From the NCBI GenBank assembly GCA_001794125.1, contig MGJF01000002.1:108514-172513 (forward strand): a stretch of 64,000 bases of DNA, written 5' to 3'. Made by a program: the position numbers and the translations under genes. Below are positions 1-64,000 of the stretch, piece by piece. The first letter of the stretch is position 1; every line of letters begins with the position of its first letter. Source of the DNA: Candidatus Yanofskybacteria bacterium RIFCSPHIGHO2_01_FULL_43_32. Lineage in GTDB: Bacteria > Patescibacteriota > Minisyncoccia > 2-02-FULL-40-12 > GWA2-44-9. The notes beneath the pieces were generated by a model that ran no database searches, was not told the DNA's origin, and worked only from the letters and a program-made list of their open reading frames with translations.

Positions 1-1
1 T

Positions 2-1090
2 AGTGTTGCTCAAAACGCAACATTAAATGTTGTCAAAACAGTAATCAATGATAATGGTAGAACTAAAGTTGTTGCTGATTTTCCTTTGTTTGTGAAAGTC
101 GTAGGTGTCATCATGCCAGTTCTCTCTGGTGTAACCAACACCTTCTCTTCACCCTCCCCGGCCTATATTGTATCTGAAACCTCTGATCCTAATTATATTC
201 AAACATTTTCCGGGGATTGTGATGCTAATGGCTTGGTGCCTCATAATCCTGGTGATAATAAGTTTTGTATTATCACTAATAATGATATTGGTGCACCTGT
301 GATTCCCCCTGTGCCACCGTTAATTGATGTAGTTAAGGTTCCCAGTCCCTTGGCTTTGCCGGCAGGCCCCGGTCCTGTTACGTATACATATACGCTTACC
401 AATACCGGAACAGTTCCTGTAACTGACATAACGATGGTTGGCGACACTTGCAGTCCTATTAATCTTGTTTCCGGTGACAGCAATTCTGATGCCAAGCTTG
501 ATGTGAGTGAAACATGGATATATCGTTGCACTACGACGCTTTCCGAAACTCATACAAACATAGTCACCACAACAGGATGGGCTAATGGCATAAGTGCTGT
601 TGATATTGCAAGCGCTAAGGTTGTTGTCGGTGCTCCTATAGTACCGCCTTTGATTCACGTAACTAAAGTTCCGAGTCCGTTGGCCTTGTTTTCTGCGGGA
701 GGGGTAGTTACTTATACCGAAAAAGTTACAAACCCCGGAACCGTTGCGTTAAGTAATGTAAATCTTGTAGACGACAAATGCAGTCCATTAAAATATATTT
801 CAGGTGATGTAAACAGCAATTCAAAACTTGAGATGACTGAAACGTGGACTTATACTTGCAAATCTAATCTTACGCAAACCACAACAAATACAGTAACAGC
901 CGAGGGAAGTGCCAATGGCCTTACGGCAAGAGATATAGCGGTTGCCACTGTTGTTGTAGCTGCTCCAAAATTACCGGCTACGGGAATTACTCCTGATGTA
1001 AAAATTCCTTGGAACATAGTTATACCGGTTGGCATCTTAGCGGTTTTGGCTTCCTTCTATTTTGCCAGAAAAAAACAAATAACTATCTAA
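2..1090 (+). CDS. LPXTG-anchored cell-surface protein with tandem DUF11-like conserved repeats (5' partial; reading frame is open to window start)
   Basis: Frame is open from nt 2 (no stop upstream of the first M at 86). Repeated ~100-aa units (VKVPSPLAL...VTYTYTLTNTGTV...CSP...SGD.NS..KLD..ETW.Y.C). C-terminus has KLPATG followed by a hydrophobic helix and an ARKKQITI tail, which is a sortase sorting signal. Confidence 0.6.
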   Translation, partial: SVAQNATLNVVKTVINDNGRTKVVADFPLFVKVVGVIMPVLSGVTNTFSSPSPAYIVSETSDPNYIQTFSGDCDANGLVPHNPGDNKFCIITNNDIGAPVIPPVPPLIDVVKVPSPLALPAGPGPVTYTYTLTNTGTVPVTDITMVGDTCSPINLVSGDSNSDAKLDVSETWIYRCTTTLSETHTNIVTTTGWANGISAVDIASAKVVVGAPIVPPLIHVTKVPSPLALFSAGGVVTYTEKVTNPGTVALSNVNLVDDKCSPLKYISGDVNSNSKLEMTETWTYTCKSNLTQTTTNTVTAEGSANGLTARDIAVATVVVAAPKLPATGITPDVKIPWNIVIPVGILAVLASFYFARKKQITI

Positions 1091-1094
1091 TCAC

Positions 1095-1235
1095 ATGTTA
1101 TTAACTATCGGACTTGTACTTTTGGGTCTGTGGCTTGTAGGATTCACCTTTTTTCACGTAGCCGGTTTTCTTATCCATGTCCTTCTCGTTGTGGCTGTAA
1201 TAGTAGTACTTCTAAGAATTATAAGAGGAAAATAG
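1095..1235 (+). CDS. small membrane protein, lmo0937-like family (46 aa)
   Basis: ATG 1095, TAG 1233-1235. Peptide MLLTIGLVLLGLWLVGFTFFHVAGFLIHVLLVVAVIVVLLRIIRGK matches the GxWLxGF...HxAGxLIHxLLVxAVIV pattern of lmo0937-type small membrane proteins. It is too short to appear in the supplied ORF track. Confidence 0.4.
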   Translation: MLLTIGLVLLGLWLVGFTFFHVAGFLIHVLLVVAVIVVLLRIIRGK

Positions 1236-1253
1236 GATATTTTGGCCTAAGGC

Positions 1254-1300
1254 AGGAAAGGCCTCGCTGTGGCGGGGCCTTTCCATTATTAATTTTTTTG
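1254..1300 (+). terminator. intrinsic terminator (9-bp stem GGAAAGGCC/GGCCTTTCC followed by a T-run)
   Basis: Hairpin caggaaaggcctcgctgtggcggggcctttcc followed by attattaattttttt. Confidence 0.45.
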
Positions 1301-1308
1301 GAAAATCT

Positions 1309-1926
1309 ATGCAACTAAAAACACCATCAAAAAGAACATCGGTAACGGCTGTTCTTGCGGGATTTGTTGCGTTATCTCCGGCACTTTTTCTTTATTTTAT
1401 TCCAAAAATATCAACACATCGCAATCCGGTACCGATTACTGAAAATGTGGTTGTTCTTCAAACACAAGAACAAACAAGTGTTGGATTACCGTTGCGTCTA
1501 AAAATCCCGGTAATTAATATTGATTCCGCTGTAGAGTATGTGGGACTTGATTTTGACGGAGCGATGGATGTGCCAAAAAGCCAAGATAATGTAGGGTGGT
1601 TTGAAATTGGTTCACGTCCCGGAGGCAACGGCAGCGCAGTTATTGCCGGACACTACGGTCAGCAAAATAATAAGGGGTCAGTGTTTGATGACTTACACAA
1701 ATTACGCAAAGGCGATAAATTATATGTTGAAGATGAAAAGGGTGCGATTGTTGCCTTTGTAGTGCGTGAGAGCCGGAGATATGACCCGAAGGCAGATGCT
1801 TCAGAGGTTTTTAGTTCAAGTGATGGAAAAGCCCACCTCAACCTTGTTACTTGCGAAGGGGTTTGGGATGAAGCAACACAGCAGTACCCTAAACGGTTGG
1901 TGCTATTTACCGACAGAGAAGAATAG
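1309..1926 (+). CDS. sortase (transpeptidase)
   Basis: N-terminal TM anchor, catalytic His in VIAGHYG, catalytic Cys in LNLVTCEG (TLxTC-like). Adjacent to the LPATG substrate. Confidence 0.8.
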   Translation: MQLKTPSKRTSVTAVLAGFVALSPALFLYFIPKISTHRNPVPITENVVVLQTQEQTSVGLPLRLKIPVINIDSAVEYVGLDFDGAMDVPKSQDNVGWFEIGSRPGGNGSAVIAGHYGQQNNKGSVFDDLHKLRKGDKLYVEDEKGAIVAFVVRESRRYDPKADASEVFSSSDGKAHLNLVTCEGVWDEATQQYPKRLVLFTDREE

Positions 1927-1930
1927 CGCT

Positions 1931-2103
1931 CCATCTTATCTCAAACATCGCTCAGGCCATATGCCTTCCTTCGAACCAAAATAGATTTGCTCCAGCGGCA
2001 AATCTTTCTTGTCTCTCGGCATTTCGCAGAACCAAGCCGAAATACCCCCGAGTCCTTCTCTGAAGGCACATGCCCTTCGCTTGATAAACTGGGATGAGGT
2101 GTC
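1931..2103 (+). repeat. Rep-A: ~175-bp palindromic MITE-like repeat with terminal inverted repeats, copy 1
   Basis: Aligns along its length with 51455-51638 (+) and 41805-41968 (reverse complement). Shared core is cacatgccttcc..tcgaacc..gaatagatttgctccggcggcaaatctttcttgtctctcggcat...aatgcctccgagtccttctctgaaggcacatg. The outer ends are inverted repeats (cttcatccca / tgggatgaag) and the interior is a long imperfect palindrome. Confidence 0.55.
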
Positions 2104-2108
2104 GCTTC

Positions 2109-2138
2109 TTCAACGGCTCACACATGTGAGCCGTTGAA
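2109..2138 (+). repeat. perfect 13-bp-stem hairpin ttcaacggctcacacatgtgagccgttgaa, also present at 61313-61340
   Basis: Identical 28-nt palindromic sequence at two loci. It directly abuts Rep-A copy 1 here. Confidence 0.5.
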
Positions 2139-2226
2139 ATTTGTGGGGAAAATGATATTTTATAGTTTGAGTACTCGGCTAAGATAGGGGCAGTGTGTTC
2201 TTGTAGAAAATTATCTAATTAATGTA

Positions 2227-3285
2227 ATGAAATTATTCCAGGAAAGAAAAATAGTTCGTGCTATTCAAAGTCAAATAAATAACTCTGACGAGCCAGGGGC
2301 TTATCGCACGTCGAATTTTGTACCAAAAGAAAGTTTCATTTTATATTTTTCTCAGTGGTTAATTAATGAAAAAGATAAATTAAATCGAGCTTCCCGCATC
2401 AAGCGTTACTTTATTGGGCTTAGACAAAACGAGGTCTCCGCTGCAGAACTGATGCAGGTGCTTCAATATTGCATTGATGACGGATATGTAACTAGAACTG
2501 AGTCTGACGGATACAGATTAACAAGTGCCGGAGCTTATCTGGCATCTTTATTTTTTTGGCTTCCTTCGATACCTGTTGCGGTATCTATAATAGCGATAGT
2601 AATTTCTTTTCTTGGCTTTTCTTATTCTAGGTCAACTTTTGAAAAACTTCTTCCAGAGCACCAAGCGAATATTATTTTTTCAGAAGAATCAATAAAGATT
2701 GCCGTTGACTCTAAAGGAGTTTGGTTTCAACCAGTCATTAAAAATATAGGGGTGACAACAGCAAGGGAGGTAAGATTTAGAATATATATTACACTTTTTC
2801 AAAAAAATAATCCGATTGCAGTTCCTGAATATTCCGTTAATCGAGTTTTTAATGACTATCTTGTGGCTGATTTAAATCCGGGTGAGAAAGCAAGTTTTGG
2901 GAGTTTTTCAATCGGAAGAACGTCAACAGCTAAAAATGGCAAAATCTTTGATTTATTTGAAGTCAAACCAGATGTGGCTATTATTTTTCACCTAAACTAT
3001 GTTGACCCTCTCTCTAAAAAAATAATGAGTAAGTTTTTTATTTTCCATTATTTTTATGGCAGGCTTTCCGCGAATTCACTAATTGGGGATGACTATCAAA
3101 TTATCAAGGATAAGATTGTTCAATATCTAGAGAACGAAGAAAACAAAGACCAAGAACTTGTTAATTTTGTCCGAGAAAAATATGAATTAAAAAAACACTT
3201 AGGTACCTCTGATGGCTTTAGTAAAATTTCGTTTGACTTTTTTATTTGTTTTCTAAGGATAGCTTCGTTCTTTTCTATAATTTAA
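2227..3285 (+). CDS. hypothetical membrane-anchored protein with N-terminal winged-helix-like segment
   Basis: Residues ~60-100 (VSAAELMQVLQYCIDDGYVTRTESDGYRLTSAGAYLA) look like a wHTH. They are followed by one TM helix (LFFWLPSIPVAVSIIAIVISFLGF) and a ~210-aa domain of unknown function. The gene is more AT-rich than its neighbours and is flanked by Rep-A and Rep-C repeats. Confidence 0.4.
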   Translation: MKLFQERKIVRAIQSQINNSDEPGAYRTSNFVPKESFILYFSQWLINEKDKLNRASRIKRYFIGLRQNEVSAAELMQVLQYCIDDGYVTRTESDGYRLTSAGAYLASLFFWLPSIPVAVSIIAIVISFLGFSYSRSTFEKLLPEHQANIIFSEESIKIAVDSKGVWFQPVIKNIGVTTAREVRFRIYITLFQKNNPIAVPEYSVNRVFNDYLVADLNPGEKASFGSFSIGRTSTAKNGKIFDLFEVKPDVAIIFHLNYVDPLSKKIMSKFFIFHYFYGRLSANSLIGDDYQIIKDKIVQYLENEENKDQELVNFVREKYELKKHLGTSDGFSKISFDFFICFLRIASFFSII

Positions 3286-3360
3286 AGGTGAGGATGGTTT
3301 TCGCGAGGCTTTGCCTGATTTTCTCATTTAAATTTAAGCCCAGCCCCATCGTTTTTATGT

Positions 3361-3601
3361 CACTTTGACGAGTCCCACACTCATGCATGAGTGTGGGACG
3401 AGGCGAATAAAAAGCGACGAAAGGTAACTGACTTAGAGGAACGACCCGCAGGCGCTTGGGCTTGGTTCTGCCAAGCGCCGAGGGAGAAGAAATTTTTATC
3501 GTCCCGATTTTTGTTCACAAAAATCGAGGATCCTCGATTGCGAAGCAATCGGGACTGGAATAAAAATATTCTGGTTCCGAGAAGTCAGTTGCCTTGAGCG
3601 A
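3361..3601 (+). repeat. Rep-C leader repeat copy 1 (upstream of secD), carrying two hairpin insertions
   Basis: About 150 nt here (gaggcgaataaaaagcga...cttagaggaacgacccgcaggcgcttgggcttggtt...ccaagcgccgagggagaagaaatttttatcg...ctggaataaaaatattctggttccgagaag.cagttgccttgagcga) recur at 11207-11362, with ~90% identity by eye. This copy additionally contains a hairpin at 3372-3399 and an inserted hairpin tcccgatttttgttcacaaaaatcgaggatcctcgattgcgaagcaatcgggac. Confidence 0.5.
3372..3399 (+). mobile_element. 28-bp perfect palindromic insertion (gtcccacactcatg/catgagtgtgggac) flanked by direct GACGAG duplication
   Basis: Copy 1 reads ttgACGAG[tcccacactcatgcatgagtgtgg]GACGAGgcgaataaaa. Copy 2 at 11207 reads tttaACGAGgcgaataaaa with no insert. 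This is consistent with insertion of a small palindromic element with a target-site duplication. Confidence 0.4.
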
Positions 3602-3606
3602 AACTC

Positions 3607-4923
3607 TTGCGCTCAAAAATTAGATATGTTTTAATAAACTTCGTGAAAGTTAACTATTTACTCATTGGAATAATTGTCGGGTCTCTGTTGCTCTTTGTTT
3701 TTGTGTATCCGCAGGGCGTAAGCAAATGGGTACCTGTGCCGAACGTGCCATTTCGTCTTGGTTTAGATTTGCTTGGCGGTACTCATCTTGTTTATCAGGC
3801 CGACCTTTCCAAATCGGAAAACAAAAATGATGCCATGCAGGGCGTCAGGGATGTAATTGAAAGAAGGGTTAATTTTTTCGGCGTTGCCGAGCCGTTGATT
3901 CAGATAAGCGGACAGGACCGTCTGATTGTTGAACTTGCCGGCATCAGCGACGTCGGTCAGGCCATCAAGTTGATAGGCGAAACCCCATTTCTTGAATTTA
4001 AAGAAACAAAAGCCGATACGCAGGCGATATTAGAGGCCCAGCAAAAGGGTCAGAGATTAAATGAAGATCCGTTGCAATCTACAGGGCTTAATGGCAGGCA
4101 TTTGAAACGGGCTGCGGTTGCGTTTGACCAGCAGACCTATCAGCCGCAAGTGAGTTTGGAATTAACCGACGAGGGCGCTAAACTCTTTGCCGAAATAACC
4201 AAGAAAAATTTAGGCAAGATAGTTGCGATATATTTGGACGGAGTTCCCATATCTACTCCCGTAGTCCAATCGGAAATTAAAGACGGCAACGCGGTCATTA
4301 CGGGAAAGTTCACTCCGATCGAATCCAAACTATTGGCGACAAGATTGAATTCCGGCGCTTTGCCTGTGCCGATATCTTTGGTTTCCCAGCAAACCATCGG
4401 CGCGTCTTTGGGAGCCGAATCTTTGGCAAAAAGTTTGAAGGCGGGGATTTACGGTTTGATATTGGTGGCTTTGTTCATGATTTTATTTTACCGGTTGCCG
4501 GGGGTGGTTTCGGTAATCGCTTTGGGGGTGTATGTTTTAATAGTCTTGTCTATTTATAAATTTATTCCGGTTACGCTGACCTTAGCCGGTATCGCCGGAT
4601 TTATTCTTTCGCTGGGCATGGCGGTGGACGCCAACGTTTTGATATTTGCCAGAATGAGGGAGGAATTAAAGGCCGGAAAATCAATCCGCGCGTCAATGCA
4701 TGAAGGGTTTTCACGCGCCTGGCTTTCAGTAAGGGACAGCCACGTGACCACTCTTATCGGCGCGTTTGTGCTGTACACGTTTACGACCTCTATAGTGAAA
4801 GGATTTGCCTTGACTTTGGGCATCGGAGTTTTGACGAGCTTGTTTACGGCTACGGTTGTGACAAGAACTATTTTGAATTTGATAAGCGGACCGAAAATGG
4901 AGAATAAAAAGAGGTTGTTCTAA
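3607..4923 (+). CDS. secD: protein translocase subunit SecD
   Basis: N-terminal TM, large periplasmic domain, C-terminal 6-TM SecD/SecF core (LVALFMILFYRLPGVV..., GFILSLGMAVDANVLIFARMREE). The start is uncertain: TTG at 3607 per the ORF track, with an in-frame GTG at 3643 also possible. Confidence 0.85.
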   Translation: MRSKIRYVLINFVKVNYLLIGIIVGSLLLFVFVYPQGVSKWVPVPNVPFRLGLDLLGGTHLVYQADLSKSENKNDAMQGVRDVIERRVNFFGVAEPLIQISGQDRLIVELAGISDVGQAIKLIGETPFLEFKETKADTQAILEAQQKGQRLNEDPLQSTGLNGRHLKRAAVAFDQQTYQPQVSLELTDEGAKLFAEITKKNLGKIVAIYLDGVPISTPVVQSEIKDGNAVITGKFTPIESKLLATRLNSGALPVPISLVSQQTIGASLGAESLAKSLKAGIYGLILVALFMILFYRLPGVVSVIALGVYVLIVLSIYKFIPVTLTLAGIAGFILSLGMAVDANVLIFARMREELKAGKSIRASMHEGFSRAWLSVRDSHVTTLIGAFVLYTFTTSIVKGFALTLGIGVLTSLFTATVVTRTILNLISGPKMENKKRLF

Positions 4924-4924
4924 A

Positions 4925-5827
4925 ATGAATAAAATCTATAAAATAATGTTCTGGGTCTCGATATTGCTGGCGGCTTCGGCTGTTATTGTTGTCTTAGTGT
5001 TTGGCTTGAGGTTGGGAGTTGATTTTAAAGGGGGAAGTGTTCTTGAGCTGGAGTTTAATCCGTCGGCTGGCGGAGGGAGACCGGAAATTGAAGCCATTCA
5101 AAAACATCTTTCCGAATTTAAAGATTTGTCGCTGACCCCCTCCGGGGCAAACGGCCTTATAATAAGAACCGGAGAATTGTCGGAACAGGACCACCAGATT
5201 ATTCTGAATAAATTTAAAACAGCTTTTCCGTCCTCCGGCCTGGAAGAAAGAAAATTTGATTCAGTGGGGCCTTTGATCGGGAATGAATTAAGGAATAAAA
5301 GCGTTACCGCAATAATATTGGTGTTGTTGGGAGTAATTATTTATATAGCCATTGTGTTCAGAAAGTTGTCGGGAGTATTGCCCGGCTGGGCAATGGGTCT
5401 TGCCGCGATTGTCGCTCTTGTTCACGATATTGTCATACCAACTGGAGCATTTGCTTTGCTGGGTCATTTTTACGGAATTGAAATAAGCGCCGTATTCGTA
5501 GCCGCGGCTCTTACTATTTTGGGATATTCGGTTTCCGATACCGTGGTTGTGTTTGATAGGGTCAGGGAGAATATTTTAAGAGGCGGAAATAGAGAAGCTT
5601 TTGGCGCCGTGGTCCATAAAAGCATCATGCAAACTTTGACCAGATCGCTTAACACCACATTTACAACCTTATTGTCTTTGATAGCGATTTATTTGTTTGG
5701 TGGGGAGAGTATTAAATACTTTGCTTTGGCCATGATTATGGGTATTTTTCTGGGAGCGTATTCTTCCATATTTGTCGCGTCGCCCTTATTGGTTTGGTGG
5801 AATAAAAGGTACGGGGTTGACGGCTAA
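4925..5827 (+). CDS. secF: protein translocase subunit SecF
   Basis: Begins at the ATG immediately after the secD stop. Has the SecF membrane core (VFDRVRENI, six C-terminal TMs). Confidence 0.85.
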   Translation: MNKIYKIMFWVSILLAASAVIVVLVFGLRLGVDFKGGSVLELEFNPSAGGGRPEIEAIQKHLSEFKDLSLTPSGANGLIIRTGELSEQDHQIILNKFKTAFPSSGLEERKFDSVGPLIGNELRNKSVTAIILVLLGVIIYIAIVFRKLSGVLPGWAMGLAAIVALVHDIVIPTGAFALLGHFYGIEISAVFVAAALTILGYSVSDTVVVFDRVRENILRGGNREAFGAVVHKSIMQTLTRSLNTTFTTLLSLIAIYLFGGESIKYFALAMIMGIFLGAYSSIFVASPLLVWWNKRYGVDG

Positions 5828-5897
5828 GAATAGTAATGATATTATATGTTCAAAGTTTAATTAAAGGGAATTACTTGGAGGGTATCGCCCTGTTTAT

Positions 5898-6968
5898 ATG
5901 AGCAAAAACAATTTAAATCTGTCAGGTCAGAGCGCGGTCACAAAGACGGTCGCAAGTTTGGTCAAAAACTTATCGGCAAGAAACAGGGACATAATTTCCA
6001 GACGTTTTGGGTTGAAGAACGGCAGGAAAGAAACCCTTGAATCCATCGGCAAAAGCTACGGCATTACCAGAGAGAGAGTGAGACAGATAGAGGAATTTAC
6101 CCTGACACAATTATCCAAAGGAACCCTCAATCCCGAAGTGGAAAAATATGCCGCTTTGGCCAAGAATATTTTGAACGAGAACGGCGGAATTATGAAAGAA
6201 AAAGATCTGTTCAAGGCCTTCTCCGGCAGTGACGCCGAATCGGTTCTCAATTCGTCTTTGGTTTTTGTTTTGACCTTGGACAAAGACCTGATTAAATTCA
6301 ACGATAACGATGATCTTCATTCTTTCTGGGCGGCCGACAATAATGTTCTGAATAATTTTAAAAACATGGCCTCGTCCTGTATAAATATTTTGGGTAAGTC
6401 GGGAAAAGTAAGTGCGGAGACGGAATTTTATAATTTAGCTAAAAAGAACGATGTTCCGGGATTAAACGGAGATCTTAATCCAAGGCACCTGGCGACTTAT
6501 ATAACGATTTCCAAGAACGTGGGCAAGAATATTTTTAATGAAGTGGGGCTGGTGTCCTGGCCGGAAATCAGACCCAAAGGCGTAAAAGACAAGGCCTACT
6601 TGGTGCTGAAGAAGAATAATGATCCTAAGCATTTCAGCGAGATTGCCAAACTGATAAATGCCGCCGGATTTCAGGGCAAGAAAGCGAATGTTCAGACCGT
6701 CCACAATGAATTGATAAAAGACAACAGGTTCGTTCTGGTAGGCAGGGGAATGTACGCCTTATCAGAATGGGGCTATAAATCCGGAACAGTAAAAGACGTC
6801 CTCGTCGACCTCCTGAAGAATTCTTCAAAACCGATGCCCAAGACCGCTCTTTTGACCAAAGTGATGAACGCCAGAATGGTAAAAGAAAACACGATTCTCT
6901 TGAATCTCCAGGACTCCAAGACCTTCGTTAAGAACGAAGACGGAACCTACGAATTAAAAGAGGCCTAA
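5898..6968 (+). CDS. sigma-70 region 4 domain-containing protein (CPR-type, no other sigma regions)
   Basis: N-terminus LSARNRDIISRRFGL.NGRKETLESIGKSYGITRERVRQIEEFTLTQL is a clear sigma70_r4 HTH. The remaining ~270 aa are uncharacterised. Confidence 0.55.
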   Translation: MSKNNLNLSGQSAVTKTVASLVKNLSARNRDIISRRFGLKNGRKETLESIGKSYGITRERVRQIEEFTLTQLSKGTLNPEVEKYAALAKNILNENGGIMKEKDLFKAFSGSDAESVLNSSLVFVLTLDKDLIKFNDNDDLHSFWAADNNVLNNFKNMASSCINILGKSGKVSAETEFYNLAKKNDVPGLNGDLNPRHLATYITISKNVGKNIFNEVGLVSWPEIRPKGVKDKAYLVLKKNNDPKHFSEIAKLINAAGFQGKKANVQTVHNELIKDNRFVLVGRGMYALSEWGYKSGTVKDVLVDLLKNSSKPMPKTALLTKVMNARMVKENTILLNLQDSKTFVKNEDGTYELKEA

Positions 6969-6976
6969 AAACAAAA

Positions 6977-7006
6977 GAGCCCCGCTACAGAGTGGGGTTC
7001 TTTTTT
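6977..7006 (+). terminator. intrinsic terminator after the 5898-6968 gene
   Basis: gagccccgctacagagtggggttc followed by tttttt. Confidence 0.5.
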
Positions 7007-7013
7007 ATAGCTG

Positions 7014-7125
7014 ACGCAACCTCTATGCATGCGGAGGGAGACACCTTTTTAAAAATTTGTTAATTTTGTAAAAAGTGTCTCCCTCCGCCGGTTGTTTAAG
7101 TGGCAAATGGCGGTTGGCCATAGAG
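7014..7125 (+). repeat. Rep-B hairpin repeat, copy A
   Basis: caacctctatgcatgcggagggagacacc[AT-rich loop]ggtgtctccctccgccggttgtttaagt.. Same architecture as 11051, 15206, 22415(-), 37944(-) and 61398(-). Confidence 0.55.
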
Positions 7126-7186
7126 ATTCAAACTCTCTCTGATTAAAACCGGTTCAAAAGGCAGGTTGGACGTACCTTACGCAGGG

Positions 7187-7215
7187 TTGACTTTATAAAC
7201 TTTCTCTGCTATAAT
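7187..7215 (+). promoter_or_regulatory. sigma-70 consensus promoter (TTGACT -17 nt- TATAAT) driving the DUF397 gene
   Basis: TTGACT 7187-7192, 17-nt spacer, TATAAT 7210-7215. RBS aaaggaaaagag before ATG 7255. Confidence 0.55.
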
Positions 7216-7254
7216 TTAGAGCGCAGTCGGCAATGACTGCAGAAAGGAAAAGAG

Positions 7255-7464
7255 ATGCTCAGTCGTATCAGAGTTCGCGATAGGGACTTCAAGATTTCGT
7301 CTTGGTCCAAGAACAATCCGAAGACTTGCGTCGCTGTGGCTATCAAGCCCAACGGCGTGGCTGTCCGCAACAGCAATGACTCGACGAAGAATACCGTGTT
7401 CTTCACCAACGATGAGTGGTCCGCCTTCGTCAAGGGCGTCAAAAACAACGAATTCGGTGTCTAA
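7255..7464 (+). CDS. DUF397 domain protein (69 aa), GC-rich foreign-looking cassette
   Basis: FKISSWSKNNPKTCVAVAIKPNGVAVRNSNDSTKNTVFFTNDEWSAFVKGVKNNEF matches the DUF397 pattern (W.KSS.S..N.CVEVA...VAVRDS.D....L.FT..EW.AFV.GVK.GEF). That family is typical of Streptomyces and other Actinobacteria. The gene is about 52% GC against a ~42% background and has its own promoter and terminator. Confidence 0.65.
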   Translation: MLSRIRVRDRDFKISSWSKNNPKTCVAVAIKPNGVAVRNSNDSTKNTVFFTNDEWSAFVKGVKNNEFGV

Positions 7465-7471
7465 CCCGAAC

Positions 7472-7500
7472 GGGGGGCAGAAATACCCCCCCCTTTTTTT
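7472..7500 (+). terminator. intrinsic terminator (GGGGGG/CCCCCC stem plus T7-8)
   Basis: cggggggcagaaatacccccccc followed by ttttttt. Confidence 0.6.
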
Positions 7501-7513
7501 AACCATTAAATTT

Positions 7514-7912
7514 ATGAAAACAATATTTTACCCAGGATTAGGAGAAACAAAGAAAAACTATAAATCATTATCTAAACATTTAATCGTGGCTGATATTGAT
7601 TGGAATACAGGAAAAGCCACATCTTCAAAAAACTGCGACACAGTTGTGAGTTTTTCGCTTGGAGCTGTTTTTTCTCTGGAGGCAGCTCTTAAAAGAAAAC
7701 TAAAAAAACTTATTCTTTGTTCGCCTACCCCATTTGAATCATTGGGCAAACACAAGGCAGAACAGGTGATTTTTATAATTGGTGAAAGGGAAAAATTTTT
7801 ACAAAAAATATTCAAACCATTATGTAAGAAAAATGTAAAAATGATTATAGTGCCAAAGGGAGATCATCGAATAAACAAAAATTACAAAAAGATACTTCTG
7901 CAAAACATATAA
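7514..7912 (+). CDS. small alpha/beta-hydrolase-like protein (hypothetical)
   Basis: Start at MKTIFYPGLGETKKNY. Has a nucleophile-elbow-like VSFSLGAV and a late GDHRIN His. The gene is AT-rich. This is a low-confidence fold-level call. Confidence 0.3.
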   Translation: MKTIFYPGLGETKKNYKSLSKHLIVADIDWNTGKATSSKNCDTVVSFSLGAVFSLEAALKRKLKKLILCSPTPFESLGKHKAEQVIFIIGEREKFLQKIFKPLCKKNVKMIIVPKGDHRINKNYKKILLQNI

Positions 7913-8078
7913 AATATGGGGGTAACCATACCTTGAACCTCTCCTGCCAATTGCCATTTATCCGCCCAAACAACCGGCGACAGAGAGTTTTGCGGGCTAA
8001 AGCACCGCACACTCCGAGAGAGGTTGTGTAAGCTGTTCTCTTTTAATTTAGCGCTTGCAGTAGTATAATGCATAGGTA

Positions 8079-9329
8079 ATGGATCAATTCTCTTTTGCTT
8101 TAGATTCTCTGCAAACTGTTTTGTGGTTTCTTGCTGGTTATTGGTGGATATTTCTGCCGGTTTTGTTGTTTTTTGGCCTGATGACCGCCTTTGAGACCTA
8201 TACAAAAATGAAATACATCAAATCCATAAAATGGACTCTTGTGAATTTGAAAATTCCGCAAGACCCCGGCAAGAGTCCCAAGGCCACGGAGCAAATATTT
8301 GCCGCGCTCCACGGTACTTTGCCTCCTCCGATAATATGGAGAAACAAATTTTTTAAGGGTACTATGGTTAACTGGATTTCTTTAGAGATAGTCGGTATCG
8401 GAGGAGAAACCCATTTTTACGTAAGAATGCCGGAACAATTTAAGAAATTGGTTCAATCCCAGATTTACGCGCATTATCCCGATGCGGAAATTTCTGAAGT
8501 TGCCGACGACTATGTTAACTTACTGCCTGCGTCTTTGCCAAATGATGCGTACGACCTTTTTGGGTCGGAAATAATTTTAAGCAAGGAGGATTTTTACCCT
8601 ATCAGGACTTATCCCGAATTTGAAGAGAAGTCCAGCGGTCCCGATTATGTAAAAAGAATTGACCCCTTGGCATCCTTGGCGGAAGTTCTTTCGAGTTTAG
8701 AAGCGGGCGAATTCTTGGGCGTACAATTGATTATCAGGCCGACCGGAGACGGTTGGGTTAAAAAAGGCCAGTCCGAGATGGATAAATTGCAAGGCAAGAA
8801 GTCTAAAGCCGGAGAAAGCATGCTGTCTAATCTTGTTTTTGAAATTGATAAAATTATTCCCGGGCATGTGGAGGTTGAAAAATCAGAAAAGAAACCGGAA
8901 CAAACTCAATTAACTTCGGGCAAACAGGAAGCCATAAAAGCGGCTGAAAGAAAAATGTCTAAGCTTGGCTACGAATGCGGAATAAGATTTATGTATTCGG
9001 GGCCCAAAGAGAATTTTCACAGAGCTCACATATCCGGCGTAGTGGGGGTTTTTAAGCAGTATGCTTTGCAGACCATTAACAGCTTTAAGCTCAATGGTCC
9101 TACGATAACCGCCGGCAAATGGCCTTTCAAAAAACAGAAAGAGTATAACAAAAAAATATTTTTCTTAAATAAATATAAAAACCGGTCATTGCCGGCGAAG
9201 GCCTTTATACTGAACATAGAGGAATTAGCAACGATATACCATCTTCCTGATATCGGCGTGAAGTCGCCGTTACTGCCGAGGGTTGAAGCAAAGAAAGGCG
9301 AACCGCCGGTCGGGTTGCCCATAGGTTAG
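8079..9329 (+). CDS. hypothetical membrane-anchored protein, upstream partner of the TraD-like ATPase
   Basis: N-terminal TM (LWFLAGYWWIFLPVLLFFGLM), then a ~370-aa soluble part with no recognised motif. Separated by only 16 nt from the downstream ATPase on the same strand. Confidence 0.4.
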   Translation: MDQFSFALDSLQTVLWFLAGYWWIFLPVLLFFGLMTAFETYTKMKYIKSIKWTLVNLKIPQDPGKSPKATEQIFAALHGTLPPPIIWRNKFFKGTMVNWISLEIVGIGGETHFYVRMPEQFKKLVQSQIYAHYPDAEISEVADDYVNLLPASLPNDAYDLFGSEIILSKEDFYPIRTYPEFEEKSSGPDYVKRIDPLASLAEVLSSLEAGEFLGVQLIIRPTGDGWVKKGQSEMDKLQGKKSKAGESMLSNLVFEIDKIIPGHVEVEKSEKKPEQTQLTSGKQEAIKAAERKMSKLGYECGIRFMYSGPKENFHRAHISGVVGVFKQYALQTINSFKLNGPTITAGKWPFKKQKEYNKKIFFLNKYKNRSLPAKAFILNIEELATIYHLPDIGVKSPLLPRVEAKKGEPPVGLPIG

Positions 9330-9345
9330 GCCGGATAATTAAATT

Positions 9346-11016
9346 ATGGTTTCATCGGAACAAAAAGAAACGGTTTTTTTGGGGGAGACAAGCTTTAGGA
9401 ACAATAAGGTCCGTTTTGGCATTAAACAGGATGACCGCAGAAGGCACATGTATGTCGTCGGTTCAACCGGAATGGGAAAGTCCGAATTTCTCAAGAGTAT
9501 GGCCATTCAGGATATTGAAGCTGGACGGGGCGTATGTTTTATTGATCCTCACGGCGATTCGGCCGATGATCTGCTCGACTATGTTCCGGAAAACCGGATA
9601 AAAGACGTTATTTATTTTGATCCGGATGACCTGCAATATCCCATAGCATTTAACGTTATGGAGGGAATAGGGTTTGACTATAGGCACTTGGTTGCATCGG
9701 GTCTCGTGGGCGTGTTTAAAAAAATTTGGGGAGCTGAAGCGTGGTCCGGAAGGATGGAATATATTTTAAATAATACCATTTTGGCTCTTCTTGAATATCC
9801 GGATTCAACCCTTCTGGGAATCAATAGATTGATGTCCAGTAAAGAATATCGGAAAAAAGTTGTTGCCAATGTAACTGACCCGATCGTTAAAGCTTTTTGG
9901 ACTGACGAATTTGCCAAATACGCCGACAAATTTGCTACAGAAGCTACGGCGGCCATACAAAACAAAGTCGGACAATTCGCCTCAAATAATGTCATCAGAA
10001 ATATTCTCGGCCAGCCCAAATCCAAGATAAATATCAGAAAGATCATGGATGAAGGCAAAATCATGATTGTTAATGTTTCAAAAGGCAAGATTGGAGAAGA
10101 CGCCTCGCGTTTATTGGGAGCTTTTCTTATTACTAAAATACAATTGGCGGCGATGTCGAGAGTTGATACGCCCGAATCAGAAAGAAAGGATTTTTATCTG
10201 TATGTAGACGAGTTTCAAAATTTTGCGACGGAATCTTTCGCTAATATTTTGTCGGAAGCCAGAAAATATCATTTGAGCTTGGTGATGGCCCATCAATATA
10301 TAAAACAAATGGAAGAACCGGTTATGGATGCGGTGTTTGGAAACGTCGGCACTATTGTTTCTTTCAGGGTCGGCGCCGAAGATGCCGAATATTTGGAAAA
10401 ATGGTTCCAGCCAGATTTTATGATGAATGATATTGTAAATCTCGGGAAGCGTAGTATGTATCTGAAGTTGATGATAAGCGGTGTCTCGTCAAAAGGATTT
10501 TCGGCCTCAACGCTGGAAAGATTTCCCAAACTGGAAAACTCAAACCGCCAGGCAATAATTGACGCCTCACGTGAGGCTTATAGCACCCCGAAGAGTATCG
10601 TAGAAAAAGAAATAGCCGAATGGGCCGGGCCGGTTGCTGAAGAATCTTTCACGAGACCAATACCGGAGCGCAAAAGAGATGACAGGCCCTTCAGCTCGGT
10701 TCAGGGCAAGCCAGCTTATGGACCGCCTCCCCTTCGACCAAACTCAGGTCAGGGCAGAGAAGGGAGGCCTTATCCGCCGAGAAGAGAAGAAAATAGGCCG
10801 CCATCTAGACCGCCTCAAAATAATATTCAAACCATCAAGCCCAAAGAGGCGTCTTTGAGCGCCTTAACTGCCCCAGTCGATTTCAGGGGCCGTAAAATAG
10901 ATGATAAATGGAAGGGAAAGAAACCTTCCTTCGCTAAAGCTTCGGAGGGCAAAAAGGAAGTAGACACCGGCGAATTGAAGAAACTGCTGGAGGAGTCGTT
11001 GAAAAAGAAAGAATAA
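9346..11016 (+). CDS. TraD/TrwB/VirD4-like P-loop NTPase (type IV coupling-protein / DUF87-like family) with disordered Pro/Arg-rich C-terminal tail
   Basis: Walker A YVVGSTGMGKSEF, FIDPHGD, Walker B FYLYVDEFQNFA, LSLVMAHQY arginine-finger region. The last ~130 aa are low-complexity (PPPLRPNSGQGREGRPYPPRREENRPPSRPPQ). Confidence 0.5.
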   Translation: MVSSEQKETVFLGETSFRNNKVRFGIKQDDRRRHMYVVGSTGMGKSEFLKSMAIQDIEAGRGVCFIDPHGDSADDLLDYVPENRIKDVIYFDPDDLQYPIAFNVMEGIGFDYRHLVASGLVGVFKKIWGAEAWSGRMEYILNNTILALLEYPDSTLLGINRLMSSKEYRKKVVANVTDPIVKAFWTDEFAKYADKFATEATAAIQNKVGQFASNNVIRNILGQPKSKINIRKIMDEGKIMIVNVSKGKIGEDASRLLGAFLITKIQLAAMSRVDTPESERKDFYLYVDEFQNFATESFANILSEARKYHLSLVMAHQYIKQMEEPVMDAVFGNVGTIVSFRVGAEDAEYLEKWFQPDFMMNDIVNLGKRSMYLKLMISGVSSKGFSASTLERFPKLENSNRQAIIDASREAYSTPKSIVEKEIAEWAGPVAEESFTRPIPERKRDDRPFSSVQGKPAYGPPPLRPNSGQGREGRPYPPRREENRPPSRPPQNNIQTIKPKEASLSALTAPVDFRGRKIDDKWKGKKPSFAKASEGKKEVDTGELKKLLEESLKKKE

Positions 11017-11050
11017 ACAGCTCCAGCCAGCACAATTTATTTCGATAGTT

Positions 11051-11195
11051 CACACAACCTCCATGCATGCGGAGGGAGACGCCTTCATCCCACGAAGAAC
11101 CGCATAAAACCCTGCTGGGTTTTTGCTCTCTCTCGGCTACCCGCCTGCGAACGTTCTTCTTTGGAATGAAGGCGTCTCCCTCCGCCGGTTGCTAT
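11051..11195 (+). repeat. Rep-B hairpin repeat, copy B, with a ~90-bp element nested in its loop
   Basis: cacaacctccatgcatgcggagggagacgcc[...]ggcgtctccctccgccggttg. The usual AT-rich loop is replaced by 11083-11172. Confidence 0.5.
11083..11172 (+). mobile_element. short palindromic element with Rep-A-type terminal inverted repeats (cttcatccca ... tggaatgaagg) inserted in the Rep-B loop
   Basis: The terminal sequences match the Rep-A ends. The interior (cgaagaaccgc...gcgaacgttcttctt) is itself palindromic. Confidence 0.4.
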
Positions 11196-11206
11196 TGTTT
11201 TTATAT

Positions 11207-11362
11207 CACTTTAACGAGGCGAATAAAAAGCGAAAGGCAATTGGCTTAGAGGAACGACCCGCAGGCGCTTGGGCTTGGTTCCTCCAAGCGCCGAGGGAGA
11301 AGAAATTTTTATCGCTGGAATAAAAATATTCTGGTTCCGAGAAGCCAGTTGCCTTGAGCGAG
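11207..11362 (+). repeat. Rep-C leader repeat copy 2 (upstream of the HD-domain gene)
   Basis: See 3361-3601. It lacks the two hairpin insertions of copy 1. Confidence 0.5.
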
Positions 11363-11406
11363 TCTTGCTGTTTGGTAAGTTTGTGTTATTTTAGCGGTAT
11401 TGAGTT

Positions 11407-12675
11407 ATGTCCAACAAATACTACAAAAAATTTATCAGGATACCGCCGTCGGAGAGTATAGATATCAGGGATATTATGCCCATTGTCCATCACCCGCTTT
11501 TCCAGCGGCTCCTGCATATTTTGCAGTTAGGGGCGAATTTGGGAGTTTTTCCGGGGGCATCCCACAATCGTTTTGAGCATGCTCTTGGCGTTTACGGCAA
11601 GACCTCTCTTTTTTGCGAACGTCTGGTCAGAGAAAGTTTTCTGACCCGATATCAGGCCAAAAACATTTCGCTTTTCGGACTGCTTCACGATATCGGCCAT
11701 GGTCCGTTTTCTCATGTGATAGAAGAGCTTACGCCCGTGAATCACGATGAAAATGGATTTAAAATCATAGGCCAGCTGAATAAAGAAATAAAAGAATCAG
11801 GCGGCGACCCGAAATTTATCAAGGCCCTATTCGGGCGGAAAAATAGTTTTTATAAAATCGTGATGGATAAAAATCTTGGCATGGATAAGCTGGATTATCT
11901 TGAACGGGACGTATATCATACCGGATTCGGCCAAAGGCCGGACATAAAAAGCGTGTTTGATTATTTGAGTTTTATTGACGGGCATTTGGTAATAGACAAG
12001 AAATCGCTTGAAGCCGCCAAACAAACACAGCGCCTGTATATGTATATGTATAAGGAATTTTATCTGCATAAATCTTCCCAAATAAGCCAGCGTTTCTTGG
12101 AAAAAATGATCGCGATGTGGATAAAATTGGATAAAATAAATCCCGGCAAACTGTGGCTGATGAATGACACCGAGTTATCGGCCCATATTTATACGCACAA
12201 AAATCCTGTTTTGCAATTCTTCTACCAATCATATAAAACCAGAAATCTTCCCAAAACCGGACTGGTTATCCGGCTCAAGAATCGCCAGTCCAAAGAAAGA
12301 ATAAGCGGCAAAAAGATTAAAGTTATCGGAGAAGACAAATTATTTTTTGAAAAGTTTACAAAGCATTCGTCTTTTGGAGAGCTTGAAAAACTTGAAAATT
12401 TGATCGGCAAAGCTGTGGGAATTGAGCCGTATAAAATAGTTGTTGTTCCGATGACCACTCCATGGCGGTTTGTGCCCGAAGACATACTTTACCACGACGA
12501 CGGCAATATATTTTCCCTGAAAAAAACCCATCCGGAATATTTTGCCGCGATGAAATTAGAGGCCGACGACTATGTGGCCGTAAGAATTTGCATTATAGGA
12601 AACAGGGGCTTGATACATAAAAACTCCGAGCTGATTCACGGGCTTATTAAAAAACATCTGGGAGGCGGCAAGTAA
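11407..12675 (+). CDS. HD-domain phosphohydrolase (dNTP triphosphohydrolase / SAMHD1-like family)
   Basis: HNRFEHALGV and LLHDIGHGPFSH HD motifs. Confidence 0.7.
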   Translation: MSNKYYKKFIRIPPSESIDIRDIMPIVHHPLFQRLLHILQLGANLGVFPGASHNRFEHALGVYGKTSLFCERLVRESFLTRYQAKNISLFGLLHDIGHGPFSHVIEELTPVNHDENGFKIIGQLNKEIKESGGDPKFIKALFGRKNSFYKIVMDKNLGMDKLDYLERDVYHTGFGQRPDIKSVFDYLSFIDGHLVIDKKSLEAAKQTQRLYMYMYKEFYLHKSSQISQRFLEKMIAMWIKLDKINPGKLWLMNDTELSAHIYTHKNPVLQFFYQSYKTRNLPKTGLVIRLKNRQSKERISGKKIKVIGEDKLFFEKFTKHSSFGELEKLENLIGKAVGIEPYKIVVVPMTTPWRFVPEDILYHDDGNIFSLKKTHPEYFAAMKLEADDYVAVRICIIGNRGLIHKNSELIHGLIKKHLGGGK

Positions 12676-12677
12676 GA

Positions 12678-12724
12678 AACAAACAAACTAAAACCAAGTC
12701 AATGACTTGGTTTTAGTTTGTTTG
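12678..12724 (+). terminator. long perfect palindrome / terminator after the HD gene
   Basis: acaaacaaactaaaaccaagtcaatgacttggttttagtttgtttgt forms a ~20-bp stem. Confidence 0.5.
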
Positions 12725-12742
12725 TGCGCCCAGTTGGAATCT
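12722..12742 (-). other. partial duplicate of the tRNA-Lys 3' end (acceptor 3' strand plus part of T-arm), att-like
   Basis: tgtgcgcccagttggaatc here against tgtgcgcccagttggattcgaacc at 12934-12957. Same orientation, 190 bp apart. Confidence 0.45.
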
Positions 12743-12895
12743 CACATCGTCCGCAAAATGACTCGCCAGGCCTAGCATTTTGCTTCTCTCCTTGAAACCT
12801 TGCGGTTTCAATTCCCTGCCTTCGGCAGGCTTCCACCACGGGAAAGAACTTTTCTTTCCCGACCCCTATCTTGTTCGAATCTTCCAGGAGCGGCA

Positions 12896-12931
12896 AAAGA
12901 TAAGACCGGTATTTAGCCGGTCTTATCTTTT
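12896..12931 (-). terminator. hairpin terminator immediately 3' of tRNA-Lys (minus strand)
   Basis: aaagataagaccggtatttagccggtcttatcttt with T/A runs on both sides. Could act bidirectionally. Confidence 0.45.
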
Positions 12932-12935
12932 GATG

Positions 12936-13008
12936 TGCGCCCAGTTGGATTCGAACCAACGACCGTCTCCTTAAAAGGGAGCTGCTCTACCAACTGAGCT
13001 ATGGGCGC
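12936..13008 (-). tRNA. tRNA-Lys (anticodon TTT)
   Basis: Minus strand reads GCGCCCATAGCTCAGTTGGTAGAGCAGCTCCCTTTTAAGGAGACGGTCGTTGGTTCGAATCCAACTGGGCGCA. The 7-bp acceptor, D, anticodon (loop CTTTTAA, U33, A37) and T arms all fold. The T-loop is TTCGAAT. CCA is not encoded. Confidence 0.8.
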
Positions 13009-13132
13009 GATATTAAATCTTAAGGCATACTATGTAATACAGATTAGCAAAAATTAAGCCACAATTCAACCCGAATATCAATTTTGAAATAGGTCTTCTA
13101 AAGTGCTATGTTGGATAGACAGGATATCTATT

Positions 13133-13975
13133 ATGGCCATGAAAAATAAAAACGTCAAATATACCAAATATCAGGCGGAAACCGTATATATTGGCGAGTC
13201 CATTGACTTAAAAAAGGTTCAGGAAGGCGTTAAACAGTACTCATATTTAAACAGAGAAGACCCTTTGGTAATCAAGCTTCTCAAAGACCAGTATGCCGTC
13301 CTTACCAAGTTTGGAACGGTAACCTTCTGGAATGTTCCTGTCAATTTGCGCAAGCAGTTTTTGGGAGAAGTCCGGCCGTATATCAAAAGCAAAAAAGAAC
13401 ATTACCCATATGACGAAGATACTAAGGTTTTGATCGGCGGAGGCATAGAAAAAGTAACTTTTGAGAAGGTTTACTCGGCTCATCTTGGTGTCGAAAAAAT
13501 AAAAATAATATCGTATGTTCTTTCGCAGTCGGTGGCGCTTGAAAGATACGAAGATGACATTGACAGGAACCTGTCGGATTTTGAGATAGTCGTTGATAAT
13601 TTAAAAACAAAAGGAAAGGCCCTGTTTTCCGAAAAAAAATTACTGAAACAGATCGGCAAGGTTTTCTCGGTCAAACAGACAACCGTTGTTCATCTTGCCT
13701 TGTTTGATAAGCCGGAATCGATCTGGGAATCGCCGGACTTGGAAACTCTTTATAACAAGATGAGTTCGGAATACGATCTAAAAGTCAGGTTCGATGTTCT
13801 TGATAAAAAAATAGATTATCTTTCGGACATTTCTAAAATGATGATGGAATTTCTCGCCGAGAAAAGAAATGCTTTTTTGGAAATTATCATTATTATTCTT
13901 ATCGCCATTGACATCGTACTTTGGTTTATACCCCCGTTTCCGGAAGTGGTGAAATATTTATCCAAATTTTTATGA
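13133..13975 (+). CDS. RMD1/YagE-family (DUF155) protein with C-terminal TM
   Basis: Length, the conserved block pattern and the single C-terminal TM (LEIIIIILIAIDIVLWFIPPF) fit DUF155. The start is taken at the in-frame ATG 13133 (MAMKNKN). The ORF track begins at GTG 13103. Confidence 0.45.
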   Translation: MAMKNKNVKYTKYQAETVYIGESIDLKKVQEGVKQYSYLNREDPLVIKLLKDQYAVLTKFGTVTFWNVPVNLRKQFLGEVRPYIKSKKEHYPYDEDTKVLIGGGIEKVTFEKVYSAHLGVEKIKIISYVLSQSVALERYEDDIDRNLSDFEIVVDNLKTKGKALFSEKKLLKQIGKVFSVKQTTVVHLALFDKPESIWESPDLETLYNKMSSEYDLKVRFDVLDKKIDYLSDISKMMMEFLAEKRNAFLEIIIIILIAIDIVLWFIPPFPEVVKYLSKFL

Positions 13976-14961
13976 AGCAAGAAATCTCAAAATTATTGCG
14001 GGTAGGCGTTTTAATGGGCGGCCCTTCTTCAGAGCACGATGTCTCTCTGAATACCGGTCAAAATGTTATTGAGAATTTAGATAAAGCAAAATACGAGCCG
14101 GTTGTTATTAAAATTTCTAAGACCGGTAAGTGGTTTTCAGGAAGCAAGCCGACAACTCCGGACAAAGTTTTCAAGTTGTGTGATGTTGTTTTTAACGCTC
14201 TTCACGGGACATTCGGCGAAGACGGCAAGATTCAGGGCATTTTGGAGCATAGCGGGGTTAAATATACCGGTTCAGGGATTGCCGGCTCAGCCATAGCCAT
14301 GGATAAATTCCATAGCCGGGAAATATTCAAACTGGCAGGACTCAACGTTCCTCGAACAATGAAATTAAAGAGAGGAGAAAACTATGCGGCACAGCTTAGT
14401 TTTTTTATAAATAAAATAGTAAAGCTTCCTGTTGTCGTGAAGCCGTGTTCAAGCGGTTCTTCTGTCGGGATTCAGATAGTGGAGAATGTGGCGAAATTGG
14501 AAAAAGCGGTTGTTGCGGCTTTCAAGTTGGATAAATTTGTTCTGGTAGAGGAGTTTATAAAGGGCCGGGAATTAACCTGCGGAGTTTTGGATAATCTCAA
14601 CGGTCAGCAGGTTTCCGCTCTTCCGGTGACGGAAATAATTCCCGTTAAAAATCATAAATTTTTTAATTATGACGCTAAATACAAAACAGGACATTCCAAC
14701 GAAATAACGCCGGCGCCGCTTGACGAAGCTCTGACTAAAAAAGTTCAGGACATAGCCGTCCGGGCCCATCAGGTTTTAGGGTGCAGCGGATATTCAAGAA
14801 CGGATATGATTTTAAAGCAGGGCAATGGCACAATATATATATTGGAAACAAATACTTTGCCGGGACTAACAAAGAATTCTCTTCTCCCGAAAGCCGCTCA
14901 AACAGCCGGTTTGACGTTCACTCAATTATTGGATAAGGTAATCGAAAGCTCTTTGGTGTAA
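13972..14961 (+). CDS. ddl: D-alanine--D-alanine ligase
   Basis: VGVLMGGPSSEHDVSL, ALHGTFGEDGKIQGILE, ATP-grasp C-terminal half. ATGA overlap with the upstream gene. Confidence 0.85.
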   Translation: MKQEISKLLRVGVLMGGPSSEHDVSLNTGQNVIENLDKAKYEPVVIKISKTGKWFSGSKPTTPDKVFKLCDVVFNALHGTFGEDGKIQGILEHSGVKYTGSGIAGSAIAMDKFHSREIFKLAGLNVPRTMKLKRGENYAAQLSFFINKIVKLPVVVKPCSSGSSVGIQIVENVAKLEKAVVAAFKLDKFVLVEEFIKGRELTCGVLDNLNGQQVSALPVTEIIPVKNHKFFNYDAKYKTGHSNEITPAPLDEALTKKVQDIAVRAHQVLGCSGYSRTDMILKQGNGTIYILETNTLPGLTKNSLLPKAAQTAGLTFTQLLDKVIESSLV

Positions 14962-14971
14962 GGGGTTAGGA

Positions 14972-15172
14972 ATGCTACGCTTATTCTTGTTTGCGGTGTA
15001 TATTGGTTTTGGAACATTTTTTATGATTCCAATTTTGTTCTTTTATGCACTTAAAGGAACTACCCTAAAAAAGTTTTTTCTTCGAATCGGATTGATCCTT
15101 GTTTATATAGTGGTATTCATATTTCTATATCCATATGCGTTTGTACTTATAACTGGTTATTCACTTCCTTAA
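14972..15172 (+). CDS. small hydrophobic protein (hypothetical, two TM)
   Basis: 66-aa ORF with an RBS-like aggaatg. Purely hydrophobic. Confidence 0.25.
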   Translation: MLRLFLFAVYIGFGTFFMIPILFFYALKGTTLKKFFLRIGLILVYIVVFIFLYPYAFVLITGYSLP

Positions 15173-15205
15173 TCGGACAAATGTCCGGTTTTTTAATTTT
15201 AATAA

Positions 15206-15327
15206 CTCACACAACCTCTATGCATGACTGCGGGGTGCCCTTTTCTAAAATCTTACTAATTTTATAAAAGGGCACGCCCTCCGCCAGTTGTTTAAGTAAT
15301 AGCTTACAATTGGCAATAGGGTTTCAA
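15206..15327 (+). repeat. Rep-B hairpin repeat, copy C
   Basis: cacacaacctctatgcatgactgcggggtgccc[ttttctaaaatcttactaattttataaaa]gggcacgccctccgccagttgtttaagt. Confidence 0.55.
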
Positions 15328-15590
15328 AGTAATAAAGCGCAGCCCGGCATCTTATTGAAGCCCGTCCGAACAGGCGGGCTTGGTGTCCACGCCATAGTTC
15401 GTAAGAGAAGCTATTCAAGCTTTAGGCTTTCCGTCAGATGAGTAATGCTATTCAATAAACATCATGATATGGCAGGCTGGACCCGCCGTCGTGAGGACAA
15501 GTGGAGCCAATCGCTGGAGCAATCGGAACGGGCTGAAATAAGGTGTCGGGCGGAGCTTGTCTGACAATGTTTTTATGTTAAGATAAAATC

Positions 15591-16910
15591 ATGATTAAAA
15601 GCAGGGTTTTATCTTCGGAACTCAAAAACAATGTCGGTAAAAACGTGGTCATCGCCGGCTGGTTGTATAAAAAACGTGAATTGGGAGGGATGACTTTTTT
15701 GATTGTCAGGGACAGAGACGGCTTGATTCAGGTTCTTGATGACAAATCCAAAGAATCCGAAAAACTAAAAGGACTTTATCCGGGAACCGTTTTAATCGTC
15801 GAAGGAGAGGTTGTTGAAGAAAAGCGGGCTCCAGGCGGAATTGAAATTCATGATCCCAAGCTTAAAATCGAGGTGCCGGTGGAGTTTGTTCCCCCGATAG
15901 AAATCGATAAACCGCTAAGCCATGACTCTGAAAATCTCGACACACTTTTTGATTATAGGGTCATTGGTTTACGCAACGTAAAAGAGTCGGCCGTATTTAA
16001 GATACTGGCTGAAGTTAAAGATTCAATGCGCCGGTTTCTTAAAAAAAATGATTTTGTAGAATTCAACAGCCCCAAGCTTTTAGCCGGTTCGACTGAAGGC
16101 GGCGCCGAGGTTTTTAAACTGGATTATTTCGGTAAACCGGCCACGCTTGCTCAATCAGCCCAGTTTTACAAACAGATAATGGTTGGAGTTTTTGAGCGAG
16201 TATTTGAAATTAATCCCACCTATCGCGCCGAACGAAGTGCTACGACCCGCCACATGACCGAGTTCATGCATCTTGACGTTGAGATGGGATTCATAGATTT
16301 TGAAGGATTGATTAATATTATCGGGAGAATGCTTAAAGAAATAACCGAACAGGTTTGGGAAAATTGTGAACCGGAACTTGTTTCATGGGAAGCGGTAAAA
16401 CCGGTATTACCGGAAGAAATTCCGGTTATGACACTGGCCGATATACATGAAAAATATTCGGCTGCTAATGAACAGCAAACTATCGGAGAAAAAGATTTGC
16501 GGCCAGATGAAGAACGCTGGATTTGCGAGTACGCGAAGGAGAAGTTCGGCAGTGAAGCGGTTTTTGTGATCGAATGGCCGGCAAGCGAAATGAAGTTTTA
16601 TCACAAACTTAACGAAAAAAATCCCAATATTGCCGACAGGTTTGACCTCATATTCAGAGGCGTGGAAATATGCACGGGCAGTATGCGCGAACATCGTTAT
16701 GATAAGCTTATCCGGCAATTGAAAGACCTTGCTGGAGGCGATCCGGAAAATCCGGGTTTTAAATATTATTTGCAGGCTTTTCAATTCGGCATGCCTCCTC
16801 ACGGGGGAGTCGGTATGGGCCTTGAGCGCTTGACCCAGAAGATCATCGGCCTTTCCAACGTAAAGGAAGCATCACTTTTTCCGCGAGACATGAACCGTCT
16901 TGCTCCCTGA
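15591..16910 (+). CDS. aspS: aspartate--tRNA ligase, archaeal/eukaryal-type (class IIb, ~440 aa; possibly non-discriminating)
   Basis: N-terminal OB-fold anticodon-binding domain, class II motifs (FRGVEICTGSMREH, GMPPHGGVGMGLERL). Length is typical of type-2 AspRS. AsnRS cannot be fully excluded. Confidence 0.75.
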   Translation: MIKSRVLSSELKNNVGKNVVIAGWLYKKRELGGMTFLIVRDRDGLIQVLDDKSKESEKLKGLYPGTVLIVEGEVVEEKRAPGGIEIHDPKLKIEVPVEFVPPIEIDKPLSHDSENLDTLFDYRVIGLRNVKESAVFKILAEVKDSMRRFLKKNDFVEFNSPKLLAGSTEGGAEVFKLDYFGKPATLAQSAQFYKQIMVGVFERVFEINPTYRAERSATTRHMTEFMHLDVEMGFIDFEGLINIIGRMLKEITEQVWENCEPELVSWEAVKPVLPEEIPVMTLADIHEKYSAANEQQTIGEKDLRPDEERWICEYAKEKFGSEAVFVIEWPASEMKFYHKLNEKNPNIADRFDLIFRGVEICTGSMREHRYDKLIRQLKDLAGGDPENPGFKYYLQAFQFGMPPHGGVGMGLERLTQKIIGLSNVKEASLFPRDMNRLAP

Positions 16911-16915
16911 CCACT

Positions 16916-17845
16916 ATGCGATCAAAGCTGTATATTTTAGCAATTTCTTTGGCGGGTTTAGTTATTGTGAGCATTCTTTTTGTCATGGATTCTTCTCAAA
17001 AGAACAATCTTGCAAATGCCGAACCGGCTTTTAACAGTTCCCAGGCTTATCTTCTTCCTATTTCCGAGCCGAGTTATTTTCCAATCTATGATTCTAAAAT
17101 CGAAAAACCGGTGATTGACGCTAAAGCGGGCATAGTTTACGATACGCGGTCCGGAAGATTTCTTTTCACAAAGAATTCGAGAATCAAACTGCCCGTTGCT
17201 TCTTTGACCAAGATATTGAGCGCGATTGTTGTATTGGAAAATATTGACACGAAAGAAGCGGTAGTAATTCCGAAAGAGGCGCTTAAGGTTGACGAGGAAA
17301 AGCAGAGCTTGTATCTGGGAGAAGAGATCACGGTTCAGAATCTTCTGAAACTGATGCTGATAGAATCTTCCAACGATGCCGCTTATGCTTTGGCTTGGCA
17401 TGTCAACGGCAAAGGAATCGGTTTCGTGGATAAAATGAACGAAAAAGCCCGGTCACTAAGCATGAACGACTCAAGCTTTCTTGACCCGGCCGGTTTGAGC
17501 GACGATGCTTACTCCACTTCGGAAGATCTGGTGAAGTTGATTAAATATTCCTTTAAACACGATTTGATCTGGCGGATTTTGACCGAGAAAAGCATTATCG
17601 TAAAATCAATCGACGGCAAGATAGAGCATAATGTTGAAAGCACGGACCAGCTTTTGGGAGTTATACCGGATATCTTTGGAGGCAAAACGGGATATACCGA
17701 TAATGCTCTGGGTTGTATGATATTGGTGGTGGATATTCCCGATAAAAATGATAAACTGATAAGCGTGGCACTTGGTTCGCGGTTGCGTTTTGACGACACA
17801 AAAAAATTAATCGACTGGGCTAAATCGGCACATAGATGGGACTAA
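16916..17845 (+). CDS. D-alanyl-D-alanine carboxypeptidase (peptidase S11, PBP5/6-like)
   Basis: SxxK (ASLTK), SxN (SSND), KTG (KTGYT) motifs, N-terminal signal/TM. Confidence 0.75.
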   Translation: MRSKLYILAISLAGLVIVSILFVMDSSQKNNLANAEPAFNSSQAYLLPISEPSYFPIYDSKIEKPVIDAKAGIVYDTRSGRFLFTKNSRIKLPVASLTKILSAIVVLENIDTKEAVVIPKEALKVDEEKQSLYLGEEITVQNLLKLMLIESSNDAAYALAWHVNGKGIGFVDKMNEKARSLSMNDSSFLDPAGLSDDAYSTSEDLVKLIKYSFKHDLIWRILTEKSIIVKSIDGKIEHNVESTDQLLGVIPDIFGGKTGYTDNALGCMILVVDIPDKNDKLISVALGSRLRFDDTKKLIDWAKSAHRWD

Positions 17846-18939
17846 ACTCTGAAATCTTCTCGGTTTTGAATGTGGTCAGAATATTCGTGGCGACCGCCTT
17901 GGCTTTTTTTGTTGCCTTATTAATCACCCCTGTCTGGACCAAAATTTTGCATAAATATAAGTTGGGAAAGCAAATTCGAACCGATACGGCATTTAAAAGT
18001 TTGCATACCGAAGGCGGACCGATTGCCGCAAAATTGCACCAGGCCAAAGAAGGAACTCCGACTATGGGCGGGGTGGTCATGTGGACAACGGTAGCGATTC
18101 TGACGATAGGTTTCTGGTTGCCGGCGCTCTATTTTGACGGGTTTTGGACGAGGATGAATTTTTTTAGCCGCTCTCAAACCTGGCTGCCTTTGGGGGTAAT
18201 GATATTCGGCGCGCTTTTGGGAGCCCTTGACGATTATATGGGAATCTTGCGCGTTGGTCCCAAAGGCGGCGGATTACGCATGAGTTACCGCATACTATTG
18301 TATATTTTGGCGGGCGCTGTCGGGGCGTGGTGGTTTTATTTCAAACTCGGTTTTAACAGCGTCAATTTCCCCTTTTTGGGCGACTTTTTGATCGGCTGGT
18401 GGTATATACCGTTTTTTGTTTTTACAATCGTGGCGACGGCGTTTTCCGCCAACGAGACAGACGGCTTGGATGGTTTGGCGGGCGGGATTTTTTTGACCAT
18501 GTTCGGGGCTTACGCGGTTATTGCGTTCGATCAGGGAAGAATGGACCTGGTAGTATTTCTCTCCGCTATCATGGGTTCTTTGGTCGCTTTTCTTTGGTTC
18601 AATATCTATCCGGCCAGATTTTTCATGGGGGATACCGGCTCAATGTCGCTGGGAGTTACTTTGGGCGTTGTGGCCATGCTTACGAATACTCCGTTTCTCC
18701 TGATCCCGATAGGCATTATTTTTTTTATTGAATCCGGTTCGGTGATTATTCAGCTAACTTCAAAAAAATTAAGGGGCAAGAAAATATTTTTATCTACTCC
18801 CATCCACCATCACTTCGAAGCTCTCGGCTGGCACGAAACGCAGGTAACGATGCGCTTCTGGATGATATCGGCCGTCGGCGCGATAATCGGACTTATTATA
18901 TTTCTTGTGGACAGCAAGATACCGCCATTGTTCAGGTAA
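17836..18939 (+). CDS. mraY: phospho-N-acetylmuramoyl-pentapeptide transferase
   Basis: NETDGLDGLAGG and 10-TM layout. Confidence 0.85.
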   Translation: MGLNSEIFSVLNVVRIFVATALAFFVALLITPVWTKILHKYKLGKQIRTDTAFKSLHTEGGPIAAKLHQAKEGTPTMGGVVMWTTVAILTIGFWLPALYFDGFWTRMNFFSRSQTWLPLGVMIFGALLGALDDYMGILRVGPKGGGLRMSYRILLYILAGAVGAWWFYFKLGFNSVNFPFLGDFLIGWWYIPFFVFTIVATAFSANETDGLDGLAGGIFLTMFGAYAVIAFDQGRMDLVVFLSAIMGSLVAFLWFNIYPARFFMGDTGSMSLGVTLGVVAMLTNTPFLLIPIGIIFFIESGSVIIQLTSKKLRGKKIFLSTPIHHHFEALGWHETQVTMRFWMISAVGAIIGLIIFLVDSKIPPLFR

Positions 18940-18965
18940 TTAAAAACCGAGAAAATTTTCTCGGT

Positions 18966-20831
18966 TCAAACAGGCGGTTCTGTTGGCATCTCAAACTGTT
19001 TTTTATACAATTCTTGGTACAGTTCGCATCGTCCCAGAAGTTCCTGACTAGTGCCGTGATCCACTATTCCGCCCTTATTAAGGACGACGATCATATCCGC
19101 GCTTACTATTGTGGAAAGGCGGTGGGCAATAATGATTGCCGTTTTTCCTTCTATTAATTTCCAGAGCGCTTCCTGAACCAATGACTCTGAAAGTGAGTCC
19201 AGGTGTGAAGTGGCTTCGTCCATGATAATGACCGAAGCATTCTGAAGAACGGCCCGGGCGATGGAAATTCTCTGCTGTTCTCCGCCCGATAATCTGACAC
19301 CTTTTTCGCCGATGAGTGTGTCGTAGCCCTTAGGTTTTTTGGTAATGAATTCGTGGGCGTTGGCTATTTTTGCCGCATTCACAATCTCTTCGTCTGTGGC
19401 GTTCTCTCTGCCGTAGGCTATATTTTCTTTTATGGTTCTGGAGAAAAGAAGAGCGTGCTGAGGCACTACGGTGATAAGCTCGTGTAGGCACCGGCTGTCG
19501 ATATTTCTCAAATCAACGCCGTCTATCGTAATTGTTCCGGCTGTCGAGTCGTAATATCTGTGAATAAGATTGGCCATGGTGCTTTTGCCGGAACCGGTGG
19601 GCCCGACGAATGCAACCTTTGAACCGGCGGGGATGAACAGGTCCATGTCTTCAAGAATTTGTTCGGCTTTATCGCCGTCTAACTTTGAAGTTTCCGAATA
19701 TGCGTCATCGGAATTTTCAATACTTTCCGGTATTTCAAAGTCTTCATACCTGAACGATACTCCTCTGAACTTAATGCCCTTCTTCACTCTGGACAACTTA
19801 ATCGGGTCCGGCGCTTCTCTGAGTCTGGGCTTTATATCCATCAAATCCGTAAATCTTTTCGCTTTCGAAAGTTCTATCTGCATCATCAGATATGTGGTTA
19901 TCATGTCCAGCAGGGGCTGGTATATCATTGATGTATAGGCAAGGAACATGACTATCTCTCCCACCGTCGTCATTTTTTTGGCGACCAGATAGGTCCCCAA
20001 TATGATAACGGAGATCCGGCCCAGGACTTCAAAAAATGAGGCCGAGAATCCGAGAATTCTCCACCATTTTGCGATAGCGAGTTTCAGCTTAAGCGCCGCC
20101 TGGCTATCTTTGTCAAAAAGAGCCAGTTCATGTTCGGCGGCATTGAAAGATATTACGGCTCCAATGTTGTTGATGCCTTCATAAGCGCGATGATAAGCTT
20201 TTTCGTAAAGCTTGTTTATCTTGGATTGGTTGGCATAAATTGGACCGGCTTTCTTCAGAGAGAAATATATATGCAGCGGTATGAAAAATACTGATGCCAA
20301 CGCCAGATACTTGTTCTGATAGGTTATCCAGACTATCAGGCAGACAATATTTACTATTCCGGGCAGGAAGAACTTGGCGATGTTCTCGTGGAGGATGCGA
20401 GTGAGGCTGTCTATGCCCCGGTCTACTCTTGAGAGTATCTCGCCCGAATTCTTGCTGTTATGGAAAGACATGTCCAAGGATTGAAGATGTGAAAGCGAGC
20501 TTCTGAACATTTTCGCTTCCACCAAACTCACAATCTCAAGGCTCAGATAAGAATAGAAGGAAAAGATCAAGCTTGTGCCTATTCTTAAGAAAAGAATAAG
20601 ACTGCAGATTTTCACCGCGCCCCAGAGCGCCGTATTCATGTTTATCTCTCCCGAGACTCCGCCGACAAGCACTTCATCGACCAGTTTCTTGTATAAGTAT
20701 GGGTCGATAAGGCGTATCAAGGCGAAAAGTATCGTTCCGGCGATGATTATCGCCAATTTCAGCTTGTAAGGAACCAAATAGGGCCATGCCCTTATTATGC
20801 TCTTAACTATGCCGTCTTTATTTTTTACCAC
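18966..20831 (-). CDS. ABC transporter, fused permease/ATP-binding exporter (MsbA-like)
   Basis: Six N-terminal TMs, Walker A GPTGSGKST, signature LSGGEQQRISIARA, Walker B IIMDEATS. Confidence 0.8.
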   Translation of the reverse strand: MVKNKDGIVKSIIRAWPYLVPYKLKLAIIIAGTILFALIRLIDPYLYKKLVDEVLVGGVSGEINMNTALWGAVKICSLILFLRIGTSLIFSFYSYLSLEIVSLVEAKMFRSSLSHLQSLDMSFHNSKNSGEILSRVDRGIDSLTRILHENIAKFFLPGIVNIVCLIVWITYQNKYLALASVFFIPLHIYFSLKKAGPIYANQSKINKLYEKAYHRAYEGINNIGAVISFNAAEHELALFDKDSQAALKLKLAIAKWWRILGFSASFFEVLGRISVIILGTYLVAKKMTTVGEIVMFLAYTSMIYQPLLDMITTYLMMQIELSKAKRFTDLMDIKPRLREAPDPIKLSRVKKGIKFRGVSFRYEDFEIPESIENSDDAYSETSKLDGDKAEQILEDMDLFIPAGSKVAFVGPTGSGKSTMANLIHRYYDSTAGTITIDGVDLRNIDSRCLHELITVVPQHALLFSRTIKENIAYGRENATDEEIVNAAKIANAHEFITKKPKGYDTLIGEKGVRLSGGEQQRISIARAVLQNASVIIMDEATSHLDSLSESLVQEALWKLIEGKTAIIIAHRLSTIVSADMIVVLNKGGIVDHGTSQELLGRCELYQELYKKQFEMPTEPPV

Positions 20832-20939
20832 TTTCGGTCGCCTCCCGTGTATTGAAAAAGAACGTCAGAATATCATACAGTATGGGACATTCATTGTCAA
20901 ATGTCAATCACTGATATTAAATGCTAACATCATAAATAA

Positions 20940-22019
20940 ATGGACAGAAGATTATTGGCCATAACTCTGATATTGATTATTTTCGGTCTGGTTGTTTTGT
21001 CTTCGGCCGGAATCGCGGACGGCCAAAAGAAATTCAGTTCGCCTTATTATTATCTGACTCATCAGTTGCTGTACGGTGTCATGCCCGGTCTTGCCGGGAT
21101 GTTTGTCTTCTCCCTGATAAATTATAAGTTTTGGAAAAAAATTTCACTGTTTGTTTTGGTCGGTTCATTGGCGCTGATGATAATGATATTCATGCCCGGT
21201 TTCGGACACGGGCTAAAAGGAGCGACTCGCTGGATAAGTTTGGGAGTATTTTCTTTTCAGCCGTCCGAAATACTCAAACTCTCCCTGATAATATATTTGG
21301 CGGCATGGTTCGGAAACAGAGATGAGAGAACCAAGAAGTGGTCTTACGGTATGTTGCCGTTTCTGATAGTCCTGTCTTTCGTGGCGCTTCTTCTTTTTCT
21401 TCAGCCGGACATCGGTACTTTGATAGTGGTTTCTTTAATCGCTCTGGGGATTTATTTTCTGGCCGGTCCGAGCTACAAACAATTCGCCGGAATTTTGCTG
21501 ATCCTGTTTTTGGGCCTGTCGGCCATAATCGTTGTCGAGCCGTACCGCTTTGACCGACTAAAAGCTTTTTGGGATCCGTCGGTAGACACGAAAGGAATTT
21601 CGTATCAGATAAACCAATCCCTGATTTCAATCGGTTCGGGAGGGTTGCTCGGGGTCGGTTACAATAATAGTTCTCAAAAGCAGGGAGGATTTTTGCCGGA
21701 AGTGATAGGCGACTCTATTTTTGCGATTATTGCCGAAGAGTTGGGGTTGGTGGGCTCGGCGCTTACTGTCGGATTGTTCGGAATACTGTGTTTCTTTATG
21801 ATAAACGTAGCCAAAAATGCATCCGACAAGTTCGGGACCTTGCTGGTAATGGGTATCAATATTTGGATAATGTCCCAGGCATTCGTGAACATAGCCGCCA
21901 TTTCCGGTCTTGTTCCTTTGACCGGGATTCCTTTGCCGTTCATAAGCTACGGCGGCACCGCTCTCGCGGTTCTTTTGTCGGGGATGGGGATGGTGTTTAA
22001 TGTGGCCCGGCACTCTTAG
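20940..22019 (+). CDS. ftsW: SEDS-family peptidoglycan glycosyltransferase FtsW/RodA
   Basis: 10-TM SEDS protein. Conserved loop FLPEVIGDSIFAIIAEELG. Confidence 0.8.
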   Translation: MDRRLLAITLILIIFGLVVLSSAGIADGQKKFSSPYYYLTHQLLYGVMPGLAGMFVFSLINYKFWKKISLFVLVGSLALMIMIFMPGFGHGLKGATRWISLGVFSFQPSEILKLSLIIYLAAWFGNRDERTKKWSYGMLPFLIVLSFVALLLFLQPDIGTLIVVSLIALGIYFLAGPSYKQFAGILLILFLGLSAIIVVEPYRFDRLKAFWDPSVDTKGISYQINQSLISIGSGGLLGVGYNNSSQKQGGFLPEVIGDSIFAIIAEELGLVGSALTVGLFGILCFFMINVAKNASDKFGTLLVMGINIWIMSQAFVNIAAISGLVPLTGIPLPFISYGGTALAVLLSGMGMVFNVARHS

Positions 22020-22051
22020 GGCGATACTTATTAATAATCAAAAAACCGCTG

Positions 22052-22315
22052 TTAAGCGGTTTTTTGAAGAAGGAGAGTGGTGTTGGATTTGAGGCGGGAG
22101 GCTTTATTTTTTTTGATGACTCCAGATTTGGTTGCTTTGTCTAATGTTTGGTAGACCTTCGGCAACATCTTCTTGGCCTCGTCTTTTTTGCCTGCGGCAA
22201 TTAGCTTTCGGAAATCCTTTACCATGGCTTTGTAAGCGACAATTTTCCTTGTATTTCTAACCCTCCTTGTTTTATTTTGTCTTAGCGCCTTTTTGGCGGA
22301 TTTTGTAATGGGCAT
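22052..22315 (-). CDS. rpsT: 30S ribosomal protein S20
   Basis: MPITKSAKKALRQNKTRRVRN... is canonical for S20. Confidence 0.85.
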   Translation of the reverse strand: MPITKSAKKALRQNKTRRVRNTRKIVAYKAMVKDFRKLIAAGKKDEAKKMLPKVYQTLDKATKSGVIKKNKASRLKSNTTLLLQKTA

Positions 22316-22414
22316 AGTTTATTTATTTAAGCTTGATTATCTTACTATATTAAAGCATATTTTGCAACAATTCCTTTTAGTTTGAACTTTTATTGCCAAT
22401 TGTCGTCTATTACC

Positions 22415-22500
22415 CAGGCAACCGGCGGAGGGCATGCCCTTTTATAAAATTAGCAAGATTTTAGAAAAGGGCATGCCGCAGCATGCATGGAGGTTGTGTC
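22415..22500 (-). repeat. Rep-B hairpin repeat, copy D (reverse orientation)
   Basis: Reverse complement: cacaacctccatgcatgctgcggcatgccc[ttttctaaaatcttgctaattttataaaa]gggcatgccctccgccggttg. Confidence 0.55.
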
Positions 22501-22516
22501 AACTATAGTTCAGATA

Positions 22517-24520
22517 TTACACCGCCGATTCGCTTTTTAGTTTTCTAATCTGTTCTTTTAATCCTAATGCCGTTTCGTAATCCATCTTTCGGATTGCCTT
22601 GTCCATCATCTTCTGGAGCTGTTTCATGGCATTCTGTCTTGATCCGTTGGTGAAGAAAATTATTTCATTGTCGCCGTTGCCGTATTTTTGTATCTCTTTC
22701 TGGCTGATAGGCAGGTCGAAGTTGCCTATTTCTTTTATAATCGTCCGAGGGGTTATGCCGTTTTCTTTGTTATGTTTTTCCTGTTTTTTCCGGCGCCTCT
22801 GTGTTTCTTTAACGGCAAAGTCAATGGATTTGGTTATTTTGTCGGCATACATGATAACGTGGCCGTTAACATTTCTTGCGGCGCGGCCCATTGTTTGGAT
22901 AAGAGTGGTGGCGTTTCTTAAAAATCCTTCTTTATCGGCATCCAATATCGCTATCAAAGAAACTTCAGGCAGATCCAGCCCCTCTCTCAAAAGATTCACC
23001 CCTACTAAAACATCGTAATTGCCGAGCCGGAGATCTTTTAATATTTTAAGCCGTTCGAGTGTTTTTATTTCAGAATGAAGGTAGTTGACCTTGATGCCTT
23101 GCTCCGCCAAATGTTCGGCCAAATCCTCGGCCATACGTTTGGTAAGGGTTGTAACAATTACCCGTTCGCCGTTCTTGGTTCTGGTTTTGATATTTTCCAC
23201 CAAATGGAGAATCTGGCCTTCCGTCGGCCTTATTTCTATGGTCGGATCCAAGAGCCCGGTCGGTCTGATAAGCTGTTCGGCGATGCCCTCTTTGCCGGCT
23301 TCACCCATCTCATATTTAGCCGGTGTTGCCGAAGTATAGATGGTTTTTTGGATTCTTTTTTGGAACTCCGGAAATTTTAGCGGGCGATTGTCTATGGCTG
23401 AAGGCAATCTGAATCCATAATCAACAAGAGTGGATTTTCTGGAATGATCGCCGGTAAACATTGAACGAAGCTGGGGAATTGTAATATGCGACTCGTCGAT
23501 TATCGTCAGGAACTCGCCCTTGGACAAAAAGAAATCCAAAAGCGAATAAGGGGGTTCTCCCTCTTTTCTGAAATCAAGGTGGCGGGAATAATTTTCAATT
23601 CCGTGGCAGTATCCCGTCTGACGCATCATTTCTATGTCTTGCAGGGTTTTTTCCTGAAGCCTGGAAGCTTCTTCAAATTTCTTTTCTTTTTTCAAGTGTT
23701 TAACGTGCTTCTGGAGCTCGCTTTTTATGTTTTCTATTGCCAGGCCTATTTTATCGTCCGAGGTTATCCAATATTTGGCCGGGAAGACGGAGGTCTCGAC
23801 TATTTTTTCGTATTTTAGGTCCTTCATCTCCAATTCTTCCGGGTCTGAAATAATTGCGCGTAATATTTTTTCTATTTTTTCGTTGCGAAATTTTATTTTA
23901 ATTACCTCTTGGGCGCTTGGGGCGACTATTTCCACCTCATCGGTTGTTTTTCTGAAACAGCCCCTTTTAAGTTCAATGTCGGGAATATATTGAAGGCGTA
24001 AAAGCCCCCGCACAAGTTCCTGTGAACTCATTTTTTTATTTTCAAATATCTGGAGGCCAAGGTTTTTATAGTCCTCGGGCGAGCCGAGATTGTATATGCA
24101 GGAAACAGAAGCCACTATTATTACATCATCCCGGCTGATCAGGGCTTGAGTGGCGGCATGTCTTAATCGGTCTATTTCCTGGTTTATTTTGGAGTCTTTT
24201 TCTATGTAGGTGTCGGTATGGGGGATATATGCTTCCGGCTGATAATAGTCATAATAGCTTACAAAGTAGTGAACGGCATTTTTAGGGAAAAATTCTTTGA
24301 ACTCTTTGTATAGTTGGGCAGCAAGAGTTTTGTTGTGAGAGATGATAAGGGTTGGTTTTTTGTGGTATTCAATTACTTTTGCCATTGTAAAAGTCTTGCC
24401 CGAACCGGTAACGCCCAAAAGCACCTGATGTTTTTGTCCGGATTTCAAACCGCCGATTAATTTGGCTATCGCGGCCGGCTGGTCTCCGGTGGGTTGGAAT
24501 TTTGAGTTGAGCTTAAACAT
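22517..24520 (-). CDS. uvrB: excinuclease ABC subunit B
   Basis: GVTGSGKT Walker A, helicase motifs, C-terminal UVR domain. Confidence 0.9.
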   Translation of the reverse strand: MFKLNSKFQPTGDQPAAIAKLIGGLKSGQKHQVLLGVTGSGKTFTMAKVIEYHKKPTLIISHNKTLAAQLYKEFKEFFPKNAVHYFVSYYDYYQPEAYIPHTDTYIEKDSKINQEIDRLRHAATQALISRDDVIIVASVSCIYNLGSPEDYKNLGLQIFENKKMSSQELVRGLLRLQYIPDIELKRGCFRKTTDEVEIVAPSAQEVIKIKFRNEKIEKILRAIISDPEELEMKDLKYEKIVETSVFPAKYWITSDDKIGLAIENIKSELQKHVKHLKKEKKFEEASRLQEKTLQDIEMMRQTGYCHGIENYSRHLDFRKEGEPPYSLLDFFLSKGEFLTIIDESHITIPQLRSMFTGDHSRKSTLVDYGFRLPSAIDNRPLKFPEFQKRIQKTIYTSATPAKYEMGEAGKEGIAEQLIRPTGLLDPTIEIRPTEGQILHLVENIKTRTKNGERVIVTTLTKRMAEDLAEHLAEQGIKVNYLHSEIKTLERLKILKDLRLGNYDVLVGVNLLREGLDLPEVSLIAILDADKEGFLRNATTLIQTMGRAARNVNGHVIMYADKITKSIDFAVKETQRRRKKQEKHNKENGITPRTIIKEIGNFDLPISQKEIQKYGNGDNEIIFFTNGSRQNAMKQLQKMMDKAIRKMDYETALGLKEQIRKLKSESAV

Positions 24521-24542
24521 TTTTAATGATAACCTTTTAGTG

Positions 24543-25133
24543 ATGATTAGTTATCTTGAAGGGAAAATTGAACATTCGGGGGATAGATTCGTGATTTTGA
24601 ACACGGGCGGTATAGGGTATAAGGTGAATATAGTCCCCAAATTGTTAAATAGTATATCAAAAAGTCAAGACAAGGTCAAGTTGTTCGTGCACTCACAACT
24701 GAACATGAGAGAGGGTACCTTTGATATGTATGGATTTGTTGACAGGGAAGGACTGGAACTCTTTAACTTGCTTATCAGCGTATCGGGAATAGGCCCCAAG
24801 AACGCTTTGAATATAATGTCTTCGGTGGAGCCGAAACATTTGAAGGCGGCGGTGGTAAACAATGACCCGGAGTATTTAAAAAAGATATCAGGTTTGGGAC
24901 CTAAAACCGCGCAGAGATTGATATTGGAACTGCAAAACAAGGTTGATTATCTTGAAATTGGAGACATGAAAGGGATGGATCTGGGCCAGGAAGGAGAGGC
25001 GATGGAAGCATTGGTGGCTCTTGGCTATACTCTTAGCCAAGCCAAAGATGCGCTCAAGGAAGACGCAAAGGGCAAAACATTGGAACAAAGGGTAAGAGAG
25101 GCACTCAAATTATTGGGGAAAAACCGCAGATGA
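24543..25133 (+). CDS. ruvA: Holliday junction DNA helicase RuvA
   Basis: MISYLEGKI..., tandem HhH (LISVSGIGPKNAL, ISGLGPKTAQRL). Start placed at the in-frame ATG 24543. Confidence 0.8.
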   Translation: MISYLEGKIEHSGDRFVILNTGGIGYKVNIVPKLLNSISKSQDKVKLFVHSQLNMREGTFDMYGFVDREGLELFNLLISVSGIGPKNALNIMSSVEPKHLKAAVVNNDPEYLKKISGLGPKTAQRLILELQNKVDYLEIGDMKGMDLGQEGEAMEALVALGYTLSQAKDALKEDAKGKTLEQRVREALKLLGKNRR

Positions 25134-25134
25134 G

Positions 25135-26052
25135 ATGACGAAATCTTTTCTACAAACACAAGATTGGCTGGATTTCCAGAAACATATTGGGCGGAAGACC
25201 TGGAGATTTGATGACGGAAAAATAAAAGCTAATATCATTCAACACGACTTACCTTTCGGGAAAAATTACCTTTACATTCCTCACGGACCGGAAGTTTGTT
25301 TTGGAGAAATTCAGAGCGGCCTAAAAAATGAAGTAGATAATTTTTTGAAATATTTAAAAGACCTCGGAAGGAAAAATAAATCCATTTTCGTGAAAATGGA
25401 GCCGTTGGAAGATGTGGCGATGGAAGTTATTTACCGCAAGAACTTGAAAAAATCTAAAAAATCAATCCAGCCGACAAAAACCGTCCTTGTAGATTTAAAC
25501 ATTCCAGAAGAAGTGCTTTTGTCAAAGATGCACCACAAGACGCGATACAATATTCACTTGGCCGAAAAGAAGGGGTTGAAACCGGAAGAAAAGGAAGACG
25601 TCAAAGAATTTTGGAAATTATTGGAAAAAACCGCCAAGAATGATAATTTTTCAACGCACAACCATGAATATTATGAAAAATTGATGGAGTTCTTTTCTAC
25701 CGACAAAGAACTTAAGACAAAAATGGTTTTTGAAATGTCCGGGGATAAGGCAGTAGCCGGAGCAGTATTATTAACTTATGGTGATACGGTTTATTATCTT
25801 CACGGAGCGATGGACCGTGATTATAAAAGCTGGATGGCGCCATACCTGATGCATTGGGAAATTATGAAGTGGGCCAAAGCGCAGGGGTACCATTATTATG
25901 ATTTCTGGGGAATTGACGCCAAACGCTGGCCGGGAGTGACCAGATTCAAACTCGGCTTCGGCGGCCACGAAACGGAATATCCCGGTTCATTCGACCTGCC
26001 CATTTCAAAAATCTGGTATCTGATATATAAAATTTCAAGAAAAATATTTTAG
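25135..26052 (+). CDS. FemAB-family aminoacyl-tRNA-dependent peptidoglycan bridge transferase (FemX-like)
   Basis: Pfam FemAB-like blocks (KTRYNIHLAEKKG, YYLHGAM, YLMHWEIMKWAKAQGYHYYDFWGI). Confidence 0.65.
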   Translation: MTKSFLQTQDWLDFQKHIGRKTWRFDDGKIKANIIQHDLPFGKNYLYIPHGPEVCFGEIQSGLKNEVDNFLKYLKDLGRKNKSIFVKMEPLEDVAMEVIYRKNLKKSKKSIQPTKTVLVDLNIPEEVLLSKMHHKTRYNIHLAEKKGLKPEEKEDVKEFWKLLEKTAKNDNFSTHNHEYYEKLMEFFSTDKELKTKMVFEMSGDKAVAGAVLLTYGDTVYYLHGAMDRDYKSWMAPYLMHWEIMKWAKAQGYHYYDFWGIDAKRWPGVTRFKLGFGGHETEYPGSFDLPISKIWYLIYKISRKIF

Positions 26053-27321
26053 ATGTTCAAGGAATCTTTACTTGATAAAACTTTATATCGCATCAAGAGA
26101 TTGATACCCAAATCGGTATTTGATTTTTTTGCGCCGTATTATCATGCCGCATTGGCCCACGCCGGCAGTATTATTTACGCGAATCCTTCCAAATCGTTGA
26201 AAGTCATCGGCGTTACCGGAACCAAAGGCAAATCAACTACGGTTTACTTGATTTCTAAAATTTTCGAAGGGGCCGGTATCCCAATAGCCGCAATCGGCTC
26301 TTTGGGGTTTAAAATAAAAGATAAAGAATGGCCGAATACTTTGAAAATGACCATGCCGGGCAGATTTAAACTCCAGAAATTTTTTTATGAAGCCAAAAAA
26401 GCGGGGTGTAAATATGTCGCGCTTGAAGTGACTTCCGAAGGTATTAAGCAGAAACGGCATTTGGGCATCAATTTTGACTGCGCCGTTTTTACCAACCTGC
26501 ACAGAGAACATCTTGAAAGCCACGGTTCTTTTGAGAATTACTATAAAGCGAAACAGGAATTATTTGCCAGAACTTCGAATGTTCATGTTTTAAACGCCGA
26601 TGACAAGAATGTGGAATTATTTTCCAAGTTTTCCTCAAAACGCACGATATTTTACGGCATTGAAAATGGCGATTTAAAAGCTGTGAATTTAGATTTGAAG
26701 CCGGACAGGGCCTCGTTTGAGGTTTACGGAACTAAATTTGATATTAATTTCGGAGGCAGGTTTAATGTTTTAAATTGTCTTGCGGCTTTGTCCGCCGCCG
26801 CCATGTACGGGATTGATCTTCCAAGAACAAAGCCGGCTCTTGAAAAAATAAAGGATATTCCGGGAAGAATGGAATTCATTCAAAAAGAACCGTTTGGCGC
26901 GGTGGTAGATTATGCTCATACTCCGGATTCATTGGAAGCGGTATATAAAACCCTAAAAAACGATTGCCATAAACTGATTTGTGTTTTGGGCGCCGCCGGA
27001 GGAGGAAGAGATAAGTGGAAGAGGCCGGAGTTCGGAAGAATTGCCGGCGAATATTGCGACGAAATAATCCTGACAGACGAGGATCCCTATGAAGAAGATC
27101 CGGAAAAAATAATCAACGAAGTTGCGTCGGGCATAAAGCTTGGCAAACGGATAACAATAGTATTGGACCGCAAAGAAGCCATCAAAACAGCCTTAGACAA
27201 GGCCGAAAAAGGCGATACCGTAGTGATAACGGGAAAGGGTTCGGAGGTTTCCATGGCCGTTGCCGGCGAAAGAAAAATACCCTGGTCCGACAAAGAAATT
27301 GTGCGCGGACTTTTGAAATAG
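26053..27321 (+). CDS. murE: UDP-N-acetylmuramoyl-L-alanyl-D-glutamate ligase (MurE-type Mur ligase)
   Basis: P-loop GVTGTKGKSTT and VVDYAHTPDSLEAV (MurE-type DYAHTPDAL). Confidence 0.7.
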   Translation: MFKESLLDKTLYRIKRLIPKSVFDFFAPYYHAALAHAGSIIYANPSKSLKVIGVTGTKGKSTTVYLISKIFEGAGIPIAAIGSLGFKIKDKEWPNTLKMTMPGRFKLQKFFYEAKKAGCKYVALEVTSEGIKQKRHLGINFDCAVFTNLHREHLESHGSFENYYKAKQELFARTSNVHVLNADDKNVELFSKFSSKRTIFYGIENGDLKAVNLDLKPDRASFEVYGTKFDINFGGRFNVLNCLAALSAAAMYGIDLPRTKPALEKIKDIPGRMEFIQKEPFGAVVDYAHTPDSLEAVYKTLKNDCHKLICVLGAAGGGRDKWKRPEFGRIAGEYCDEIILTDEDPYEEDPEKIINEVASGIKLGKRITIVLDRKEAIKTALDKAEKGDTVVITGKGSEVSMAVAGERKIPWSDKEIVRGLLK

Positions 27322-27331
27322 AAATTCAAGC

Positions 27332-27360
27332 TTGTCAATTAAATTATACTGCTGTATAGT
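27332..27360 (+). promoter_or_regulatory. near-consensus promoter TTGTCA-17-TATAGT upstream of the HNH gene
   Basis: TTGTCA 27332-27337, TATAGT 27355-27360. Confidence 0.45.
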
Positions 27361-27393
27361 CTACTCAATAGCCCGTTGACATGAAGGTTCCTC

Positions 27394-27996
27394 TTGGTAC
27401 TTCCCAGGGGAAGAAGTAAGGCCGGACTGCAGAAACTTTATGGCAACCAATTCAGGAACTGCAATCTCCATCACTTAGTACCTTCCAGTCGAGGAGGGGA
27501 AACTAATGAATTCAACTTATTTCCATGGAAAAAAAGATGCCATAACGCGTGGCACCACCTTTTTCTGAATATGACGATTTGGGAAGTTTATGAAACGTTT
27601 GACGGCATTTACGAAGAGATATTTTTCAGTGATAAAGAAAGAATTTACCGGCACTGGCTCGGCACGTGTCAGTTAAAAAAGGAAAGGGAGTTAGAGGCTC
27701 AAATTGAAAGGATTTACGGGGTTGAGTATCTTCAGGAAAAATGGATCGCCGCTTTCGGAGGAAACGATTTAAAGCAGGCAGAACAACTTCTAAAATTCAT
27801 GATGCTTTTTATGATTTTCGGTTCTCATATGGCAGACGCGGATTATCTTTTTGATAACGGCAATCTGACGGAATTCTTCGAGGAATATCAGGCCAATGAA
27901 GACCGGCTTAGAGCTTTTAATATTTGTTTTGGCGAGTCAGCCGGCCCCCAGAAGATAAAAGCCAAGATTTCTAAGATCTTGCGCCAACTCCCTTGA
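27394..27996 (+). CDS. HNH-motif protein (hypothetical)
   Basis: CNLHHLVPSSRGGETNEFNLFPWKKRCHNAWHHLF is an HNH-like His/Asn/Cys arrangement. The only in-frame start after the TGA at 27382 is TTG 27394 (preceded by aagg). The C-terminal 130 aa are unknown. Confidence 0.4.
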   Translation: MVLPRGRSKAGLQKLYGNQFRNCNLHHLVPSSRGGETNEFNLFPWKKRCHNAWHHLFLNMTIWEVYETFDGIYEEIFFSDKERIYRHWLGTCQLKKERELEAQIERIYGVEYLQEKWIAAFGGNDLKQAEQLLKFMMLFMIFGSHMADADYLFDNGNLTEFFEEYQANEDRLRAFNICFGESAGPQKIKAKISKILRQLP

Positions 27997-28079
27997 TTGG
28001 GGGTTTTTTAATTGGTAACATTACGTCAGATGTTATGACAGATTTTGAACCCCAACTTGCCGTTAAGAAAGAGAAAAAA

Positions 28080-28499
28080 ATGCCGACCGTCAGCGGTCCG
28101 GGACTTTTTTGGATGCTTATTATTTTGATGCTCGTTCTGTTCGGTCTTGCGGTAAGCATACTCGGCAGAACTCAAAATCTCGGCACAGATCTGCCGACGC
28201 CGACAGAAACCGTTTCTCCCGAAACCAAGCCCTCGAGAATTTATACTATTTCATACAAGAGCGGAGTATTCAGCCCCACCAACCTAAGAATCCATGCCGG
28301 AGATACGGTGAGATTTAAAAACGAGGGTATTTTTCCGATAAGAATAGTTTCCGGTCCGGACAGCAGATTGGTGGGTTTTGACAGTGTCGGAGACATTCCG
28401 CAGGGAAGCTATTTTTCTTTTACTTTTGCGGCAAAAGGAATATTTGATTATTATAATGACAGGAATCCGAAAGAAACGGGAACTATTATTGTCCGGTAA
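28080..28499 (+). CDS. membrane-anchored cupredoxin-like (EfeO-type) domain protein
   Basis: N-terminal TM, then YTISYKSGVFSPTNLRIHAGDTVRFKNEG, typical of the Cupredoxin_1 fold. Start is either ATG 28080 or the upstream in-frame 28035/27993. Confidence 0.35.
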   Translation: MPTVSGPGLFWMLIILMLVLFGLAVSILGRTQNLGTDLPTPTETVSPETKPSRIYTISYKSGVFSPTNLRIHAGDTVRFKNEGIFPIRIVSGPDSRLVGFDSVGDIPQGSYFSFTFAAKGIFDYYNDRNPKETGTIIVR

Positions 28500-28520
28500 T
28501 GGTTCGCAAGCTCATCATAA

Positions 28521-28799
28521 ATGAACAACCCCCTCACACTACAAGTTGAATCTCGGCTCGGCGCTCTGTATGTGTCTTTATTGGGGTTGTTCTTCGTTGG
28601 CTTGATCTTTATAGCTCTGAAAAATTTTAATTCGGATTCGATTATTTTGAATTCCCAAACCGCTCAAGTTAAAACCATCTCTACCACCGAAAGAGACTTG
28701 ATAAACGGCTGGATTACGGAGAACCAGATCGAAATTCCGCAAGGAAAGGGTTATAGATACGTAATTCAGCAGTATCCTTCCAAGCCGTGGTTTAAATAG
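28521..28799 (+). CDS. small membrane-anchored protein (hypothetical)
   Basis: Single N-terminal TM. No motifs recognised. Confidence 0.25.
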   Translation: MNNPLTLQVESRLGALYVSLLGLFFVGLIFIALKNFNSDSIILNSQTAQVKTISTTERDLINGWITENQIEIPQGKGYRYVIQQYPSKPWFK

Positions 28800-28821
28800 C
28801 CGTTGGCCAATAGCGAATAAT

Positions 28822-29655
28822 ATGAAATTCAAATCAGGACTATTTCTAAAAGAAGCAGTATTGTTTGGCGCCACGTTGGCAATAGGGATTTTTTCGGCTT
28901 ATCGGAACATTGCTTCATCCTCGCAGATAATGATTCCGGAAGTTAAATTTGGCTGGGGCGATGCCGTCTTTTTGTCGGCGTTGGCGCTCTTTTTTATATT
29001 TTTTTCAAAACATCAAAGAGTGGTTCATTTTTCTTTTAAATTATTTTTGGTCTTGATAGTTTTTTCCGGCAGCAGCGCGGTTGTAAATACCGTGTCGGGC
29101 CCGCCTTGGGATATTTGGGTTCCGCTTCTTGTTACGGCCGTATTTTTGTCGCTTAAGAGCGTCATTATCCATAATGCGGGAATAATTTTAGGAATAGCCG
29201 GTATCGGATCTTTACTGGGCCTGGCAATCTCTCCCGGAACCGCCGTTATAATAATGATAATATTGTCCTTCTATGACATTGTTGCCGTCTATACGACCAA
29301 ACATATGGTGAAGATGGCAAAAGTAATGATGGAATCGGGAGCTATTTTTGGATTTATAATTCCATTGCGGCTGAACGGATTTTTTTCGCATAAGCAAGAA
29401 GCTCAAATCGAGGCCGGAGCCGGGGGCCGGTTCATGATATTGGGTTCGGGCGACATTGGTTTGCCTGTTGTCCTGGCAAGTTCGGTGGCCGGATATTCTC
29501 TTGACGATGCGATAATTGTGGCGATATTTTCTTTGGCGGGTTTATTTCTGACCCATCTTATTTTTGTAAATCAGAGGGAAAGAAAACCCATGGCCGCTTT
29601 GCCGCCGATTGCGACGATGTCTATTATTGGATACCTTGTGTCTTTACTAATGTAA
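28822..29655 (+). CDS. presenilin/signal-peptide-peptidase-like intramembrane aspartyl protease (A22 family)
   Basis: Polytopic protein with a YD in a TM (SFYDIVAVY), GxGD (ILGSGDIGLP) and a C-terminal PAL-like AALPP motif, in the canonical order. Confidence 0.45.
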   Translation: MKFKSGLFLKEAVLFGATLAIGIFSAYRNIASSSQIMIPEVKFGWGDAVFLSALALFFIFFSKHQRVVHFSFKLFLVLIVFSGSSAVVNTVSGPPWDIWVPLLVTAVFLSLKSVIIHNAGIILGIAGIGSLLGLAISPGTAVIIMIILSFYDIVAVYTTKHMVKMAKVMMESGAIFGFIIPLRLNGFFSHKQEAQIEAGAGGRFMILGSGDIGLPVVLASSVAGYSLDDAIIVAIFSLAGLFLTHLIFVNQRERKPMAALPPIATMSIIGYLVSLLM

Positions 29656-29659
29656 AGAC

Positions 29660-29760
29660 AAATTCCAATTTTAAATTACAAATTTTAAATGAAATCCCAA
29701 TTTTTAAAATTTAAAACATTTAAACATTGAATTAAAATTTAAAATTTAAGTTTTGAATTT
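29660..29760. repeat. AT-rich low-complexity tract with reiterated aatttTaaa motifs immediately upstream of the RNase gene
   Basis: caaattccaattttaaattacaaattttaaatgaaatcccaatttttaaaatttaaaacatttaaacattgaattaaaatttaaaatttaag. Confidence 0.3.
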
Positions 29761-31116
29761 ATGAAACTAATATTCTATGGAGGCGCTAAAACTGTTACCG
29801 GGGCGAATTATCTTCTTGACCACGGCGACCTTAAAATTTTGGTGGATTGCGGGCTCAACCAAGGCTCCAAATATTCGGAGGATATGAATTACGAAAAATT
29901 CGCTTACAATCCGGCTGAAATAGATTTTGTATTCATTACCCACAGCCACACCGATCATGTGGGCCGGCTTCCCAAATTATTCAAGGAAGGTTTCCGTGGC
30001 AGGGTTATCGCTTCCAGGCCGACCGCGGATTTAGCCAAAAAGGCCTTGCCGGATAATTTGAACATAATAACCGAGGAAGCCAAAAGAGGAGGCAGGGAAC
30101 CGATATTTGAATTGAAAGATTTGGAAGGCGTTTTGGGGTTGGCGGAAGGTTTTGATTATGAAACACCCATTGATCTCGGAAACGGGACAAGAGCCGTGCT
30201 CCATGACGCGGGTCACATTCTCGGTTCAACGATAGTGGAAATAGATTTTGACGATAAGAAGATATATTTCACGGGCGATCTGGGCAATCCGCCGACTCCT
30301 TTGCTCCAGCCGCCTTATTTCCCCAAAGACGCCGACTATGCCGTGGTGGAATCCGCTTACGGTTCGAGAATTCACGAAGACCGCTCGTCCAGAAAAATTA
30401 TGCTGGAGAACGTGATTAGGGAAACTTTGACTAAAGGAGGCACTCTGATGATACCGTCCTTCGCAATGGAAAGAACACAGGAACTTTTGTACGAATTGAA
30501 TCAGCTTGTAAACCATAACCAGATACCCCGGGTTCCAATCTATGTTGATTCTCCTTTGGCGACTAATCTCACGGAGGTTTATAAGAAATACCCGAATTAT
30601 TTTAACAAGACTGCTCACCATGTCATTGAGTCGGGGGATGACATCTTCAATTTTCCGGGGCTGACATTCACAAGAACTTCCGACGAATCAAAAGCTATCA
30701 ACAACGTGAAGGGGGCGAAGATAATCATTGCCGGTTCCGGCATGTCCACTGGCGGGAGAATTCTGCATCACGAAATGAGATACCTGTCGGACCCTAATTC
30801 GGCTATCTTGTTTGTGGGATATCAGGTTCTGGGTTCGTTGGGACGCAGGATCTTGGACGGCGAGAAAAATGTCAGAATATTCGGCGAACAGGTTTCCGTT
30901 AATTGCCAGATACGGGCCATCGGCGGTTACTCGGCCCATGCCGACCAGGCCATGCTACTTAAATGGATAGCGGGCGCCGGCTCCGGCGGCAACCTCAAGA
31001 AAGTCTTCATGGTTCAGGGCGAAGAAGATTCTTCCGCAACTTTAGCGGAAAAAACCAGAACGGATTTGAAAATCGACGCAGTCGTGCCTTCTTTAGGCGA
31101 AAGTTTTGAGCTGTAA
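29761..31116 (+). CDS. MBL-fold beta-CASP family ribonuclease (CPSF/TTHA0252-like)
   Basis: HSHTDH, beta-CASP, C-terminal GGYSAHAD RMMBL motif. At ~450 aa it is shorter than RNase J. Confidence 0.75.
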   Translation: MKLIFYGGAKTVTGANYLLDHGDLKILVDCGLNQGSKYSEDMNYEKFAYNPAEIDFVFITHSHTDHVGRLPKLFKEGFRGRVIASRPTADLAKKALPDNLNIITEEAKRGGREPIFELKDLEGVLGLAEGFDYETPIDLGNGTRAVLHDAGHILGSTIVEIDFDDKKIYFTGDLGNPPTPLLQPPYFPKDADYAVVESAYGSRIHEDRSSRKIMLENVIRETLTKGGTLMIPSFAMERTQELLYELNQLVNHNQIPRVPIYVDSPLATNLTEVYKKYPNYFNKTAHHVIESGDDIFNFPGLTFTRTSDESKAINNVKGAKIIIAGSGMSTGGRILHHEMRYLSDPNSAILFVGYQVLGSLGRRILDGEKNVRIFGEQVSVNCQIRAIGGYSAHADQAMLLKWIAGAGSGGNLKKVFMVQGEEDSSATLAEKTRTDLKIDAVVPSLGESFEL

Positions 31117-31130
31117 TTTCTCTAAATCGT

Positions 31131-31190
31131 TTTATAAAAACAAAGAAGCTCCGCACAAGATGAAGTTTGGAACTTCTTTGTGCGGAGCGG
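31131..31190 (-). terminator. terminator for the GC-rich minus-strand cassette
   Basis: gctccgcacaa...ttgtgcggagc 11-bp stem (with an inner gaagtt/aacttc). Followed on the minus strand by cttctttgtttttataaaa. Confidence 0.5.
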
Positions 31191-31246
31191 AACTCCAACT
31201 ACCGTGTTTCTCCGACGACACTCGCAATTACGGTCGGACAGTTCTT

Positions 31247-31759
31247 TCACTTCGAGGTTGCGTGCGGCGCTCGAGTAGGGACTGATTTTCTTGGCGCCAA
31301 CACGACCGGGTGTGAAGTTGTCGGTGTCTTTCCGTCGATATGCTTGCGGTGCTGATGTTCCTGCGGATAGGCAGGAACGAAGAGGACAGACGGACTCCAT
31401 CCATACGTCGCGGGCGGATCAGTCAACAAGGTTCCGTCGAGTCGTCGTCGCGGTGACTCCGGCGGGAAGTCGAGCCATGACGATGCACCGGGGCGACTGC
31501 CGATGATGAAGATCTTCGGACCATCACAACCGGAGCAGATCACGGGAGGCGGCAGATGTTCGAGACGTGATACGATGGCGGCCGCTTCTGCGGGCGTCAG
31601 CGGCGGCGCGCTTGAGGTGATTGACTGCGTGCTCGGTTTGTTCGTCACGGTGCGCGTCTGTGCTTCTGCGCGAGTGTCCCACACGAAATTGACGGGGATT
31701 ACGAACATGGCGCAGATTACGATTGTCGGAATATCGAAGACTTTCTTTTTCTTTTCCAC
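31247..31759 (-). CDS. secreted/exported hypothetical protein, Pro-rich (GC-rich foreign-looking cassette)
   Basis: GTG start at 31759 with AGGAG 7 nt upstream. N-terminus KKKKVFDIPTIVICAMFVIPVNFVWDTRAEA is a signal peptide with an AxA site. About 60% GC. No recognisable domain. Confidence 0.45.
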   Translation of the reverse strand: MEKKKKVFDIPTIVICAMFVIPVNFVWDTRAEAQTRTVTNKPSTQSITSSAPPLTPAEAAAIVSRLEHLPPPVICSGCDGPKIFIIGSRPGASSWLDFPPESPRRRLDGTLLTDPPATYGWSPSVLFVPAYPQEHQHRKHIDGKTPTTSHPVVLAPRKSVPTRAPHATSK

Positions 31760-31816
31760 CGTTGTTCTCCTGCGCATTCAGCGCATACCGAGTTTTGACA
31801 GAACTAACCGTTTTAT

Positions 31817-31846
31817 ATTTTACAATATATTGAGTCATTTTGTCAA
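31817..31846 (-). promoter_or_regulatory. promoter TTGACA-18-TAAAAT on minus strand for the 31247-31759 gene
   Basis: Plus-strand tgtcaa 31841-31846 and atttta 31817-31822. Confidence 0.4.
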
Positions 31847-31924
31847 TATTAACTCAAAAAAAGGCTTCTTTGAGCGGTCAGTTATCCTCTTTAAATTTTT
31901 TAAAATATCTATTATCTTTTAATC

Positions 31925-32644
31925 ATGAGTGATGGAGAAGGAAAATTAAATCTGCCGGCATCAAAGCTTCCCCAAGAAGTAGAGCCGATAAAGGGTGATT
32001 TCAGGGCCTCTCTTCACTGGAGAGTTCTTCGCATTATGGCCGAGCTTATTGAAGGTTGGCAATTTTTGGCCGATTTCAAAAGAACGGTCACATTTTTCGG
32101 TTCGGCCAGATTTCCGGAAGGCAACCGCTGGTATGAAGAAGCCAGAAAGCTCGGTACGATGCTGGCCAAAAACGACCTTTCGGTTGTTACCGGCGGCGGA
32201 CCAGGAATAATGGAAGCGGGAAACAGGGGAGCCGTGGAAGGCAACGGCGAATCCATCGGAATCAACATTCAGTTGCCCATGGAACAGAGAATTAATCCTT
32301 ACGTGAAAAAAAGCGCCGGTTTCCACTATTTCTTTGTCAGGAAACTGATGCTCTCTTACGCCGCCAGGGCTTACGTCTTCTTTCCCGGAGGGTTTGGGAC
32401 TCTGGACGAGGCATTCGAAATATTGACACTTATCCAAACGAAGAAAATATCCGATAAAATTCCCGTCGTTCTGATAGGCAAAGAATTCTGGGACCCTATT
32501 CATAAATGGCTACACGAAGAGATATTCATCAAACAGCAGGCGGTGGATAAAGCGGATTTGAGCATGTATACCATTGTCGATACGGCTGAAGAGGCCTTTG
32601 AAATAGTCAAAAACGCTCCTCCGAGGGAAGAATTCTACTATTAA
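31925..32644 (+). CDS. LOG-family protein (cytokinin riboside 5'-monophosphate phosphoribohydrolase-like; TIGR00730)
   Basis: VTFFGSARF, VVTGGGPGIMEAGNRGA, PGGFGTLDEAFE motifs. Confidence 0.75.
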   Translation: MSDGEGKLNLPASKLPQEVEPIKGDFRASLHWRVLRIMAELIEGWQFLADFKRTVTFFGSARFPEGNRWYEEARKLGTMLAKNDLSVVTGGGPGIMEAGNRGAVEGNGESIGINIQLPMEQRINPYVKKSAGFHYFFVRKLMLSYAARAYVFFPGGFGTLDEAFEILTLIQTKKISDKIPVVLIGKEFWDPIHKWLHEEIFIKQQAVDKADLSMYTIVDTAEEAFEIVKNAPPREEFYY

Positions 32645-32733
32645 TTTGACCCGTTCGATAAGACTCAGGGTCAATGCTGAGCGAAGCCGAATGCATTGAT
32701 TTTTAGTAAAACCTGTGTTATATTCTCAATTCA

Positions 32734-35064
32734 ATGCCTGATTTTAAAGCTAACAATATTTTGATTCCCGAGCAGCTGCCGCTCATCGCCCTCAAGAATA
32801 CTGTCCTGTTTCCGAAGGTGGTCATTCCGCTTATTGTTCAGAGACCTAAATCGGTTGCCGCTCTTGAATATGCTTTGGCCCATGAACGGCTCGTGTTTTT
32901 TGTTACTCAAAAGAATATTCAAGACAATATCGGCCGCAAGGATATTTTTAATGTGGGAACGATCGGCAGGATTGTCTCTGTTTTCAAACTGCCTGACGGC
33001 TCTTCTAAAATAGATGTTGAAGGGTTGGTCAGGGCAAATATAACCGATCTTGTGAGCGAGGAGCCCTTTTTCAAGATTAAAGCCGAACCGTTCAACATGA
33101 TATTGAGAAACAACCTTGAAGAGAAGGCTTTTTTGAGGAGGGCAATAGAACAATTCAGAACTATTTCGGAGGCCCGCTCATTTCCGACGATATTGCCGGA
33201 AATAATTTACATGATGCTTCATCTCAAAGACACCGAACAGATTTTGAGCCTGATGACGGTAAATTTAAATCTGGACATCGAAGACCAGCAAAAAATCCTT
33301 GAACTGGAAAGCGCGATAGACGCTTTGAGGGAGATGAACGTTTATCTTGTTCGCGAGACGGAAATCATGGAAGCGGAAAAGACGGTTACCAAAGAGACCA
33401 AAAAACAAATCGGCAAGATGCAAAAGGAGCTCTTCTTGAGAGAGCAGTTGAAAAGCATCGAAAAAGAACTGGGCGTTGAAGATGAAAAAGACGAAATGGA
33501 CGTATTGAAGTCTAAAATTCTTTCGGCCGGAATGCCGAAGAGCACCGAAGATAAAGCCATTAAAGAATTAAACCGTCTCGGCAAAATGCCGTCCTTCAAT
33601 CCCGAAGTTTCCTACTTAAGAACTTATCTTGATTTGCTTACCGAATTGCCCTGGTCCAAAAAAACAAAAGAAAAAATAGATTTAAAGGAAGCCGAGAAGA
33701 TATTGAACGAAGACCATTACGGGCTCAACAAGGTCAAAGAAAGAATTTTAGAATATCTTGCCGTGCAAAAACAAGTCGGCAAGCTTAAGGGTCCGATATT
33801 GTGCCTTGTCGGTCCGCCCGGCACGGGCAAAACATCCGTCGGTCAGTCAATTGCCAGAGCTTTGGGGCGTAAATTCATCAGGGTTTCTCTGGGCGGGTTG
33901 AGGGATGAAGCCGAGATAAGAGGTCATCGCCGGACATATGTCGGCGCTATGCCGGGCAGAATTATTCAAGGAATAAACAGTTCAAAGGTTAAAAATCCCG
34001 TGTTTATGCTTGATGAAATAGACAAAATAGGAATGGATTTCCGGGGCGACCCTTCAGCGGCTCTCTTGGAAGCGTTGGACCCCCAGCAGAATCATTCATT
34101 TTCCGACCATTATTTGGAGGTGCCTTATGATCTGTCCGATGTAATGTTCATAACCACCGCCAATGTTTTGGACACCATTCCTCCCGCCTTGAGAGACCGG
34201 CTTGAAATCATAGAATTTCCGGGATACTCGGAAGCGGAGAAATTCCATATCGCCAAAAATTTCCTTTTGCCGAAATTGTTTAAAGAACACGGCCTCAAGA
34301 AAAAAGCTTTGGTTTTCCAAGATTCCGCTTTAGCCGATATTATAAGAAAACATACCCGCGAGGCCGGGGTCAGGGATCTGGAAAGGCAGTTGGCCGCCGT
34401 CATCAGAAAAATAACCCGAAAACTGGTTGAATCCCATTCCAGCAAGCAGGTTGTTGTAACCAAGACAGACATCCATAAATATTTAGGCCCCGTCAAATAT
34501 TCCCATCAGTTGGCGGAAACCAAGGACGAGGTCGGCGTTGTTACCGGTCTCGGCTGGACTCCGGTGGGCGGCGAGGTGTTTTTTATCGAGGTCTCTAAAA
34601 TGCCCGGCCGCGGAAAATTGATCTTGACGGGTCAGCTCGGTTCGGTAATGAAAGAGTCCGCTCAAGCCGGTTTAAGTTACGCCAGAACTTTTGCGGCAAA
34701 AAGAGGAATTAAAGAAGATTTCACCAAGGATGATATCCACATTCACGTCCCTTCGGGCGCGATAAAAAAGGACGGTCCGTCCGCTGGAACGGCTATGACT
34801 ACGGCTTTGGTGTCATTATTCTTGGGAAAGCCGGTCAGGAAAGAGGTAGCCATGACCGGAGAAGTTACTTTGCGCGGAAAAGTGCTTGAAATAGGCGGAC
34901 TTAAGGAAAAAGTCCTTGCCGCCCATCGCGCCGGGATAAAAACCATAATCGCTCCGAATGACAACAAAAAAGATTTGGAAGATATTCCTAAAGAAGTCAA
35001 AAAAGACCTCAGATTTGTCTTTGTCAAAACAATGGATGAGGTCTTGCGCGTTGCCCTAAAATAG
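32734..35064 (+). CDS. lon: ATP-dependent protease Lon
   Basis: LON N-domain, AAA+ GPPGTGKTS, proteolytic PSGAIKKDGPSAGTAMTTALVSL with catalytic Ser. Confidence 0.9.
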   Translation: MPDFKANNILIPEQLPLIALKNTVLFPKVVIPLIVQRPKSVAALEYALAHERLVFFVTQKNIQDNIGRKDIFNVGTIGRIVSVFKLPDGSSKIDVEGLVRANITDLVSEEPFFKIKAEPFNMILRNNLEEKAFLRRAIEQFRTISEARSFPTILPEIIYMMLHLKDTEQILSLMTVNLNLDIEDQQKILELESAIDALREMNVYLVRETEIMEAEKTVTKETKKQIGKMQKELFLREQLKSIEKELGVEDEKDEMDVLKSKILSAGMPKSTEDKAIKELNRLGKMPSFNPEVSYLRTYLDLLTELPWSKKTKEKIDLKEAEKILNEDHYGLNKVKERILEYLAVQKQVGKLKGPILCLVGPPGTGKTSVGQSIARALGRKFIRVSLGGLRDEAEIRGHRRTYVGAMPGRIIQGINSSKVKNPVFMLDEIDKIGMDFRGDPSAALLEALDPQQNHSFSDHYLEVPYDLSDVMFITTANVLDTIPPALRDRLEIIEFPGYSEAEKFHIAKNFLLPKLFKEHGLKKKALVFQDSALADIIRKHTREAGVRDLERQLAAVIRKITRKLVESHSSKQVVVTKTDIHKYLGPVKYSHQLAETKDEVGVVTGLGWTPVGGEVFFIEVSKMPGRGKLILTGQLGSVMKESAQAGLSYARTFAAKRGIKEDFTKDDIHIHVPSGAIKKDGPSAGTAMTTALVSLFLGKPVRKEVAMTGEVTLRGKVLEIGGLKEKVLAAHRAGIKTIIAPNDNKKDLEDIPKEVKKDLRFVFVKTMDEVLRVALK

Positions 35065-35113
35065 AGTATAGTAATTACCGTGCTCTTTTCAGAAAGAGGG
35101 ATAGTAGCTGCAG

Positions 35114-35335
35114 ATGTGCGCTCACGCGTGCGAGTTCCATAAGGGAAGAAAAAAGCATATATCATCTTGTTGCGTGCCGTGTTCTTGCGGAGAGAATATC
35201 GAACTGACCAAAATGGAGGCCCATCGGGCCAGTTGCCATCGTGTGGGATTAGATATCCCGAGAATGCCGATTTACGCGTCTGCCTGCCCTGTTGCCGGTA
35301 AATTTGTACCGGAAGGCATCAGAACCGCCGCCTAA
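35114..35335 (+). CDS. Cys-rich 73-aa ORF (possible small zinc-binding protein), or alternatively an unrecognised structured ncRNA
   Basis: ATG 35114 to TAA 35335, nine Cys, no convincing SD. The 250-nt Lon-MgtC spacer is GC-rich with many local hairpins and ends in a terminator. The coding call is weak. Confidence 0.2.
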   Translation: MCAHACEFHKGRKKHISSCCVPCSCGENIELTKMEAHRASCHRVGLDIPRMPIYASACPVAGKFVPEGIRTAA

Positions 35336-35345
35336 CTTAGGCGGT
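35318..35345 (+). terminator. intrinsic terminator (aaccgccgcctaacttaggcggttttt)
   Basis: 8-bp stem plus T-run, 60 nt upstream of the mgtC start. Confidence 0.5.
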
Positions 35346-35407
35346 TTTTGTTATTCTTTGTTAGTTATTCCTTGCCTAATTTTATATTTGTACTAATATT
35401 GTTTGAT

Positions 35408-35944
35408 ATGGCACAGCTTACGCAATTTTTAGCATATTTGGATTGGACGATGATTTCGAGATTATTGGTTGCCGCTTTGCTTGGCGGAATTGTCGGGTTT
35501 GAAAGAGAGCGTTCGGGAAAGGTTGCCGGTTTAAGAACCCATACTCTGGTTTCAATAGGAGCGGCGTTATTGTCCATTACCTCCATAAAATTGTTTTTTC
35601 AATTTCCTTCAATCGGAGGACAGGCGGGTTTTGACTACCATTTGATAGCAAATATCATTGTCGGCATAGGTTTTATAGGAGCGGGGACAATATTAAGAAG
35701 GGAAAATCGCATTGAGGGTACAACTACGGCCGCGAGTTTGTGGGTTGTAGCGGCAATCGGTATTGCCAGCGGATTAGGATATTATCAAGAAGCGATAGCA
35801 ACGACGGTAATCGTATATGTTGTTTTGGCCGGGCTTTGGCTGGTGGAAAAATACCTGACCCGGGATATTCGTTATAAAGGGCGGGGAATTTTCGGTCAAC
35901 TCAAACAAAGTGAAAATCCCGGACCTGAATATACTGAAAAGTAA
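35408..35944 (+). CDS. mgtC: MgtC/SapB-family membrane protein
   Basis: ISRLLVAALLGGIVGFERE...AGLRTHTLVSIGAAL signature. Confidence 0.7.
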   Translation: MAQLTQFLAYLDWTMISRLLVAALLGGIVGFERERSGKVAGLRTHTLVSIGAALLSITSIKLFFQFPSIGGQAGFDYHLIANIIVGIGFIGAGTILRRENRIEGTTTAASLWVVAAIGIASGLGYYQEAIATTVIVYVVLAGLWLVEKYLTRDIRYKGRGIFGQLKQSENPGPEYTEK

Positions 35945-37067
35945 ACAATTTATTTATGCCACTGCTGTTCTGATAGGAACCATGGTTGGGGTGGGGGTCT
36001 TTGGAATTCCCTTTGCTTTTTCTAAGGCCGGCTTTTGGATGGGTTTTTTATTCCTGATATTTATCGGTTTTATAACGCTTCTTTTGAACCTTATGTATGG
36101 CGAAGTGGTTTTGAGGACCCACGAAGAGCATCAGATAACCGGTTATACCGAAAAATATCTCGGGCCGTGGTTTAAAAGAGCCATTTTCTTTTCCGTGGCC
36201 CTCGGACTGTATTCCGCTCTGCTTGCATACATAGTTATTGCCGGAGATTTTCTGAACAATATCTTCTCTTCTGTTCTTTATGCCTCCCCGGCCTCATATA
36301 GTTTAGTGTTTTTTTTCGTTCTTTCGGTTCTGGTCTTATTGGGAATCAGAAGAATTTCCTGGGTTGAACTGCTTTTGGTGGGCTTGTTTACCGTGGTGGT
36401 GCTCATGATATTCGGTGTTGGTATAAATAAAATAGATTTGTCTAATCTTGCCGGAATTCAACGGGAATTCTGGTTCTTGCCCTATGGAGTTTTACTTTTC
36501 GCTTTTGCGGGATTTTCATCAATTCCCATTCAGAGAAGCATATTGAACGGACAAGAAGGCGGCTTGAAAAAATCCATCTCGTTGGCGATTGTTTTAACCG
36601 GCGCGCTTTATTTGCTGTTTGCTTTTACGGTTCTGGGCATATCGGGAAGCGTGACTACACCGGATGCCGTATCGGGTTTATATGAATTTTTGGGCGGCAA
36701 AATAATATTTCTTGGTTCGTTTTTCGGCATTTTGGCCGTCAGCACTTCTTTTTTAATGCTGGGCTCGGCTTTTTTGGACATGTTCCGTCTCGATTATAAT
36801 GTTCCGAGGAAATTGGCCTGGCTCTTGGTTGTTGCCCCTCCTTTGGTTTTATTCTTGGGCGGTTTGCGGACCTTTATTGATATCATAAGCTTGGCCGGTT
36901 CAGTTGCCATCGGGCTTGAAGGGATAGTTTTGACATTCGTTTACATAAAATCAAAATCAAAAGGGGACAGGGTCCCGGAATATAGTTTGGAACTTCCGAA
37001 ATTTATTTATTATCTCCTCATCTTCATGTTCGGAACGGGGATTGTGTATGCACTATTCATCAAATAA
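35910..37067 (+). CDS. amino-acid permease-like transporter (Trp/Tyr permease / Aa_trans superfamily)
   Basis: 11 TM, N-terminal GTMVGVGVFGIPFAFSKAG motif. Overlaps the mgtC 3' end if ATG 35910 is used. Confidence 0.5.
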   Translation: MKIPDLNILKSKQFIYATAVLIGTMVGVGVFGIPFAFSKAGFWMGFLFLIFIGFITLLLNLMYGEVVLRTHEEHQITGYTEKYLGPWFKRAIFFSVALGLYSALLAYIVIAGDFLNNIFSSVLYASPASYSLVFFFVLSVLVLLGIRRISWVELLLVGLFTVVVLMIFGVGINKIDLSNLAGIQREFWFLPYGVLLFAFAGFSSIPIQRSILNGQEGGLKKSISLAIVLTGALYLLFAFTVLGISGSVTTPDAVSGLYEFLGGKIIFLGSFFGILAVSTSFLMLGSAFLDMFRLDYNVPRKLAWLLVVAPPLVLFLGGLRTFIDIISLAGSVAIGLEGIVLTFVYIKSKSKGDRVPEYSLELPKFIYYLLIFMFGTGIVYALFIK

Positions 37068-37100
37068 AAAAGCCCCGCCTGACGAAGCGCGGGGCTTTCT
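37065..37100. terminator. bidirectional terminator between convergent genes
   Basis: aaaaaaagccccgcctgacgaagcgcggggctttct, A-run before and T-rich after. Confidence 0.5.
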
Positions 37101-37231
37101 GTCGTGCGGGGCACTGTTGTATTAGAATTTTTTGACAGGTTGCTGTTTGGGAGGACAGCCCGTCATGGTGCGGGGATTTCTTCGGCGAAGCTTCGCAAGC
37201 ATCCGCCGGAACCAGGATTTCTTTGTCTTCC

Positions 37232-37813
37232 TCATTTCGCCTCCTTAGCAAGTTCTTGTTTCAGCCAGAATTTTCGAGTGGCAAGTACTGCGATTAAGAA
37301 GCAGAAGACTGCGGCACTAGCGGGATAAAATCGTTCTTCGACTACCCAACTCTTCCCGCCTGCCATTGATAGGTAGTTGGCGATGAAATAACTGGAATAT
37401 ACAAGAATTGGCATGTCCTGGGGCTTTCTCCATGCATCGACGAGTTGCGGGATACCGGCGATGAGCATGGCCGTCGTGCTTGCGATAGTAGCCATCTTTT
37501 CGCCGGAGAAATACCAGATTACCATGCTTACAATCGTCAGCGAAGCAACCATTGTCTCAAACCACGTCCATGCTGCCTTATTGCCGGCCTTCAAGATAAA
37601 GTACACGGTCAATGTGCCTCCGATGGTATAGACCACCGGCAAAAGAAAATTTCCCTCCTGAACGATGATTGTGGCGGCAACAACCGCATCAAGTGCACTC
37701 CATAATGCCCATGTGAGAAAGTTCTGTTTCGCCTTGCCGCTTCTGATCTGCTTCCACAGTGGGAAATATGTCAGGAGAGCAAGGATGCTGCCGGCCCAAA
37801 TGAGAGCGTTCAT
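37232..37813 (-). CDS. PQ-loop-like 6-7 TM membrane protein (hypothetical), moderately GC-rich cassette
   Basis: ATG with GGGAGA SD. TMs with a GIPQLVDAW (PQ-loop) and an FPLWKQIRSGK pseudo-repeat. About 50% GC. Confidence 0.4.
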   Translation of the reverse strand: MNALIWAGSILALLTYFPLWKQIRSGKAKQNFLTWALWSALDAVVAATIIVQEGNFLLPVVYTIGGTLTVYFILKAGNKAAWTWFETMVASLTIVSMVIWYFSGEKMATIASTTAMLIAGIPQLVDAWRKPQDMPILVYSSYFIANYLSMAGGKSWVVEERFYPASAAVFCFLIAVLATRKFWLKQELAKEAK

Positions 37814-37844
37814 CTCTTATCTCCCAAATTGTCAAAGATAAAAG

Positions 37845-37873
37845 ATTATAACACACATTTTTTGTATTTTCAA
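37845..37873 (-). promoter_or_regulatory. consensus promoter TTGAAA-17-TATAAT (minus strand)
   Basis: Plus-strand tttcaa 37868-37873, attata 37845-37850. Confidence 0.45.
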
Positions 37874-37943
37874 CTTTTACTAAGTATCCTGCATTATCCG
37901 GAAGAGTTTGAACTTCTCTTGCTAATTGTCATTTACAACCAAA

Positions 37944-38025
37944 GCAACCGGCGGAGGGTGTGCCCTTTTATAAAATTAGCAAGATTTTAGAAAAGGGCAC
38001 CCCGCAGTCACGCATGGAGGTTGTG
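37944..38025 (-). repeat. Rep-B hairpin repeat, copy E (reverse orientation)
   Basis: Reverse complement: cacaacctccatgcgtgactgcggggtgccc[ttttctaaaatcttgctaattttataaaa]gggcacaccctccgccggttg. Confidence 0.55.
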
Positions 38026-38056
38026 AGGTGCTATGGATATGGCATAATTATAAAAC

Positions 38057-39409
38057 ATGACCATGCTGGCAAAGTTGTTGAACAAACTCGAACAATTTTT
38101 ATTTTATTTCCTGCTGTTTGCGATTCCGTTCCAGACGCGGAAAATATTGTGGCACCAGAACTGGAATTTTAACGAATGGCAGGCGATATCTCTTTATGGC
38201 ACAGATATCCTGCTGATTATTCTTTTCGGGTTCTGGGTTCTCGGCAGAGTAAAGCCAAAGATCGAAAAATATGATTATTTTTTATTTGCCCTTATTGCTA
38301 TCTCGGCAGTATCCATAAAAAACTCTTCCAGCTATATCTTAAGCGCTTATAATGTTTTAAAACTCGCAGAATTAGTTGTTTTCTATTTCTACGTAAAAAG
38401 CTACGCGGTTTATAAATTTGGTTTGATAGGGTCAATGACAGCTTTGATTTGCGGGGGATTGTTTCAGGCGGTAATTGCGATTATCCAATTCTTTAAGCAG
38501 TCCAGTTTAGGGTTAAAGTTGTTGGGCGAAAGCGTCTTATCATCTGATTTAATCGGTATTGCCTCGTTTTATAATCTGAACAGCGAGAAAATAATCCGGG
38601 CCTACGGAACTACGCCTCACCCGAATATTCTGGCCGCGTACCTATTTTTGGCTGCCTTTTCTTTTTATTTTGTCTACCTTTATTTTCACATTTACCACCA
38701 AAACAAAATCTACCACCCTAAATTCAGCATATTTCTTCTGGCAAGTTACCCCCTTATTCTGCTTTCCTTGTTTTTTACATTTGCCCGGGTGATGATATTT
38801 TTATGGTTTGCCGGATTTGCCGCAAGGGCGGTCCTTGTCTTGAACAAAAAGAATTTCAGGAGAATTTTTGCCCGCGGGCTGAACAGGGTCAAATTGACCA
38901 AAATTTTGGTTATTAGCGCTGCGGTTGTTGTGTTATTCGGAGTTTTTTACTGGCCGGAGGCAATTAGTAGGGTTAAAATCTCTTCTGAAGAGGAGGCGGT
39001 TCAGTTAAGGATTTTTTACAACAAGGAATCGTTGAAATCGTTAAATTGGTTCGGCGCCGGCGCCGGAAATTTTGTTAATTGGCTGATGGTCCAAGACCCC
39101 AATTTGCCTCGCAATTTGTATCAGCCGGTTCACAATATCTATCTGCTTATCTATTCGGAAATGGGAATTTTGGGCATTGCCGCGTTTATATTATTTCTTA
39201 TTTTCCTTATTAAAGATTTTATTGTTGGCACTAAAATGGAGAAGCTATACCACTACTCTTTTTTGATATTATTTTTATCTTTCTTGTTCGTCGGTCTGTT
39301 TGACCATTTTTTGTTGACCCTCCAGCAGGGGAGGTTAATGTTCTGGCTTCTCTGCGCCGGGTTGACCCCTCACCTTTGGAGGATTGGCGGGCTTCATGTC
39401 CATGATTAG
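38057..39409 (+). CDS. O-antigen ligase/polymerase-family (Wzy_C-like) polytopic membrane protein
   Basis: About 12 TM with a large loop in the C-terminal third. No nucleotide-binding motifs. Confidence 0.5.
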   Translation: MTMLAKLLNKLEQFLFYFLLFAIPFQTRKILWHQNWNFNEWQAISLYGTDILLIILFGFWVLGRVKPKIEKYDYFLFALIAISAVSIKNSSSYILSAYNVLKLAELVVFYFYVKSYAVYKFGLIGSMTALICGGLFQAVIAIIQFFKQSSLGLKLLGESVLSSDLIGIASFYNLNSEKIIRAYGTTPHPNILAAYLFLAAFSFYFVYLYFHIYHQNKIYHPKFSIFLLASYPLILLSLFFTFARVMIFLWFAGFAARAVLVLNKKNFRRIFARGLNRVKLTKILVISAAVVVLFGVFYWPEAISRVKISSEEEAVQLRIFYNKESLKSLNWFGAGAGNFVNWLMVQDPNLPRNLYQPVHNIYLLIYSEMGILGIAAFILFLIFLIKDFIVGTKMEKLYHYSFLILFLSFLFVGLFDHFLLTLQQGRLMFWLLCAGLTPHLWRIGGLHVHD

Positions 39410-39497
39410 ATATAGTCAACAATAGTTTAAGTATAAACACAGTTAAGAATGTCTAAGCCGACCGCTGCTGGGATACATATCCTCCAAAGGTGAGGTG

Positions 39498-39526
39498 TTG
39501 ACATTGTTTAGAGATGGTAATATAAT
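39498..39526 (+). promoter_or_regulatory. perfect consensus promoter TTGACA-17-TATAAT
   Basis: TTGACA 39498-39503, TATAAT 39521-39526. Followed by SD AAGGAGG 39565-39571 and ATG 39577. Confidence 0.55.
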
Positions 39527-39576
39527 GTTTAAACAACAATAGTCTGGCAAACGCAGTTCTTCACAAGGAGGTTCGC

Positions 39577-39837
39577 ATGCTCGTTCCGTGTCCTTTCAGG
39601 GGCGACCACAAAATTCGAGAGGGCCACATGCACGGCCCGAGCCAGTGTCCGCCGCCGGCTGGTGAACACGGTGACCACCGCCGCAACAAGCGTCTTCGCG
39701 CTCGGTTTCGTGCCAGGCAGTCAGAAGGTATCATTGAGAACCGTGGCGTGGCTGTTGCCGGCGTCGGCGGGAATCAGGCCAAGTCCCATCGGCAGGGAAA
39801 GAAGGCGGCCAAGACCAAGACCGGGACCAGTGTCTAA
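39577..39837 (+). CDS. 86-aa basic, His/Pro/Arg-rich hypothetical protein (GC-rich cassette)
   Basis: MLVPCPFRGDHKIREGHMHGPSQCPPPAGEHGDHRRNKRLRARFRARQSEG... About 62% GC. Textbook promoter, SD and terminators. No known domain. Confidence 0.4.
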   Translation: MLVPCPFRGDHKIREGHMHGPSQCPPPAGEHGDHRRNKRLRARFRARQSEGIIENRGVAVAGVGGNQAKSHRQGKKAAKTKTGTSV

Positions 39838-39852
39838 CGACTGTCTTCGGTC

Positions 39853-39912
39853 GGGGGCGACAACGTGTCGCCCCCTAATTTTTTAAATGGAGCATTTGCT
39901 CCTTTTTTGTTT
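39853..39912 (+). terminator. two tandem intrinsic terminators
   Basis: gggggcgacaacgtgtcgccccc followed by taatttttt, then ggagcatttgctcc followed by ttttttgtttt. Confidence 0.55.
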
Positions 39913-40188
39913 TCTTAAAATCGCTCAACCCTAACCCATTCTCGGGCACGGCATAAATTCTTGCTGGAATTTTGCCTCGTATTACAGAGATTCCCGGACT
40001 AAAGCACCGTGAACCTTCTCCGAGCCACTCCGTCGAGTTCCGTAAGTCCCTCTAATAGATTAGGGTTTCGCTTTTGCTTAATTAAGAGCGACCAGCCATA
40101 TACCCACAGGGAGAACTTGCGCAGGCCCGAAGCTTGGTGCTTGGTGAGGGCCGAGCATGTAGATAGCGCCGAGCCGCTGGAGCGAGGC

Positions 40189-40221
40189 GACTATCGGTCG
40201 AGTCGGGGGTATGTGGCTGGG
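40189..40221 (+). promoter_or_regulatory. conserved ~33-nt core of a ~60-nt motif (gctgagg.gactatcggtcgagtcgggggtatgtggctggg.gcga) ~40 nt upstream of the UDG start; second copy at 52103-52134 upstream of rseP
   Basis: Near-identical 32-nt core in both places. Looser similarity extends ~15 nt on each side. Confidence 0.3.
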
Positions 40222-40260
40222 AGCGAATCTGTTCACAACCCAAACAGCTTATAGTAAACT

Positions 40261-40890
40261 ATGATGATGGATAGAACCGAACTCCTAAGACAAATCAAAG
40301 ACGAAGTCATTAACCCCGCCCTTGCTGGCAAGGGCGGGGCAGGTCTCGAAGAGTCCCCGCTTTATAAGGAGCGTATTAAAAACAAGGTTTTTCCTGTTAT
40401 CGGAGAGGGAAGCCATCGTGCCAGGATAATGTTTATAGGCGAGGCTCCCGGCAAGAACGAGGCGGCAACCGGAAGGCCGTTCTGCGGAGCCGCCGGGAAG
40501 ATATTGGATGAATTGCTTGCCTCGGTCGGCATAGACCGCAAAGATGTTTATGTAACTAATATCGTCAAAGACAGGCCGCCGTTCAACAGAGACCCGTTAC
40601 CCGAAGAAATTAAGGCCTACGGACCGTTTTTGGACAGGCAGATAGAGATAATCCAGCCGGAGGTTATCGCCACTCTCGGCCGGTTCTCGATGGATTACGT
40701 CATGAGAAAATTTGGCCTTGAATCACAGCTCTGTTCAATCAGCCAAATGCACGGCAAAATATTTGAAACAGAGACCCCATTCGGAAAAATAAAAATCGTT
40801 CCACTATATCACCCCGCCGTGGCGATATATAATAAAACTACCAAAGATACCCTGGTGAAGGATTTCCGGATTTTAAAAGATTTTAAGTAA
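40261..40890 (+). CDS. uracil-DNA glycosylase, family 4
   Basis: MFIGEAPGKNEAATGRPFCGAAGKILDELL, GEAPG motif with the Fe-S Cys pattern. Confidence 0.8.
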   Translation: MMMDRTELLRQIKDEVINPALAGKGGAGLEESPLYKERIKNKVFPVIGEGSHRARIMFIGEAPGKNEAATGRPFCGAAGKILDELLASVGIDRKDVYVTNIVKDRPPFNRDPLPEEIKAYGPFLDRQIEIIQPEVIATLGRFSMDYVMRKFGLESQLCSISQMHGKIFETETPFGKIKIVPLYHPAVAIYNKTTKDTLVKDFRILKDFK

Positions 40891-40903
40891 AACCACTTCG
40901 TGC

Positions 40904-41581
40904 ATGGAAACTTTTTTTAATTTTTTTCAATCACATTTTCCGGCCCTGATCCACTATAAGTATTTATTTATTTTTCTGGGGGCTGCCATAGAGGGAATGA
41001 ATACGACCATATTGGCCGGTTTCTTGGCCTCCATTGCCAGCATATCTCTCTGGCCGGCATTTTTTATCTGCCTTACGGGCGAGGTTATCAATGGATTTGC
41101 GTGGTATGCCGTCGGATACTATGCCGGGTCTAAGCCAATAGACAAATGGGGCCGTAAAGATAAAAAAAGCAGGAAGATAATCGAAAAAGTTGAAGAATAT
41201 TTCAAACGCTACAGCGGCCGGGCGATATTGTTTGCAAAGATTACTTGGTCGCTGACAATCGCAACTATGATAACCGCCGGCTCGTTCAAGTATGATTTAA
41301 AGAGATTTGCTTTGTATAATTTTCTGGGCTCGGTTATGTGGATAGGGATGGTGTTTTTTGTCGGATTCTTTTTTGGCCAGAGTTATAAATTTCTTTTCGA
41401 CTATCTTAAAAACTTTGTATTTATATTTATTTTCCTCGGCGGAGCAATCGCGCTCGGCTATATCCTGAAGATAATATTCCGGTCGGCCTTTATCCGGTCC
41501 CTGTTTTTAGCCGACCGCATCAAGGAATTTAGCGACAAACTTAAAAACGGGATTGATAAGTTCTTGTCGGACGAGGAATAG
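40904..41581 (+). CDS. DedA/TVP38-family membrane protein
   Basis: Conserved DedA block (F.KITWSLTIATMITAGSFKY...FALYNFLGSVMWIG). Confidence 0.7.
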   Translation: METFFNFFQSHFPALIHYKYLFIFLGAAIEGMNTTILAGFLASIASISLWPAFFICLTGEVINGFAWYAVGYYAGSKPIDKWGRKDKKSRKIIEKVEEYFKRYSGRAILFAKITWSLTIATMITAGSFKYDLKRFALYNFLGSVMWIGMVFFVGFFFGQSYKFLFDYLKNFVFIFIFLGGAIALGYILKIIFRSAFIRSLFLADRIKEFSDKLKNGIDKFLSDEE

Positions 41582-41644
41582 ACTGCTCAACCCCCACCCA
41601 TTTCCGACCTATTGCCTGCGCCTCCGGTCTTCTTCGGACAAATA

Positions 41645-41756
41645 CTCAAATTAGATCTCAATTTGCTTAATAAATCTTAGCATCCGTTCCTCCGCCGAAG
41701 AGGCGGATTTTCCGGCTAAGATTTATAAAATAAGCAAATTATCAACTAATTTGAGC
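41645..41756. repeat. large imperfect inverted repeat (~37-bp arms) around a short GC hairpin
   Basis: ctcaaattagatctcaatttgcttaataaatcttagc ... gctaagatttataaaataagcaaattatcaactaatttgag, flanking ttcctccgccgaagaggcggatttt. Lies directly next to Rep-A copy 2. Confidence 0.35.
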
Positions 41757-41804
41757 ATTATGTTGCCCTCGGAGGCAAACGGTCTAAAATGGGTTGGGGT
41801 TTCA

Positions 41805-41968
41805 CTTATTTTAAAAACCGCTCGGGATATATGCCTTCAGAGAAGGACTCGGAGGCATTCAGGCTTGGTTCTGCGAAATGCCGAGAGACAAGAAAGATTT
41901 GCCGCCGGAACAAATCTATTCTGGTTCGATGAAGGTATATGTCCTGGCGGTTCTATGGGATGAAGTAG
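41805..41968 (-). repeat. Rep-A palindromic MITE-like repeat, copy 2 (reverse orientation)
   Basis: Reverse complement aligns with copies 1 and 3 along the full length. Confidence 0.55.
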
Positions 41969-42026
41969 AGCGAGTGACCTGTGGATTGCCAGATTTGTGC
42001 GAATTTGCTATTATTAACCCTATTAT

Positions 42027-43205
42027 ATGATTACTAAAAAGACCCCTTATATTGTCGTTATTTTGCTGTTTTTGGCCTTTGCCCGCTTATCCTATGCCGC
42101 TGCCGACGATACCCGTTATTTTGTTAAATCCACCTCCGGCTGGTGGAAAAAATCCTTCGGTGTCAGGCATAATTTTGATAACGGTTTTACCGCCGACCTA
42201 ACCGATTTTCAGCTTCGCGTCGCGAAGATTTTCGGGGTAGAAATTGAACCCGTTAAGAAGTTAAACGTCCTGCCCGATTTATCGCAGGCGCCGGTAACAA
42301 GCGGAAAGGTTCAGGCGCAAAGAGCTAAACCGGCAGAACAAGTTCCCTGGGGCATAAAAACAATTTACAATGATCCCTTGCTTTCAAAATCATCGGGAGG
42401 TTTAGGCGTTAATGTTGCGGTATTAGACACGGGAGTTCTTAAAACTCATCCTGACCTTAAAAACAGGGTCAAAGCTTGTAAAGATTTTTCCGGTCCGTCA
42501 GCTATTGCTGACGGAAAATGCGACGACAAAAACGGCCACGGAACCCATGTTACGGGTATAATCGCCGCAGATGGCGGTTTGGACGGACTTGGAATATACG
42601 GCATGGCTCCTGAAGCCGGTGTCTTTGCTTATAAGGTTTGTTCTAATAACGGCACTTGTTGGGCAGATGATATCGCTGTTGCCTTAAGGACTGCTGCCGA
42701 CGATGGGGCTAACATTGTAAACATGAGCTTGGGTTCTGATAATCCGAGCCCATTGATAATCGATGCCACCAATTATGCCATTTCCAAAAACGTTTTAGTT
42801 GTTGCCGCCGCCGGCAATGACGGCCCTTATGCCGGAAGTATTGATTATCCCGGGGCAGATGCCAATGCGATTGCCGTAGGAGCCGTTAACGCCGATATAA
42901 AAATTCCGGACTGGAGTTCGCGGGGGAATAATTTCACCTCCAAGCCCTATGTTGTTGAAGAAAAAGACATTGAATTTGCCGCTCCGGGCGTAAATATTGA
43001 ATCAACATGGAAAGACGGCAGATACGCTATTTTGTCGGGGACCTCCATGGCTTCTCCCCACGTTGCGGGATTAGCCGCCAAATTATGGCAAAAGGATATT
43101 GTAGATTCTGCTAATGTTGTCCGCGATGCTTTGCGCAAGCTTACCGCAGACCTGCTGCCTATCGGCGATGATGATTCTTCTGGATTCGGATTTCCGCATC
43201 TCTGA
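42027..43205 (+). CDS. secreted subtilisin-like serine protease (peptidase S8)
   Basis: Signal peptide. Catalytic triad contexts AVLDTGV, HGTHVTGIIAA, GTSMASPHVAG. Confidence 0.85.
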   Translation: MITKKTPYIVVILLFLAFARLSYAAADDTRYFVKSTSGWWKKSFGVRHNFDNGFTADLTDFQLRVAKIFGVEIEPVKKLNVLPDLSQAPVTSGKVQAQRAKPAEQVPWGIKTIYNDPLLSKSSGGLGVNVAVLDTGVLKTHPDLKNRVKACKDFSGPSAIADGKCDDKNGHGTHVTGIIAADGGLDGLGIYGMAPEAGVFAYKVCSNNGTCWADDIAVALRTAADDGANIVNMSLGSDNPSPLIIDATNYAISKNVLVVAAAGNDGPYAGSIDYPGADANAIAVGAVNADIKIPDWSSRGNNFTSKPYVVEEKDIEFAAPGVNIESTWKDGRYAILSGTSMASPHVAGLAAKLWQKDIVDSANVVRDALRKLTADLLPIGDDDSSGFGFPHL

Positions 43206-43288
43206 TCAGTTTTTAATTTATGGTTTAGGGTTTTTAGCAAGCAGTCTTTTGGGGCTGCTTTTTTATTCTGTGGACTTAACACTGGAAA

Positions 43289-43313
43289 CTGTAAACTAAA
43301 AGCTGTAAACTAA
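43289..43313 (+). promoter_or_regulatory. direct repeat ctgtaaactaa x2 (3-nt spacer) 6 nt upstream of the 43319 start
   Basis: aactgtaaactaaaagctgtaaactaatttatATG. Possible regulator binding site. Confidence 0.3.
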
Positions 43314-43318
43314 TTTAT

Positions 43319-43939
43319 ATGAAAATTAACCATGTCGTCAAAACCCTGGTCTTATCCGACTTCTTTATTAATGCCGGTTTTTCTATTTTTGCCCCGGTAT
43401 TCGCGATATTCGTCACCAAACAAATTGAGGGGGGGACTTTGGCGGTTGTCGGTTTTGCCGCCGCCATTTTTCAGATATTCAAATCAGGCCTTCAAATCCC
43501 GATTGCCAAATATTTGGACAAGAATCACGGCGAATATGACGATTTTTATTCTATGGTTTTGGGCACTTTTCTTATTGCGCTAGTGCCGTTTTTGTATTTA
43601 TTTGCAACAAAAGCAAGCCATATCTATATGATCCAGGCGCTTTACGGCATCGGGGCATCTTTCGCCATCCCTCCCTGGTATGCGATTTTTACCAGACATG
43701 TCGATAAAATGCAGGAGAATGTGGAATGGTCTCTGGACTCTATCGCCATCGGGATCGGCGCGGCGGCTTCCGCTGCCATGGGCGGACTTTTAGCGGAAAA
43801 ATTCGGTTTTCAGTTCGTATTTCTGTTGGGAGGTATGTTTGCCGTTTTTGGCGCTGTTCAGCAAATTAAAATTTTCAGGGACTTGAGGGGTAAAGTATCT
43901 CGTGGCACAGTCAGGCCGTTGCCTGACGGCGCTAAATAA
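43319..43939 (+). CDS. half-size (6-TM) MFS-like membrane protein (possibly a truncated transporter)
   Basis: Six TMs with MFS-like loop spacing. 206 aa is about half a normal MFS transporter. Confidence 0.35.
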   Translation: MKINHVVKTLVLSDFFINAGFSIFAPVFAIFVTKQIEGGTLAVVGFAAAIFQIFKSGLQIPIAKYLDKNHGEYDDFYSMVLGTFLIALVPFLYLFATKASHIYMIQALYGIGASFAIPPWYAIFTRHVDKMQENVEWSLDSIAIGIGAAASAAMGGLLAEKFGFQFVFLLGGMFAVFGAVQQIKIFRDLRGKVSRGTVRPLPDGAK

Positions 43940-44112
43940 ACTTGTTCGCCCTCCGCTTACTTTCGTAAAGCGGTACGGGCCCTAAAGGGTTTGTCCAATT
44001 TTTTCGTTAAAATCTCCGCTTGCTCCTCACCATAGTTCACTATGGCTCGTCGCAATGCTCGATTTTGCCTCGAACTTGGCCAAACGAACTGCGTTTATAA
44101 AAACAAAATAAT

Positions 44113-45834
44113 ATGATAAATAAAGAAATTGCAAAAATTTTGTACGAAATGTCGATTTTGCTTGAAATGAAAGAAGTGGGATTTAAGCCGCGCGCGTATG
44201 AGAAGGCCGCCGATTCCATTGAATCCCTGGCCGAAGATATCGGTAATATTTATAAGCATGGAGGCCTGAAAGCTCTTGAAGACATTCCCGGCGTCGGTCC
44301 GTCTATCGGCGAAAAAATAGAGGAATATATCAAAACAAAACAGGTCAAAGAATACAAGAAGCTCAAAAAAGAAATTCCGGTGGATATTGAAGGCTTGGTG
44401 TCCGTCGAAGGCATTGGGCCGAAGACAATTCTCCGTCTTTATAAAAAACTCGGTATTAAAACCCGCGACCAGCTGGAAAAAGCCGCTGCGGCAGGCAAAC
44501 TCGTTAAAGGCGGATTCGGCAAAAAAACTCAGGACAATATCTTGAAAGGCATCAGCTTTCTGAAAAAAGAGCATGGCCGGTATCTTTTGGGGGAAATAAT
44601 GCCTATAGCAGAGACAATACTTGAGAAGATTCGGGCTTTGCCGGAGGTCCAATCCGCCGAGTTTGGAGGTTCTTTGCGCCGGATGAAGGAAACTGTCGGC
44701 GATTTGGATTTCATCGCTTTTTCAGACAAGCCTGCCGAGGTGGTTGAAAAATTCCTCAAATTTTCTGAAGTTAAAAGTATCTACTCTAAAGGCAGGCACA
44801 AGGCCCTGGTTCGTTTAAGCATTGATATCGATGCGGATATCTGGGTTCTGGACCCAAAATCAACGGGCGCCGCCCTTATCGGCTGGACCGGCGATAAACA
44901 ACACAACATCGCTCTGCGGACTCTTGCTGAAAAAAAAGGCTGGATGCTGAATGATTACGGCTTATGGCGCGGGAAAACGTTGTTGGCTTCTAAAACCGAA
45001 GAGGAAGTTTACAAAAAGCTCGGCATGGATTGGATACCGCCGGAGCTTCGCGAAAACAAAGGCGAAATAGAAGCCGCGCTTGAAGGCAAATTGCCGCAAC
45101 TTATCGGTTATGACGATATAAAAGGCGATTTACAAGTCCAGACTGACTGGACCGACGGTAGGAATTCTATTGAAGAGATGGCCAAAGCTGCCAAAGAATT
45201 AGGCCATGAATATATACTCATCACTGACCACACCAAGTCCCTTGCCATGACCGGAGGAAGCGACGAGAAACGCCTTGTTGAACAAATGGCCGAGATAGAT
45301 AAAATAAATTTAAAATTCAAAAATCAAAATTCAAAATTTAAGGTCTTGAAAGGCGCCGAGGTGAACATCATGCCCGACGGCACTCTGGATATAGATGATG
45401 AAACGCTGGCAAAACTGGATATCGTCGGCGCCGCCGTCCATTCCAAATTCAATATGTCCGAGAAAGACATGACCGCCCGCATCAAAAGAGCGATGGAAAA
45501 TCCGAATGTGGATATAATCTTCCATCCGACGGGGCGCCTCATCCAAAAACGCGAGGCATACAAAGTGGACATGGACGATCTGCTCAAAACCGCAAAGAGA
45601 ACCAAAACCGTGATGGAAATAGACGCTTTTCCCGACCGTCTGGACCTCAAGGACGAATATATCCGCAAAGCGGTAGAAATGGGCGTGAAACTCTCCATTG
45701 ACACCGATGCTCATGTGCTGGTCCACTTACAATATCTTAAGTACGGCATCGGCCAGGCACGCCGCGGTTGGGCGGAGAAAAAAGATATCATCAACACCCG
45801 CTCCTGGCAGGAAATGTTGAAACTGCTCAAATAA
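44113..45834 (+). CDS. DNA polymerase X family protein with C-terminal PHP domain
   Basis: N-terminal Pol-beta-like HhH repeats (GVGPSIGEKI, GIGPKTILRL), nucleotidyltransferase GS...DLD, C-terminal PHP (ITDHTKSLAMTGG, HPTGRL). Confidence 0.8.
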   Translation: MINKEIAKILYEMSILLEMKEVGFKPRAYEKAADSIESLAEDIGNIYKHGGLKALEDIPGVGPSIGEKIEEYIKTKQVKEYKKLKKEIPVDIEGLVSVEGIGPKTILRLYKKLGIKTRDQLEKAAAAGKLVKGGFGKKTQDNILKGISFLKKEHGRYLLGEIMPIAETILEKIRALPEVQSAEFGGSLRRMKETVGDLDFIAFSDKPAEVVEKFLKFSEVKSIYSKGRHKALVRLSIDIDADIWVLDPKSTGAALIGWTGDKQHNIALRTLAEKKGWMLNDYGLWRGKTLLASKTEEEVYKKLGMDWIPPELRENKGEIEAALEGKLPQLIGYDDIKGDLQVQTDWTDGRNSIEEMAKAAKELGHEYILITDHTKSLAMTGGSDEKRLVEQMAEIDKINLKFKNQNSKFKVLKGAEVNIMPDGTLDIDDETLAKLDIVGAAVHSKFNMSEKDMTARIKRAMENPNVDIIFHPTGRLIQKREAYKVDMDDLLKTAKRTKTVMEIDAFPDRLDLKDEYIRKAVEMGVKLSIDTDAHVLVHLQYLKYGIGQARRGWAEKKDIINTRSWQEMLKLLK

Positions 45835-45841
45835 AATCGAA

Positions 45842-46225
45842 TTGATAAATATTGCCATGTTTAGAAAGTTTAAAAAAATTCCGAAGGCGATAGAAAGAAA
45901 AATTACATTTGACGGAGAAACTATCTGTGCTCTTGGGCGTGCTTTTAAAAAGAATCCGGAAGTGGTAAGGGATTTGGCTGGGGTGGTGGGAGAAGAAAAT
46001 ATGAAAATTTTTACTGACATACTAATCAATACTAACGAAATGGAAATTAAATACGATCCGTCTGAAGAATTAAAAACACTTTACGGCCAGATAGCCAAAA
46101 GGGAACTGGAAAGAATAGATGCCGAAGACGAGGACGATGAAGATCTTTTATGCGGGCATTCCGTTGAGGATCATAAAGAAGCCCTCGAGTCGGTTATTGA
46201 AAAAATGCAACCGACTATAAACTAA
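45842..46225 (+). CDS. hypothetical acidic protein
   Basis: ORF only. Acidic stretch EDEDDEDLL. Confidence 0.3.
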   Translation: MINIAMFRKFKKIPKAIERKITFDGETICALGRAFKKNPEVVRDLAGVVGEENMKIFTDILINTNEMEIKYDPSEELKTLYGQIAKRELERIDAEDEDDEDLLCGHSVEDHKEALESVIEKMQPTIN

Positions 46226-46229
46226 GGTA

Positions 46230-46442
46230 ATGCGTATTAACGTCAAAGCGAAGCCGAACTCAAATGAAAATAAAGTTGAAAAAATAGACGACCTTAATTT
46301 TGTGGTATCAGTTAAAGACCCGCCTGTTCAAGGGCGGGCAAATCGGGCGATAGTCAAACTGCTTTCAGAATATTTTCATACCCTAAATATCCGGATAGTT
46401 TCCGGTCACATTTCGAGGCAGAAAATTGTTGAGATAAAATAA
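46230..46442 (+). CDS. DUF167 (YggU/UPF0235) family protein
   Basis: Length and V.AKPNS.EN.V...D.L.V.V...P..G.AN.A.VK.L.. pattern. Confidence 0.55.
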   Translation: MRINVKAKPNSNENKVEKIDDLNFVVSVKDPPVQGRANRAIVKLLSEYFHTLNIRIVSGHISRQKIVEIK

Positions 46443-46496
46443 TTCTTAGCGTGGGATTTGCGTCAGGCACTCGAAAAAAGGTAAAATTATTGCAGG

Positions 46497-47630
46497 ATGA
46501 GCTACAGAATCTTACTTCTCGGGGGCGGCAGCGGAGGGCACGTCTTTCCGCTGGTTGCCGTTGCCAACGCTTTGAAAGAAAAAACCCAGCAAACGGGGAT
46601 TCCTTTGGAGTTGATGGTTTTGGGAGAAGGTAAGTTCATGGAAGAAGCGGCAGTAGAAGCTGGATTGAATTTCAAACCTATTTTGGCCGGAAAACTAAGA
46701 AGATATTTCAGTCCGCTGACGATTCTGGATATTTTCAAAATGCCGGTCGGGTTTTTCCAGGCCTTATGGCACGTTTTCCGGTTTATGCCCGACATCGTCT
46801 TTGCCAAGGGCGGGTATGCGTCTTTGCCGGGCGCGTTGGCGGCGAAGCTTTATTTTATTCCTTTGCTTGCCCACGAGTCGGATTCTATTCCCGGTCTTGC
46901 CAATAGAATCTTAGGAAAATTGGCAAAGACGGTTTTTGTTTCCTTCAATTCAAGTCAGAAATACTTTAAGGCCGGCAAAACGGTTTTAACGGGAAACCCT
47001 GTCCGGAAAGAATTGCTGACAGGCGACAGAATGGCGGCCATGGCAAAATTTGGCCTGAATCCCGGCCTCAAGACCATATTGGTGATTGGAGGCAGCCAAG
47101 GCGCCCAAAAAATAAACCGGATAATTCTGGACTCGCTTGTGATGGTGGTCAAAGATTTTCAAGTATTGCACCAATGCGGCGAAAGTCAGTACCAGTCAAT
47201 AAAGACAGAAATTGAAAAATTAATCAAAGAAGGCGAGGGTGAATATGCCGATTCTCTGAAAAACAATTATAAGCTTTATCCTTTTTTCAGCGAGAAAGAA
47301 ATGGCAATGGTTTATGCCGCATCGGACATAATCATATCACGAGCCGGAGCCGGCTCTATCTTTGAGATTGCCATACTTGGGAAGCCCGCTATAATTATTC
47401 CCATAACAAATTCCAGTTCGGATCATCAGCTTGAAAATGCACTCGAATTCTCAAAATTCGGCGCAGCCATGATAGAAGAAGAGAATCTTACGCCCCATAT
47501 AATAATTAATCAGATTCAATCTATTCTTGAGCCCGATAAATATAATTCCATAGGTGAAAAATTAAAAACCTTTGCCACGCCTGATGCGGCGGATAAGATC
47601 GCCTCCGCATTGCTGGCTCCGCAAGTATAA
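46497..47630 (+). CDS. murG: undecaprenyldiphospho-muramoylpentapeptide beta-N-acetylglucosaminyltransferase
   Basis: GGGSGGHVFPLVAV N-terminal motif. GT28 C-terminal domain (GGSQGA, ELTA-like). Confidence 0.85.
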   Translation: MSYRILLLGGGSGGHVFPLVAVANALKEKTQQTGIPLELMVLGEGKFMEEAAVEAGLNFKPILAGKLRRYFSPLTILDIFKMPVGFFQALWHVFRFMPDIVFAKGGYASLPGALAAKLYFIPLLAHESDSIPGLANRILGKLAKTVFVSFNSSQKYFKAGKTVLTGNPVRKELLTGDRMAAMAKFGLNPGLKTILVIGGSQGAQKINRIILDSLVMVVKDFQVLHQCGESQYQSIKTEIEKLIKEGEGEYADSLKNNYKLYPFFSEKEMAMVYAASDIIISRAGAGSIFEIAILGKPAIIIPITNSSSDHQLENALEFSKFGAAMIEEENLTPHIIINQIQSILEPDKYNSIGEKLKTFATPDAADKIASALLAPQV

Positions 47631-47633
47631 AAC

Positions 47634-47798
47634 ATGCAAGTTCAATTAATAGTGGGTTTAGTCATAACCGGTTTGGTTGTCTTGTATGTCTACTTAAAAA
47701 AAACCGGCCGACATGAGGCGAATCTTCCGGCGGTTTCAGAAGATGTTAATCTGCCGGCAATAAAAAATGACATGGAAAACAACGGGCCACAACAATAA
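47634..47798 (+). CDS. possible 54-aa single-TM peptide
   Basis: ATG 47634 to TAA 47798, hydrophobic N-terminus. Overlaps the holB start in another frame. Weak. Confidence 0.15.
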   Translation: MQVQLIVGLVITGLVVLYVYLKKTGRHEANLPAVSEDVNLPAIKNDMENNGPQQ

Positions 47799-48498
47799 TA
47801 AGAAGTATTTTGAGAATGTCGTGAAGCAGGGTGTTTTGTCGCACGCTTACCTTTTTTCCGGGCCGGAAGGAATAGGCAAGAAGATGTTTGCCTATGACAT
47901 ATTTCGCCTGGTAAATCAGCGGGAACCGGAGAGTGACCCTGATTTTAAATTGCTCACTCCTCGTTTGGAGGAAGAAGAGACCAAGATATATATTGAGGAT
48001 ATCCGCAAACTGAAATCATGTCTGTCCCTGAAGCCCTACGCTGGCCCATACAAATTCGTGGTTATAAATGATGCCGACCGGCTGGTACCGGAGGCCGCCA
48101 ACGCTTTTTTGAAAATGCTGGAGGAGCCTTCGCTTTTTACCGTCATTATTTTAATAAGCTCTAAGCCGAAATTAATTCTTCCGACAGTCTTGTCCAGATG
48201 CGAGAAAGTGCAATTTTTGCCTTTGAACGAAAGGGGGATTGATAAGGCAACCGCCAAAGCGGTAGATGAGTTTATGAATGTGGCAAGACAAGGAATAACC
48301 GAACGTATGCAATATGCCGAAAAATTATTTGCCGGGAAAGGTTATCAGGGTCTTGTCATCGGCCTGATACACACTCTCCGGGCACGGGAAAACCCAAACC
48401 ATAAAGTTTTAAAAAATCTTCTAAAGCTTAACTCTCTGCTCTCTCAGCCTCAATTCAACCACCGCCTGGCTCTGGAAAACTTTCTTATCAATCTATAA
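47767..48498 (+). CDS. holB: DNA polymerase III subunit delta'
   Basis: LSHAYLFSGPEGIGKK, FKLLTP..., AAA+ clamp-loader core without an SRC arginine context. Confidence 0.65.
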   Translation: MTWKTTGHNNNKKYFENVVKQGVLSHAYLFSGPEGIGKKMFAYDIFRLVNQREPESDPDFKLLTPRLEEEETKIYIEDIRKLKSCLSLKPYAGPYKFVVINDADRLVPEAANAFLKMLEEPSLFTVIILISSKPKLILPTVLSRCEKVQFLPLNERGIDKATAKAVDEFMNVARQGITERMQYAEKLFAGKGYQGLVIGLIHTLRARENPNHKVLKNLLKLNSLLSQPQFNHRLALENFLINL

Positions 48499-48525
48499 AG
48501 GTCTTTTTTGGTATTCAAACATAAC

Positions 48526-48554
48526 TTGATTATATTTGAATTGTGCTGTATAAT
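48526..48554 (+). promoter_or_regulatory. promoter TTGATT-17-TATAAT for the two-gene GC-rich operon, flanked by TTCAAA/TTTGAA dyad
   Basis: TTGATT 48526-48531, TATAAT 48549-48554. SD AAGAGGT 48585-48591. Inverted ttcaaa(48514)/tttgaa(48535) around the -35. Confidence 0.5.
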
Positions 48555-48598
48555 ATTGAACTGGTGGTCTTTGGCAATTGAATAAGAGGTAAGAAAAA

Positions 48599-50152
48599 AT
48601 GACGGGACTAATTTTTCAGGGAATCCTGATTGCGGCCCTCGCAGGTCTGGCTATCAAGTTTTTCCTGGACTACCAGAGAAATAATCTGGAAATTACGTGG
48701 GGAGAATACGGCCTTGGGCTTTTGGCAATCAGCTTCGTGTTGACTCCGCTGATAGTCTGGGCCGGCTGGTCGGTAGTAAGGTCGAGCAACCTTTCGTTCA
48801 ATGAGTACAGGAACGGTTGGGAACTGCAGGCTGTGGCCGAACCGGTTCAGTGTGCCCGTGACGGCCCTTGCTGGCACGAGTATGACTGCGACCCGTACAT
48901 CGTCATGGTTTCGTATCAGTGCAATTGTACGACGGATAAAGACGGACGCAGTTCGTGTAGTACGTGCTGGCGTCCGGAAACGCGTTATCACGATTGCCCG
49001 TATGTTACAGTAGAGACATCGTATTCCGTGCAGACGACTCTTGGCAGTTACACGATTGCCGAGCATCGGTTTCCGGAAAATCCGCAATCTCATCGGTGGC
49101 GGACTTCGAAAAACATTCCCCAGTATGTAATTGACAGAGTTGGCGTTAGTGAGCCGCAGTTTTGGAAAGCGGCTGACGTCAGAGTCCGGGCAGGAAAGCC
49201 CGGGCCTGTAACGGCGCGAGCCAGTTACGACAACTACATTTTGGCGAGTGATTCAACTATTCTGAACCAATATTCGGGAGAAGTTGAAAAGTTGCTTGCC
49301 GTGAAAATGTTGCCGGAGTTGTCTCACGGTTTGTATGATTACTACATGGCGAGGAAGGCCTACTCTGTCGGCCCGACGCTTCGTGTAGATACAGGAGCGT
49401 GGTCCGAAAAAGTGGCATACCTGAACGCGGCACTCGGTTCGGAACTTCAGGGAGATCTTCACGTTGTTCTGATTCATGATGCTGACCTCAGAAAGGTCGG
49501 CAGTAGTCCGGATGAATATGCCCTAACGCTAAAAGCCTACTGGCAGAATACGAAACACTTCCAGAAGGATGCTTTGAGTAAAAATACCATTGTCGTTGTT
49601 GTTGGAACAAAGGACGGTGAGTCTGTCAGTTGGGTCCGCGCGATGATCGGCATGCCGCTTGGCAACGAGCGGATGATTACCGAGATCCGAAACAGTCTTG
49701 TGGGTGTGCCGTTTTTGCCGGAGGCGGTTATCGGAGGCATCCGGGGCCATTTTGAAATCTATGGCCAGAAGGTAAAAAGCAGTCAGGAAGTGAACGGCCG
49801 TCTGGGCTCTATCATCTGGGGACGGGAATTGAAAGAAACCCGTTTCAGGCGAGTGAGCATGTCGTCCAAAGATCCTGACGATTTCGGGCAAGGCTTCAGA
49901 TACCTTGCCAATGAAATCCAACTCACATGGTTCCAGCATGGCATGATCCTTTTTCTGTCATTGCTGGGGTGCGGTGTCGTGTGGTACGCTGCTGCAGCGC
50001 ACGGCATTCGTGATCCGCGCAATCATTCCGGGCCATTCGATGTCAACCGCATCAAGAAGTGGTGGAAGTCCCAGTGGCGGGAGATGCGGGCCTGGATCCG
50101 TGTTCAGAAAACCAGCATCGCCGACAAGGTCGGCGGAAGGAGGACGGAATGA
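48599..50152 (+). CDS. hypothetical 3-TM membrane protein with large Cys-rich extracytoplasmic domain and basic Trp-rich C-terminal tail (GC-rich cassette gene 1)
   Basis: TM1 LIFQGILIAALAGLAIKFF, TM2 GLGLLAISFVLTPLIVWAGWSVV. 10 Cys between residues 85 and 130 (CARDGPCWHEYDCDPY...CNCTTDKDGRSSCSTCW...CPY). TM3 MILFLSLLGCGVVWYAAAA. Tail KKWWKSQWREMRAWIRVQK. About 53% GC. No family recognised. Confidence 0.5.
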   Translation: MTGLIFQGILIAALAGLAIKFFLDYQRNNLEITWGEYGLGLLAISFVLTPLIVWAGWSVVRSSNLSFNEYRNGWELQAVAEPVQCARDGPCWHEYDCDPYIVMVSYQCNCTTDKDGRSSCSTCWRPETRYHDCPYVTVETSYSVQTTLGSYTIAEHRFPENPQSHRWRTSKNIPQYVIDRVGVSEPQFWKAADVRVRAGKPGPVTARASYDNYILASDSTILNQYSGEVEKLLAVKMLPELSHGLYDYYMARKAYSVGPTLRVDTGAWSEKVAYLNAALGSELQGDLHVVLIHDADLRKVGSSPDEYALTLKAYWQNTKHFQKDALSKNTIVVVVGTKDGESVSWVRAMIGMPLGNERMITEIRNSLVGVPFLPEAVIGGIRGHFEIYGQKVKSSQEVNGRLGSIIWGRELKETRFRRVSMSSKDPDDFGQGFRYLANEIQLTWFQHGMILFLSLLGCGVVWYAAAAHGIRDPRNHSGPFDVNRIKKWWKSQWREMRAWIRVQKTSIADKVGGRRTE

Positions 50153-50814
50153 ACGGTCGACGAAGCAAGAGGGGTTCGGTGCCGGTTCTGCTCATCATCA
50201 CTGTTGTGGTGTTGGGCGGTCTGTTCGCCGGTGGCGTGTCGTTATACGGCTACGCTAACGGAGTCCGCAACAATCTGGTTAGTCAGGAGACGGCGCTCAA
50301 TGCGCAGTATCAAGACAACCAGAATGAGCTTGGGAACTATGAAGTCGCGTTCTACGAGCAGACAGGGCTGGCAAATCTTAAGTCGGAGAAGATGGATAAG
50401 ATCATCTCCGATGCGGTCAAGGGCCGGTATGAAGGGAAGGACGGCCAGCCCGTTGAACGCGGGCAAGGCGGAGCCTTCTTCTCCGCTATGGTCGAGGCTT
50501 ATCCTGATCTTCGCGGTCAGCTCGATGTTTATGACAAGATAATTTCATTCGTTGCCTCCGGGCGCGAGGCCTACAAAGCCAAGCAGTCCAAACAGCTTGA
50601 CATGCTCCGCGCGTACGAGAGTTACAGGCAGACCGGATGGGTCCGGAGCCTGTTTGTCAATTGGATCGGTTATCCGTCGCTTCGGGCCCAGATCGGACAG
50701 AAGGTCGTTCGTGGAACGGACGCCTTGTCTCAAATGGAACTGATTGTTACCACCGAGACGACAAATCAATCGTATGAGTCGGGCAAGATGAAGGCGCTCA
50801 CAGTTCCCGAGTAG
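50149..50814 (+). CDS. LemA-family protein (GC-rich cassette gene 2)
   Basis: ATGA-coupled to gene 1. N-terminal TM then NNLVSQETALNAQYQDNQNEL...YPDLRGQLDVYDKIIS...QLDMLRAYESYRQ, the LemA (PF04011) layout. Confidence 0.55.
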   Translation: MNGRRSKRGSVPVLLIITVVVLGGLFAGGVSLYGYANGVRNNLVSQETALNAQYQDNQNELGNYEVAFYEQTGLANLKSEKMDKIISDAVKGRYEGKDGQPVERGQGGAFFSAMVEAYPDLRGQLDVYDKIISFVASGREAYKAKQSKQLDMLRAYESYRQTGWVRSLFVNWIGYPSLRAQIGQKVVRGTDALSQMELIVTTETTNQSYESGKMKALTVPE

Positions 50815-50837
50815 GAATGATGGCCAGAAATGGTCTC

Positions 50838-50868
50838 GGGCCGCGGATTACGCGGCCCGTTTTTTTTA
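50838..50868 (+). terminator. strong intrinsic terminator
   Basis: gggccgcggattacgcggccc followed by gttttttttatt. Confidence 0.6.
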
Positions 50869-50894
50869 TTAAAATTTTGTGATATATTATAAAA

Positions 50895-51449
50895 ATGTAT
50901 AAGGACCACATAAATCAGAGGAAAAAGGATTTTGATGCCGCGGTTGAACATGTCAGAGGCGAGATAGGAGCTATCAGGACCGGCCGGGCCCATGCTTCCA
51001 TGGTTGAAGATATTCAAGTTGATTATATGGATTCTAAATTCAGAATTAAAGAATTGGCAACTATTAATACTCCCGAACCGCGAATGATTCTTATCCAGCC
51101 ATGGGATAAGCAGGCCATACCCAATATTGTTAAAAGTATCAAAGAAAGTTCTTTAGGCTTAAATCCGATTGACGATGCCACCGGCATTAGATTGAATATC
51201 CCGCCGTTGACCGAGGAACGCAGATTGGAATTTATTAAATTGCTTCACCAAAAAATAGAGTGGGGCAAGGTCAGGGTAAGGCAGGTGCGGGAAGATGTCT
51301 TAAAAAAGGTCCAAGCCGAGGTCAAAGAGAAAAAAGCCAGGGAAGACGATCTGTTCAAAGCCAAAGAAGAACTTCAAAAAATAATAAATGATCTGAACCG
51401 TGTCTTTGACGACATGACAAAGAAGAAAGAACAAGAATTGATGTCGTGA
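50895..51449 (+). CDS. frr: ribosome recycling factor
   Basis: Canonical RRF sequence throughout. Confidence 0.9.
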   Translation: MYKDHINQRKKDFDAAVEHVRGEIGAIRTGRAHASMVEDIQVDYMDSKFRIKELATINTPEPRMILIQPWDKQAIPNIVKSIKESSLGLNPIDDATGIRLNIPPLTEERRLEFIKLLHQKIEWGKVRVRQVREDVLKKVQAEVKEKKAREDDLFKAKEELQKIINDLNRVFDDMTKKKEQELMS

Positions 51450-51454
51450 TAAGT

Positions 51455-51638
51455 TCCGCCTTCATCCCAAATCACCGCTCAGGACACATGCCTTCCTCGA
51501 ACCGGAATAGATTTGCTCCGGCGGCAAATCTTTCTTGTCTCTCGGCATTATTTAAGAACCAAGCAAATAATGCCTCCGAGTCCTTCTCTGAAGGCACATG
51601 TCCTTCGCCTGATAAACTGGAATGAAGGTGCCGCTTTT
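51455..51638 (+). repeat. Rep-A palindromic MITE-like repeat, copy 3
   Basis: Aligns with 1931-2103 and rc(41805-41968). Ends are ccgccttcatccca / tggaatgaaggtgccgc. Confidence 0.55.
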
Positions 51639-51655
51639 TAAATTACACTTGCTAA

Positions 51656-52081
51656 ATGCAAAAAGTTCAAGCTAAATCTTATGGTGTTATACCAATTTTC
51701 AAGAATGAAGATGGTTTTTATGTTCTGCTTGTAAAAAACTCAAAGGGTGGTCATTGGGGCTTACCTAAAGGAACACCGGAAAAAGACGAAAAACCTATTG
51801 ATACCGCTACAAGAGAATTGTTTGAGGAAACTGGCATAAAGGACATTGAAATAAAAGCAGATATCTCTTTTGAAGAAAAATATGATTTTGAAAAAGACGG
51901 TATTCTTTATAACAAAACAAATACTTATTACCCCGGATTTGTAAGTGAAATGACAAAGGGTTCCCAATTAGATCAAATCGACGAATTAAAATGGGTAAAA
52001 ATAAACGAAGCTAAAAATACTATTATCCATTGGTCAGCTATTGATGTTGTCAATAAATTGTCTAGCTGGCTAAATCAATAA
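51656..52081 (+). CDS. Nudix hydrolase
   Basis: Nudix box GHWGLPKGTPEKDEKPIDTATRELFEETGI. Confidence 0.75.
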   Translation: MQKVQAKSYGVIPIFKNEDGFYVLLVKNSKGGHWGLPKGTPEKDEKPIDTATRELFEETGIKDIEIKADISFEEKYDFEKDGILYNKTNTYYPGFVSEMTKGSQLDQIDELKWVKINEAKNTIIHWSAIDVVNKLSSWLNQ

Positions 52082-52102
52082 AAACATCGCCGGAAGCTGA
52101 GG

Positions 52103-52134
52103 ACTATCGGTCGAGTCGGGGGTATGTGGCTGGG
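52103..52134 (+). promoter_or_regulatory. second copy of the UDG/rseP upstream motif, embedded in a long stem (aaaacatcgcc...ggcgatgtttt)
   Basis: actatcggtcgagtcgggggtatgtggctggg identical to 40190-40221. Sits 44 nt upstream of the rseP ATG. Confidence 0.3.
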
Positions 52135-52177
52135 GCGATGTTTTGAGTTTTCAGTTTTTAGTTATAGAATAACAACA

Positions 52178-53260
52178 ATGATTACCGCGATAATTTTTAT
52201 TATAGTTCTGGGGGTGCTGGTTTTTGTCCACGAGTTCGGGCATTTTATTTTTGCCAAAAAAGCCGGAATGAAAGTAGAAGAATTCGGGTTCGGATTCCCG
52301 CCCCGCATCTGGGGTATTAAAAAGGGCGAAACGCTCTACTCAATAAACGCGATTCCTTTCGGCGGATTCGTTAAAATTCTCGGGGAAGGAGGAGAAGAAG
52401 CAAATAATCCGAGAAGTTTTTCTTCCAAGCCGGCCGGCCCGCGGCTCAAGGTCATTGTCGCCGGTGTAACCATGAACTTCTTTTTAGCCGTTGTTCTTTT
52501 AATGGTTACCAACTTTTTTGGGTTAAGAATTGGGCTGATTGATGACAAGACCGCATCAATCGCCAAGAATAAAGCCGTCCAAATAATTGAAATTTCCAAA
52601 GAAAGCCCGGCGGATAAAGCAGGCCTGAAACTTCTTGACGAAGTCAGCGGATTTAAACTGAACGGTTCTTTCAGGGCCGTTTCTAATGCGGAGGATGTTC
52701 AATCTTTCATACGTGAAAATATCGGCCAGCCCATAACATTAGTAATTAAAAGAAACAAAGAAATACTGGAAAAAAGTATTGTTCCAAGACTTAATCCGCC
52801 GGCCGGTCAGGGGGCGCTTGGAGTTTCAATGGCTTTGACCGGCGTGGTTTCTTATCCGTGGTACGAGGCGGTCTGGAGAGGCGTGTATGATGCGGTTATA
52901 CTTACCATGAATGTGGTCATCGGATATTTTGTTTTATTTAAAACACTTTTGTTTAAGGGTAAATTGATTGCCGATGTTTCGGGGCCGATCGGAATAGCCA
53001 CTCTTACCGGCCAGGTCGCAAGAATGGGAATAAACTACCTCATGCAGTTCACGGCGATGATTTCCGTCAATTTGGCGGTTTTGAACATTATTCCCTTTCC
53101 GGCCTTGGACGGAGGCAGGGCTTTGCTTATAATTATAGAGAAGTTAAAGGGCTCGCCGGTTAACAAAAAAGCCGAACAGTTGGTAAACACCGTCGGCTTC
53201 GCGTTGTTGGTGGCCCTTATGGTTTACGTAACAGCTAAAGATATAACAAGATTCTTTTAA
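52178..53260 (+). CDS. rseP: RIP site-2 metalloprotease RseP (peptidase M50 with PDZ)
   Basis: HEFGHFIFAKKAG (HExxH), PDZ segment, LNIIPFPALDGG. Start at in-frame ATG 52178. Confidence 0.8.
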   Translation: MITAIIFIIVLGVLVFVHEFGHFIFAKKAGMKVEEFGFGFPPRIWGIKKGETLYSINAIPFGGFVKILGEGGEEANNPRSFSSKPAGPRLKVIVAGVTMNFFLAVVLLMVTNFFGLRIGLIDDKTASIAKNKAVQIIEISKESPADKAGLKLLDEVSGFKLNGSFRAVSNAEDVQSFIRENIGQPITLVIKRNKEILEKSIVPRLNPPAGQGALGVSMALTGVVSYPWYEAVWRGVYDAVILTMNVVIGYFVLFKTLLFKGKLIADVSGPIGIATLTGQVARMGINYLMQFTAMISVNLAVLNIIPFPALDGGRALLIIIEKLKGSPVNKKAEQLVNTVGFALLVALMVYVTAKDITRFF

Positions 53261-54495
53261 TGAAACTTTCCAAATTATTCACAAAAACAGTTCGGGAGGC
53301 GCCGGCGGATGAGCCGTCAAAGAATGCCCAGCTTTTGATACGGGGCGGTTTTGTTTTCAAGAATTCCGCCGGAATATATTCTTTCCTGCCTCTCGGCTGG
53401 CGGGTTCTTGGTAAGATTGCCAATATTATCCGCGAAGAGATAAATGCCATCGGCGGACAGGAAATTTTTATGCCGGCGTTGGTGGAGAAAAAATATATGG
53501 AGCCAACCGGCCGGTGGAATCTTGACGTAGGATTTTTTGCAAAAGGCCTGAACGAAAAGGAATCAAATTATGTTTTGGGCTGGAGCCATGAGGAGGTTCT
53601 TACGGCCATCGCTTCCAAATTTATCAATTCCTATAAAGATCTGCCCTTTTCGGCTTATCAGATTCAAACCAAGTTTCGCCATGAACCGCGGGCTAAATCC
53701 GGCCTTTTGCGGGGCAGGGAATTTATGATGAAAGATCTGTATAGTTTTCATGCTTCCGAAGAAGATCTGGATGTTTATTATGAGGAGGCAAAGAATGCTT
53801 ATTTAAAGATTTTTGAGCGTTGCGGATTGAGGGCCGTCTATACTTTGGCTGCCGGAGGGGTTTTTACCGATAAGTTTACCCATGAATTTCAGGTCGTGTC
53901 GGATGTCGGCGAAGACACTATTTATATTTGCGACAAATGCGGGTATGCCGAGAATAAAGAGATTACCAAACTTAAAGACGGCGATAAATGTCCGAAATGC
54001 GACGGCAAAGTATCAGATAAAAAATCTATTGAAGTCGGAAACATATTTGATCAGGGGACTAAATACTCCGAAGCCCTTGGCTTGGAATTTACCGATGAGG
54101 CGGGAAATAAAAACCCTGTAATTATGGGGGCATACGGTATCGGTCTGGGAAGAGTGATGGGAACTGCGGTAGAAATACATAACGACGAGAAAGGAATTGT
54201 CTGGCCGGAAAACATCGCGCCCTACAAAGTTCATTTGGTTTCTCTTGAACAGAACGAAGAAGCGGATAAAATTTATGACGATTTAGAAAAATCAGGAGTA
54301 GAGGTTTTATATGATGACAGGGACGACAAAACCGCCGGAGAAAAATTTGCCGATGCCGATCTCATCGGCTGTCCGGTCAGAATTGTCGTAAGCAAGAAAA
54401 CTCTTGAAAAAAACAGTGTTGAACTCAAAAAAAGGAATGAAAAAGAGGCAAAATTAGTGCCTCTCGGTGAAATAAAGAACTACTTGACGGCCTGA
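53260..54495 (+). CDS. proS: proline--tRNA ligase (short form without editing domain)
   Basis: Class II motifs, FRHEPRAKSGLLRGREFMMKDLYSF, C-terminal anticodon-binding domain. 411 aa. Confidence 0.85.
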   Translation: MKLSKLFTKTVREAPADEPSKNAQLLIRGGFVFKNSAGIYSFLPLGWRVLGKIANIIREEINAIGGQEIFMPALVEKKYMEPTGRWNLDVGFFAKGLNEKESNYVLGWSHEEVLTAIASKFINSYKDLPFSAYQIQTKFRHEPRAKSGLLRGREFMMKDLYSFHASEEDLDVYYEEAKNAYLKIFERCGLRAVYTLAAGGVFTDKFTHEFQVVSDVGEDTIYICDKCGYAENKEITKLKDGDKCPKCDGKVSDKKSIEVGNIFDQGTKYSEALGLEFTDEAGNKNPVIMGAYGIGLGRVMGTAVEIHNDEKGIVWPENIAPYKVHLVSLEQNEEADKIYDDLEKSGVEVLYDDRDDKTAGEKFADADLIGCPVRIVVSKKTLEKNSVELKKRNEKEAKLVPLGEIKNYLTA

Positions 54496-55706
54496 AAACC
54501 CCTCTCCAGTGAATAGGCGATATCGTCCATGTTTTCTATGCCTGCTGAAAAGCGGATTAAATTATCACTTATACCTTGGGCTAATCTTTCTTCTCTCGGC
54601 AAACTATAATGAGTTGAGAGAGCGGGGCAACAAATAAGAGTGTCCACACAACCCAAACTTACAGCAAGAGTGATTATTCCTTCTCCGTCTCTCTGGTCTT
54701 GGGCTAATTTGTTCAGGAAAGTTTTTGTTTTGGAACCGTCCGAATCATCCAGTTCAAAAGAGATCATCCCGCCAAATCCGGTCATAAGCCGTCTGGCGAC
54801 GTCATTATTGGGATGTTCGGATAATCCCGGGTAATAAACTTTTTGGACTAAAGGGCAGTTCTTTAAAAATCCGGCGGCTATGCCATGACCGTTTCTATTG
54901 TGTTTTTCCATGCGATCAGGAAGGGTTATCATATTCATTGCGATTCTCTGCGCGACTTCGGGTTCCATCATTCCGCCCGAACTATTGTACCGTTCCCGTA
55001 TATTTTCCATTATTTTTGAGGAAGTTATAATTGCTCCTCCGGTGGCATTTCCGAAACCGTTTATATATTTTGTTAAACTTTGGATTGAAATATCCGCTCT
55101 TTTCCTCAATGGTTTTTGATTATATGGACTGGCAAACGTATTATCCACCACGACCAGAATGTCATCCCTTCCGGCTTGTTCCAAGACAGTTTTGATTATT
55201 TCAAAATCGCATATATCTATCACCGGATTGCTTGGCGTCTCAAGAAATACCATTTTTGTGGCGGGCGTCAGTTCTTCAAGAAGGTTTGTTGGCTGGCGGG
55301 CATCTACAAATTTTGTTTCTATGCCAAATTTGTGAAGTTCTTTCAAAAATCTAACAGTACCCCCGTATAGGTTTCTATGGGCGATAACCTCATCTCCCAA
55401 TTCAAGCAAGCTTAATAGCGTAACTTTAATGGCGGTCATACCGGAGTCAAAAACTTGAGCAGCTTCCCCGTCTTCTAAAACACATAAGGAATCTTCCAGA
55501 AAACGATGATTGGGGCTGCTTATTCTGGAATAAGCGTCGTATTTGGCGGTTCCGGCGAAAATTTCCATTCCCTGCTCAACCGTATCAAATCTAAAAGTGC
55601 TTGTTTGATAAATTGGAAAAGCGTGCGATCTGGATTCAGAACCCCTGTTTCCTTGATGGCCATGAATTAGTTGACTCACATTGCTGAAGCGGTGTTTAAG
55701 GGCCAT
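54480..55706 (-). CDS. PLP-dependent Cys/Met metabolism enzyme (cystathionine gamma-synthase/beta-lyase or methionine gamma-lyase family)
   Basis: AFPIYQTSTF, DNTFASPYNQKPL, Lys in S.TKYINGFG, C-terminal GISDNLIRFSAGIE. Confidence 0.75.
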   Translation of the reverse strand: MALKHRFSNVSQLIHGHQGNRGSESRSHAFPIYQTSTFRFDTVEQGMEIFAGTAKYDAYSRISSPNHRFLEDSLCVLEDGEAAQVFDSGMTAIKVTLLSLLELGDEVIAHRNLYGGTVRFLKELHKFGIETKFVDARQPTNLLEELTPATKMVFLETPSNPVIDICDFEIIKTVLEQAGRDDILVVVDNTFASPYNQKPLRKRADISIQSLTKYINGFGNATGGAIITSSKIMENIRERYNSSGGMMEPEVAQRIAMNMITLPDRMEKHNRNGHGIAAGFLKNCPLVQKVYYPGLSEHPNNDVARRLMTGFGGMISFELDDSDGSKTKTFLNKLAQDQRDGEGIITLAVSLGCVDTLICCPALSTHYSLPREERLAQGISDNLIRFSAGIENMDDIAYSLERGFQAVK

Positions 55707-55841
55707 TTAAGCTCCATTTTCAAAGTTCGTCAGTTAATAGAATACTGATAAATTGGTAAATAGTCAATCTGGCTTATTTCCCGAATTATTTTTTTTGATT
55801 GTTTATAAAGTTTTTGATATGGTAAACTATCGTTGTAATTT

Positions 55842-56891
55842 ATGTTAAACAAACTCTTTGGACATTGGTCAAAGGATATCGGCATAGACTTGGGTACGGC
55901 AAATACTCTGGTTTATGTTCGCGGGAAAGGGATTGTCATCAACGAACCGTCAATTGTGGCCGTGAACCAAAAAACCGGCAAAATATTGGCTATCGGCAAA
56001 GAAGCCAGAACGATGGTTGGCCGGACCCCCGGATATATCACGGTTTCCCGCCCTTTGATTAACGGCGTTGTTTCCGATTTTGAAGTGACCGAGCAGATGC
56101 TTAAATATTTTATTGATAAGGTCCATCAGGAGAGTTTTACTTTGTTGCCCCGGCCGAGAGTGGTGGTCGGAATTCCTTCAGGAGTTACGGAAGTGGAAAA
56201 AAGGGCCGTTGAAGACGCGACCTACAATGCCGGCGCGAGAGAGGTTTATCTTATTGAAGAGCCGATGGCCGCGGCTATCGGAGCGCGTCTGCCCGTTCAT
56301 GAGGCGGTGGCAAATGTAATAGTGGATATGGGCGGCGGCACGACCGAAGTGGCGGTTATTTCCATGGGCGGTGTCATTGCTTCCCGTTCTCTGCGGGTAG
56401 CCGGAGACAAGCTCAACGAAGACATCGTCAGATATTTGAGAGAAGAAAGAAATCTTTTGGTGGGAGAAGCCACGGCAGAAAATTTGAAATTAACCCTGGG
56501 TTCGGCTTATCCTTCCGAAGAGGAGGGAGAAGGCCGCGTGAGAGGCAGGGATTTAGTTTCCGGCTTGCCCAAGGAAATATCCATAACTTCAGAAGAGATC
56601 AGGGAAGCGATGCAGCGTTCCGTAAAAAGCATTGTTCTTGCCGTTAAAAATACAATTGAAGAAACCCCTCCCGAACTGACAGCCGATCTGATAAACAGGC
56701 ACATATTCTTGGCCGGCGGCGGAGCGTTGTTAAACGGTCTGGATAAAATGATAGCCCACGAAACCAAATTATTCGTCAAAATAGTGGATGATCCTTTGAC
56801 CGCCGTGGCAAGGGGATGCGGTTTTGTGCTTGAAAATGTGGACCAGCTAAAAAACGTTCTGGTTGCCACCCAAAAAGACGATTACTTTTAA
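55842..56891 (+). CDS. mreB: rod shape-determining protein MreB
   Basis: Actin-fold motifs DIGIDLGTANTLVYV, VVDMGGGTTEVAVIS, GIFLAGGGALL. Confidence 0.9.
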   Translation: MLNKLFGHWSKDIGIDLGTANTLVYVRGKGIVINEPSIVAVNQKTGKILAIGKEARTMVGRTPGYITVSRPLINGVVSDFEVTEQMLKYFIDKVHQESFTLLPRPRVVVGIPSGVTEVEKRAVEDATYNAGAREVYLIEEPMAAAIGARLPVHEAVANVIVDMGGGTTEVAVISMGGVIASRSLRVAGDKLNEDIVRYLREERNLLVGEATAENLKLTLGSAYPSEEEGEGRVRGRDLVSGLPKEISITSEEIREAMQRSVKSIVLAVKNTIEETPPELTADLINRHIFLAGGGALLNGLDKMIAHETKLFVKIVDDPLTAVARGCGFVLENVDQLKNVLVATQKDDYF

Positions 56892-56899
56892 AAAAAATT

Positions 56900-57694
56900 A
56901 TGGCCAGACCGTCTTTTAAAACATTTCTCCTCCTCACCACTATTATTACCGGCGCTGTTTTTTTTAATAAGTACGCCATAAAAGACGGCCTGATTTTTTT
57001 TCCGGAATCTTTTATGAAATTGGGAAATTACTTGTTTATAAAAGCAGAAAGTTTTGGCGGTTTTATGGAAAAAATAAAAAATTTCAACCGTCTCGCAAGC
57101 GAAAATGATAAATTAAAACAGAATCAGGAGGCGATTTTGGGCTTGAAAGCAAGAGTTGACGACCTGGAAGATGAAAATGGTTTTTTAAGACGCTCCGGCC
57201 GTATTGCCCAGAAATTCGACCACCCCGTTGTTTATGCCGGTATTTTCAATCTTAATCTTGCTCCTGCCGGATATAATGTCCTGTTGAACAAGGGAGCCCA
57301 AGATGGCGTATCTGTCGATGATGTTGTGGTCACCGCCGAAGGAATATTGGTCGGAAAAATCCAGAAGGTTATGCGGAACTTTTCGAGGGTTCTTTTTGTT
57401 TCCGATCCTGAATTAAAAATTACCGCCAAAACGCTTAATTCCGGTACGACAGGCATCGTACGGGGCGCTTTGGGTGAGGGTATGTATTTTGATTTTGTCA
57501 TCCAAGAAGACGAAATAAAAGAGGGAGATGTGCTGATATCGACCGGCAATGACATGTTCCCCCCGGCCCTGGTTATCGGTTCCGTAGAAAATATTGAGGT
57601 CAACGCAACCCAAATATTCAAGAAGATCCGCATCCGCCCCGCCATTAAAGACACCCAATTAGGCAGGGTATTGGTAATAAAATTAAACAAATGA
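56900..57694 (+). CDS. mreC: rod shape-determining protein MreC
   Basis: N-terminal TM, coiled-coil, beta-rich C-terminal domain, position after mreB. Confidence 0.7.
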   Translation: MARPSFKTFLLLTTIITGAVFFNKYAIKDGLIFFPESFMKLGNYLFIKAESFGGFMEKIKNFNRLASENDKLKQNQEAILGLKARVDDLEDENGFLRRSGRIAQKFDHPVVYAGIFNLNLAPAGYNVLLNKGAQDGVSVDDVVVTAEGILVGKIQKVMRNFSRVLFVSDPELKITAKTLNSGTTGIVRGALGEGMYFDFVIQEDEIKEGDVLISTGNDMFPPALVIGSVENIEVNATQIFKKIRIRPAIKDTQLGRVLVIKLNK

Positions 57695-58053
57695 AAACTT
57701 GGTTGATCGCAGCTTTCTTTTTAGCGGGCATATTTCTTGACGGTATAATTTTTCCGGGATTTTTCGGTTTCAGAGAAAGTTTTTTGACGATAATTTTTCT
57801 TGTGGTTATGCTTCTGTACCATAAAGCCGATTTTCAGGGCTTGATTATCGGAGCAATATTCGCCGGGTTAGTCGAATTTTATTGGGGATTAAAAATGGGA
57901 ACTTTGATGCTGCCCTTATTGGCGTCAGCGGGAATATTTTTTTTGTTAAACATATTCTTTAATATCAAAAGCGGGGTTTTGACGGCGCTTTCCGGCGCGG
58001 TCATGTTCGTTATCTTTTGGGAGGCATCGACTCTAATAACTAAAATATTGTAA
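57691..58053 (+). CDS. mreD: rod shape-determining protein MreD-like small membrane protein
   Basis: 4-TM 120-aa protein overlapping the mreC stop. Call is positional. Confidence 0.45.
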   Translation: MKTWLIAAFFLAGIFLDGIIFPGFFGFRESFLTIIFLVVMLLYHKADFQGLIIGAIFAGLVEFYWGLKMGTLMLPLLASAGIFFLLNIFFNIKSGVLTALSGAVMFVIFWEASTLITKIL

Positions 58054-58057
58054 TTTA

Positions 58058-59938
58058 ATGTCAAAAAAAGAGTATAAAATTTCAATTAGCGGGGACTGGG
58101 TTGCTCCGGAGGAAACGCTTTTAGATTCGGGCAGTGAATACTCGGATCTTGAAACGCCAATTTCAGCTAATGCTTTCAAACTGATTTTTATAGCAGCCGT
58201 TATTCTATTTGTTGCAGTCATGGCGCTTACTTTTAAAATAGGGATTGCCGGCCATGATTCTTTTGCAAATCTTGCCCTACAGAATAAGTCTGTGAATTTT
58301 CTTATTCCCCCCCCTAGGGGTATTATCACGGATCGATTTGGAAAGCCATTGGTAAAAAATTTGCCAAGCTTTGATCTGCTGATTGTTTCAAGAGGAATCA
58401 GAGAAAATCAATCGGAAGATAATCAGAACAGGATTGCCGAAATTTTAAAAATTCAACCGGAAGAATTTAAAACTTTTATTTCAGACGGGATTAAAACAAG
58501 TTCCATTTTTTTTGCCGCAACCGACCTGAATAAAGATCAAGTTCTGGCAATCAAGTACCTCAATCCCGACGGCTACTATATTGTCCCGAACACCAAGCGT
58601 TATTACTTAGACGGCCATCAATTTTCTCAAGTTGCGGGTTATGTCGGGAAAGTCAACAAAAACGACTTGAAGGACGAATATTATTATTCCACCGATATAA
58701 TCGGCCGTTTGGGGGCAGAAGCCCAATACGAAGAAATTTTAAGAGGGGAACATGGAAGGATTTTATTCGGCAAAGAAAAAGACGAGAATTTGAATAAGGA
58801 CCCGGTTCAAGGGAATAACTTAGTTTTGAATATTGATTACGATTTGCAAAAGAAACTGTATAATGAACTTTACGGAGTTTTAACTTCGGCGGGTCTGTCC
58901 CGCGGGGCGGCGGTAATTCAGAATCCCCGGAACGGCGCCGTGTTGGCGATGGTGAGTTTCCCTTCTTTTGATAACAATATCTTTATAAAAGGCCTGTCGG
59001 ATAGCCAGTTTAAGAATCTCTTTGAAAGTAATGCCAAACCGCTTTTTAACAGGGTAATAAGCGGATTATATAATCCCGGTTCGACCATCAAGCCCTTCAT
59101 GGGCATGGCGGCGCTTCAGGAAGGAATAATTACTTCTCAAGACACCATTCGCGACTGTGTTAGTTTGGTCGTTCCCAATCCTTTTGATAAAAACTCCCCC
59201 TATGTGTTTAAGAATTGGAGACAGGATTACGGCCTTTTCAATTTGAGGCGGGCCATTGCCCAATCATGCAACGTTTTCTTTTTTGCCATAGGGGGCGGAT
59301 TCGGAAATATTTCCGGTCTTGGCGCGGAAAAAATAGCGAAATATCTTTCGACCGGACTGGCTAATGTAAAATTAGGAATAGATATGCCGGGAGAAGAGTA
59401 TGGTTTTGTTCCCGACCCTGATTGGAAACTCCAAACAAGAGGTGAAAATTGGTATCAGGGGGATACTTATAATATTTCCGTAGGCCAAGGCGACTTATTG
59501 GTCACTCCTTTGTGGTTGAATACCTATGTTTCGGCCATTGCCAATGGGGGCACTCTTTATAAACCCATGGTCGCCCAGAAGACGGTTGATGAAAGGAACA
59601 ACGATTTGGAAGTATTTATGCAAAAAGCGCTCGCAAAACTGCCTTTCAAGGACGATGTCATTCGGGAGATGAAAAGCGATATGGAAGAAACGGTAATTTC
59701 CGGAACGGCCGGGACGCTGAAAGATTTACCCGTTAGAGTGGGCGCGAAGACCGGTACGGCCGAAGTGGTAAAAGGCAAAAGCATCAACTCCCTGTTCACC
59801 GCTTTTGCTCCTTTTGAAAATCCGGAACTTAATATTACGGTTTTGATAGAAGGTTCGGCTTCAAATCAAGGACTGGCTATTCGGGTAGCCCACAATGTAT
59901 TAAAATGGTATTTTGGAGAATATCAACAGAACCCTTGA
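58058..59938 (+). CDS. mrdA: penicillin-binding protein 2 (class B transpeptidase)
   Basis: N-terminal TM, dimerisation domain, SxxK (GSTIKPF), SxN (SCNVFF), KTG (KTGTAE). Confidence 0.85.
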   Translation: MSKKEYKISISGDWVAPEETLLDSGSEYSDLETPISANAFKLIFIAAVILFVAVMALTFKIGIAGHDSFANLALQNKSVNFLIPPPRGIITDRFGKPLVKNLPSFDLLIVSRGIRENQSEDNQNRIAEILKIQPEEFKTFISDGIKTSSIFFAATDLNKDQVLAIKYLNPDGYYIVPNTKRYYLDGHQFSQVAGYVGKVNKNDLKDEYYYSTDIIGRLGAEAQYEEILRGEHGRILFGKEKDENLNKDPVQGNNLVLNIDYDLQKKLYNELYGVLTSAGLSRGAAVIQNPRNGAVLAMVSFPSFDNNIFIKGLSDSQFKNLFESNAKPLFNRVISGLYNPGSTIKPFMGMAALQEGIITSQDTIRDCVSLVVPNPFDKNSPYVFKNWRQDYGLFNLRRAIAQSCNVFFFAIGGGFGNISGLGAEKIAKYLSTGLANVKLGIDMPGEEYGFVPDPDWKLQTRGENWYQGDTYNISVGQGDLLVTPLWLNTYVSAIANGGTLYKPMVAQKTVDERNNDLEVFMQKALAKLPFKDDVIREMKSDMEETVISGTAGTLKDLPVRVGAKTGTAEVVKGKSINSLFTAFAPFENPELNITVLIEGSASNQGLAIRVAHNVLKWYFGEYQQNP

Positions 59939-60007
59939 ATTTTATATTAAAAAGCGTAATATATCTTAATCAACGTTTAGCCCTCTTTCGCTAAAGCTAC
60001 GGAAGGG

Positions 60008-60067
60008 CACTTCTTCGCTCAATGAAGAAATGCCCGCACTTCGAAGCTCCGAAGGAGCGAAGAAGTG
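60008..60067 (+). promoter_or_regulatory. 13-bp-stem leader hairpin whose 3' arm covers the greA start codon, just downstream of the SD
   Basis: cacttcttcgctc (60008-60020) pairs with gagcgaagaagtg (60055-60067). SD aaggag 60050-60055. GTG start 60065 lies inside the 3' arm. Confidence 0.3.
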
Positions 60068-60523
60068 GACAATCAATATTTTTCAAAAGAAGGATTGGAA
60101 AAATTAAAAAGAGAGCTCGAAGAGAGGCTTAATGTTATGCGTCCGGAAATAGCCCAGCGTATCAAGGAAGCGAAGGAACTGGGTGATTTGTCCGAAAACG
60201 CGGAATATGATTCAGCCAAAGAAGCCCAGGCCTTGAACGAGGGCAGAATAGAGGATATAAAAAGCACTCTGGAAAGCGCGGTAATTATAACCGGAAACAA
60301 TCTTAGCGGAACCGTCGGTGTCGGTTCGGGCATAAAGGTAGAATCTAAAGACGGAACCCGTTCGTTTGTCATTGTCGGGGCAGCCGAATCCGATCCGATA
60401 AAAGGGTTTATTTCAAATGAGTCTCCTTTGGGAAAAGCATTTTTGGGACACAAGAAGGGAGATAAACTTGAAGTAAGGACGCCTAAGGGAATTGTGGAAT
60501 ATAAAATTGTTGAGGTAAACTAA
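60065..60523 (+). CDS. greA: transcription elongation factor GreA
   Basis: N-terminal coiled-coil with GDLSENAEYDSAKEAQ. C-terminal FKBP-like domain (ISNESPLGKAFLGHKKGDKLEV). GTG start. Confidence 0.8.
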   Translation: MDNQYFSKEGLEKLKRELEERLNVMRPEIAQRIKEAKELGDLSENAEYDSAKEAQALNEGRIEDIKSTLESAVIITGNNLSGTVGVGSGIKVESKDGTRSFVIVGAAESDPIKGFISNESPLGKAFLGHKKGDKLEVRTPKGIVEYKIVEVN

Positions 60524-60592
60524 ACGAACGCCCCTTTATTTAACAAACCTATCCAGGACGATGAATCAGTCGGAATAGGGCGTTCGTTTTTG
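60524..60592 (+). terminator. large-loop terminator after greA
   Basis: aacgaacgccc ... gggcgttcgtt followed by tttg. Confidence 0.35.
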
Positions 60593-60595
60593 ATT

Positions 60596-60626
60596 ATGAA
60601 AAAAGGGCCCCGTTGCGGGGCCCTTT
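60596..60626. terminator. bidirectional GC-clamped terminator (agggccccgttgcggggccct)
   Basis: A-run on one side and ttt on the other. Ends the minus-strand GC-rich gene. Confidence 0.55.
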
Positions 60627-60669
60627 GGCTTCTCCTTTCGAATCTCTGTCTGGCTGGCGCGGTCCCGGC

Positions 60670-61134
60670 TTAGTAGGTCAGGCCGGGACCGAAAAACTCG
60701 ACTTCCAGCGGGAGTTCGTCTCGGACGATATTGAGCTTCTCCTTGGCATTGTCGACGTCGGCGCTCGCCGCGTAGACGTTGTTCTGGGCGATCTTGATGG
60801 CCTCGTCGAGCTCCGCCCTCATTTCCTTGAGCATGGCGGCATCGATGATGGTCTCCGGCGTATCGGTCTCCACCTCCCCCAACTTCTTGCGGAGATCTTT
60901 CAGCGCCGCTTCGGCGCTGGCCAGCTTGCTCTTGGCGACGGTAAGTTCGTCCTCGTACCGCTCGTTGAGCGGGATGGCACGCTCGTCGGGGTTGAACCCG
61001 ATCCACCTGTCGCCGACGAGGCCGATGTGGCGGGTGACCGAGCGCTGATTGAGCCCTTTCCCCGTAGGGATGGTGACTTGCGCACGCTTGCCGTTGGCCA
61101 ACTTGCTGACCGAGCTGACCGCGTAACTCTTCAT
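60670..61134 (-). CDS. hypothetical protein with AbrB/SpoVT-like N-terminal segment and long coiled-coil (GC-rich cassette)
   Basis: ATG 61134 with AAGGAGAC SD. N-terminus KLANGKRAQVTIPTGKGL resembles a swapped-hairpin DNA-binding motif. Residues 60-140 are heptad-rich. About 60% GC. The supplied ORF starts 27 nt further upstream, without an SD. Confidence 0.45.
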   Translation of the reverse strand: MKSYAVSSVSKLANGKRAQVTIPTGKGLNQRSVTRHIGLVGDRWIGFNPDERAIPLNERYEDELTVAKSKLASAEAALKDLRKKLGEVETDTPETIIDAAMLKEMRAELDEAIKIAQNNVYAASADVDNAKEKLNIVRDELPLEVEFFGPGLTY

Positions 61135-61150
61135 GGCTGTCTCCTTCGTC

Positions 61151-61185
61151 CCCAGCACCACTTTTAAAACAAAGGTGGTGCTGGG
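61151..61185 (-). promoter_or_regulatory. perfect 11-bp stem hairpin in the 5' UTR of the 60670-61134 gene
   Basis: cccagcaccac ttttaaaacaaag gtggtgctggg, between the promoter and the SD. Confidence 0.35.
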
Positions 61186-61225
61186 TTTACGGGTTTCCGA
61201 ACGAATTGTCAGTGAACGTATCTAC

Positions 61226-61255
61226 ATTATAGCACACTTTTAACCATTGTGTCAA
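61226..61255 (-). promoter_or_regulatory. consensus promoter TTGACA-18-TATAAT (minus strand)
   Basis: Plus-strand tgtcaa 61250-61255, attata 61226-61231. Confidence 0.5.
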
Positions 61256-61312
61256 ATTAAGTAAAAACCGGCCTCCGCCATCCGCCAACTGGCGGAGGCG
61301 GATGAGCCGGTT

Positions 61313-61340
61313 TCAACGGCTCACACATGTGAGCCGTTGA
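61313..61340. repeat. second copy of the tcaacggctcacacatgtgagccgttga hairpin
   Basis: Identical to 2109-2138. Preceded by another hairpin (aaaccggcctccgcc...ggcggaggcggatgagccggttt). Confidence 0.45.
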
Positions 61341-61397
61341 TTTGTCGTATCAAAGAGAGTTTGATCCCTTATTGCCAAGTATCAGCTAACCACCTAA

Positions 61398-61455
61398 ACA
61401 ACCAACGGAGGGAGATTGCCTGCCTGCCGGCAGGCAGGTGTCAGCGATGTGGAGT
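61398..61455 (-). repeat. degenerate Rep-B-like copy with replaced loop (cctgcctgccggcaggcagg palindrome)
   Basis: caaccaacggagggaga...ggtgtc...agcgatgtggag resembles the Rep-B flanks in reverse orientation. Confidence 0.3.
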
Positions 61456-61528
61456 TTTTGTTTATTTTTTGTTAGTATTTAGATATTGTTTAGAAATTAG
61501 GATTTAGAAATTAGAAATTGTTTTTGCC

Positions 61529-62983
61529 ATGGCTTTAGACGAAATTCGTAAGACAAAAATTAAGAAAGTTGAAGAATTAAGGAAATCAGGTATTGACCCG
61601 TATCCGGCAAGTTCGGCGCGGACAAATTCCATTAAGGAAGCTATTGAAAATTATGATGAATGGAAGGACAAAAACACGATTACTTTAGCCGGAAGAATAA
61701 TGGCAAGAAGAGAACACGGCGGTTCCACGTTTTTTGATATTGACGATGGTTCCGGCAATATTCAGGCATATATTAAAGAAGACGTGGTCGGCTCTGATGA
61801 ATACAAACATTTTCAGGAGTCCGTAGATCGCGGAGATTTTATTGAAGTAGAAGGACAGCTTAAAGACACTAAAAGGCAGGAAAAAACTATTTATGTAAAC
61901 AAGTATAGTTTGCTTACCAAGGCATTATTGCCTTTGCCGGAAAAATGGCACGGCTTGGAAAATGAAGAAGAACGGCTCCGCAAGAGATATCTGGACTTAA
62001 TCATGAATCCGGAAGAGAAAGAGCTGTTTATTAAAAAATCCCGTTTTTGGCAGGCGACCAGAGAATTTTTAATTAAAGAAGGCGGGCTGGAAGTGGAAAC
62101 CCCCGTTCTTGAGCAGATTCCCGGCGGAGCTGATGCGGAACCGTTTAAGACGCATATGAACGCTTTAGACATGGATCTTTATTTGAGAATTGCTCCGGAA
62201 CTTCATTTGAAACGGTTGGTTGTTGCCGGATTTGAAAAAGTTTTTGAAATAGGCAGGATATTTCGAAATGAGGGAATTGATCGCGAGCATTTGCAGGACT
62301 ATACCCAGATGGAAATGTATTGGGCGTACTATGATTATGAAAAGTTGATGGAACTTGTCGAACGGCTGGTAAGGAATGTAGTTATGGAAACCCTCGGAAC
62401 TCTTTCGCATCAATACCGTGGCAAGGATATTAACTGGGAAAACAAATGGAAACATTACGATTATTTTGATGAATTTAATAAATATACCTGCTTGAATTTA
62501 AGGGATATAAGCGAAAGGGATTTAAAAAAATATGCGGAAAAAGAAGGGATAGACACCTCGCTTCATGTCGGTAAGGGCAGGTTAATTGACGTAATATTCA
62601 AAAAGAAAGTGCGGCCGGAATTATGGGAAACTGGATTTTTGGTTTTGCCACCGGTTGATATAGAACCATTGGCAAAAAGATCGCCTGAAAACTATAATAA
62701 GGTGAAAAGATTTCAAATAATGGCTGGGGGCACGGAATTGGGCAAAGGGTTTTCAGAATTAAACGATCCGCTGGACCAGCGCAAGCGTTTTGAAGAGCAA
62801 ACAAAACTTCGGGAAAAAGGGGATAAAGAAGCCCAAAGAATGGATGATGACTTTGTTGAGGCATTGGAATACGGCATGCCGCCGACAGCGGGATTTGCCT
62901 ATTCTGAAAGATTATTTTCTTTTATAATGGACAGGTCGGTTAGAGAAACCGTATTTTTCCCATTAATGAAGCATAGAGATTAA
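61529..62983 (+). CDS. lysS: lysine--tRNA ligase (class II)
   Basis: N-terminal OB-fold, class II motifs (FRNEGID, GGTELGKGFSELNDP, GMPPTAGFAYSERL). Confidence 0.9.
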   Translation: MALDEIRKTKIKKVEELRKSGIDPYPASSARTNSIKEAIENYDEWKDKNTITLAGRIMARREHGGSTFFDIDDGSGNIQAYIKEDVVGSDEYKHFQESVDRGDFIEVEGQLKDTKRQEKTIYVNKYSLLTKALLPLPEKWHGLENEEERLRKRYLDLIMNPEEKELFIKKSRFWQATREFLIKEGGLEVETPVLEQIPGGADAEPFKTHMNALDMDLYLRIAPELHLKRLVVAGFEKVFEIGRIFRNEGIDREHLQDYTQMEMYWAYYDYEKLMELVERLVRNVVMETLGTLSHQYRGKDINWENKWKHYDYFDEFNKYTCLNLRDISERDLKKYAEKEGIDTSLHVGKGRLIDVIFKKKVRPELWETGFLVLPPVDIEPLAKRSPENYNKVKRFQIMAGGTELGKGFSELNDPLDQRKRFEEQTKLREKGDKEAQRMDDDFVEALEYGMPPTAGFAYSERLFSFIMDRSVRETVFFPLMKHRD

Positions 62984-62984
62984 T

Positions 62985-64000
62985 ATGTTAGATATAAAAT
63001 TTATTAGAAATAATCAGGAGAAAGTCAGAGAAGCCATCAAGAACAAGAATGTTGATTTGGATTTGGATAAACTTTTGGCTGCCGATGAAAGGCGCAGGCA
63101 CTTATTGAGCGAATCAGAAGCGCTGAAGGCGGAACAAAACAAGCGTTCCAAGGGCCCGCAGTCGCCGGTTGATTTGGAAGAATTAAAGGCCCTAAAAGAG
63201 AAGAAGAAATTGGTAGAGAATGAGTTGGCTTGCGTAGAAGAGGATTTTGGAAAATTGATGTCGCAGGTGCCTAATATTCCATCCGAAGATACTCCGGTCG
63301 GGCCCGATGAATCGGGGAATAAGATTTTAGGGCAATGGGGTAAGATAAAGAATTTTGATTTCAAACCCAAGGAGCATTGGGAGCTTGGTGAGTCTTTGGA
63401 TTTGATTGACAGCGAAAGAGCGGCCAAAGTTTCCGGAGCGAGGTTTACTTACCTGAAACGCGGATTGGTTTTGATGGAATTTGCTATTATTCAATACGGA
63501 CTTTCGGTTTTAACTGATGAAAAATTACTAAAGAAAATTATAAAAAAATCAGGATTGGATATAAGACTGACTCCATTTATCCCTATCCTTCCGCCTGTTT
63601 TCATAAAACCTGATGTTTTTCAAAAAATGGCCCGTCTGGAACCGAAAGAAGAAAGATATCACATTCCAACCGACGACTTATATTTGATTGGAAGTGCCGA
63701 GCATACTATGGGTTCTATGCATATGGATGAAACGTTTAAAGAAGAGGATTTGCCTGTCCGTTACGTAGGATTTTCTACCGCTTTCAGAAGGGAGGCCGGT
63801 TCTTATGGAAAGGACATGAAAGGTATTTTGAGAGTTCATCAATTTGATAAATTGGAGATGGAATCATTTTGTCTGCCGGAGAATTCTATAAAAGAACAGG
63901 ATTTCTTTGTGGCTATTCAGGAATATTTCTTCCAAGAATTAAATATACCCTATCAGGTTGTGGCAATTTGCACAGGCGATATGGGAGGACCTGATGCCAG
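62985..64000 (+). CDS. serS: serine--tRNA ligase (3' partial, runs off window)
   Basis: ATG 62985 right after the lysS stop. N-terminal coiled-coil arm (MLDIKFIRNNQEKVREAIKNKN...), then class II core (FRREAGSYGKD). It is absent from the ORF track because no stop falls in the window. Confidence 0.85.
   Translation, partial: MLDIKFIRNNQEKVREAIKNKNVDLDLDKLLAADERRRHLLSESEALKAEQNKRSKGPQSPVDLEELKALKEKKKLVENELACVEEDFGKLMSQVPNIPSEDTPVGPDESGNKILGQWGKIKNFDFKPKEHWELGESLDLIDSERAAKVSGARFTYLKRGLVLMEFAIIQYGLSVLTDEKLLKKIIKKSGLDIRLTPFIPILPPVFIKPDVFQKMARLEPKEERYHIPTDDLYLIGSAEHTMGSMHMDETFKEEDLPVRYVGFSTAFRREAGSYGKDMKGILRVHQFDKLEMESFCLPENSIKEQDFFVAIQEYFFQELNIPYQVVAICTGDMGGPDA

Follow-up and report, generated by a model that had tools for sequence, protein, structure and literature searches.

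Rep-A, an interspersed repeat of CPR bacteria defined by a conserved branched fold

INTRODUCTION

The bcr1 element of the Bacillus cereus group is a non-coding intergenic repeat of ~155 bp. It is present in many copies, the positions of which are not conserved among related strains, and it is flanked on either side by an invariable 5-bp direct repeat. bcr1 is transcribed, and its cruciform-like RNA fold is maintained by compensatory changes (PMC3184786). The ERIC/IRU elements of enterobacteria are imperfect palindromes of ~127 bp, found between genes in both orientations; these elements are co-transcribed and influence mRNA stability through their RNA structure. ERIC-type elements carry TIRs, target duplications and a flanking TA (PMC3184786). 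Classical MITEs are IS-derived, and conserved TIRs and target duplications are their defining features (PMC3184786).

Here we describe Rep-A, a repeat found in a 64-kb stretch of DNA (the window) from Candidatus Yanofskybacteria (Parcubacteria/CPR). CPR are ultra-small groundwater bacteria with small and streamlined genomes. This stretch of housekeeping genes has eight copies of one elaborate fold. We came across no account of comparable repeat families or non-coding RNAs in CPR bacteria, and a search of the literature on repeats or RNA motifs of CPR, Parcubacteria and Yanofskybacteria gave nothing specific to it.

Other structured elements are relevant to this comparison. REPs are simple hairpins of 20-40 nt, with a RAYT gene in the genome. 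HEARO (the omega RNA of IscB) and the TnpB omega RNAs are multi-copy, apparently mobile and strongly covarying; each lies beside its iscB or tnpB gene and terminates in a guide. Comparative genomics found them before their function was known, and the HEARO repeats later proved to be guide RNAs of IscB. The attC sites are imperfect palindromes that function as a folded single strand, with free sequence, conserved structure and, in some, branched apices. Their ends carry conserved R''/R' core sites, they are placed after each cassette with uniform orientation, and they require the integron integrase.

RESULTS

Copies of Rep-A in the window

Using a Rep-A covariance model built in this analysis together with exact repeats, we found five strong copies, two divergent copies, a 'mini' relative and a 33-nt fragment in the window. 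Scores are bits from this model. The strand listed for c1 (minus) is the better-folding one; an earlier reading had c1 on plus. The model match follows that earlier reading (c1 plus, c2 minus and c3 plus, for example) and is referred to below as the original orientation.

1931..2103 (model core 1946-2087), minus strand (model match plus): c1, type A, 139 bits
3373..3398, no strand: 26-nt perfect palindrome TCCCACACTCATGCATGAGTGTGGGA within the flank module of c4, with a CTCG duplication at its sides
3410..3603, plus strand (model match minus): c4, type B, 137 bits
11071..11186 (11083-11172 in the earlier reading), minus strand: 'mini' relative, 31.5 bits, E ~2e-5
11223..11363, plus strand (model match minus): c5, type B, the top-scoring copy, 153 bits
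39919..40078, minus strand (model match plus): divergent copy, weakly supported, 24.5 bits, E ~9e-4
40081..40228, plus strand (model match minus): divergent copy, 44.9 bits, E ~9e-9
41813..41968 (model match 41813-41953), plus strand (model match minus): c2, type A, 135 bits
51455..51638 (model match 51473-51615), minus strand (model match plus): c3, type A with full P0, 138 bits
52102..52134, no strand: 33-nt fragment, an exact repeat of 40189-40221

The type A copies differ in their outer arms. c1, which begins 20 nt downstream of the sortase stop codon, has degenerate P0 arms and energies of -35.7 (+) versus -53.5 (-) kcal/mol, while c2 has the left P0 arm only, the right arm being absent. 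c3 occupies the entire RRF-NUDIX spacer; its P0 arms (51460-51469 / 51619-51628) have one mismatch, and the region 51450-51645 has energies of -67 (+) versus -82 (-) kcal/mol. Of the type B copies, c4 precedes the likely secD start by 47 nt and hosts in its P2 loop a nested, Y-shaped palindrome of 53 nt (3502-3554), an insert found at the identical loop position in L010 and L014 and in no other place. The module adjacent to c5 is identical to the c4 flank module except that the TCCCACACTCATGCATGAGTGTGGGA palindrome is missing.

The 'mini' relative retains the P0 arms, the junction, P2 and the base of P3 with its CTCTCGGC / GCCTGCG flanks, and has neither P1 nor the P3 hairpin (energies -46.4 versus -53.7 kcal/mol). 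The window also has a second palindromic family, Rep-B, and 'mini' takes the place of the AT-rich apex in the Rep-B hairpin copy at 11040-11199. The two divergent copies form an abutting inverted pair, and comparable pairs, abutting or close, were found at L010 and L001. The copy at 40081-40228, with a near relative in L070 (841-982), has a different P1 (CCAGCCACATACCC) and retains CTCCAGCGG, CTCGGC, ACCAAGC and GCCTGCG. One arm and the junction of this divergent copy make up the 33-nt fragment, which sits inside another hairpin.

The first-pass annotation had reported three copies aligning over their full length, at 1931-2103, 41805-41968 and 51455-51638, and these coordinates were right (139, 135 and 138 bits). 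The internal ggacacatgccttc / gaaggcacatgtcc helix that it described is real and corresponds to P1. Its terminal arms (cttcatccca / tgggatgaag, P0) are present in c3 with one mismatch, but are degenerate in c1 and lack the right side in c2. It had also proposed a 'mini' version at 11083-11172 nested within another palindrome; this is a true relative by its score, and alignment of Rep-B confirms the nesting. All four of these elements stand, but 3410-3603, 11223-11363, 40081-40228, 39919-40078 and the fragment 52102-52134 were missed. We agree that Rep-A copies generate spurious ORF calls: the ORFs that overlap them, such as the one at 1659-1934 on the minus strand and over the sortase gene, are without support.

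Fold and covariation

Rep-A has a core of ~130 nt in units of 130-190 nt. The fold is a rod running from an optional P0 through P1 and Pj to P3, with P2 as a side branch at a three-way junction. The apical loop of P3 is GCUUGGUUC, the loop of P2 is CGCUGGA, and the helices are set apart by purine-rich internal loops with tandem G·A. The fold z-score was -6.5, the same for each strand. In a set of 19 sequences 94% of positions were paired and 22 of 39 pairs had changes on both sides; in a set of 46 sequences 95% of cells were paired and 35 of 39 pairs had such changes. None of 500 shuffles matched either set, although this control overstates independence because many of the sequences are related. 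Covariation in the 46 sequences was 0.57, compared with 0.15 when shuffled and ~0.1 or less in slid controls. The column pairs of highest mutual information were the predicted pairs plus an extra junction pair, 133:216, and the Pj helix also covaries. Given the fold z-score and the failure of any of 500 shuffles to reproduce the pairing or the covariation, Rep-A is not a chance structure.

The sequence of the helices varies freely while the hairpin loops and junctions are nearly invariant; in L020, L027 and L002 nearly all stem positions are altered and the loops are kept. The terminal arms P0 and P1 are the most variable parts, and the internal loops and junctions are the invariant ones. The family is defined by its conserved single-strand fold and not by its ends. 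Covariation of the helices is incompatible with coding, and together with stop codons in type B it ruled out a conserved small ORF. The conserved branched hairpin suggests that Rep-A acts as a structured RNA-type repeat and not as a plain miniature transposon.

Comparison with known RNA families and tRNA

A gathering-threshold scan of the whole window with Rfam 15 detected tRNA only. Permissive Rfam scans of all copies gave no match to the cores above chance level, and the fold matches 0 of 4227 Rfam families, including HEARO, ribozymes, Y RNA and 5S. The Rfam scan suggested by the first-pass annotation in case Rep-A were a known structured RNA was therefore negative over the copies. The same annotation saw a hint of tRNA-derived origin in a GGTTCGA box on the complement. 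This box is present, in the junction of the better-folding strand, and with UUGGUU in the P3 loop it resembles a T-loop and D-loop, which speaks for a tRNA-derived (SINE-like) element. It is, however, a 7-mer only, and its GUUC forms part of helix Pj rather than of a T-arm. ARAGORN and the Rfam tRNA model, negative at this box, detect the true tRNA-Lys at 12935-13008 as the only tRNA, and the permissive Rfam scans were empty over the copies. We consider a tRNA-derived origin close to refuted.

The strand under selection

In the original orientation P1 contains 43 A·C versus 11 G·U oppositions (40 haplotypes). In 43 of 46 copies the complement is the better-folding strand, by a mean of 7.9 kcal/mol, an asymmetry that could partly reflect base composition since the junctions are purine-rich on this favoured strand. 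A GCGA//GAGC tandem G·A lies at the base of both P1 and P0. When c5 is compared with its orthologue in L007, from a genome ~80% identical, the P1 differences stay G·U pairs on the favoured (+) strand only. Structural selection thus appears to act on the strand complementary to the original orientation. DNA hairpins are likewise stabilised by G·T and tandem G·A.

Runs of T follow P1 in 18 of 41 copies on the original strand versus 9 of 41 on the other strand, an excess that makes simple transcription of the favoured strand a poor fit. Scans of the copies for promoters and terminators on both strands gave no consistent signal. In many copies the favoured strand is directly preceded by AT-rich boxes (TAAAAA, TTAATTAA, TATGAT), and c2 has a TTGCCC-16-TAAAAT site upstream.

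Copies frequently begin 0-27 nt past a stop codon with no intervening terminator (c3, L003, L005 and L008). Such positions, and the T-runs after P1 in 18 of 41 copies, are what one might expect if Rep-A were a passive structural spacer, a bidirectional terminator or insulator hairpin duplicated by recombination and having no specific partner. A terminator, however, could do without invariant loops, a side branch and junction pairs, and many copies lie upstream of promoters or are oriented without a T-run. We believe this explanation to be very improbable.

Ends, target duplications and transposases

The ends of Rep-A are TCGCT / AGCGA. TCGCT is the sole recurrent flank repeat; it is constant across copies and is also part of the fold. 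Target-site duplications had been proposed as a check at the copy boundaries, and we found no signal of a site-specific one: the best symmetric flank repeat averaged 4.68 nt versus 4.45 nt when the flanks of different copies were paired. Within a copy, the two sides of P0 and of P1 form inverted repeats, and their sequences differ between copies (types A, B, the CCAGCC type and others), with P0 optional or one-sided. Pfam searches revealed no transposase or IS with Rep-A ends among the ~65 ORFs of the window and the ORFs beside copies elsewhere, and no HUH, RAYT or TnpA (Y1 transposase) genes in the window or beside copies.

The first-pass annotation had called Rep-A a 'TIR-bounded MITE-like element'. 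For a classical MITE, an IS deletion derivative moved by cut-and-paste through a TIR-binding transposase, speak the size, the lack of coding capacity, the TIRs in c1 and c3, the multi-copy intergenic spread and the presence/absence differences, and the invariable TCGCT flank might represent a target-specific duplication. However, conservation is lowest at the termini, which differ even among copies of one genome, no variable duplication exceeds the control, and the searches above gave no parent IS or transposase. Compensatory evolution and invariant loops across distant lineages are also unexpected from neutral decay of an interior. Conserved loops and junctions with variable helices are the reverse of a TIR-defined MITE, and we regard this designation as improbable.

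The lack of a variable target duplication is shared with HUH elements and would suit a single-stranded-DNA element, folded in the lagging-strand template or as a cruciform and moved in trans by an HUH/Y1-type or other recombinase (cf. REP/REPIN-RAYT, IS200/IS605-derived PATEs and attC). The strand-specific tolerance of G·T fits a folded DNA strand as well as RNA, the small palindromes inserted exactly in hairpin loops would mark single-stranded targets, and the abutting inverted pairs are reminiscent of REPIN doublets. We nevertheless find such an element unlikely: no HUH, RAYT or TnpA gene was found in the window or beside any copy, the ends are without attC R''/R' cores, the copies are neither arrayed nor co-oriented, and the unit far exceeds REPs (20-40 nt) in size and complexity. 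IS200/IS605-type elements have a replication-strand bias, but within the window the orientations of Rep-A are balanced with respect to the dominant gene strand (4:4).

Occurrence and turnover

The first-pass annotation had proposed a search for further copies; we found >50 outside the window, confined to CPR genomes and metagenome contigs, and no match to the core pattern in viral contigs. Its basic description was upheld: Rep-A is a palindromic, MITE-sized repeat that is non-coding, intergenic and multi-copy. The copies are randomly oriented and sit among housekeeping genes, with sortase, secD, an HD-domain gene, frr, NUDIX, subtilase, dnaE, pnp, smpB, pth and mreB as neighbours. No recurring neighbour gene was found, and distant genomes show unrelated housekeeping neighbours. 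ORFs of ~1070 aa beside three copies were considered as a partner protein and turned out to be orthologous dnaE genes. Relative to the gene on one side, 23 copies have the same and 16 the opposite orientation. These proportions, taken with respect to the downstream gene, and the good promoters lying between copy and gene (c2 and the rpmF locus) led us to reject a riboswitch-like cis-regulatory leader.

Genomes that are ~80% identical differ at orthologous sites in the presence, type and orientation of copies; the site orthologous to that of c2 in L005/L013, for instance, has a type B copy in the opposite orientation. c5 and its L007 orthologue are ~95% identical, compared with 79-81% for the flanking genes. 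c3 is identical in nine strain-level contigs, and no empty site was found at strain level: 26 contigs with identical flanking proteins keep the copies unchanged. Rep-A copies are fixed within the population. We found no clean pair of filled and empty sites with defined boundaries; orthologous spacers were replaced wholesale or rearranged. L003, L006 and L010 are module chimeras, and nested inserts are seen in the P2 loop of c4 and with 'mini' inside Rep-B.

Fixation, and evolution slower than that of the adjoining genes, would be natural for a new stand-alone class of structured ncRNA, in which each copy is a gene with its own promoter, the loops bind protein or RNA, and the copies are paralogues, not mobile DNA. 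The covarying helices, invariant loops, strand-specific wobble and tandem G·A agree with this, as do the restriction of insertions to terminal loops, the AT-rich boxes upstream of the favoured strand and the TTGCCC-16-TAAAAT site of c2. Eight copies in 64 kb, chimeras, abutting inverted pairs, truncations, fragments, and swaps of type and orientation at orthologous sites are, however, unusual for sRNA genes. The promoter and terminator scans were inconsistent on both strands, and the AT-rich box is so near the GCGA motif that the motif would fall outside the transcript. We hold this explanation to be doubtful.

DISCUSSION

The Rep-A fold is upheld by compensatory evolution in several CPR lineages, and no Rfam family matches it. 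It would represent either a selfish repeat spreading via its folded strand or a new class of RNA. We tentatively favour, at a probability of roughly 45%, a bcr1/ERIC-like, structure-dependent, non-autonomous interspersed repeat of Parcubacteria-type CPR that probably acts as RNA. Copies would spread or exchange by transposition in trans, by recombination between copies, or by both, and a putative factor would recognise the TCGCT boundary and the strand in its folded state. This structure would be RNA, produced when neighbouring units are transcribed, and by analogy with bcr1 and ERIC it may serve as a transcript end, stability or processing module.

A possible but weaker candidate, modelled on HEARO/IscB, is an undescribed, CPR-specific class of structured RNA. 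Its invariant loops (GCUUGGUUC and CGCUGGA) and purine-rich internal loops would be putative docking sites for protein, and Rep-A would supply the RNA part of a new mobile or RNA-protein system. For practical purposes, Rep-A copies break CPR MAG assemblies, since many contigs end in copies, and the covariance model could serve to annotate them.

Among known systems, attC differs from Rep-A as follows: Rep-A has a conserved interior, mixed orientation and housekeeping neighbours, and no R''/R' cores at its ends. HEARO and the omega RNAs share multiple copies and a covarying structure with Rep-A, which has no adjacent IscB/TnpB-type ORF (Pfam) and no Rfam match, and the two ends of which pair together. 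Like REP/BIME and REPIN, Rep-A consists of extragenic palindromes in both orientations, with some inverted doublets and mosaics with other repeats; unlike REP/REPIN it forms a three-way junction of 130-190 nt, with no RAYT within the 64-kb window. Correia/NEMIS and other MITEs resemble it in size, inverted terminal arms, intergenic location and presence/absence differences, but Rep-A has variable ends, a conserved interior and no parent IS that we could find.

Rep-A is, like ERIC, an intergenic palindrome in either orientation, but it adopts a branched fold, and the constant TCGCT is all that it shows of TIR, duplication or TA features. From bcr1 it differs in phylum (CPR) and shows no sequence relation; its fold is branched, with loops invariant across separate lineages, and its TCGCT flank is part of the fold. 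Like bcr1, Rep-A is intergenic, non-coding and of similar size, with a constant 5-bp flank, compensatory changes and positions that shift.

Copies of Rep-A in the window

The first-pass annotation had described three copies of a palindromic intergenic element, Rep-A. These (c1, c2 and c3, type A) were located where it had placed them and could be aligned end to end. A repeat search of the window recovered two more relatives on the minus strand, 3418-3601 and 11231-11361, in the same register with ~67% identity. Compared with c1-c3, these two copies (c4 and c5, type B) carry paired changes in every helix and identical loops and linkers. A covariance model, R1, was built from 19 Rep-A copies and scanned over the window with filters off.

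Rep-A copies in the window, with R1 scores
1946-2087, plus strand, c1, 139 bits
3410-3603, minus strand, c4, 137 bits
11071-11186, plus strand, truncated relative (mini), 31.5 bits, E about 2e-5
11223-11363, minus strand, c5, 153 bits
39919-40078, plus strand, divergent copy, 24.5 bits, E about 9e-4
40081-40228, minus strand, divergent copy, 45 bits, E about 9e-9
41813-41953, minus strand, c2, 135 bits
51473-51615, plus strand, c3, 138 bits

The mini had been proposed to share its termini with Rep-A, and the arms of its outer helix, P0 (CCTTCATCCCA / TGGAATGAAGG), are indeed common to it and c3. Its nesting in Rep-B, a second palindromic family, also held: it occupies the place of the AT-rich apex in one of five Rep-B hairpins. 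Thirty-three nucleotides of the divergent copy at 40081-40228 are repeated exactly at 52102-52134. This fragment lies within another hairpin, AAAACATCGCC...GGCGATGTTTT (52085-52145), just upstream of an M50 peptidase gene.

Fold and covariation

In the orientation in which the element was first read (the original orientation), the ~130-nt core consists of P1, an internal loop, the 5′ strand of Pj, P2, U-S-U, P3a, P3b, the 3′ strand of Pj, a loop and P1′.

Helices of Rep-A
P0: outer helix, additional in type A copies
P1: 14 bp, sequence free
Pj: 5′ strand GGAAC or GAAC, 3′ strand GUUCC
P2: base AGAAU/UUUCU invariant, middle free, loop UCCWGCG
P3a: CYC/GRG
P3b: 9 bp, free, loop AGAACCAAGC

When 19 sequences were aligned with MAFFT, 94% of cells were paired and 22 of the 39 pairs had changes on both sides. 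None of 500 shuffles scored as high, and slid controls were 37-54% paired. With 46 sequences aligned to the model, an alignment biased towards it, 95% of cells were paired, double changes occurred in 35 of 39 pairs and covariation was 0.57 versus 0.15 in shuffles; because these sequences are related, shuffling is a generous control.

The fold is supported independently by distant members, by a blind ranking and by Pj. In six distant members from other genomes (L002, L012, L020, L027, L069 and L089) nearly all stem positions have changed and pairing is kept. When column pairs were ranked blindly by mutual information, the predicted pairs came out on top. Pj covaries too: L027 has G-C for A-U and L020 has AAGAA/UUCUU. 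Mutual information also revealed an extra junction pair, column 133 with 216, which is G-C or C-G in 93% and lengthens P3a; P3 and Pj then stack without a break, and P2 branches off to the side.

Insertions are confined to the terminal loops. Six copies have an additional hairpin in the P3 loop, with ACCAAGC still kept there, and a Y-shaped palindrome of 45-53 nt is inserted behind CCAG in the P2 loops of c4 and of copies L010 and L014 from other genomes. This palindrome, TCCCGAT...ATCGGGA (window 3502-3554; L010 about 1520-1575; L014 about 6935-6987), stands in three different Rep-A backgrounds and was found only within Rep-A P2 loops, invariably after CCAG.

The probable strand under structural selection

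On four counts, the structural strand is more likely the complement of the original orientation (the favoured strand). First, across 40 distinct haplotypes, P1 in the original orientation contains 43 A·C and 11 G·U oppositions; an A·C on one strand is a G·U on the other. Second, folding energy is better on the complement in 43 of 46 copies, with a mean gain of 7.9 kcal/mol (for c3, -82 versus -67 kcal/mol), a gap that may be inflated by base composition. Third, between c5 and its orthologue in the related contig L007, P1 transitions stay G·U pairs on the favoured strand only. Fourth, P1 on that strand has the base 5′-GCGA...GAGC-3′, as does P0, giving two G-C pairs and tandem G·A/A·G, and in the P1/Pj internal loop AGAG faces GAG; on the original strand the same motifs would be pyrimidine-pyrimidine oppositions.

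The distribution of T-runs conflicts with this evidence from pairing and energy, since they follow P1 in 18 of 41 copies on the original strand and in 9 of 41 on the other. That Rep-A copies are passive terminator spacers is very improbable. We also consider it unlikely that these folds represent a family of stand-alone ncRNA genes. No record of Rep-A was found in Rfam or the literature, and a known RNA family, an attC site, a REP, an omega RNA and a tRNA derivative were each rejected as its identity. The tRNA-derived origin that the first-pass annotation had drawn from a T-loop-like box can be given hardly any credence.

Ends and genomic surroundings

Rep-A had initially been taken for a MITE defined by terminal inverted repeats. 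That definition does not fit: the ends are variable, the loops of the interior do not vary, no variable duplication was seen, and no parent IS was seen in the window or next to copies elsewhere. A classical MITE is improbable. In a search for target-site duplications, the best symmetric flank repeat averaged 4.68 nt versus 4.45 nt for mismatched flanks. The sole recurrent flank repeat is TCGCT (original strand), identical in every copy and situated immediately outside P1 on both sides and again outside P0 where P0 is present. One possibility is a target duplication of fixed sequence, by analogy with the constant 5-bp repeat at the ends of bcr1 (PMC3184786); equally, TCGCT could be no more than the motif of GC and tandem G·A that belongs to the Rep-A fold. 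No transposase, integrase or reverse transcriptase lies within the 64-kb window. The alternative of a single-stranded-DNA element that depends on a recombinase not seen here is rather doubtful.

Every Rep-A copy is intergenic. Neighbours in the window are genes for a sortase, an unknown protein, SecD, a VirD4-like ATPase, an HD-domain protein, UDG, a VTT-domain protein, a subtilase, RRF and NUDIX; the remaining genes concern cell wall, replication, repair and translation, and nearly all window genes are on the plus strand. In other genomes copies adjoin dnaE, rpmF, pnp, smpB, pth, lepB, mreB, htrA and an RNase H, and among all these copies no neighbour gene turns up repeatedly except through orthology. 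Relative to the gene on the 3′ side of the favoured strand, 23 copies have the same and 16 the opposite orientation (4 to 4 in the window). Counted from the end that is 5′ in the original orientation, either a stop codon is 0-55 nt away or a start codon is, mostly, at 27-99 nt; from the opposite end the next gene is typically 150-200 nt away. At c2, and at the rpmF locus as judged by eye, a good promoter match separates the copy from the downstream gene, so a role as leader of these genes was ruled out.

Several features of the surroundings were recorded. A 416-aa protein without Pfam match precedes a VirD4/TraG-like coupling ATPase (8079-11016; ATPase at 9346-11016, with DUF87, TrwB and TraG-D_C domains), and syntenic L007 has about 700 more bases and one more ORF between the ATPase gene and c5. 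An 86-aa ORF without Pfam match (39577-39837), called in some strain contigs only, is followed by two successive terminator-like hairpins (39853-39875 and 39889-39902); the matching spacer of the related contig L005 is about 600 nt shorter.

Occurrence and turnover

A strict core pattern, scanned over GTDB with one genome per species, matched in three genomes only, all CPR MAGs: CAZZGH01, labelled Saccharibacteria (13 matches in 11 contigs), Parcubacteria Gr01-1014_3 (2) and Patescibacteria H41-bin108_1 (1). The viral contigs scanned gave no match. A looser pattern in metagenomes gave at least 28 matches in at least 18 contigs verified by R1; judging by contig and sample names, several of the matches listed are from Hainich groundwater ("Hain-H..") and from samples also holding the window's own genes.

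The window and contigs of CAZZGH01 are syntenic, with a nucleotide identity of about 80%. Copy c5 is kept in L007 at the same place and orientation and is about 95% identical, and is therefore more conserved than its flanking genes. In the other genome the c2 site holds a type B copy in opposite orientation, lying partly at an end of L005 and partly at an end of L013. In L013 a copy follows the subtilase gene; the window's counterpart is a 113-nt spacer containing a plain terminator. At 61274-61528 the window has other repeats, whereas L006 has a chimeric copy, and divergence begins directly after ...CACATYGCT. The dnaE-rpmF spacer carries a type A copy in each of three related genomes; L039 has one further copy there in opposite orientation, and the L025 copy lacks one P0 arm and has the unusual P3 ATTATTT/AAATAAT of c3. 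Modules are also mixed: L003 combines type B linkers with type A P1 and P3, L006 a type A left arm with a type B right arm, and L010 a type B P3 with a type A P1.

No movement was seen within the Rifle population, where copies were unchanged in 26 of 26 contigs with identical flanking proteins and strain contigs showed isolated single-base differences only. In many Rifle assemblies this population is essentially clonal over the compared regions (0-1 differences per 5 kb).

Other small repeats

Rep-B, intergenic and with five copies in the window, has a conserved head ATAGYTCACACAACCTCCATGCATG, a GC-rich hairpin with an AT-rich apex and a tail TCCGCCGGTTG; a right half resembling it also occurs near 61400. 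A third family is a near-identical terminator-like hairpin, CAACGGCTCACACATGTGAGCCGTTG, found in the window and related genomes. Type B and some other Rep-A copies come with a conserved flank module that reads TTTTTATRTCACTTTRACGAGGCGAATAAAAAGCG on the favoured strand; its opposite strand, TGATATAAA, is an extended -10-like box. In the module beside c4, a 26-nt perfect palindrome with a flanking 4-nt CTCG duplication is missing beside c5 and the L007 orthologue, and has the look of a small, clean insertion.

Other repeats and modules
7002-7143, 11040-11199, 15197-15332, Rep-B
22377-22507, 37896-38025, Rep-B, reverse complement
2111-2136, 61314-61339, CAACGGCTCACACATGTGAGCCGTTG hairpin (also L007 299-324; L089 4554-4579; L097 2544-2569; L119 150-175)
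3340-3410, 11190-11230, flank module (also L007 250-290; L058 about 10100-10150; L070 about 790-840)
3373-3398, 26-nt palindrome

Interpretation and comparison with known elements

Rep-A behaves as an interspersed repeat: it is dense, randomly oriented, chimeric and nested, and turns over between species-level relatives. It also behaves as though selection acted on its structure in one strand. Our tentative reading, to which we assign a probability of about 45%, is that Rep-A is a CPR-specific, structure-dependent, non-autonomous repeat, most likely acting as RNA. Its interest lies in its unusually clean covariation and its poorly explored host group.

Among elements already described, bcr1 of the Bacillus cereus group and ERIC of enterobacteria come nearest: both are intergenic repeats that are structured, show compensatory changes and have effects at the RNA level (PMC3184786). 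The structured interspersed repeat is a known kind of element; what is new is the Rep-A family, its host group and its branched fold, with invariant loops maintained across CPR lineages.

Follow-up and report, generated by a model that had tools for sequence, protein, structure and literature searches.

A small clade of Patescibacteria from groundwater carries an undescribed intergenic repeat, Rep-B, in which compensatory change maintains a central hairpin. Searches with exact patterns and with a covariance model (CM) recovered ~200 copies, each either in a MAG of Patescibacteria (Ca. Yanofskybacteria and its relatives) or in a groundwater metagenome; the model gave 160 matches in 684 kb of related contigs (L numbers below), and none of the copies was in a viral contig. 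We see an even chance that Rep-B constitutes a new lineage-specific family of non-autonomous interspersed hairpin repeats, similar to REPINs, to IS200/IS605 palindromes and to ERIC. The window, that is, the whole 64-kb stretch of DNA analysed here, carries seven copies (Table 1), all of them intergenic, as an earlier note on this DNA had claimed. That note listed six copies, whose sites and strands are all correct, but its total falls one short: scanning with a covariance model, as it had proposed, returned an additional copy in the window (c7) besides those in related DNA.

Table 1. Rep-B copies in the window and one site that is empty there
Feature	Position	Strand	Form	Support
c1	7000..7150	+	full unit	CM R1 130.4 bits, E=3e-29
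c7	7914..8043	-	backbone kept, P2 replaced	CM 46.7 bits, E=2.8e-9
c2	11038..11191	+	5' block, stem base, enlarged apical domain, CCCTCCGCCGGTTG	CM 38.5 bits
c3	15195..15346	+	full unit	CM 154.1 bits
c4	22363..22513	-	full unit	CM 143.9 bits
c5	37889..38041	-	full unit, divergent intergenic region	CM 147.8 bits
c6	61342..61475	-	hairpin-deleted backbone	CM 41.5 bits, E=5e-8
empty site	37066..37072	+	L024 ortholog filled with long-form Rep-B	pairwise alignment

The unit is ~150 nt long (175-190 nt in a long form) and extends beyond the hairpin. At its 5' end is an asymmetric block of conserved sequence, (stop codon)-(CGCTCCGCC...CTGAAYAG)-YTSACACAACCTCYATGCRTG. This is followed by P2, a single long hairpin of ~30 bp whose arm sequence is free while the arms pair and which keeps a mid-stem irregularity, and then by a conserved 3' block, CCCTCCGCCGGTTG...ATTGGCAATAGArGTTCAAAC; some units have a further tail ending in CTGAAAT. 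Conserved sequence runs ~55 nt beyond GGTTG and ~10-35 nt ahead of CACAAC. The conserved flanks reported in the earlier note are borne out, both motifs being above chance in the window: there are 5 exact occurrences of the 3' motif CCCTCCGCCRGTTG, and 8 when up to 2 mismatches are allowed (0.61 expected; 8 reached in 0 of 100 shuffles), and the 5' motif CACAACCTCYATGCATG is present 5 times with up to 3 mismatches (0.12 expected). The AT-rich loop described there does not hold, as nearly all of it is paired; the real loop has 7 nt (yTRCTRA), and the AT-rich stem retains one mismatch or bulge. P2 folds strongly as single-stranded DNA (z from -5.3 to -9.5), with -24.2 kcal/mol (z=-9.2) for c1, whose hairpin at ~7031-7088 is of the perfect 'GCGGAGGGAGACACC' class, and -42.3 kcal/mol (z=-9.5) for c2. 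It is not itself an intrinsic terminator, a candidate that was rejected because the sequence directly after the hairpin is CCCTCCGCCGGTTG and not a U-tract; the terminators present are separate ones, upstream or downstream of the unit. P2 itself is a symmetric hairpin. The conserved blocks outside P2 contain short palindromes (ATGCAT, CCGG, CAATTG) and are not inverted copies of one another. The unit has no terminal inverted repeats (TIR), its true ends (GGTCGCTCCGCC... and ...CTGAAAC) being unrelated, and the sole inverted pair is subterminal and 9 nt long (AACCTCYAT/ATAGAGGTT). The GTAG tetranucleotide that REPs typically have at the 5' foot of their hairpin is missing from the majority classes (CTGCGGGG or ACGGAGGG) and found only in the minor GCGTAGC/GCGTAGA classes.

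It had been claimed from the window copies that the stems change in a compensatory way; the quoted stem pairs are correct, and a larger alignment of 116 distinct copies upholds the claim. In this alignment 11 of the 20 pairs of P2 have changed on both sides, and such changes make up 241 cells, where shuffles give 91.9±6.9 (0/500). P2 has a covariation score of 0.196; the score is 0.115 for shuffles and 0.053-0.066 for slid controls, and the pairs of highest mutual information all lie within the hairpin. Among 150 distinct copies there are 64 distinct stem variants, and these are still 85% Watson-Crick paired. Graded series are present (GTGCACC, GTGTACC and GTGTGCC opposite GGCACAC), and stem classes are common to several genomes. 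Moreover, orthologous positions differ between genomes in hairpin class or content, as at c1, where L029:405-556 has another class, and this implies frequent conversion or replacement. Such features would be expected if template switching within a strand, or gene conversion between arms and between copies, homogenised quasi-palindromes, so that both arms changed together without selection on the fold. Quasi-palindrome correction through template switching is an established mutational mechanism. However, it would perfect the palindrome, yet the bulge and the mid-stem mismatch are kept across classes; the many variants keep their pairing, and both the high copy number and the conserved, asymmetric flanks are left unexplained. 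We regard such mechanical correction as quite improbable.

Two further helices have been proposed to form a junction with P2, namely P1 (AACCUCYAU/AUAGAGGUU) and P3 (GCCGGUUG/CRAUUGGC), and the 116-copy alignment gives no covariation in them or in the flanks. P1 is 74% paired with a single both-sided change, and P3 is 92% paired with wobble changes only (alternation of G·U, A-U and G-C). On the strand as drawn the mismatch cells of P2 are 171 A·C vs 57 G·U, and the pattern in P3 is the opposite; a pure DNA model leaves this strand asymmetry unaccounted for. The flanks are conserved as sequence without covariation and therefore fit recognition by a protein. The blocks could in principle be double-stranded binding sites of a host protein (a nucleoid-associated protein, a regulator, or a restriction-modification or uptake signal), and the flank palindromes and the intergenic location of the units would agree with this. 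However, a palindrome bound by a dimer would hold its sequence, while the arms here vary freely yet stay complementary throughout the 64 variants. Moreover, units are gained and lost as whole blocks and carry nested insertions, and their neighbour genes have no shared function. Of all the readings weighed here this is the least probable.

Hairpin-deleted, hairpin-replaced and hairpin-enlarged forms each recur across genomes with the flanks kept. Copy c6 had been called degenerate; its hairpin is deleted (AATCTCC / CTCCGTTGGTTG...TTGGCAATAAGGGATCAAAC, the slash marking the deletion) and a perfect palindrome of 20 nt is inserted after GACAC (61419-61438), both variants recurring elsewhere (the hairpin-less form at L020:5196-5288, the palindrome insertion in L025). 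In c7 a hairpin module, GGAGTGTGCGG...CCCGCAAAACTCT, takes the place of P2, and the same module occurs in L072 in addition to P2. The extra domain of c2 is real as well; it had been taken for a nested insertion in one copy, but it is a recurrent alternative apical domain, branched and of ~75 nt, common to L012, L049, L067 and L078. This copy is without the 3' third of the unit and is followed by a Rep-A copy. Rep-B units also tolerate and attract mini-palindromes in their single-stranded apical loop. A separate palindromic mini-element of 42-54 nt is often nested there, its insertion point being constant in at least 10 loci (after TTTA, TCTA or ATTG and before CTAA), and it is also present inside another repeat family of the window.

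Comparison of orthologous sites indicates that Rep-B units are gained or lost as blocks, without TIR or target duplication. In the single clean case, the site filled by a long-form unit in L024 and empty in the window lies after the stop codon of a permease gene (35910-37067) and ahead of the terminator of that gene; the flanks are 82-89% identical, no TIR is seen and any target duplication is at most a 1-nt ambiguity. In a second pair, L099 retains just the final ~12 nt of the element that L109 carries; this is like the footprints of REPIN excisions, in which the final ~6 bp are reported to stay behind (PMC3116915). These are the only two filled/empty comparisons, and between genomes ~80-90% identical a recombination indel and a transposition are indistinguishable there; near-identical copies at new sites and excision junctions were not observed. 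The position of c7 is orthologous to L023:4150-4303, and c5 has the same aligned sequence as L111:415-567. Rep-B blocks are far better conserved than the neighbour genes (~78% nucleotide identity), and this strong conservation could equally mean a host function.

Rep-B units pile up directly 3' of stop codons. An upstream co-oriented ORF was found for 82 of 134 copies (p=0.012); it ends at most 30 nt away in 66 of the 82, and in 22 the stop codon is within the start of the element match. Thus, in about half of the copies, the 5' end is no more than 30 nt away from a co-oriented stop codon, some of them supplying the TAG, and the left end follows stop codons (TAA/TAG), not one fixed word. In the window, c4 starts 4-9 nt past the uvrB stop codon (CM and nhmmer boundaries) with the rpsT promoter downstream, an arrangement identical in MGKK01000012.1 and Ga0209542_10000123; c3 lies between the terminator of a ddl gene and a downstream class II aaRS gene, and c1 downstream of the terminator of a sigma-70/HARE-HTH gene (5898-6968). 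The units occur in both orientations among housekeeping genes. In L024, L016 and L015 they sit between a stop codon and an intrinsic terminator and are therefore transcribed.

This placement would suit a structured RNA module that acts in cis in 3' UTRs and intergenic spacers, with its hairpin selected as RNA and its copy number reflecting use by the host, an explanation that is possible, although we doubt it. The module might serve, for example, as a block to 3' exonucleases, as a processing site for RNase III or RNase E, or as a ribosome or termination brake by the stop codon. Such a module is compatible with a mobile origin. The covariation of P2 and the conservation of the blocks above the neighbour genes agree with it, as does the pairing of P3, whose alternation is workable only as RNA of this strand. 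In E. coli, REPs near stop codons reportedly affect mRNA stability and translation, as Liang, Rudd and Deutscher are said to have found in 2015. However, of the 89 copies flanked by genes of one direction, 35 are antisense to these genes (c7, convergent with c1, is antisense to both of its neighbours), and 17 copies lie between divergent genes. In 26 of 35 copies folded, the antisense RNA is the better folder. The excess of A·C among the sense-strand mismatches of P2 also argues against selection as RNA. Loss, replacement or huge enlargement of the hairpin leaves the flanks intact, the hairpin is not itself a terminator, and both-sided covariation is missing in P1 and P3.

It is very improbable that the units are independent small RNAs with a P1/P2/P3 three-way junction, acting in trans or as protein scaffolds, even though this junction appears in the MFE folds of several copies and P1 is compensated in two of them (c7 and L029:405). 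The conserved unpaired junction nucleotides and the peripheral 'expansion' hairpins are as in structured RNAs, and c1, c3 and c6 are among the copies with a terminator both before and after. However, there is no conserved promoter in or ahead of the unit, the scan finding only that of the downstream gene, and many copies abut stop codons, which leaves no promoter space. The weak pairing of P1 and the wobble-only changes of P3 are also unfavourable. For an sRNA gene, a density of about one copy in 9 kb would have no precedent, in a host genome that we take to be ~1 Mb, as is typical of the phylum. No Rfam family was matched, only a tRNA-Lys being found in the window, and permissive scans of c3 and c2 gave only sub-threshold matches of miRNA-type hairpins.

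The earlier note had proposed either a structured RNA or a REP/BIME-like DNA hairpin. The evidence leans to the latter because of the presence and absence of units at sites, the mosaic and nested architecture, flanks conserved as sequence and not as pairing, and RAYT-like genes in relatives; a role at the RNA level may exist too, since half of the copies are in 3' UTR position. The copies did not turn out to be fragments of a known IS end: besides the lack of an Rfam match, the Pfam scan of candidate proteins gave no transposase in the 64-kb window, and ~1 Mb of related DNA contains no ORF enclosed by a pair of split Rep-B halves. The search for HUH transposases that had been suggested did find Y1 genes on related contigs, but none in the window and none flanked by Rep-B. 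RAYT-like ORFs with HUH and Tyr motifs are present in L054, L073 and L126 (Y1_Tnp, PF01797; 24-31 bits, cut-off 23 bits) and a partial Y1_Tnp ORF in L089; the RAYT-like genes are flanked by their own palindromes, different from Rep-B.

If Rep-B is mobile DNA, its copies would spread via a single-stranded DNA intermediate with P2 folded, and the conserved flanks would be read by a trans-acting enzyme. The most plausible candidate would be a Y1 HUH transposase of the RAYT type, although no enzyme is tied to Rep-B. Surviving copies would be those located where they are least harmful, in the space from a stop codon to a terminator or promoter; they would be co-transcribed, with possible secondary effects on the stability of mRNA 3' ends or on the termination of translation. 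Two stronger proposals can be made. Rep-B, the nested mini-palindromes and Rep-A might mark a single-stranded DNA transposition system whose divergent RAYT-like Y1 enzyme places a hairpin without TIR or target-site duplication (TSD) precisely at stop codons, or else Rep-B might have been domesticated as an RNA module with a three-way junction, located in 3' UTRs and recognised by an RNA-binding or RNA-guided protein. That either is correct seems unlikely to us; if so, the active transposition system or the domesticated RNA module would be the first for the reduced-genome phylum Patescibacteria.

Among known systems, integron attC sites share with Rep-B an imperfect hairpin conserved in structure and not in sequence, with extrahelical irregularities kept and short conserved ends (CACAAC ... 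GGTTG). However, Rep-B carries ~55 nt of extra conserved 3' sequence, and attC was rejected: the copies are dispersed on both strands among housekeeping genes and do not form co-oriented arrays beside an integrase, GTTGYTT stands in place of GTTRRRY, and the ends do not fit RYYYAAC/GTTRRRY. No integrase was found among 54 of the 58 candidate proteins of the window (Pfam), together with uvrB, ftsW and rpsT as annotated on the identical contig. A classical MITE was also rejected, with no TIR at the ends and no TSD in the single clean filled/empty pair, and so was a structured RNA of Rfam, with no match at or above the gathering threshold. Rep-B is like the PATEs derived from IS200/IS605 in its asymmetric ends, its internal hairpin(s) and the lack of TIR and TSD in one clean pair, and the insertion of mini-elements into its single-stranded loops fits targeting of ssDNA. 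Unlike PATEs, it has no full-length parent with tnpA or tnpB in ~1 Mb, no defined target of 4-5 nt 5' of the left end, and no GC-skew orientation bias in the window (3 plus, 4 minus).

REPIN hairpins are reported to be conserved at their ends and freer in the middle, where compensatory changes occur commonly (PMC3116915). Rep-B is like REPIN/REP-RAYT systems in being extragenic, in its high copy number, in its long compensating hairpin without TIR or TSD, and in the RAYT-like genes of genomes related to its hosts; it also occurs in mosaic clusters with other small palindromes, as REPs do in BIMEs. It differs in that its flanks are asymmetric instead of two inverted REPs, most of its classes lack GTAG, the unit is longer (150-190 nt), and no RAYT gene on the related contigs is flanked by Rep-B, those present carrying other palindromes. 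ERIC/IRU of enterobacteria and the modular BOX of pneumococci are imperfect palindromes of ~127-150 nt found in transcribed intergenic regions in both orientations, very conserved across species and subject to internal deletions and to insertions at fixed internal sites. Rep-B resembles these elements in length, placement, conservation, orientation and variants. However, it has no sequence relationship with them, and ERIC is one long palindrome over the whole unit whereas Rep-B is a hairpin plus non-palindromic blocks; ERIC insertion duplicates TA, and Rep-B shows no such duplication. Rep-B most resembles miniature mobile DNA of the REP/REPIN or ERIC type, and is closer to it than to any catalogued RNA.

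The six copies of the hairpin repeat Rep-B claimed in the earlier note were all recovered in place, and a covariance model (R1) built from 30 Rep-B copies added a seventh, c7 (46.7 bits, E=3e-9), whose conserved flanks enclose a different hairpin (see table). As had been proposed, the copies are intergenic (7/7), and the stem pairs quoted before were accurate. The 3' motif CCCTCCGCCRGTTG has 5 exact matches in the window and eight with at most two mismatches, against 0.61 expected, a number reached in 0/100 shuffles; the 5' motif CACAACCTCYATGCATG matches five times against 0.12 expected. The hairpin was rightly recognized as repeated, but the repeat extends well past it on both sides. Likewise, what had been described as an AT-rich loop is AT-rich but is itself a helix, leaving a 7-nt loop. 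Rep-B alone makes up ~1.6% of the 64-kb stretch.

The 5' part of the consensus reads (CTGAA)YAG-YTSACAC-AACCTCYAT-GCRTG(A)CT and is followed by the long hairpin P2, which consists of three stretches (GCGGGG..., a variable 6-9 bp stem and an AU-rich stem that keeps one mismatch or bulge and carries the 7-nt loop); the 3' part reads CCCTCC-GCCGGTTG, ~20 nt, CRATTGGC-A-ATAGArGTT-CAAAC. Many copies have a 5' extension starting directly after a stop codon, either (G)TCGCTCCGCC-N-CTGAAYAG or ending in ...CACTTTATTTCAAYAG, and many have a 3' extension with a CTGAAAT end.

The compensatory stem variation described earlier holds in a larger alignment (A4): among 116 distinct metagenome copies, 11/20 pairs of P2 show changes on both sides. 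For the whole structure, 241 both-sided cells were counted against 91.9±6.9 in shuffles (0/500), and the covariation score reached 0.196, compared with 0.115 for shuffles and 0.053-0.066 for slid controls; these figures come from alignments fitted to the model. The picture for P2 was the same in the 30-copy set. In an unsupervised mutual-information scan with APC correction every top Watson-Crick-compatible pair fell within P2, one of them loop-closing. Mechanical palindrome correction is a partial alternative here, as it would explain the compensation itself. P2 exists in 64 distinct variants over 150 distinct copies, with Watson-Crick pairs in 85% of cells; Rep-B offers a natural covariation data set on one hairpin and a test case for telling whether a DNA or RNA fold is under selection or such correction is at work.

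Covariation in the 150 copies gives no support to the other candidate helices, P1, P3 and the CAACC/GGTTG closing stem. P1 (AACCTCYAT/ATAGAGGTT) is 74% paired with a single both-sided change, P3 (GCCGGTTG/CRATTGGC) is 92% paired only via wobble alternation, and the closing stem is nearly invariant, figures to be read with the fact that the primary matches were found by exact patterns fixing one or both strands of these helices. The evidence on the strand is conflicting. On the strand as drawn, A·C mismatches in P2 are three times commoner than G·U (171 vs 57 cells), and the reverse-complement RNA folds better in 26/35 copies (mean -41.1 vs -37.6 kcal/mol, Wilcoxon p=0.003). P3 has the opposite pattern, with 113 G·U vs 9 A·C (alignment A3). 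No model considered fits both patterns, and few independent events lie behind the counts.

The position relative to genes was analyzed for 134 non-redundant full copies, around which ORFs were called by a simple greedy method. Between co-directional genes, 54 copies are sense and 35 antisense; a further 28 lie between convergent and 17 between divergent genes. The upstream ORF is co-oriented in 82/134 (binomial p=0.012), and in 66/82 it ends at most 30 nt from Rep-B; an upstream neighbour on the other strand is more than 30 nt away in 41/52. In 22 copies the match to Rep-B already covers the stop codon at its start, often as the TAG of 'ATAG'. Lying so often directly after stop codons, many copies are transcribed, which leaves room for an RNA-level role, secondary or even primary. 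The genes flanking the window copies are ordinary housekeeping genes.

Other roles for the unit were also considered. A small ORF (sense MHDCGVPFSKILLIL, antisense ...QPAEGVCLFKISKIFKRCTPQSCIEVV*) was rejected, since the unit length between anchors varies (76-80 nt) and shifts the frame, so that neither is conserved. By inspection, a sigma-54 or sigma-70 promoter inside TTGGCAATAGAGGTTCAAAC was discarded (-12 GC absent, no usable -10), and a promoter scan returned only the promoter of the downstream gene.

Genomes of Patescibacteria (CPR) measure ~1 Mb and are generally regarded as poor in repetitive or mobile DNA. An exact two-anchor pattern found 30 stretches in species-representative genomes, all Patescibacteria MAGs (Yanofskybacteria MGJB01 and MGLG01; JBBUJJ01; CAZPLD01; CAZZGH01; DATDXQ01), and the 5'-block pattern found at least 115 in groundwater metagenomes (Rifle, Hainich and others). 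The scan of relatives with a covariance model, which the earlier note had suggested, gave 160 matches over 684 kb of those loci, and nhmmer gave 291, full or partial, over 1.0 Mb. A phage origin was rejected, as viral contigs gave 0 matches for either conserved block. A known RNA family was ruled out by Rfam, which returned only tRNA-Lys in a gathering-threshold scan of the window and nothing real in permissive scans of c3, c2 and the second repeat family, Rep-A. A tRNA-like element was also rejected, ARAGORN finding only tRNA-Lys in the window. Full-text literature searches turned up no account of repeats of this kind in CPR. Thus, being absent from Rfam and from the literature searched, Rep-B is rated as a newly found family. 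An exact-protein look-up with rpsT, aimed at strain polymorphism, retrieved only identical arrangements (MGKK01000012.1, assembly GCA_001794695.1, a contig of which the window forms a part and from which the annotation of uvrB, ftsW and rpsT was taken).

Rep-B is assembled as a mosaic. The hairpin-less backbone of c6 is also found in locus L020 of the related contigs, and L025 has the 20-nt palindrome that c6 carries as an insertion after GACAC. Likewise, c2 shares its enlarged apical domain with L012, L049, L067 and L078, and the replacement hairpin of c7 is present in L072 in addition to P2. Moreover, in at least 10 loci one and the same place in the apical loop, between TTTA/TCTA/ATTG and CTAA, is occupied by a GC-rich mini-element that measures 42 nt (54 nt if the flanking G and C are included) and forms a double or triple hairpin. 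Its forms are TCCCGAC...GTCGGGA-CCCCGAC...GTCGGGG (also TCCCGAC...GTCGGGACCCCGAC...GTCGGGG) or TCCCGAT...ATCGAGGATCCTCGAT...ATCGGGA, and it behaves as an independent, site-selective insertion.

Rep-A is a repeat of ~130-250 nt with a GC-rich core, ...GACCCGCAGGCGCTTGGGCTTGGTTC...CCAAGCGCCGAGGGAG..., whose copies precede secD, a gene for an HD-domain protein and a subtilase gene. Its identity to L023:9-280, from another species, is 92%, and Rfam gave it no match at E≤1. One copy contains the perfect palindrome TCCCACACTCATGCATGAGTGTGGGA, missing from the copy at ~11210, with direct CGAG on both sides that looks like a 4-bp target duplication. Another palindrome, TTCAACGGCTCACACATGTGAGCCGTTGA, is often directly 3' of a Rep-B copy. 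Within a gene-poor stretch of the window, for which Rfam gave nothing at E≤0.1, lie pieces of the repeat modules nested in L078 and L013, along with a small ORF, GC-rich by eye, with a TTGACA/TATAAT-like promoter before it (also by eye) and a terminator after it. At least two further families of small repeats that insert into each other are interspersed with Rep-B, a sign of continuing hairpin-based DNA turnover in these episymbionts. Rep-B also provides strain-typing and assembly-break markers for groundwater CPR.

Coordinates of the repeats and associated features
Feature	Position	Strand	Remark
Rep-B c1	window 7000-7150	+	after a terminator
Rep-B c7	window 7914-8043	-	antisense to both neighbouring genes
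Rep-B c2	window 11038-11191	+	
Rep-B c3	window 15195-15346	+	after a terminator
Rep-B c4	window 22363-22513	-	starts 4-9 nt past uvrB stop, by boundary used
Rep-B c5	window 37889-38041	-	
Rep-B c6	window 61342-61475	-	
Rep-A	window 3350-3601, 11195-11361, 41821-41951	+	
Rep-A	window 1971-2097, 51497-51625	reverse complement	
Mini-element	window 3502-3554		inside a Rep-A copy
Mini-element	L028, L038, L051, L054, L072, L089, L095, L099, L115, L122, L131		
Perfect palindrome	window 3373-3398		
29-nt palindrome	window 2109-2137, 61312-61340; L005:1751-1774, L029:303-326, L017		
DUF397 gene	window 7255-7464		PF04149, E=4e-12
VirD4/TraG-like coupling-protein homolog	window 9346-11016		DUF87, TrwB_AAD_bind, TraG-D_C; directly upstream of c2
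Gene-poor stretch	window 39410-40260		850 bp
Small ORF in it	window 39577-39837		
33-nt exact repeat	window 40189-40221, 52102-52134		
RAYT-like Y1_Tnp ORFs (PF01797)	L054:5866-6528, L073:2705-3412, L126:9593-10342	-	24.1, 31.2, 28.7 bits (cut-off 23)
RAYT-like ORF, partial	L089:4463-4657	-	

The earlier note had envisaged an associated HUH transposase. Such genes do exist on related contigs, where tblastn with an approximate E. coli RAYT query gave weak but consistent matches in three loci; the window has no RAYT-like Y1 gene, and none of those found is flanked by Rep-B. The ORFs carry the motifs YHVYNRG, NHFH(L/V)L (HUH) and YIHLNP, are ~40% identical to one another and, in L054, L073 and L126, are each flanked by their own, different REP-like palindrome (e.g. 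ATCAAGGCGTCGCCTTGAT). HUH Y1 enzymes and REP-like partners are therefore present in this community; their link to Rep-B is one that we only infer. Rep-B is a candidate substrate for these uncharacterized enzymes. Pfam showed no transposase, integrase or reverse transcriptase among 54/58 candidate window proteins, and an approximate IS608-type TnpA query gave no credible tblastn match. Nor was an autonomous parent seen, as 5' and 3' halves that share an orientation and lie at most 3 kb apart enclose inserts of 40-124 nt only.

Several loci share synteny with the window at ~77-82% nucleotide identity. Three genomes differ in what lies between the orthologs of genes 5898-6968 and 8079-9329. The window has c1(+), a DUF397 gene, a 132-aa ORF and c7(-); L029 has a convergent Rep-B pair around 266 geneless bp, and L023 one copy plus 274 bp. 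Even the 'orthologous' copies belong to different hairpin classes. In the segment between c1 and c7 (7150-7914), the small DUF397 protein gene has its own near-consensus promoter and the 132-aa ORF is without Pfam match. Other convergent pairs enclose short unrelated ORFs (L013, L017, L020, L028); by eye, the ones in L017 and L028 seem GC-rich. A reading of these pairs as composite transposons is not supported, since they flank unrelated small genes or none and their contents vary among orthologous loci.

Copies in L018 and L029 occupy places that are empty, or filled by Rep-A, in the window. A search by flanking sequence yielded two filled/empty pairs. L024 holds a long-form unit, (A)GGTCGCTCCGCC...CATCTGAAAC, at the site that is empty in the window (37066-37072), placed exactly between the stop codon (TAG in L024, TAA in the window) and the terminator A-tract, with no TIR and a duplication of at most 1 nt. 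In the second pair, L099 keeps only the last ~12 nt, AAAAGTTCAAAC, of the unit in L109. REPIN excisions are reported to spare the last ~6 bp (PMC3116915), a parallel to this case, which could equally be a plain deletion.

Rep-B differs from TIGR-Tas arrays, which according to the literature are tandem and not dispersed, and it was likewise rejected as an integron attC site or a classical MITE. P2 covaries with its irregularities kept while the flanks are conserved as sequence, blocks are gained and lost without TIR or TSD, insertions are nested in single-stranded loops, and the family is restricted to one clade at high copy number. Taken together, these features favour classing Rep-B as a non-autonomous hairpin element like REPIN, PATE or ERIC.

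Follow-up and report, generated by a model that had tools for sequence, protein, structure and literature searches.

Six GC-rich transcription units in the genome of Candidatus Yanofskybacteria (CPR/Parcubacteria) are, on balance, best explained as long-resident accessory units whose composition is kept by selection, with one probable import from a phage pool. The window, meaning the whole 64-kb stretch of DNA analysed, comes from the Rifle groundwater metagenomes and has a GC content of 43.8%. About 20 independent contigs, drawn from many different metagenome samples, carry its sequence; the units are therefore not engineered cassettes, one of the origins offered by the original prediction.

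Unit architecture and products

The seven GC-rich ORFs make up six transcription units: five are monocistronic, and the remaining one carries two genes whose stop and start codons overlap (Table 1). Seven self-contained units had been predicted. They are indeed stand-alone promoter/terminator units, but they number six, and DUF397 belongs to a two-gene module. Nine sites in the window match the sigma-70 consensus at 11/12 positions or better. Five of these (7187, 31846, 37873, 39498, and 61255) are on the correct strand 40-90 nt ahead of a cassette start codon, a placement whose chance probability is ~1e-9 by our own estimate. The near-perfect promoter expected for each unit is present in these five, but the unit 5 promoter is weaker. 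SD sequences, read off the sequence, are found at every cassette ORF with correct start-codon spacing, in agreement with the prediction. A hairpin and T-run immediately past the stop, also predicted, is found in units 1, 4, 5, and 6, including the expected tandem pair of unit 4, but the unit 3 hairpin is distant from its ORF.

Table 1. Features of the six GC-rich units and composition of their genes (z relative to background genes of the window).
Unit	Feature	Position	Strand	GC	GC3s	z	Remarks
1	Promoter TTGACT-17-(TG)TATAAT	7187..7215	+				11/12 match
1	DUF397 protein, 69 aa	7255..7464	+	0.51	0.73	4.2	Pfam PF04149, E 3.9e-12; phrog_10815, E 1e-14
1	Terminator, GGGGGG...CCCCCC + T-run	7472..7500	+				Between DUF397 and partner
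1	DUF397 partner, 132 aa	7514..7912	+	0.31			GC3 0.26; AT-rich; conserved association
2	Promoter TTGACA-18-TAAAAT	31817..31846	-				11/12 match
2	Secreted Pro-rich protein, 170 aa	31247..31759	-	0.58	0.63	2.7	GTG start with SD
2	Terminator hairpin + T-run	31135..31188	-				Read from sequence
3	Promoter TTGAAA-17-(TG)TATAAT	37845..37873	-				11/12 match
3	193-aa protein ("PQ-loop")	37232..37813	-	0.49	0.53	1.4	Marginally GC-rich; inside background range
3	Terminator	37064..37096	-				~140 nt past ORF stop
4	Promoter TTGACA-17-TATAAT	39498..39526	+				12/12 match
4	Basic protein, 86 aa	39577..39837	+	0.625	0.68	3.5	
4	Tandem terminators	39853..39910	+				39853-39885 and 39889-39910
5	Promoter TTGATT-17-TATAAT	48526..48554	+				10/12 match
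5	Gene a, 517-aa membrane protein	48599..50152	+	0.525	0.57	1.9	Marginal; four invariant Cys, TPM-fold domain
5	Gene b, 221 aa	50149..50814	+	0.55	0.66	3.2	phrog_1383, E 4.3e-22
5	Terminator	50837..50867	+				9 GC pairs + T8
6	Promoter TTGACA-18-(TG)TATAAT	61226..61255	-				12/12 match
6	154-aa protein	60670..61134	-	0.61	0.85	6.1	
6	Terminator AAAGGGCCCCG-CAA-CGGGGCCCTTTTTT	60597..60626	-				Sequence reading; missed by terminator scan

As predicted, all seven ORFs are accessory units outside the housekeeping repertoire. Among the predicted product labels, Pfam upholds DUF397, but "LemA", "PQ-loop", and "AbrB" have no Pfam support. Pfam, PHROG, or a homologue search placed six of the seven genes in a protein family; for the remaining gene, in unit 3, there is a remote homologue. 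PHROG relatives exist for three families, and a further family is found on phage contigs.

DUF397 has 95 homologues, and those with a named source come from CPR/Parcubacteria-type MAGs apart from one labelled Verrucomicrobiota. The partner gene lies 3' of DUF397 in four related loci (L110, L112, L135, and L136), each in a differing genomic context, and DUF397, rather than being self-contained, opens a conserved module of two genes. Strong sigma-70 matches also precede DUF397 in all four loci, and the terminator hairpin is kept in L135 and L136. The partner has no Pfam match and no visible SD or promoter; by motif, it looks like an alpha/beta-hydrolase.

The Pro-rich gene of unit 2 has an alternative ATG start at 31777, and it belongs to a family, aligned and with 77 homologues found, that is typified by PGAxSWLxFPPExPxRRLDGTLL. 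Gene callers disagree on the strand of this unit. Its hairpin is found between the ORF and the convergent RNase J gene (ending at 31116), ~20 nt past the RNase J stop. The 193-aa protein of unit 3, in our reading a multi-pass membrane protein, gave no match in a Pfam search; the remote homologue is in L107, in the same slot and on the same strand (17% identity, E 2e-4). The unit 3 terminator abuts the stop (37067) of a convergent amino-acid permease gene and may be bidirectional, serving that gene too. The 86-aa protein has an N-terminal C/H motif that, as we read it, may bind zinc, and a conserved C-terminus, RGVAVAGVGGxQAKSHRxGKK.

The two genes of unit 5 overlap by ATGA and are thus probably translationally coupled. 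Homologues of gene b adjoin homologues of gene a in phages and in eight other loci, and the named members among the 444 homologues of the 517-aa protein are almost all from CPR/Parcubacteria MAGs. The families of DUF397 and of the pair are both Parcubacteria-wide. A low-confidence model of the 221-aa protein predicts an N-terminal helix, probably a membrane anchor, followed by an all-helical remainder. The best PDB match to its family profile is LemA (2etd), which is not significant (E 0.24). The predicted "LemA pair" is therefore better described as a TPM-fold protein with a possibly LemA-like partner. The 154-aa protein of unit 6 probably consists of an N-terminal domain and a coiled coil; its Pfam matches are weak coiled-coil ones only.

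Base composition and codon usage

Composition was compared with 48 background genes (GC 0.428 +/- 0.033, GC3s 0.441 +/- 0.068). A clear excess of GC and GC3 had been claimed for every cassette gene; this holds for five (z 2.7-6.1) and is marginal for 37232-37813 and 48599-50152. Codon usage, checked against the genes of the window, is atypical in all seven: a codon log-likelihood score separates them (+0.08 to +0.32) from the 49 others (all <= -0.106). The seven genes avoid ATA, AGA, TTA, and AAA, and A3 does not exceed 0.21 in any unit, falling to 0.04-0.07 in the three most extreme. The 221-aa family lies 0.20-0.35 above local background GC3 in six of eight genomes of 33-68% GC. DUF397 is not GC-rich in one genome of 26.6% GC. 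Excess RNA structure is seen in two transcripts (z -3.4 and -4.6); the 86-aa gene has none (z -1.0).

Conservation and competing explanations

The relatives compared were a handful of loci, namely L021, L022, L103, L107, L108, and L109, plus the four examined for DUF397. Four of the seven genes have GC-rich orthologues in the same slot. The L109 orthologue of the 86-aa gene (73% amino acid identity) has GC 0.67 and GC3 0.81 in a locus of 37.5% GC, so that the gene is richer in GC in the more AT-rich relative. Substitutions between the two fall chiefly at third codon positions; from the window to L109, changes are mostly AT-to-GC in this gene (15:8) and mostly GC-to-AT in the flanks (Lon 210:69). 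L107 also has an orthologue in this slot, with a different N-terminal half. The unit 4 promoter is kept in both loci, and the second hairpin in L107. In L103, the 517-aa, 221-aa, and 154-aa genes have same-slot orthologues of 77%, 82%, and 57% amino acid identity, and their GC3 is 0.54, 0.63, and 0.68 where the background is about 0.41; the unit 6 promoter and 5' leader are conserved there. Synonymous divergence is 0.39-0.51 in the cassettes and 0.50-0.60 in flanking core genes. Units 2-4 are missing from the syntenic relatives L021 and L022, and units 2, 3, and 5 from L109; cassette genes are patchy among more distant relatives.

The Pro-rich gene has no orthologue in L021, L022, L107, L108, or L109, and its family is located on contigs of 46-67% GC, including phage contigs, one with terminase genes. 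It therefore looks imported, and is probably a genuine arrival from a phage-associated, GC-rich gene pool, the only one of the six units to look so. Slot 2 of L107 and L108 is filled by unrelated GC-rich genes. In slot 4, L108 has an unrelated GC-rich 88-aa ORF, whose terminator stem (GGGGGCGAC...GTCGCCCCC) is identical to the first stem of the unit 4 tandem in the window; the common stem is 9 bp, and coincidence is possible. Since the content of slots 2 and 4 differs in L108, replacement from an external pool is conceivable for some units. MITE-like repeats occupy identical slots in the window and L107.

In the favoured explanation, the six units would encode lineage-specific accessory proteins of Parcubacteria/Yanofskybacteria. 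Most would have been inherited vertically over the long term in their present intergenic slots, with the slots gaining and losing such genes over longer evolutionary distances. GC-richness would be a gene-specific trait under selection rather than a fading foreign signature, retained alongside strong terminators and conserved near-consensus promoters. The purpose is most likely strong insulated expression and/or a stable, structured mRNA of small genes.

The original prediction favoured either recent acquisition of the genes from outside or their carriage by a site-specific insertion system; GC-richness would then be an unameliorated donor signature. Atypical codon usage, the units missing from L021, L022, and L109, the phage-related families, and the pedigree of unit 2 all speak for this view. 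It is nevertheless unlikely, because the GC excess of the same-slot orthologues is as large as in the window or larger and the synonymous divergence resembles that of the flanks, the 86-aa gene gains GC in an AT-richer relative, and the DUF397 and pair families are spread across Parcubacteria. Orthologous cassettes of matching position and composition, found for the 86-aa gene (L109 and L107) and for the pair and the 154-aa gene (L103), rule out recent acquisition for most units. Neither the scanned ORFs nor the genes with a recorded Pfam annotation include an integrase, transposase, or recombinase, and no att-like boundary repeats are shared across the cassettes. What survives of the acquisition reading is the apparent import of unit 2, the atypical autonomous units, and the phage relatives, not a recent, site-specific, or engineered origin. 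A related idea is that promoter/terminator pairs persist as expression slots into which ORFs are swapped repeatedly from a GC-rich phage or mobile pool. The unrelated genes in slots 2 and 4, the stem shared with L108, the differing N-terminal half in L107, the changing contexts of the DUF397 module, and the slot-sharing MITE-like repeats fit this idea. It is still doubtful, as the L103 and L109 orthologues have diverged about as much as their flanks, recombination sites and enzymes were not found, and so short a stem could be shared by chance.

Composition could instead reflect classic translational selection, in which these would be the most highly expressed genes and optimal codons happen to end in G or C. 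The units have the best promoters of the window, strong SDs and terminators, and the codon avoidance described above, and the 221-aa family is the GC3 extreme in most genomes, including those of 65-68% GC. However, GC3 is unremarkable in the genes for ribosomal proteins and IF3 (S20 in the window; L20, L35, and IF3 in L136), where codons ending in A are preferred (A3 0.29-0.36, against the cassette values given above), so codon adaptation to high expression is no explanation. Along the cassette codon axis, PolX and UDG have the top housekeeping scores and RRF and GreA low ones, giving no expression-ordered gradient, and the codon classes are discrete rather than continuous; this account is given little credence. 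A regional neutral process (local mutation bias, or GC-biased gene conversion at recombination hot spots) would draw on the variability of the slots, where recombination is plausible. Such a process is highly improbable and contradicted by sharp gene-level boundaries: GC3 switches from 0.64-0.73 in DUF397 to 0.19-0.30 in the partner ~50 bp away in four genomes of 41-44% GC, and the composition of core genes flanking the cassettes is unaffected. Because the AT-rich partner is so close and the ribosomal genes lack the bias, the GC-rich, A-ending-codon-poor composition is gene-specific and would be actively maintained. In genomes that lean towards AT, a GC-rich patch is often an RNA gene, and this, with the gene callers at odds over unit 2, would suit structured non-coding RNAs or spurious ORFs. 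That reading is extremely improbable, being contradicted by the third-position substitutions, the protein families and remote homologue, the correctly spaced SDs, and the lack of any Rfam match on the GC-rich stretches, whether the gathering threshold or a limit of E 1 is applied.

Resemblance to known systems

Phage morons are independent promoter-gene-terminator units of atypical composition inserted between phage genes (PMC3594210). Like morons, the units described here have their own promoter, one or two ORFs, and their own terminator, differ from neighbouring genes in composition, and encode accessory products, with several families phage-related. Unlike morons, they are flanked by core genes on the chromosome of a CPR bacterium rather than located in a prophage, and most appear vertically inherited in place, with composition kept through speciation and no sign of recent transfer.

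A further parallel is with genomic islets gained by horizontal transfer, the class III codon-usage genes described in E. coli and B. subtilis. The cassettes likewise form a discrete codon class, apart from both bulk and ribosomal genes, with a patchy phyletic distribution. Classic class III genes, however, are AT-rich, of recent arrival, and in the course of amelioration, whereas the cassettes are rich in GC, have orthologues in the same slots, and show no amelioration, as the L109 copy of the 86-aa gene illustrates.

DUF397/BldB-type small proteins of Actinobacteria are usually paired with an XRE-family regulator. The unit 1 protein is similarly small and single-domain with a full-length Pfam DUF397 match, but it belongs to a Parcubacteria subfamily and its partner is the AT-rich, hydrolase-looking protein instead of an XRE regulator.

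Bacterial genes for LemA and TPM-domain membrane proteins occur as adjacent pairs. The reference structures are 3pw9, 7tbr, and 5anp for TPM and 2etd for LemA. Unit 5 resembles these pairs in that a TPM-fold gene stands ahead of a co-translated gene whose helical product is of LemA size and has a predicted N-terminal helix. It differs in that Pfam gives no TPM or LemA match for either protein, the TPM gene comes first, an extra beta-rich domain bears the four invariant Cys, and the family is common to jumbo phages (phrog_2087 and phrog_1383).

Composition, signals and mobility of the GC-rich units

The seven GC-rich ORFs lie in six transcription units (units 1 to 6; see the table). They make up a compositional class of accessory transcription units that is unusual and persistent, and one of the units was probably imported from a phage pool. 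The compositional pattern is real. The window has a GC content of 43.8%, and a background set of 48 genes has a GC of 0.428 +/- 0.033 and a third-position GC (GC3s) of 0.441 +/- 0.068. The original prediction held that all seven ORFs are clearly GC3-richer than their neighbours, which is borne out for five of them (z 2.7-6.1); the 193-aa and 517-aa genes are marginal. The codons ATA, AGA, TTA and AAA are shunned. A-ending codons (A3) account for 4-7% in the three most extreme genes (units 1, 4 and 6) compared to 25% in the background, and A3 across the units extends from 0.04-0.07 in these three up to 0.21. On a codon log-likelihood score, the seven ORFs and all 49 other genes fall apart with zero overlap.

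Positions of the GC-rich ORFs and of other features in the window
Feature	Position	z (GC3s)	GC3
Unit 1, DUF397	7255-7464	4.2	clear outlier
Unit 2, Pro-rich	31247-31759, minus	2.7	clear outlier
Unit 3, 193 aa	37232-37813, minus	1.4	marginal
Unit 4, 86 aa	39577-39837	3.5	clear outlier
Unit 5, 517 aa	48599-50152	1.9	marginal
Unit 5, 221 aa	50149-50814	3.2	clear outlier
Unit 6, 154 aa	60670-61134, minus	6.1	clear outlier
DUF397 + 132-aa module	7255-7912		
Repeat family 1 (~130 nt)	7002-7143, 11040-11085, 15197-15332, 22377-22507 (reverse), 37896-38025 (reverse)		
Repeat family 2 (~130-180 nt, both orientations)	1971-2097, 3418-3601, 11231-11361, 41821-41951, 51480-51625		
Exact 29-nt repeat	2109-2137, 61312-61340		
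Exact 33-nt repeat	40189-40221, 52102-52134		
Palindrome-packed stretches	40009-40254, 61256-61528		
NUDIX gene and flanking repeats	51656-52081		
Cys/Met PLP-enzyme gene	54480-55706		
356-aa protein	5898-6968		
DUF8128 protein and ATPase	8079-11016		
200-aa ORF	27394-27996		

Nine sigma-70 matches of at least 11/12 are found in the 64 kb, and five of these are directly upstream of start codons of the GC-rich ORFs; the promoter of the remaining sixth unit matches at 10/12. SD sequences and terminators were read straight from the sequence. With its own promoter and its own terminator, each unit is an independent transcription unit. A terminator had been placed immediately 3' of every stop, but two are instead sited in gaps beside convergent gene ends. 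The two genes of unit 5 overlap by ATGA.

This regularity had also been read as engineered or ported cassettes, or as cargo of a site-specific insertion system. The window population, which exact protein matches assign to Candidatus Yanofskybacteria (CPR/Parcubacteria) of Rifle groundwater, was assembled independently in ~20 samples. The identical loci on these ~20 contigs of separate origin in numerous metagenome samples, together with diverged orthologues in other species, argue against engineering. Insertion cargo is also poorly matched, as no integrase or transposase is present among the Pfam-annotated window genes or the extra ORFs scanned, and the units have no attC/att-like boundary repeats and no boundary k-mers in common beyond promoter hexamers and a MITE tail. 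The units also carry promoters of their own, which integron cassettes do not. In being independent units with a promoter and a terminator they resemble phage morons. However, a moron sits inside a phage or prophage and spreads horizontally, whereas these units have core genes as neighbours (SecDF, Lon, MurG, RRF, MreB, GreA and LysS). The core genes of the window are SecDF, Ddl, MraY-like, FtsW, S20, UvrB, RuvA, Lon, MurG, holB, RRF, ProS, MreBCD, PBP2, GreA and LysS, and genes for phage structure or integration are absent from it. The 154-aa gene has no close viral relatives in IMG/VR. PADLOC and NCBIfam gave no meaningful defence systems. Non-coding RNA was rejected, as tRNA-Lys was the sole Rfam match, both at the gathering threshold and with E relaxed to 1.

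Same-slot orthologues, slot variation and gene families

Compositional outliers are routinely taken as recent horizontal transfers, and recent acquisition was among the original readings of these genes. Most of the pattern is not recent acquisition. Units 4, 5 and 6 occupy the same intergenic slots in L109, L107 or L103, which are syntenic loci of related species. In L103 (43.1% GC), the 517+221-aa pair is flanked by holB and RRF, the position it also has in the window, with amino acid identities of 77% and 82% and GC3 of 0.54 and 0.63, respectively. The 154-aa orthologue in this locus is on the minus strand after GreA (57% amino acid identity; GC3 0.68), and the local GC3 background is ~0.41. 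In L109 (37.5% GC), the 86-aa orthologue is between a Wzy-like gene and UDG, with 73% amino acid identity, a GC of 0.67 and a GC3 of 0.81. The pair and 154-aa gene of L103 and the 86-aa gene of L109 are thus orthologues in the same position with the same composition, the outcome named beforehand as refuting acquisition. The L107 version of the 86-aa protein is related to that of the window at the C-terminus. The TTGACATT...TATAAT promoter of the 86-aa gene is kept in all three sequences (window, L109 and L107), and L103 retains both leader and promoter of the 154-aa gene.

Third codon positions take most of the substitutions in these comparisons. Synonymous divergence, counted as conserved residues with differing codons, is 39-51% in the units versus 50-60% in the flanks, which indicates that the units diverged together with their neighbours. 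In the L109 comparison, the flanks change mostly from GC to AT (Lon, 210:69; VTT, 56:18), and the 86-aa gene goes in the opposite direction (8:15). The GC3 excess of the orthologues is equal to or larger than that of the window, and the 86-aa gene is GC-richer in the AT-richer L109. These three lines, the same-slot orthologues of units 4-6, the undiminished GC3 excess and the flank-like divergence, speak against recent acquisition. That the horizontal-transfer reading fails for most of these genes shows that islands in CPR genomes should be called with care.

Only unit 2, and in part unit 3, is missing from its slot in close relatives. The more distant L021 and L022 are without units 2-4, L109 is without units 2, 3 and 5, and the L107 slot of unit 3 offers no more than a remote homologue. 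Elsewhere, the slots carry other GC-rich genes. Slot 2 contains a Band_7 gene and a GC-rich 133-aa coiled-coil ORF in L107, and an unrelated secreted Pro-rich protein in L108. Slot 4 of L108 (11235-11560) has an unrelated basic, GC-rich 88-aa ORF where the window has the 86-aa gene. The terminator stem of this ORF, GGGGGCGAC...GTCGCCCCC, equals that of the window at 39853-39885, and the match could stem from ORF replacement between conserved signals or from chance. Apart from a 25-nt terminator match, the slot 2 and slot 4 ORFs of L108 and L107 have no DNA or any-frame similarity to the window genes, which eliminates frameshifted homology. Recurrent replacement inside conserved slots is a live rival to gene-specific selection on composition.

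Unit 2 is the sole good candidate for a genuine import, probably from a phage-associated pool. The claim of acquired genes is probably right here, though not for most of the other units. No orthologue of unit 2 was found in the relatives. It is not an orphan, since it has 77 homologues with the common motif PGAxSWLxFPPExPxRRLDGTLL. Contigs bearing the family have 46-67% GC; one homologue is on a phage contig of 45 kb that encodes TerL, TerS and a VapE-like primase, and two more are on IMG/VR contigs. The metagenome scan for the family used a 7-sequence alignment, a 28-sequence one being too variable. Assemblies covering unit 2 are 99.99-100% identical. With this, a secreted protein with phage associations has been placed in a family.

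Among the product labels, DUF397 is confirmed by Pfam (PF04149; 46.6 bits against a gathering cut-off of 24, E 3.9e-12, model positions 6-55 of 55), and LemA, PQ-loop and AbrB are unsupported by it. AbrB/SpoVT and PQ-loop had zero Pfam matches at E up to 0.1. DUF397 has 95 homologues, and nearly all of the named ones carry CPR-type names. DUF397 and the 132-aa gene are a conserved two-gene module that is also found in L110, L112, L135 and L136 around 8001-8690, in a different genomic context in each genome examined. In L136, a GIY-YIG fragment adjoins the module. The 132-aa protein has 92% identity to that of L110, yet 31% of conserved residues differ in codon; the gene is therefore conserved, and recent transfer was rejected.

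For the 517-aa protein, 444 homologues were scored, and those named are from Parcubacteria-type MAGs. The two genes of the pair are also neighbours in L105, in seven IMG/VR contigs (33-68% GC) and, as distant versions, in jumbo phages. The 517-aa protein has a TPM fold at the fold level, with no TPM (PF04536) Pfam match for the query or 44 homologues. The 221-aa partner may be LemA-like, judging by a family profile whose top PDB match is LemA 2etd (E 0.24, not significant); eight family members had no LemA (PF04011) Pfam match, and a single-sequence structure model (pLDDT 43) was too poor for a fold search. Sequence searches of the PDB had no significant match for either the pair or the 154-aa protein. 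The result is a TPM-domain fold annotation for a widespread Parcubacteria/jumbo-phage membrane protein pair. The 86-aa protein has a Cys/His motif at its N-terminus and a conserved basic, glycine-rich tail.

Source of the GC-richness

Amelioration lag would leave composition decaying toward the host value and divergence below that of the flanks. Neither was found, and the lag is excluded as the source of GC-richness by the orthologue GC3 values and the divergence comparisons. Regional processes, such as gBGC or local mutation bias, are ruled out by a sharp boundary in four genomes (window, L110, L135 and L136). In these, DUF397 has a GC3 of 0.64-0.73, and its 132-aa partner, ~50 bp later, a GC3 of 0.19-0.30; the two genes retain opposite biases. 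Classic translational selection is disfavoured as the explanation of the bias. S20, L20, L35 and IF3 have average GC3 (0.46-0.52) and prefer A-ending codons (A3 0.29-0.36), a preference that the units do not share with the ribosomal proteins, and housekeeping genes have no expression-ordered gradient on the codon score. With amelioration lag and regional processes excluded and translational selection disfavoured, what remains would be gene-specific selection on composition, coupled with strong conserved expression signals. The 221-aa family has GC3 above the local background in six of eight genomes. Folding of the transcripts gave z-scores of -3.4 and -4.6 in two cases and of -1.0 in a third. 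A literature search on CPR codon usage returned nothing relevant.

From these sequence features, we infer that the GC-rich composition may serve high, insulated expression or mRNA stability. A conserved terminator hairpin lies between DUF397 and the 132-aa gene, for which neither an SD nor a promoter is visible. Attenuation may make the module a pair of one high and one low expressed gene. The GC-rich signature endures, and even grows, across species drifting toward AT, and its sign is reversed over a distance of 50 bp. Such behaviour suggests that synonymous composition is under gene-specific selection, in organisms whose codon selection is considered weak. A broader proposal, which is considered unlikely, is that Yanofskybacteria and other Parcubacteria have a discrete, selectively maintained "composition-coded" class, in which base composition is an expression or mRNA-stability code. 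Such a class would comprise GC-rich accessory genes of small size with few A-ending codons, opposite to the ribosomal-protein preference, and with promoters close to consensus; at least one conserved module would pair a member with a persistently AT-rich partner. If true, composition might confer resistance to A/U-specific endoribonucleases or very unequal expression inside a module.

Intergenic repeats and other genes of the window

Two repeat families widen the gaps of the window, which in the more distant L021, L022 and L109 are mostly 3-211 nt at the same places. Family 1 has a long internal hairpin (GCGGAGGGAGACAC...GTGTCTCCCTCCGC), and its full copies all face a downstream gene (DUF397, AspS/AsnS, S20 and the 193-aa gene). 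It has zero Rfam matches and looks like a MITE/REP-type element or a shared regulatory/terminator module. The closest relative, L107, has a family 1 copy, and its variable slots hold several family 2 copies. The exact 29-nt repeat is a palindromic hairpin with one copy just 5' of the unit 6 promoter, and the 33-nt repeat directly precedes the UDG and M50 peptidase genes. The palindrome-packed intergenic stretches are GC-rich (e.g., CTGCCTGCCGGCAGGCAGGCA), and an 81-aa ORF at the first of these has zero Pfam matches. L103 retains a terminator-like hairpin that lies directly 5' of the unit 6 promoter.

The AT-rich NUDIX gene (GC 0.32) and its flanking repeats are missing between RRF and M50 in L103 and L109, and the PLP-enzyme gene is missing between ProS and MreB in L103. 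Recent gain, or loss in the relatives, is more plausible for these two genes than for the GC-rich ones. Directly downstream of the DUF397 module are a DUF8128 protein and a VirD4/TraG-like ATPase (DUF87, TrwB_AAD_bind). The 356-aa protein has an N-terminal Sigma70 region 4 and a HARE-HTH, a non-standard sigma factor architecture. The 200-aa ORF has a weak HNH endonuclease match (E 0.0016), and a 197-aa ORF in L109 looks homologous to it.
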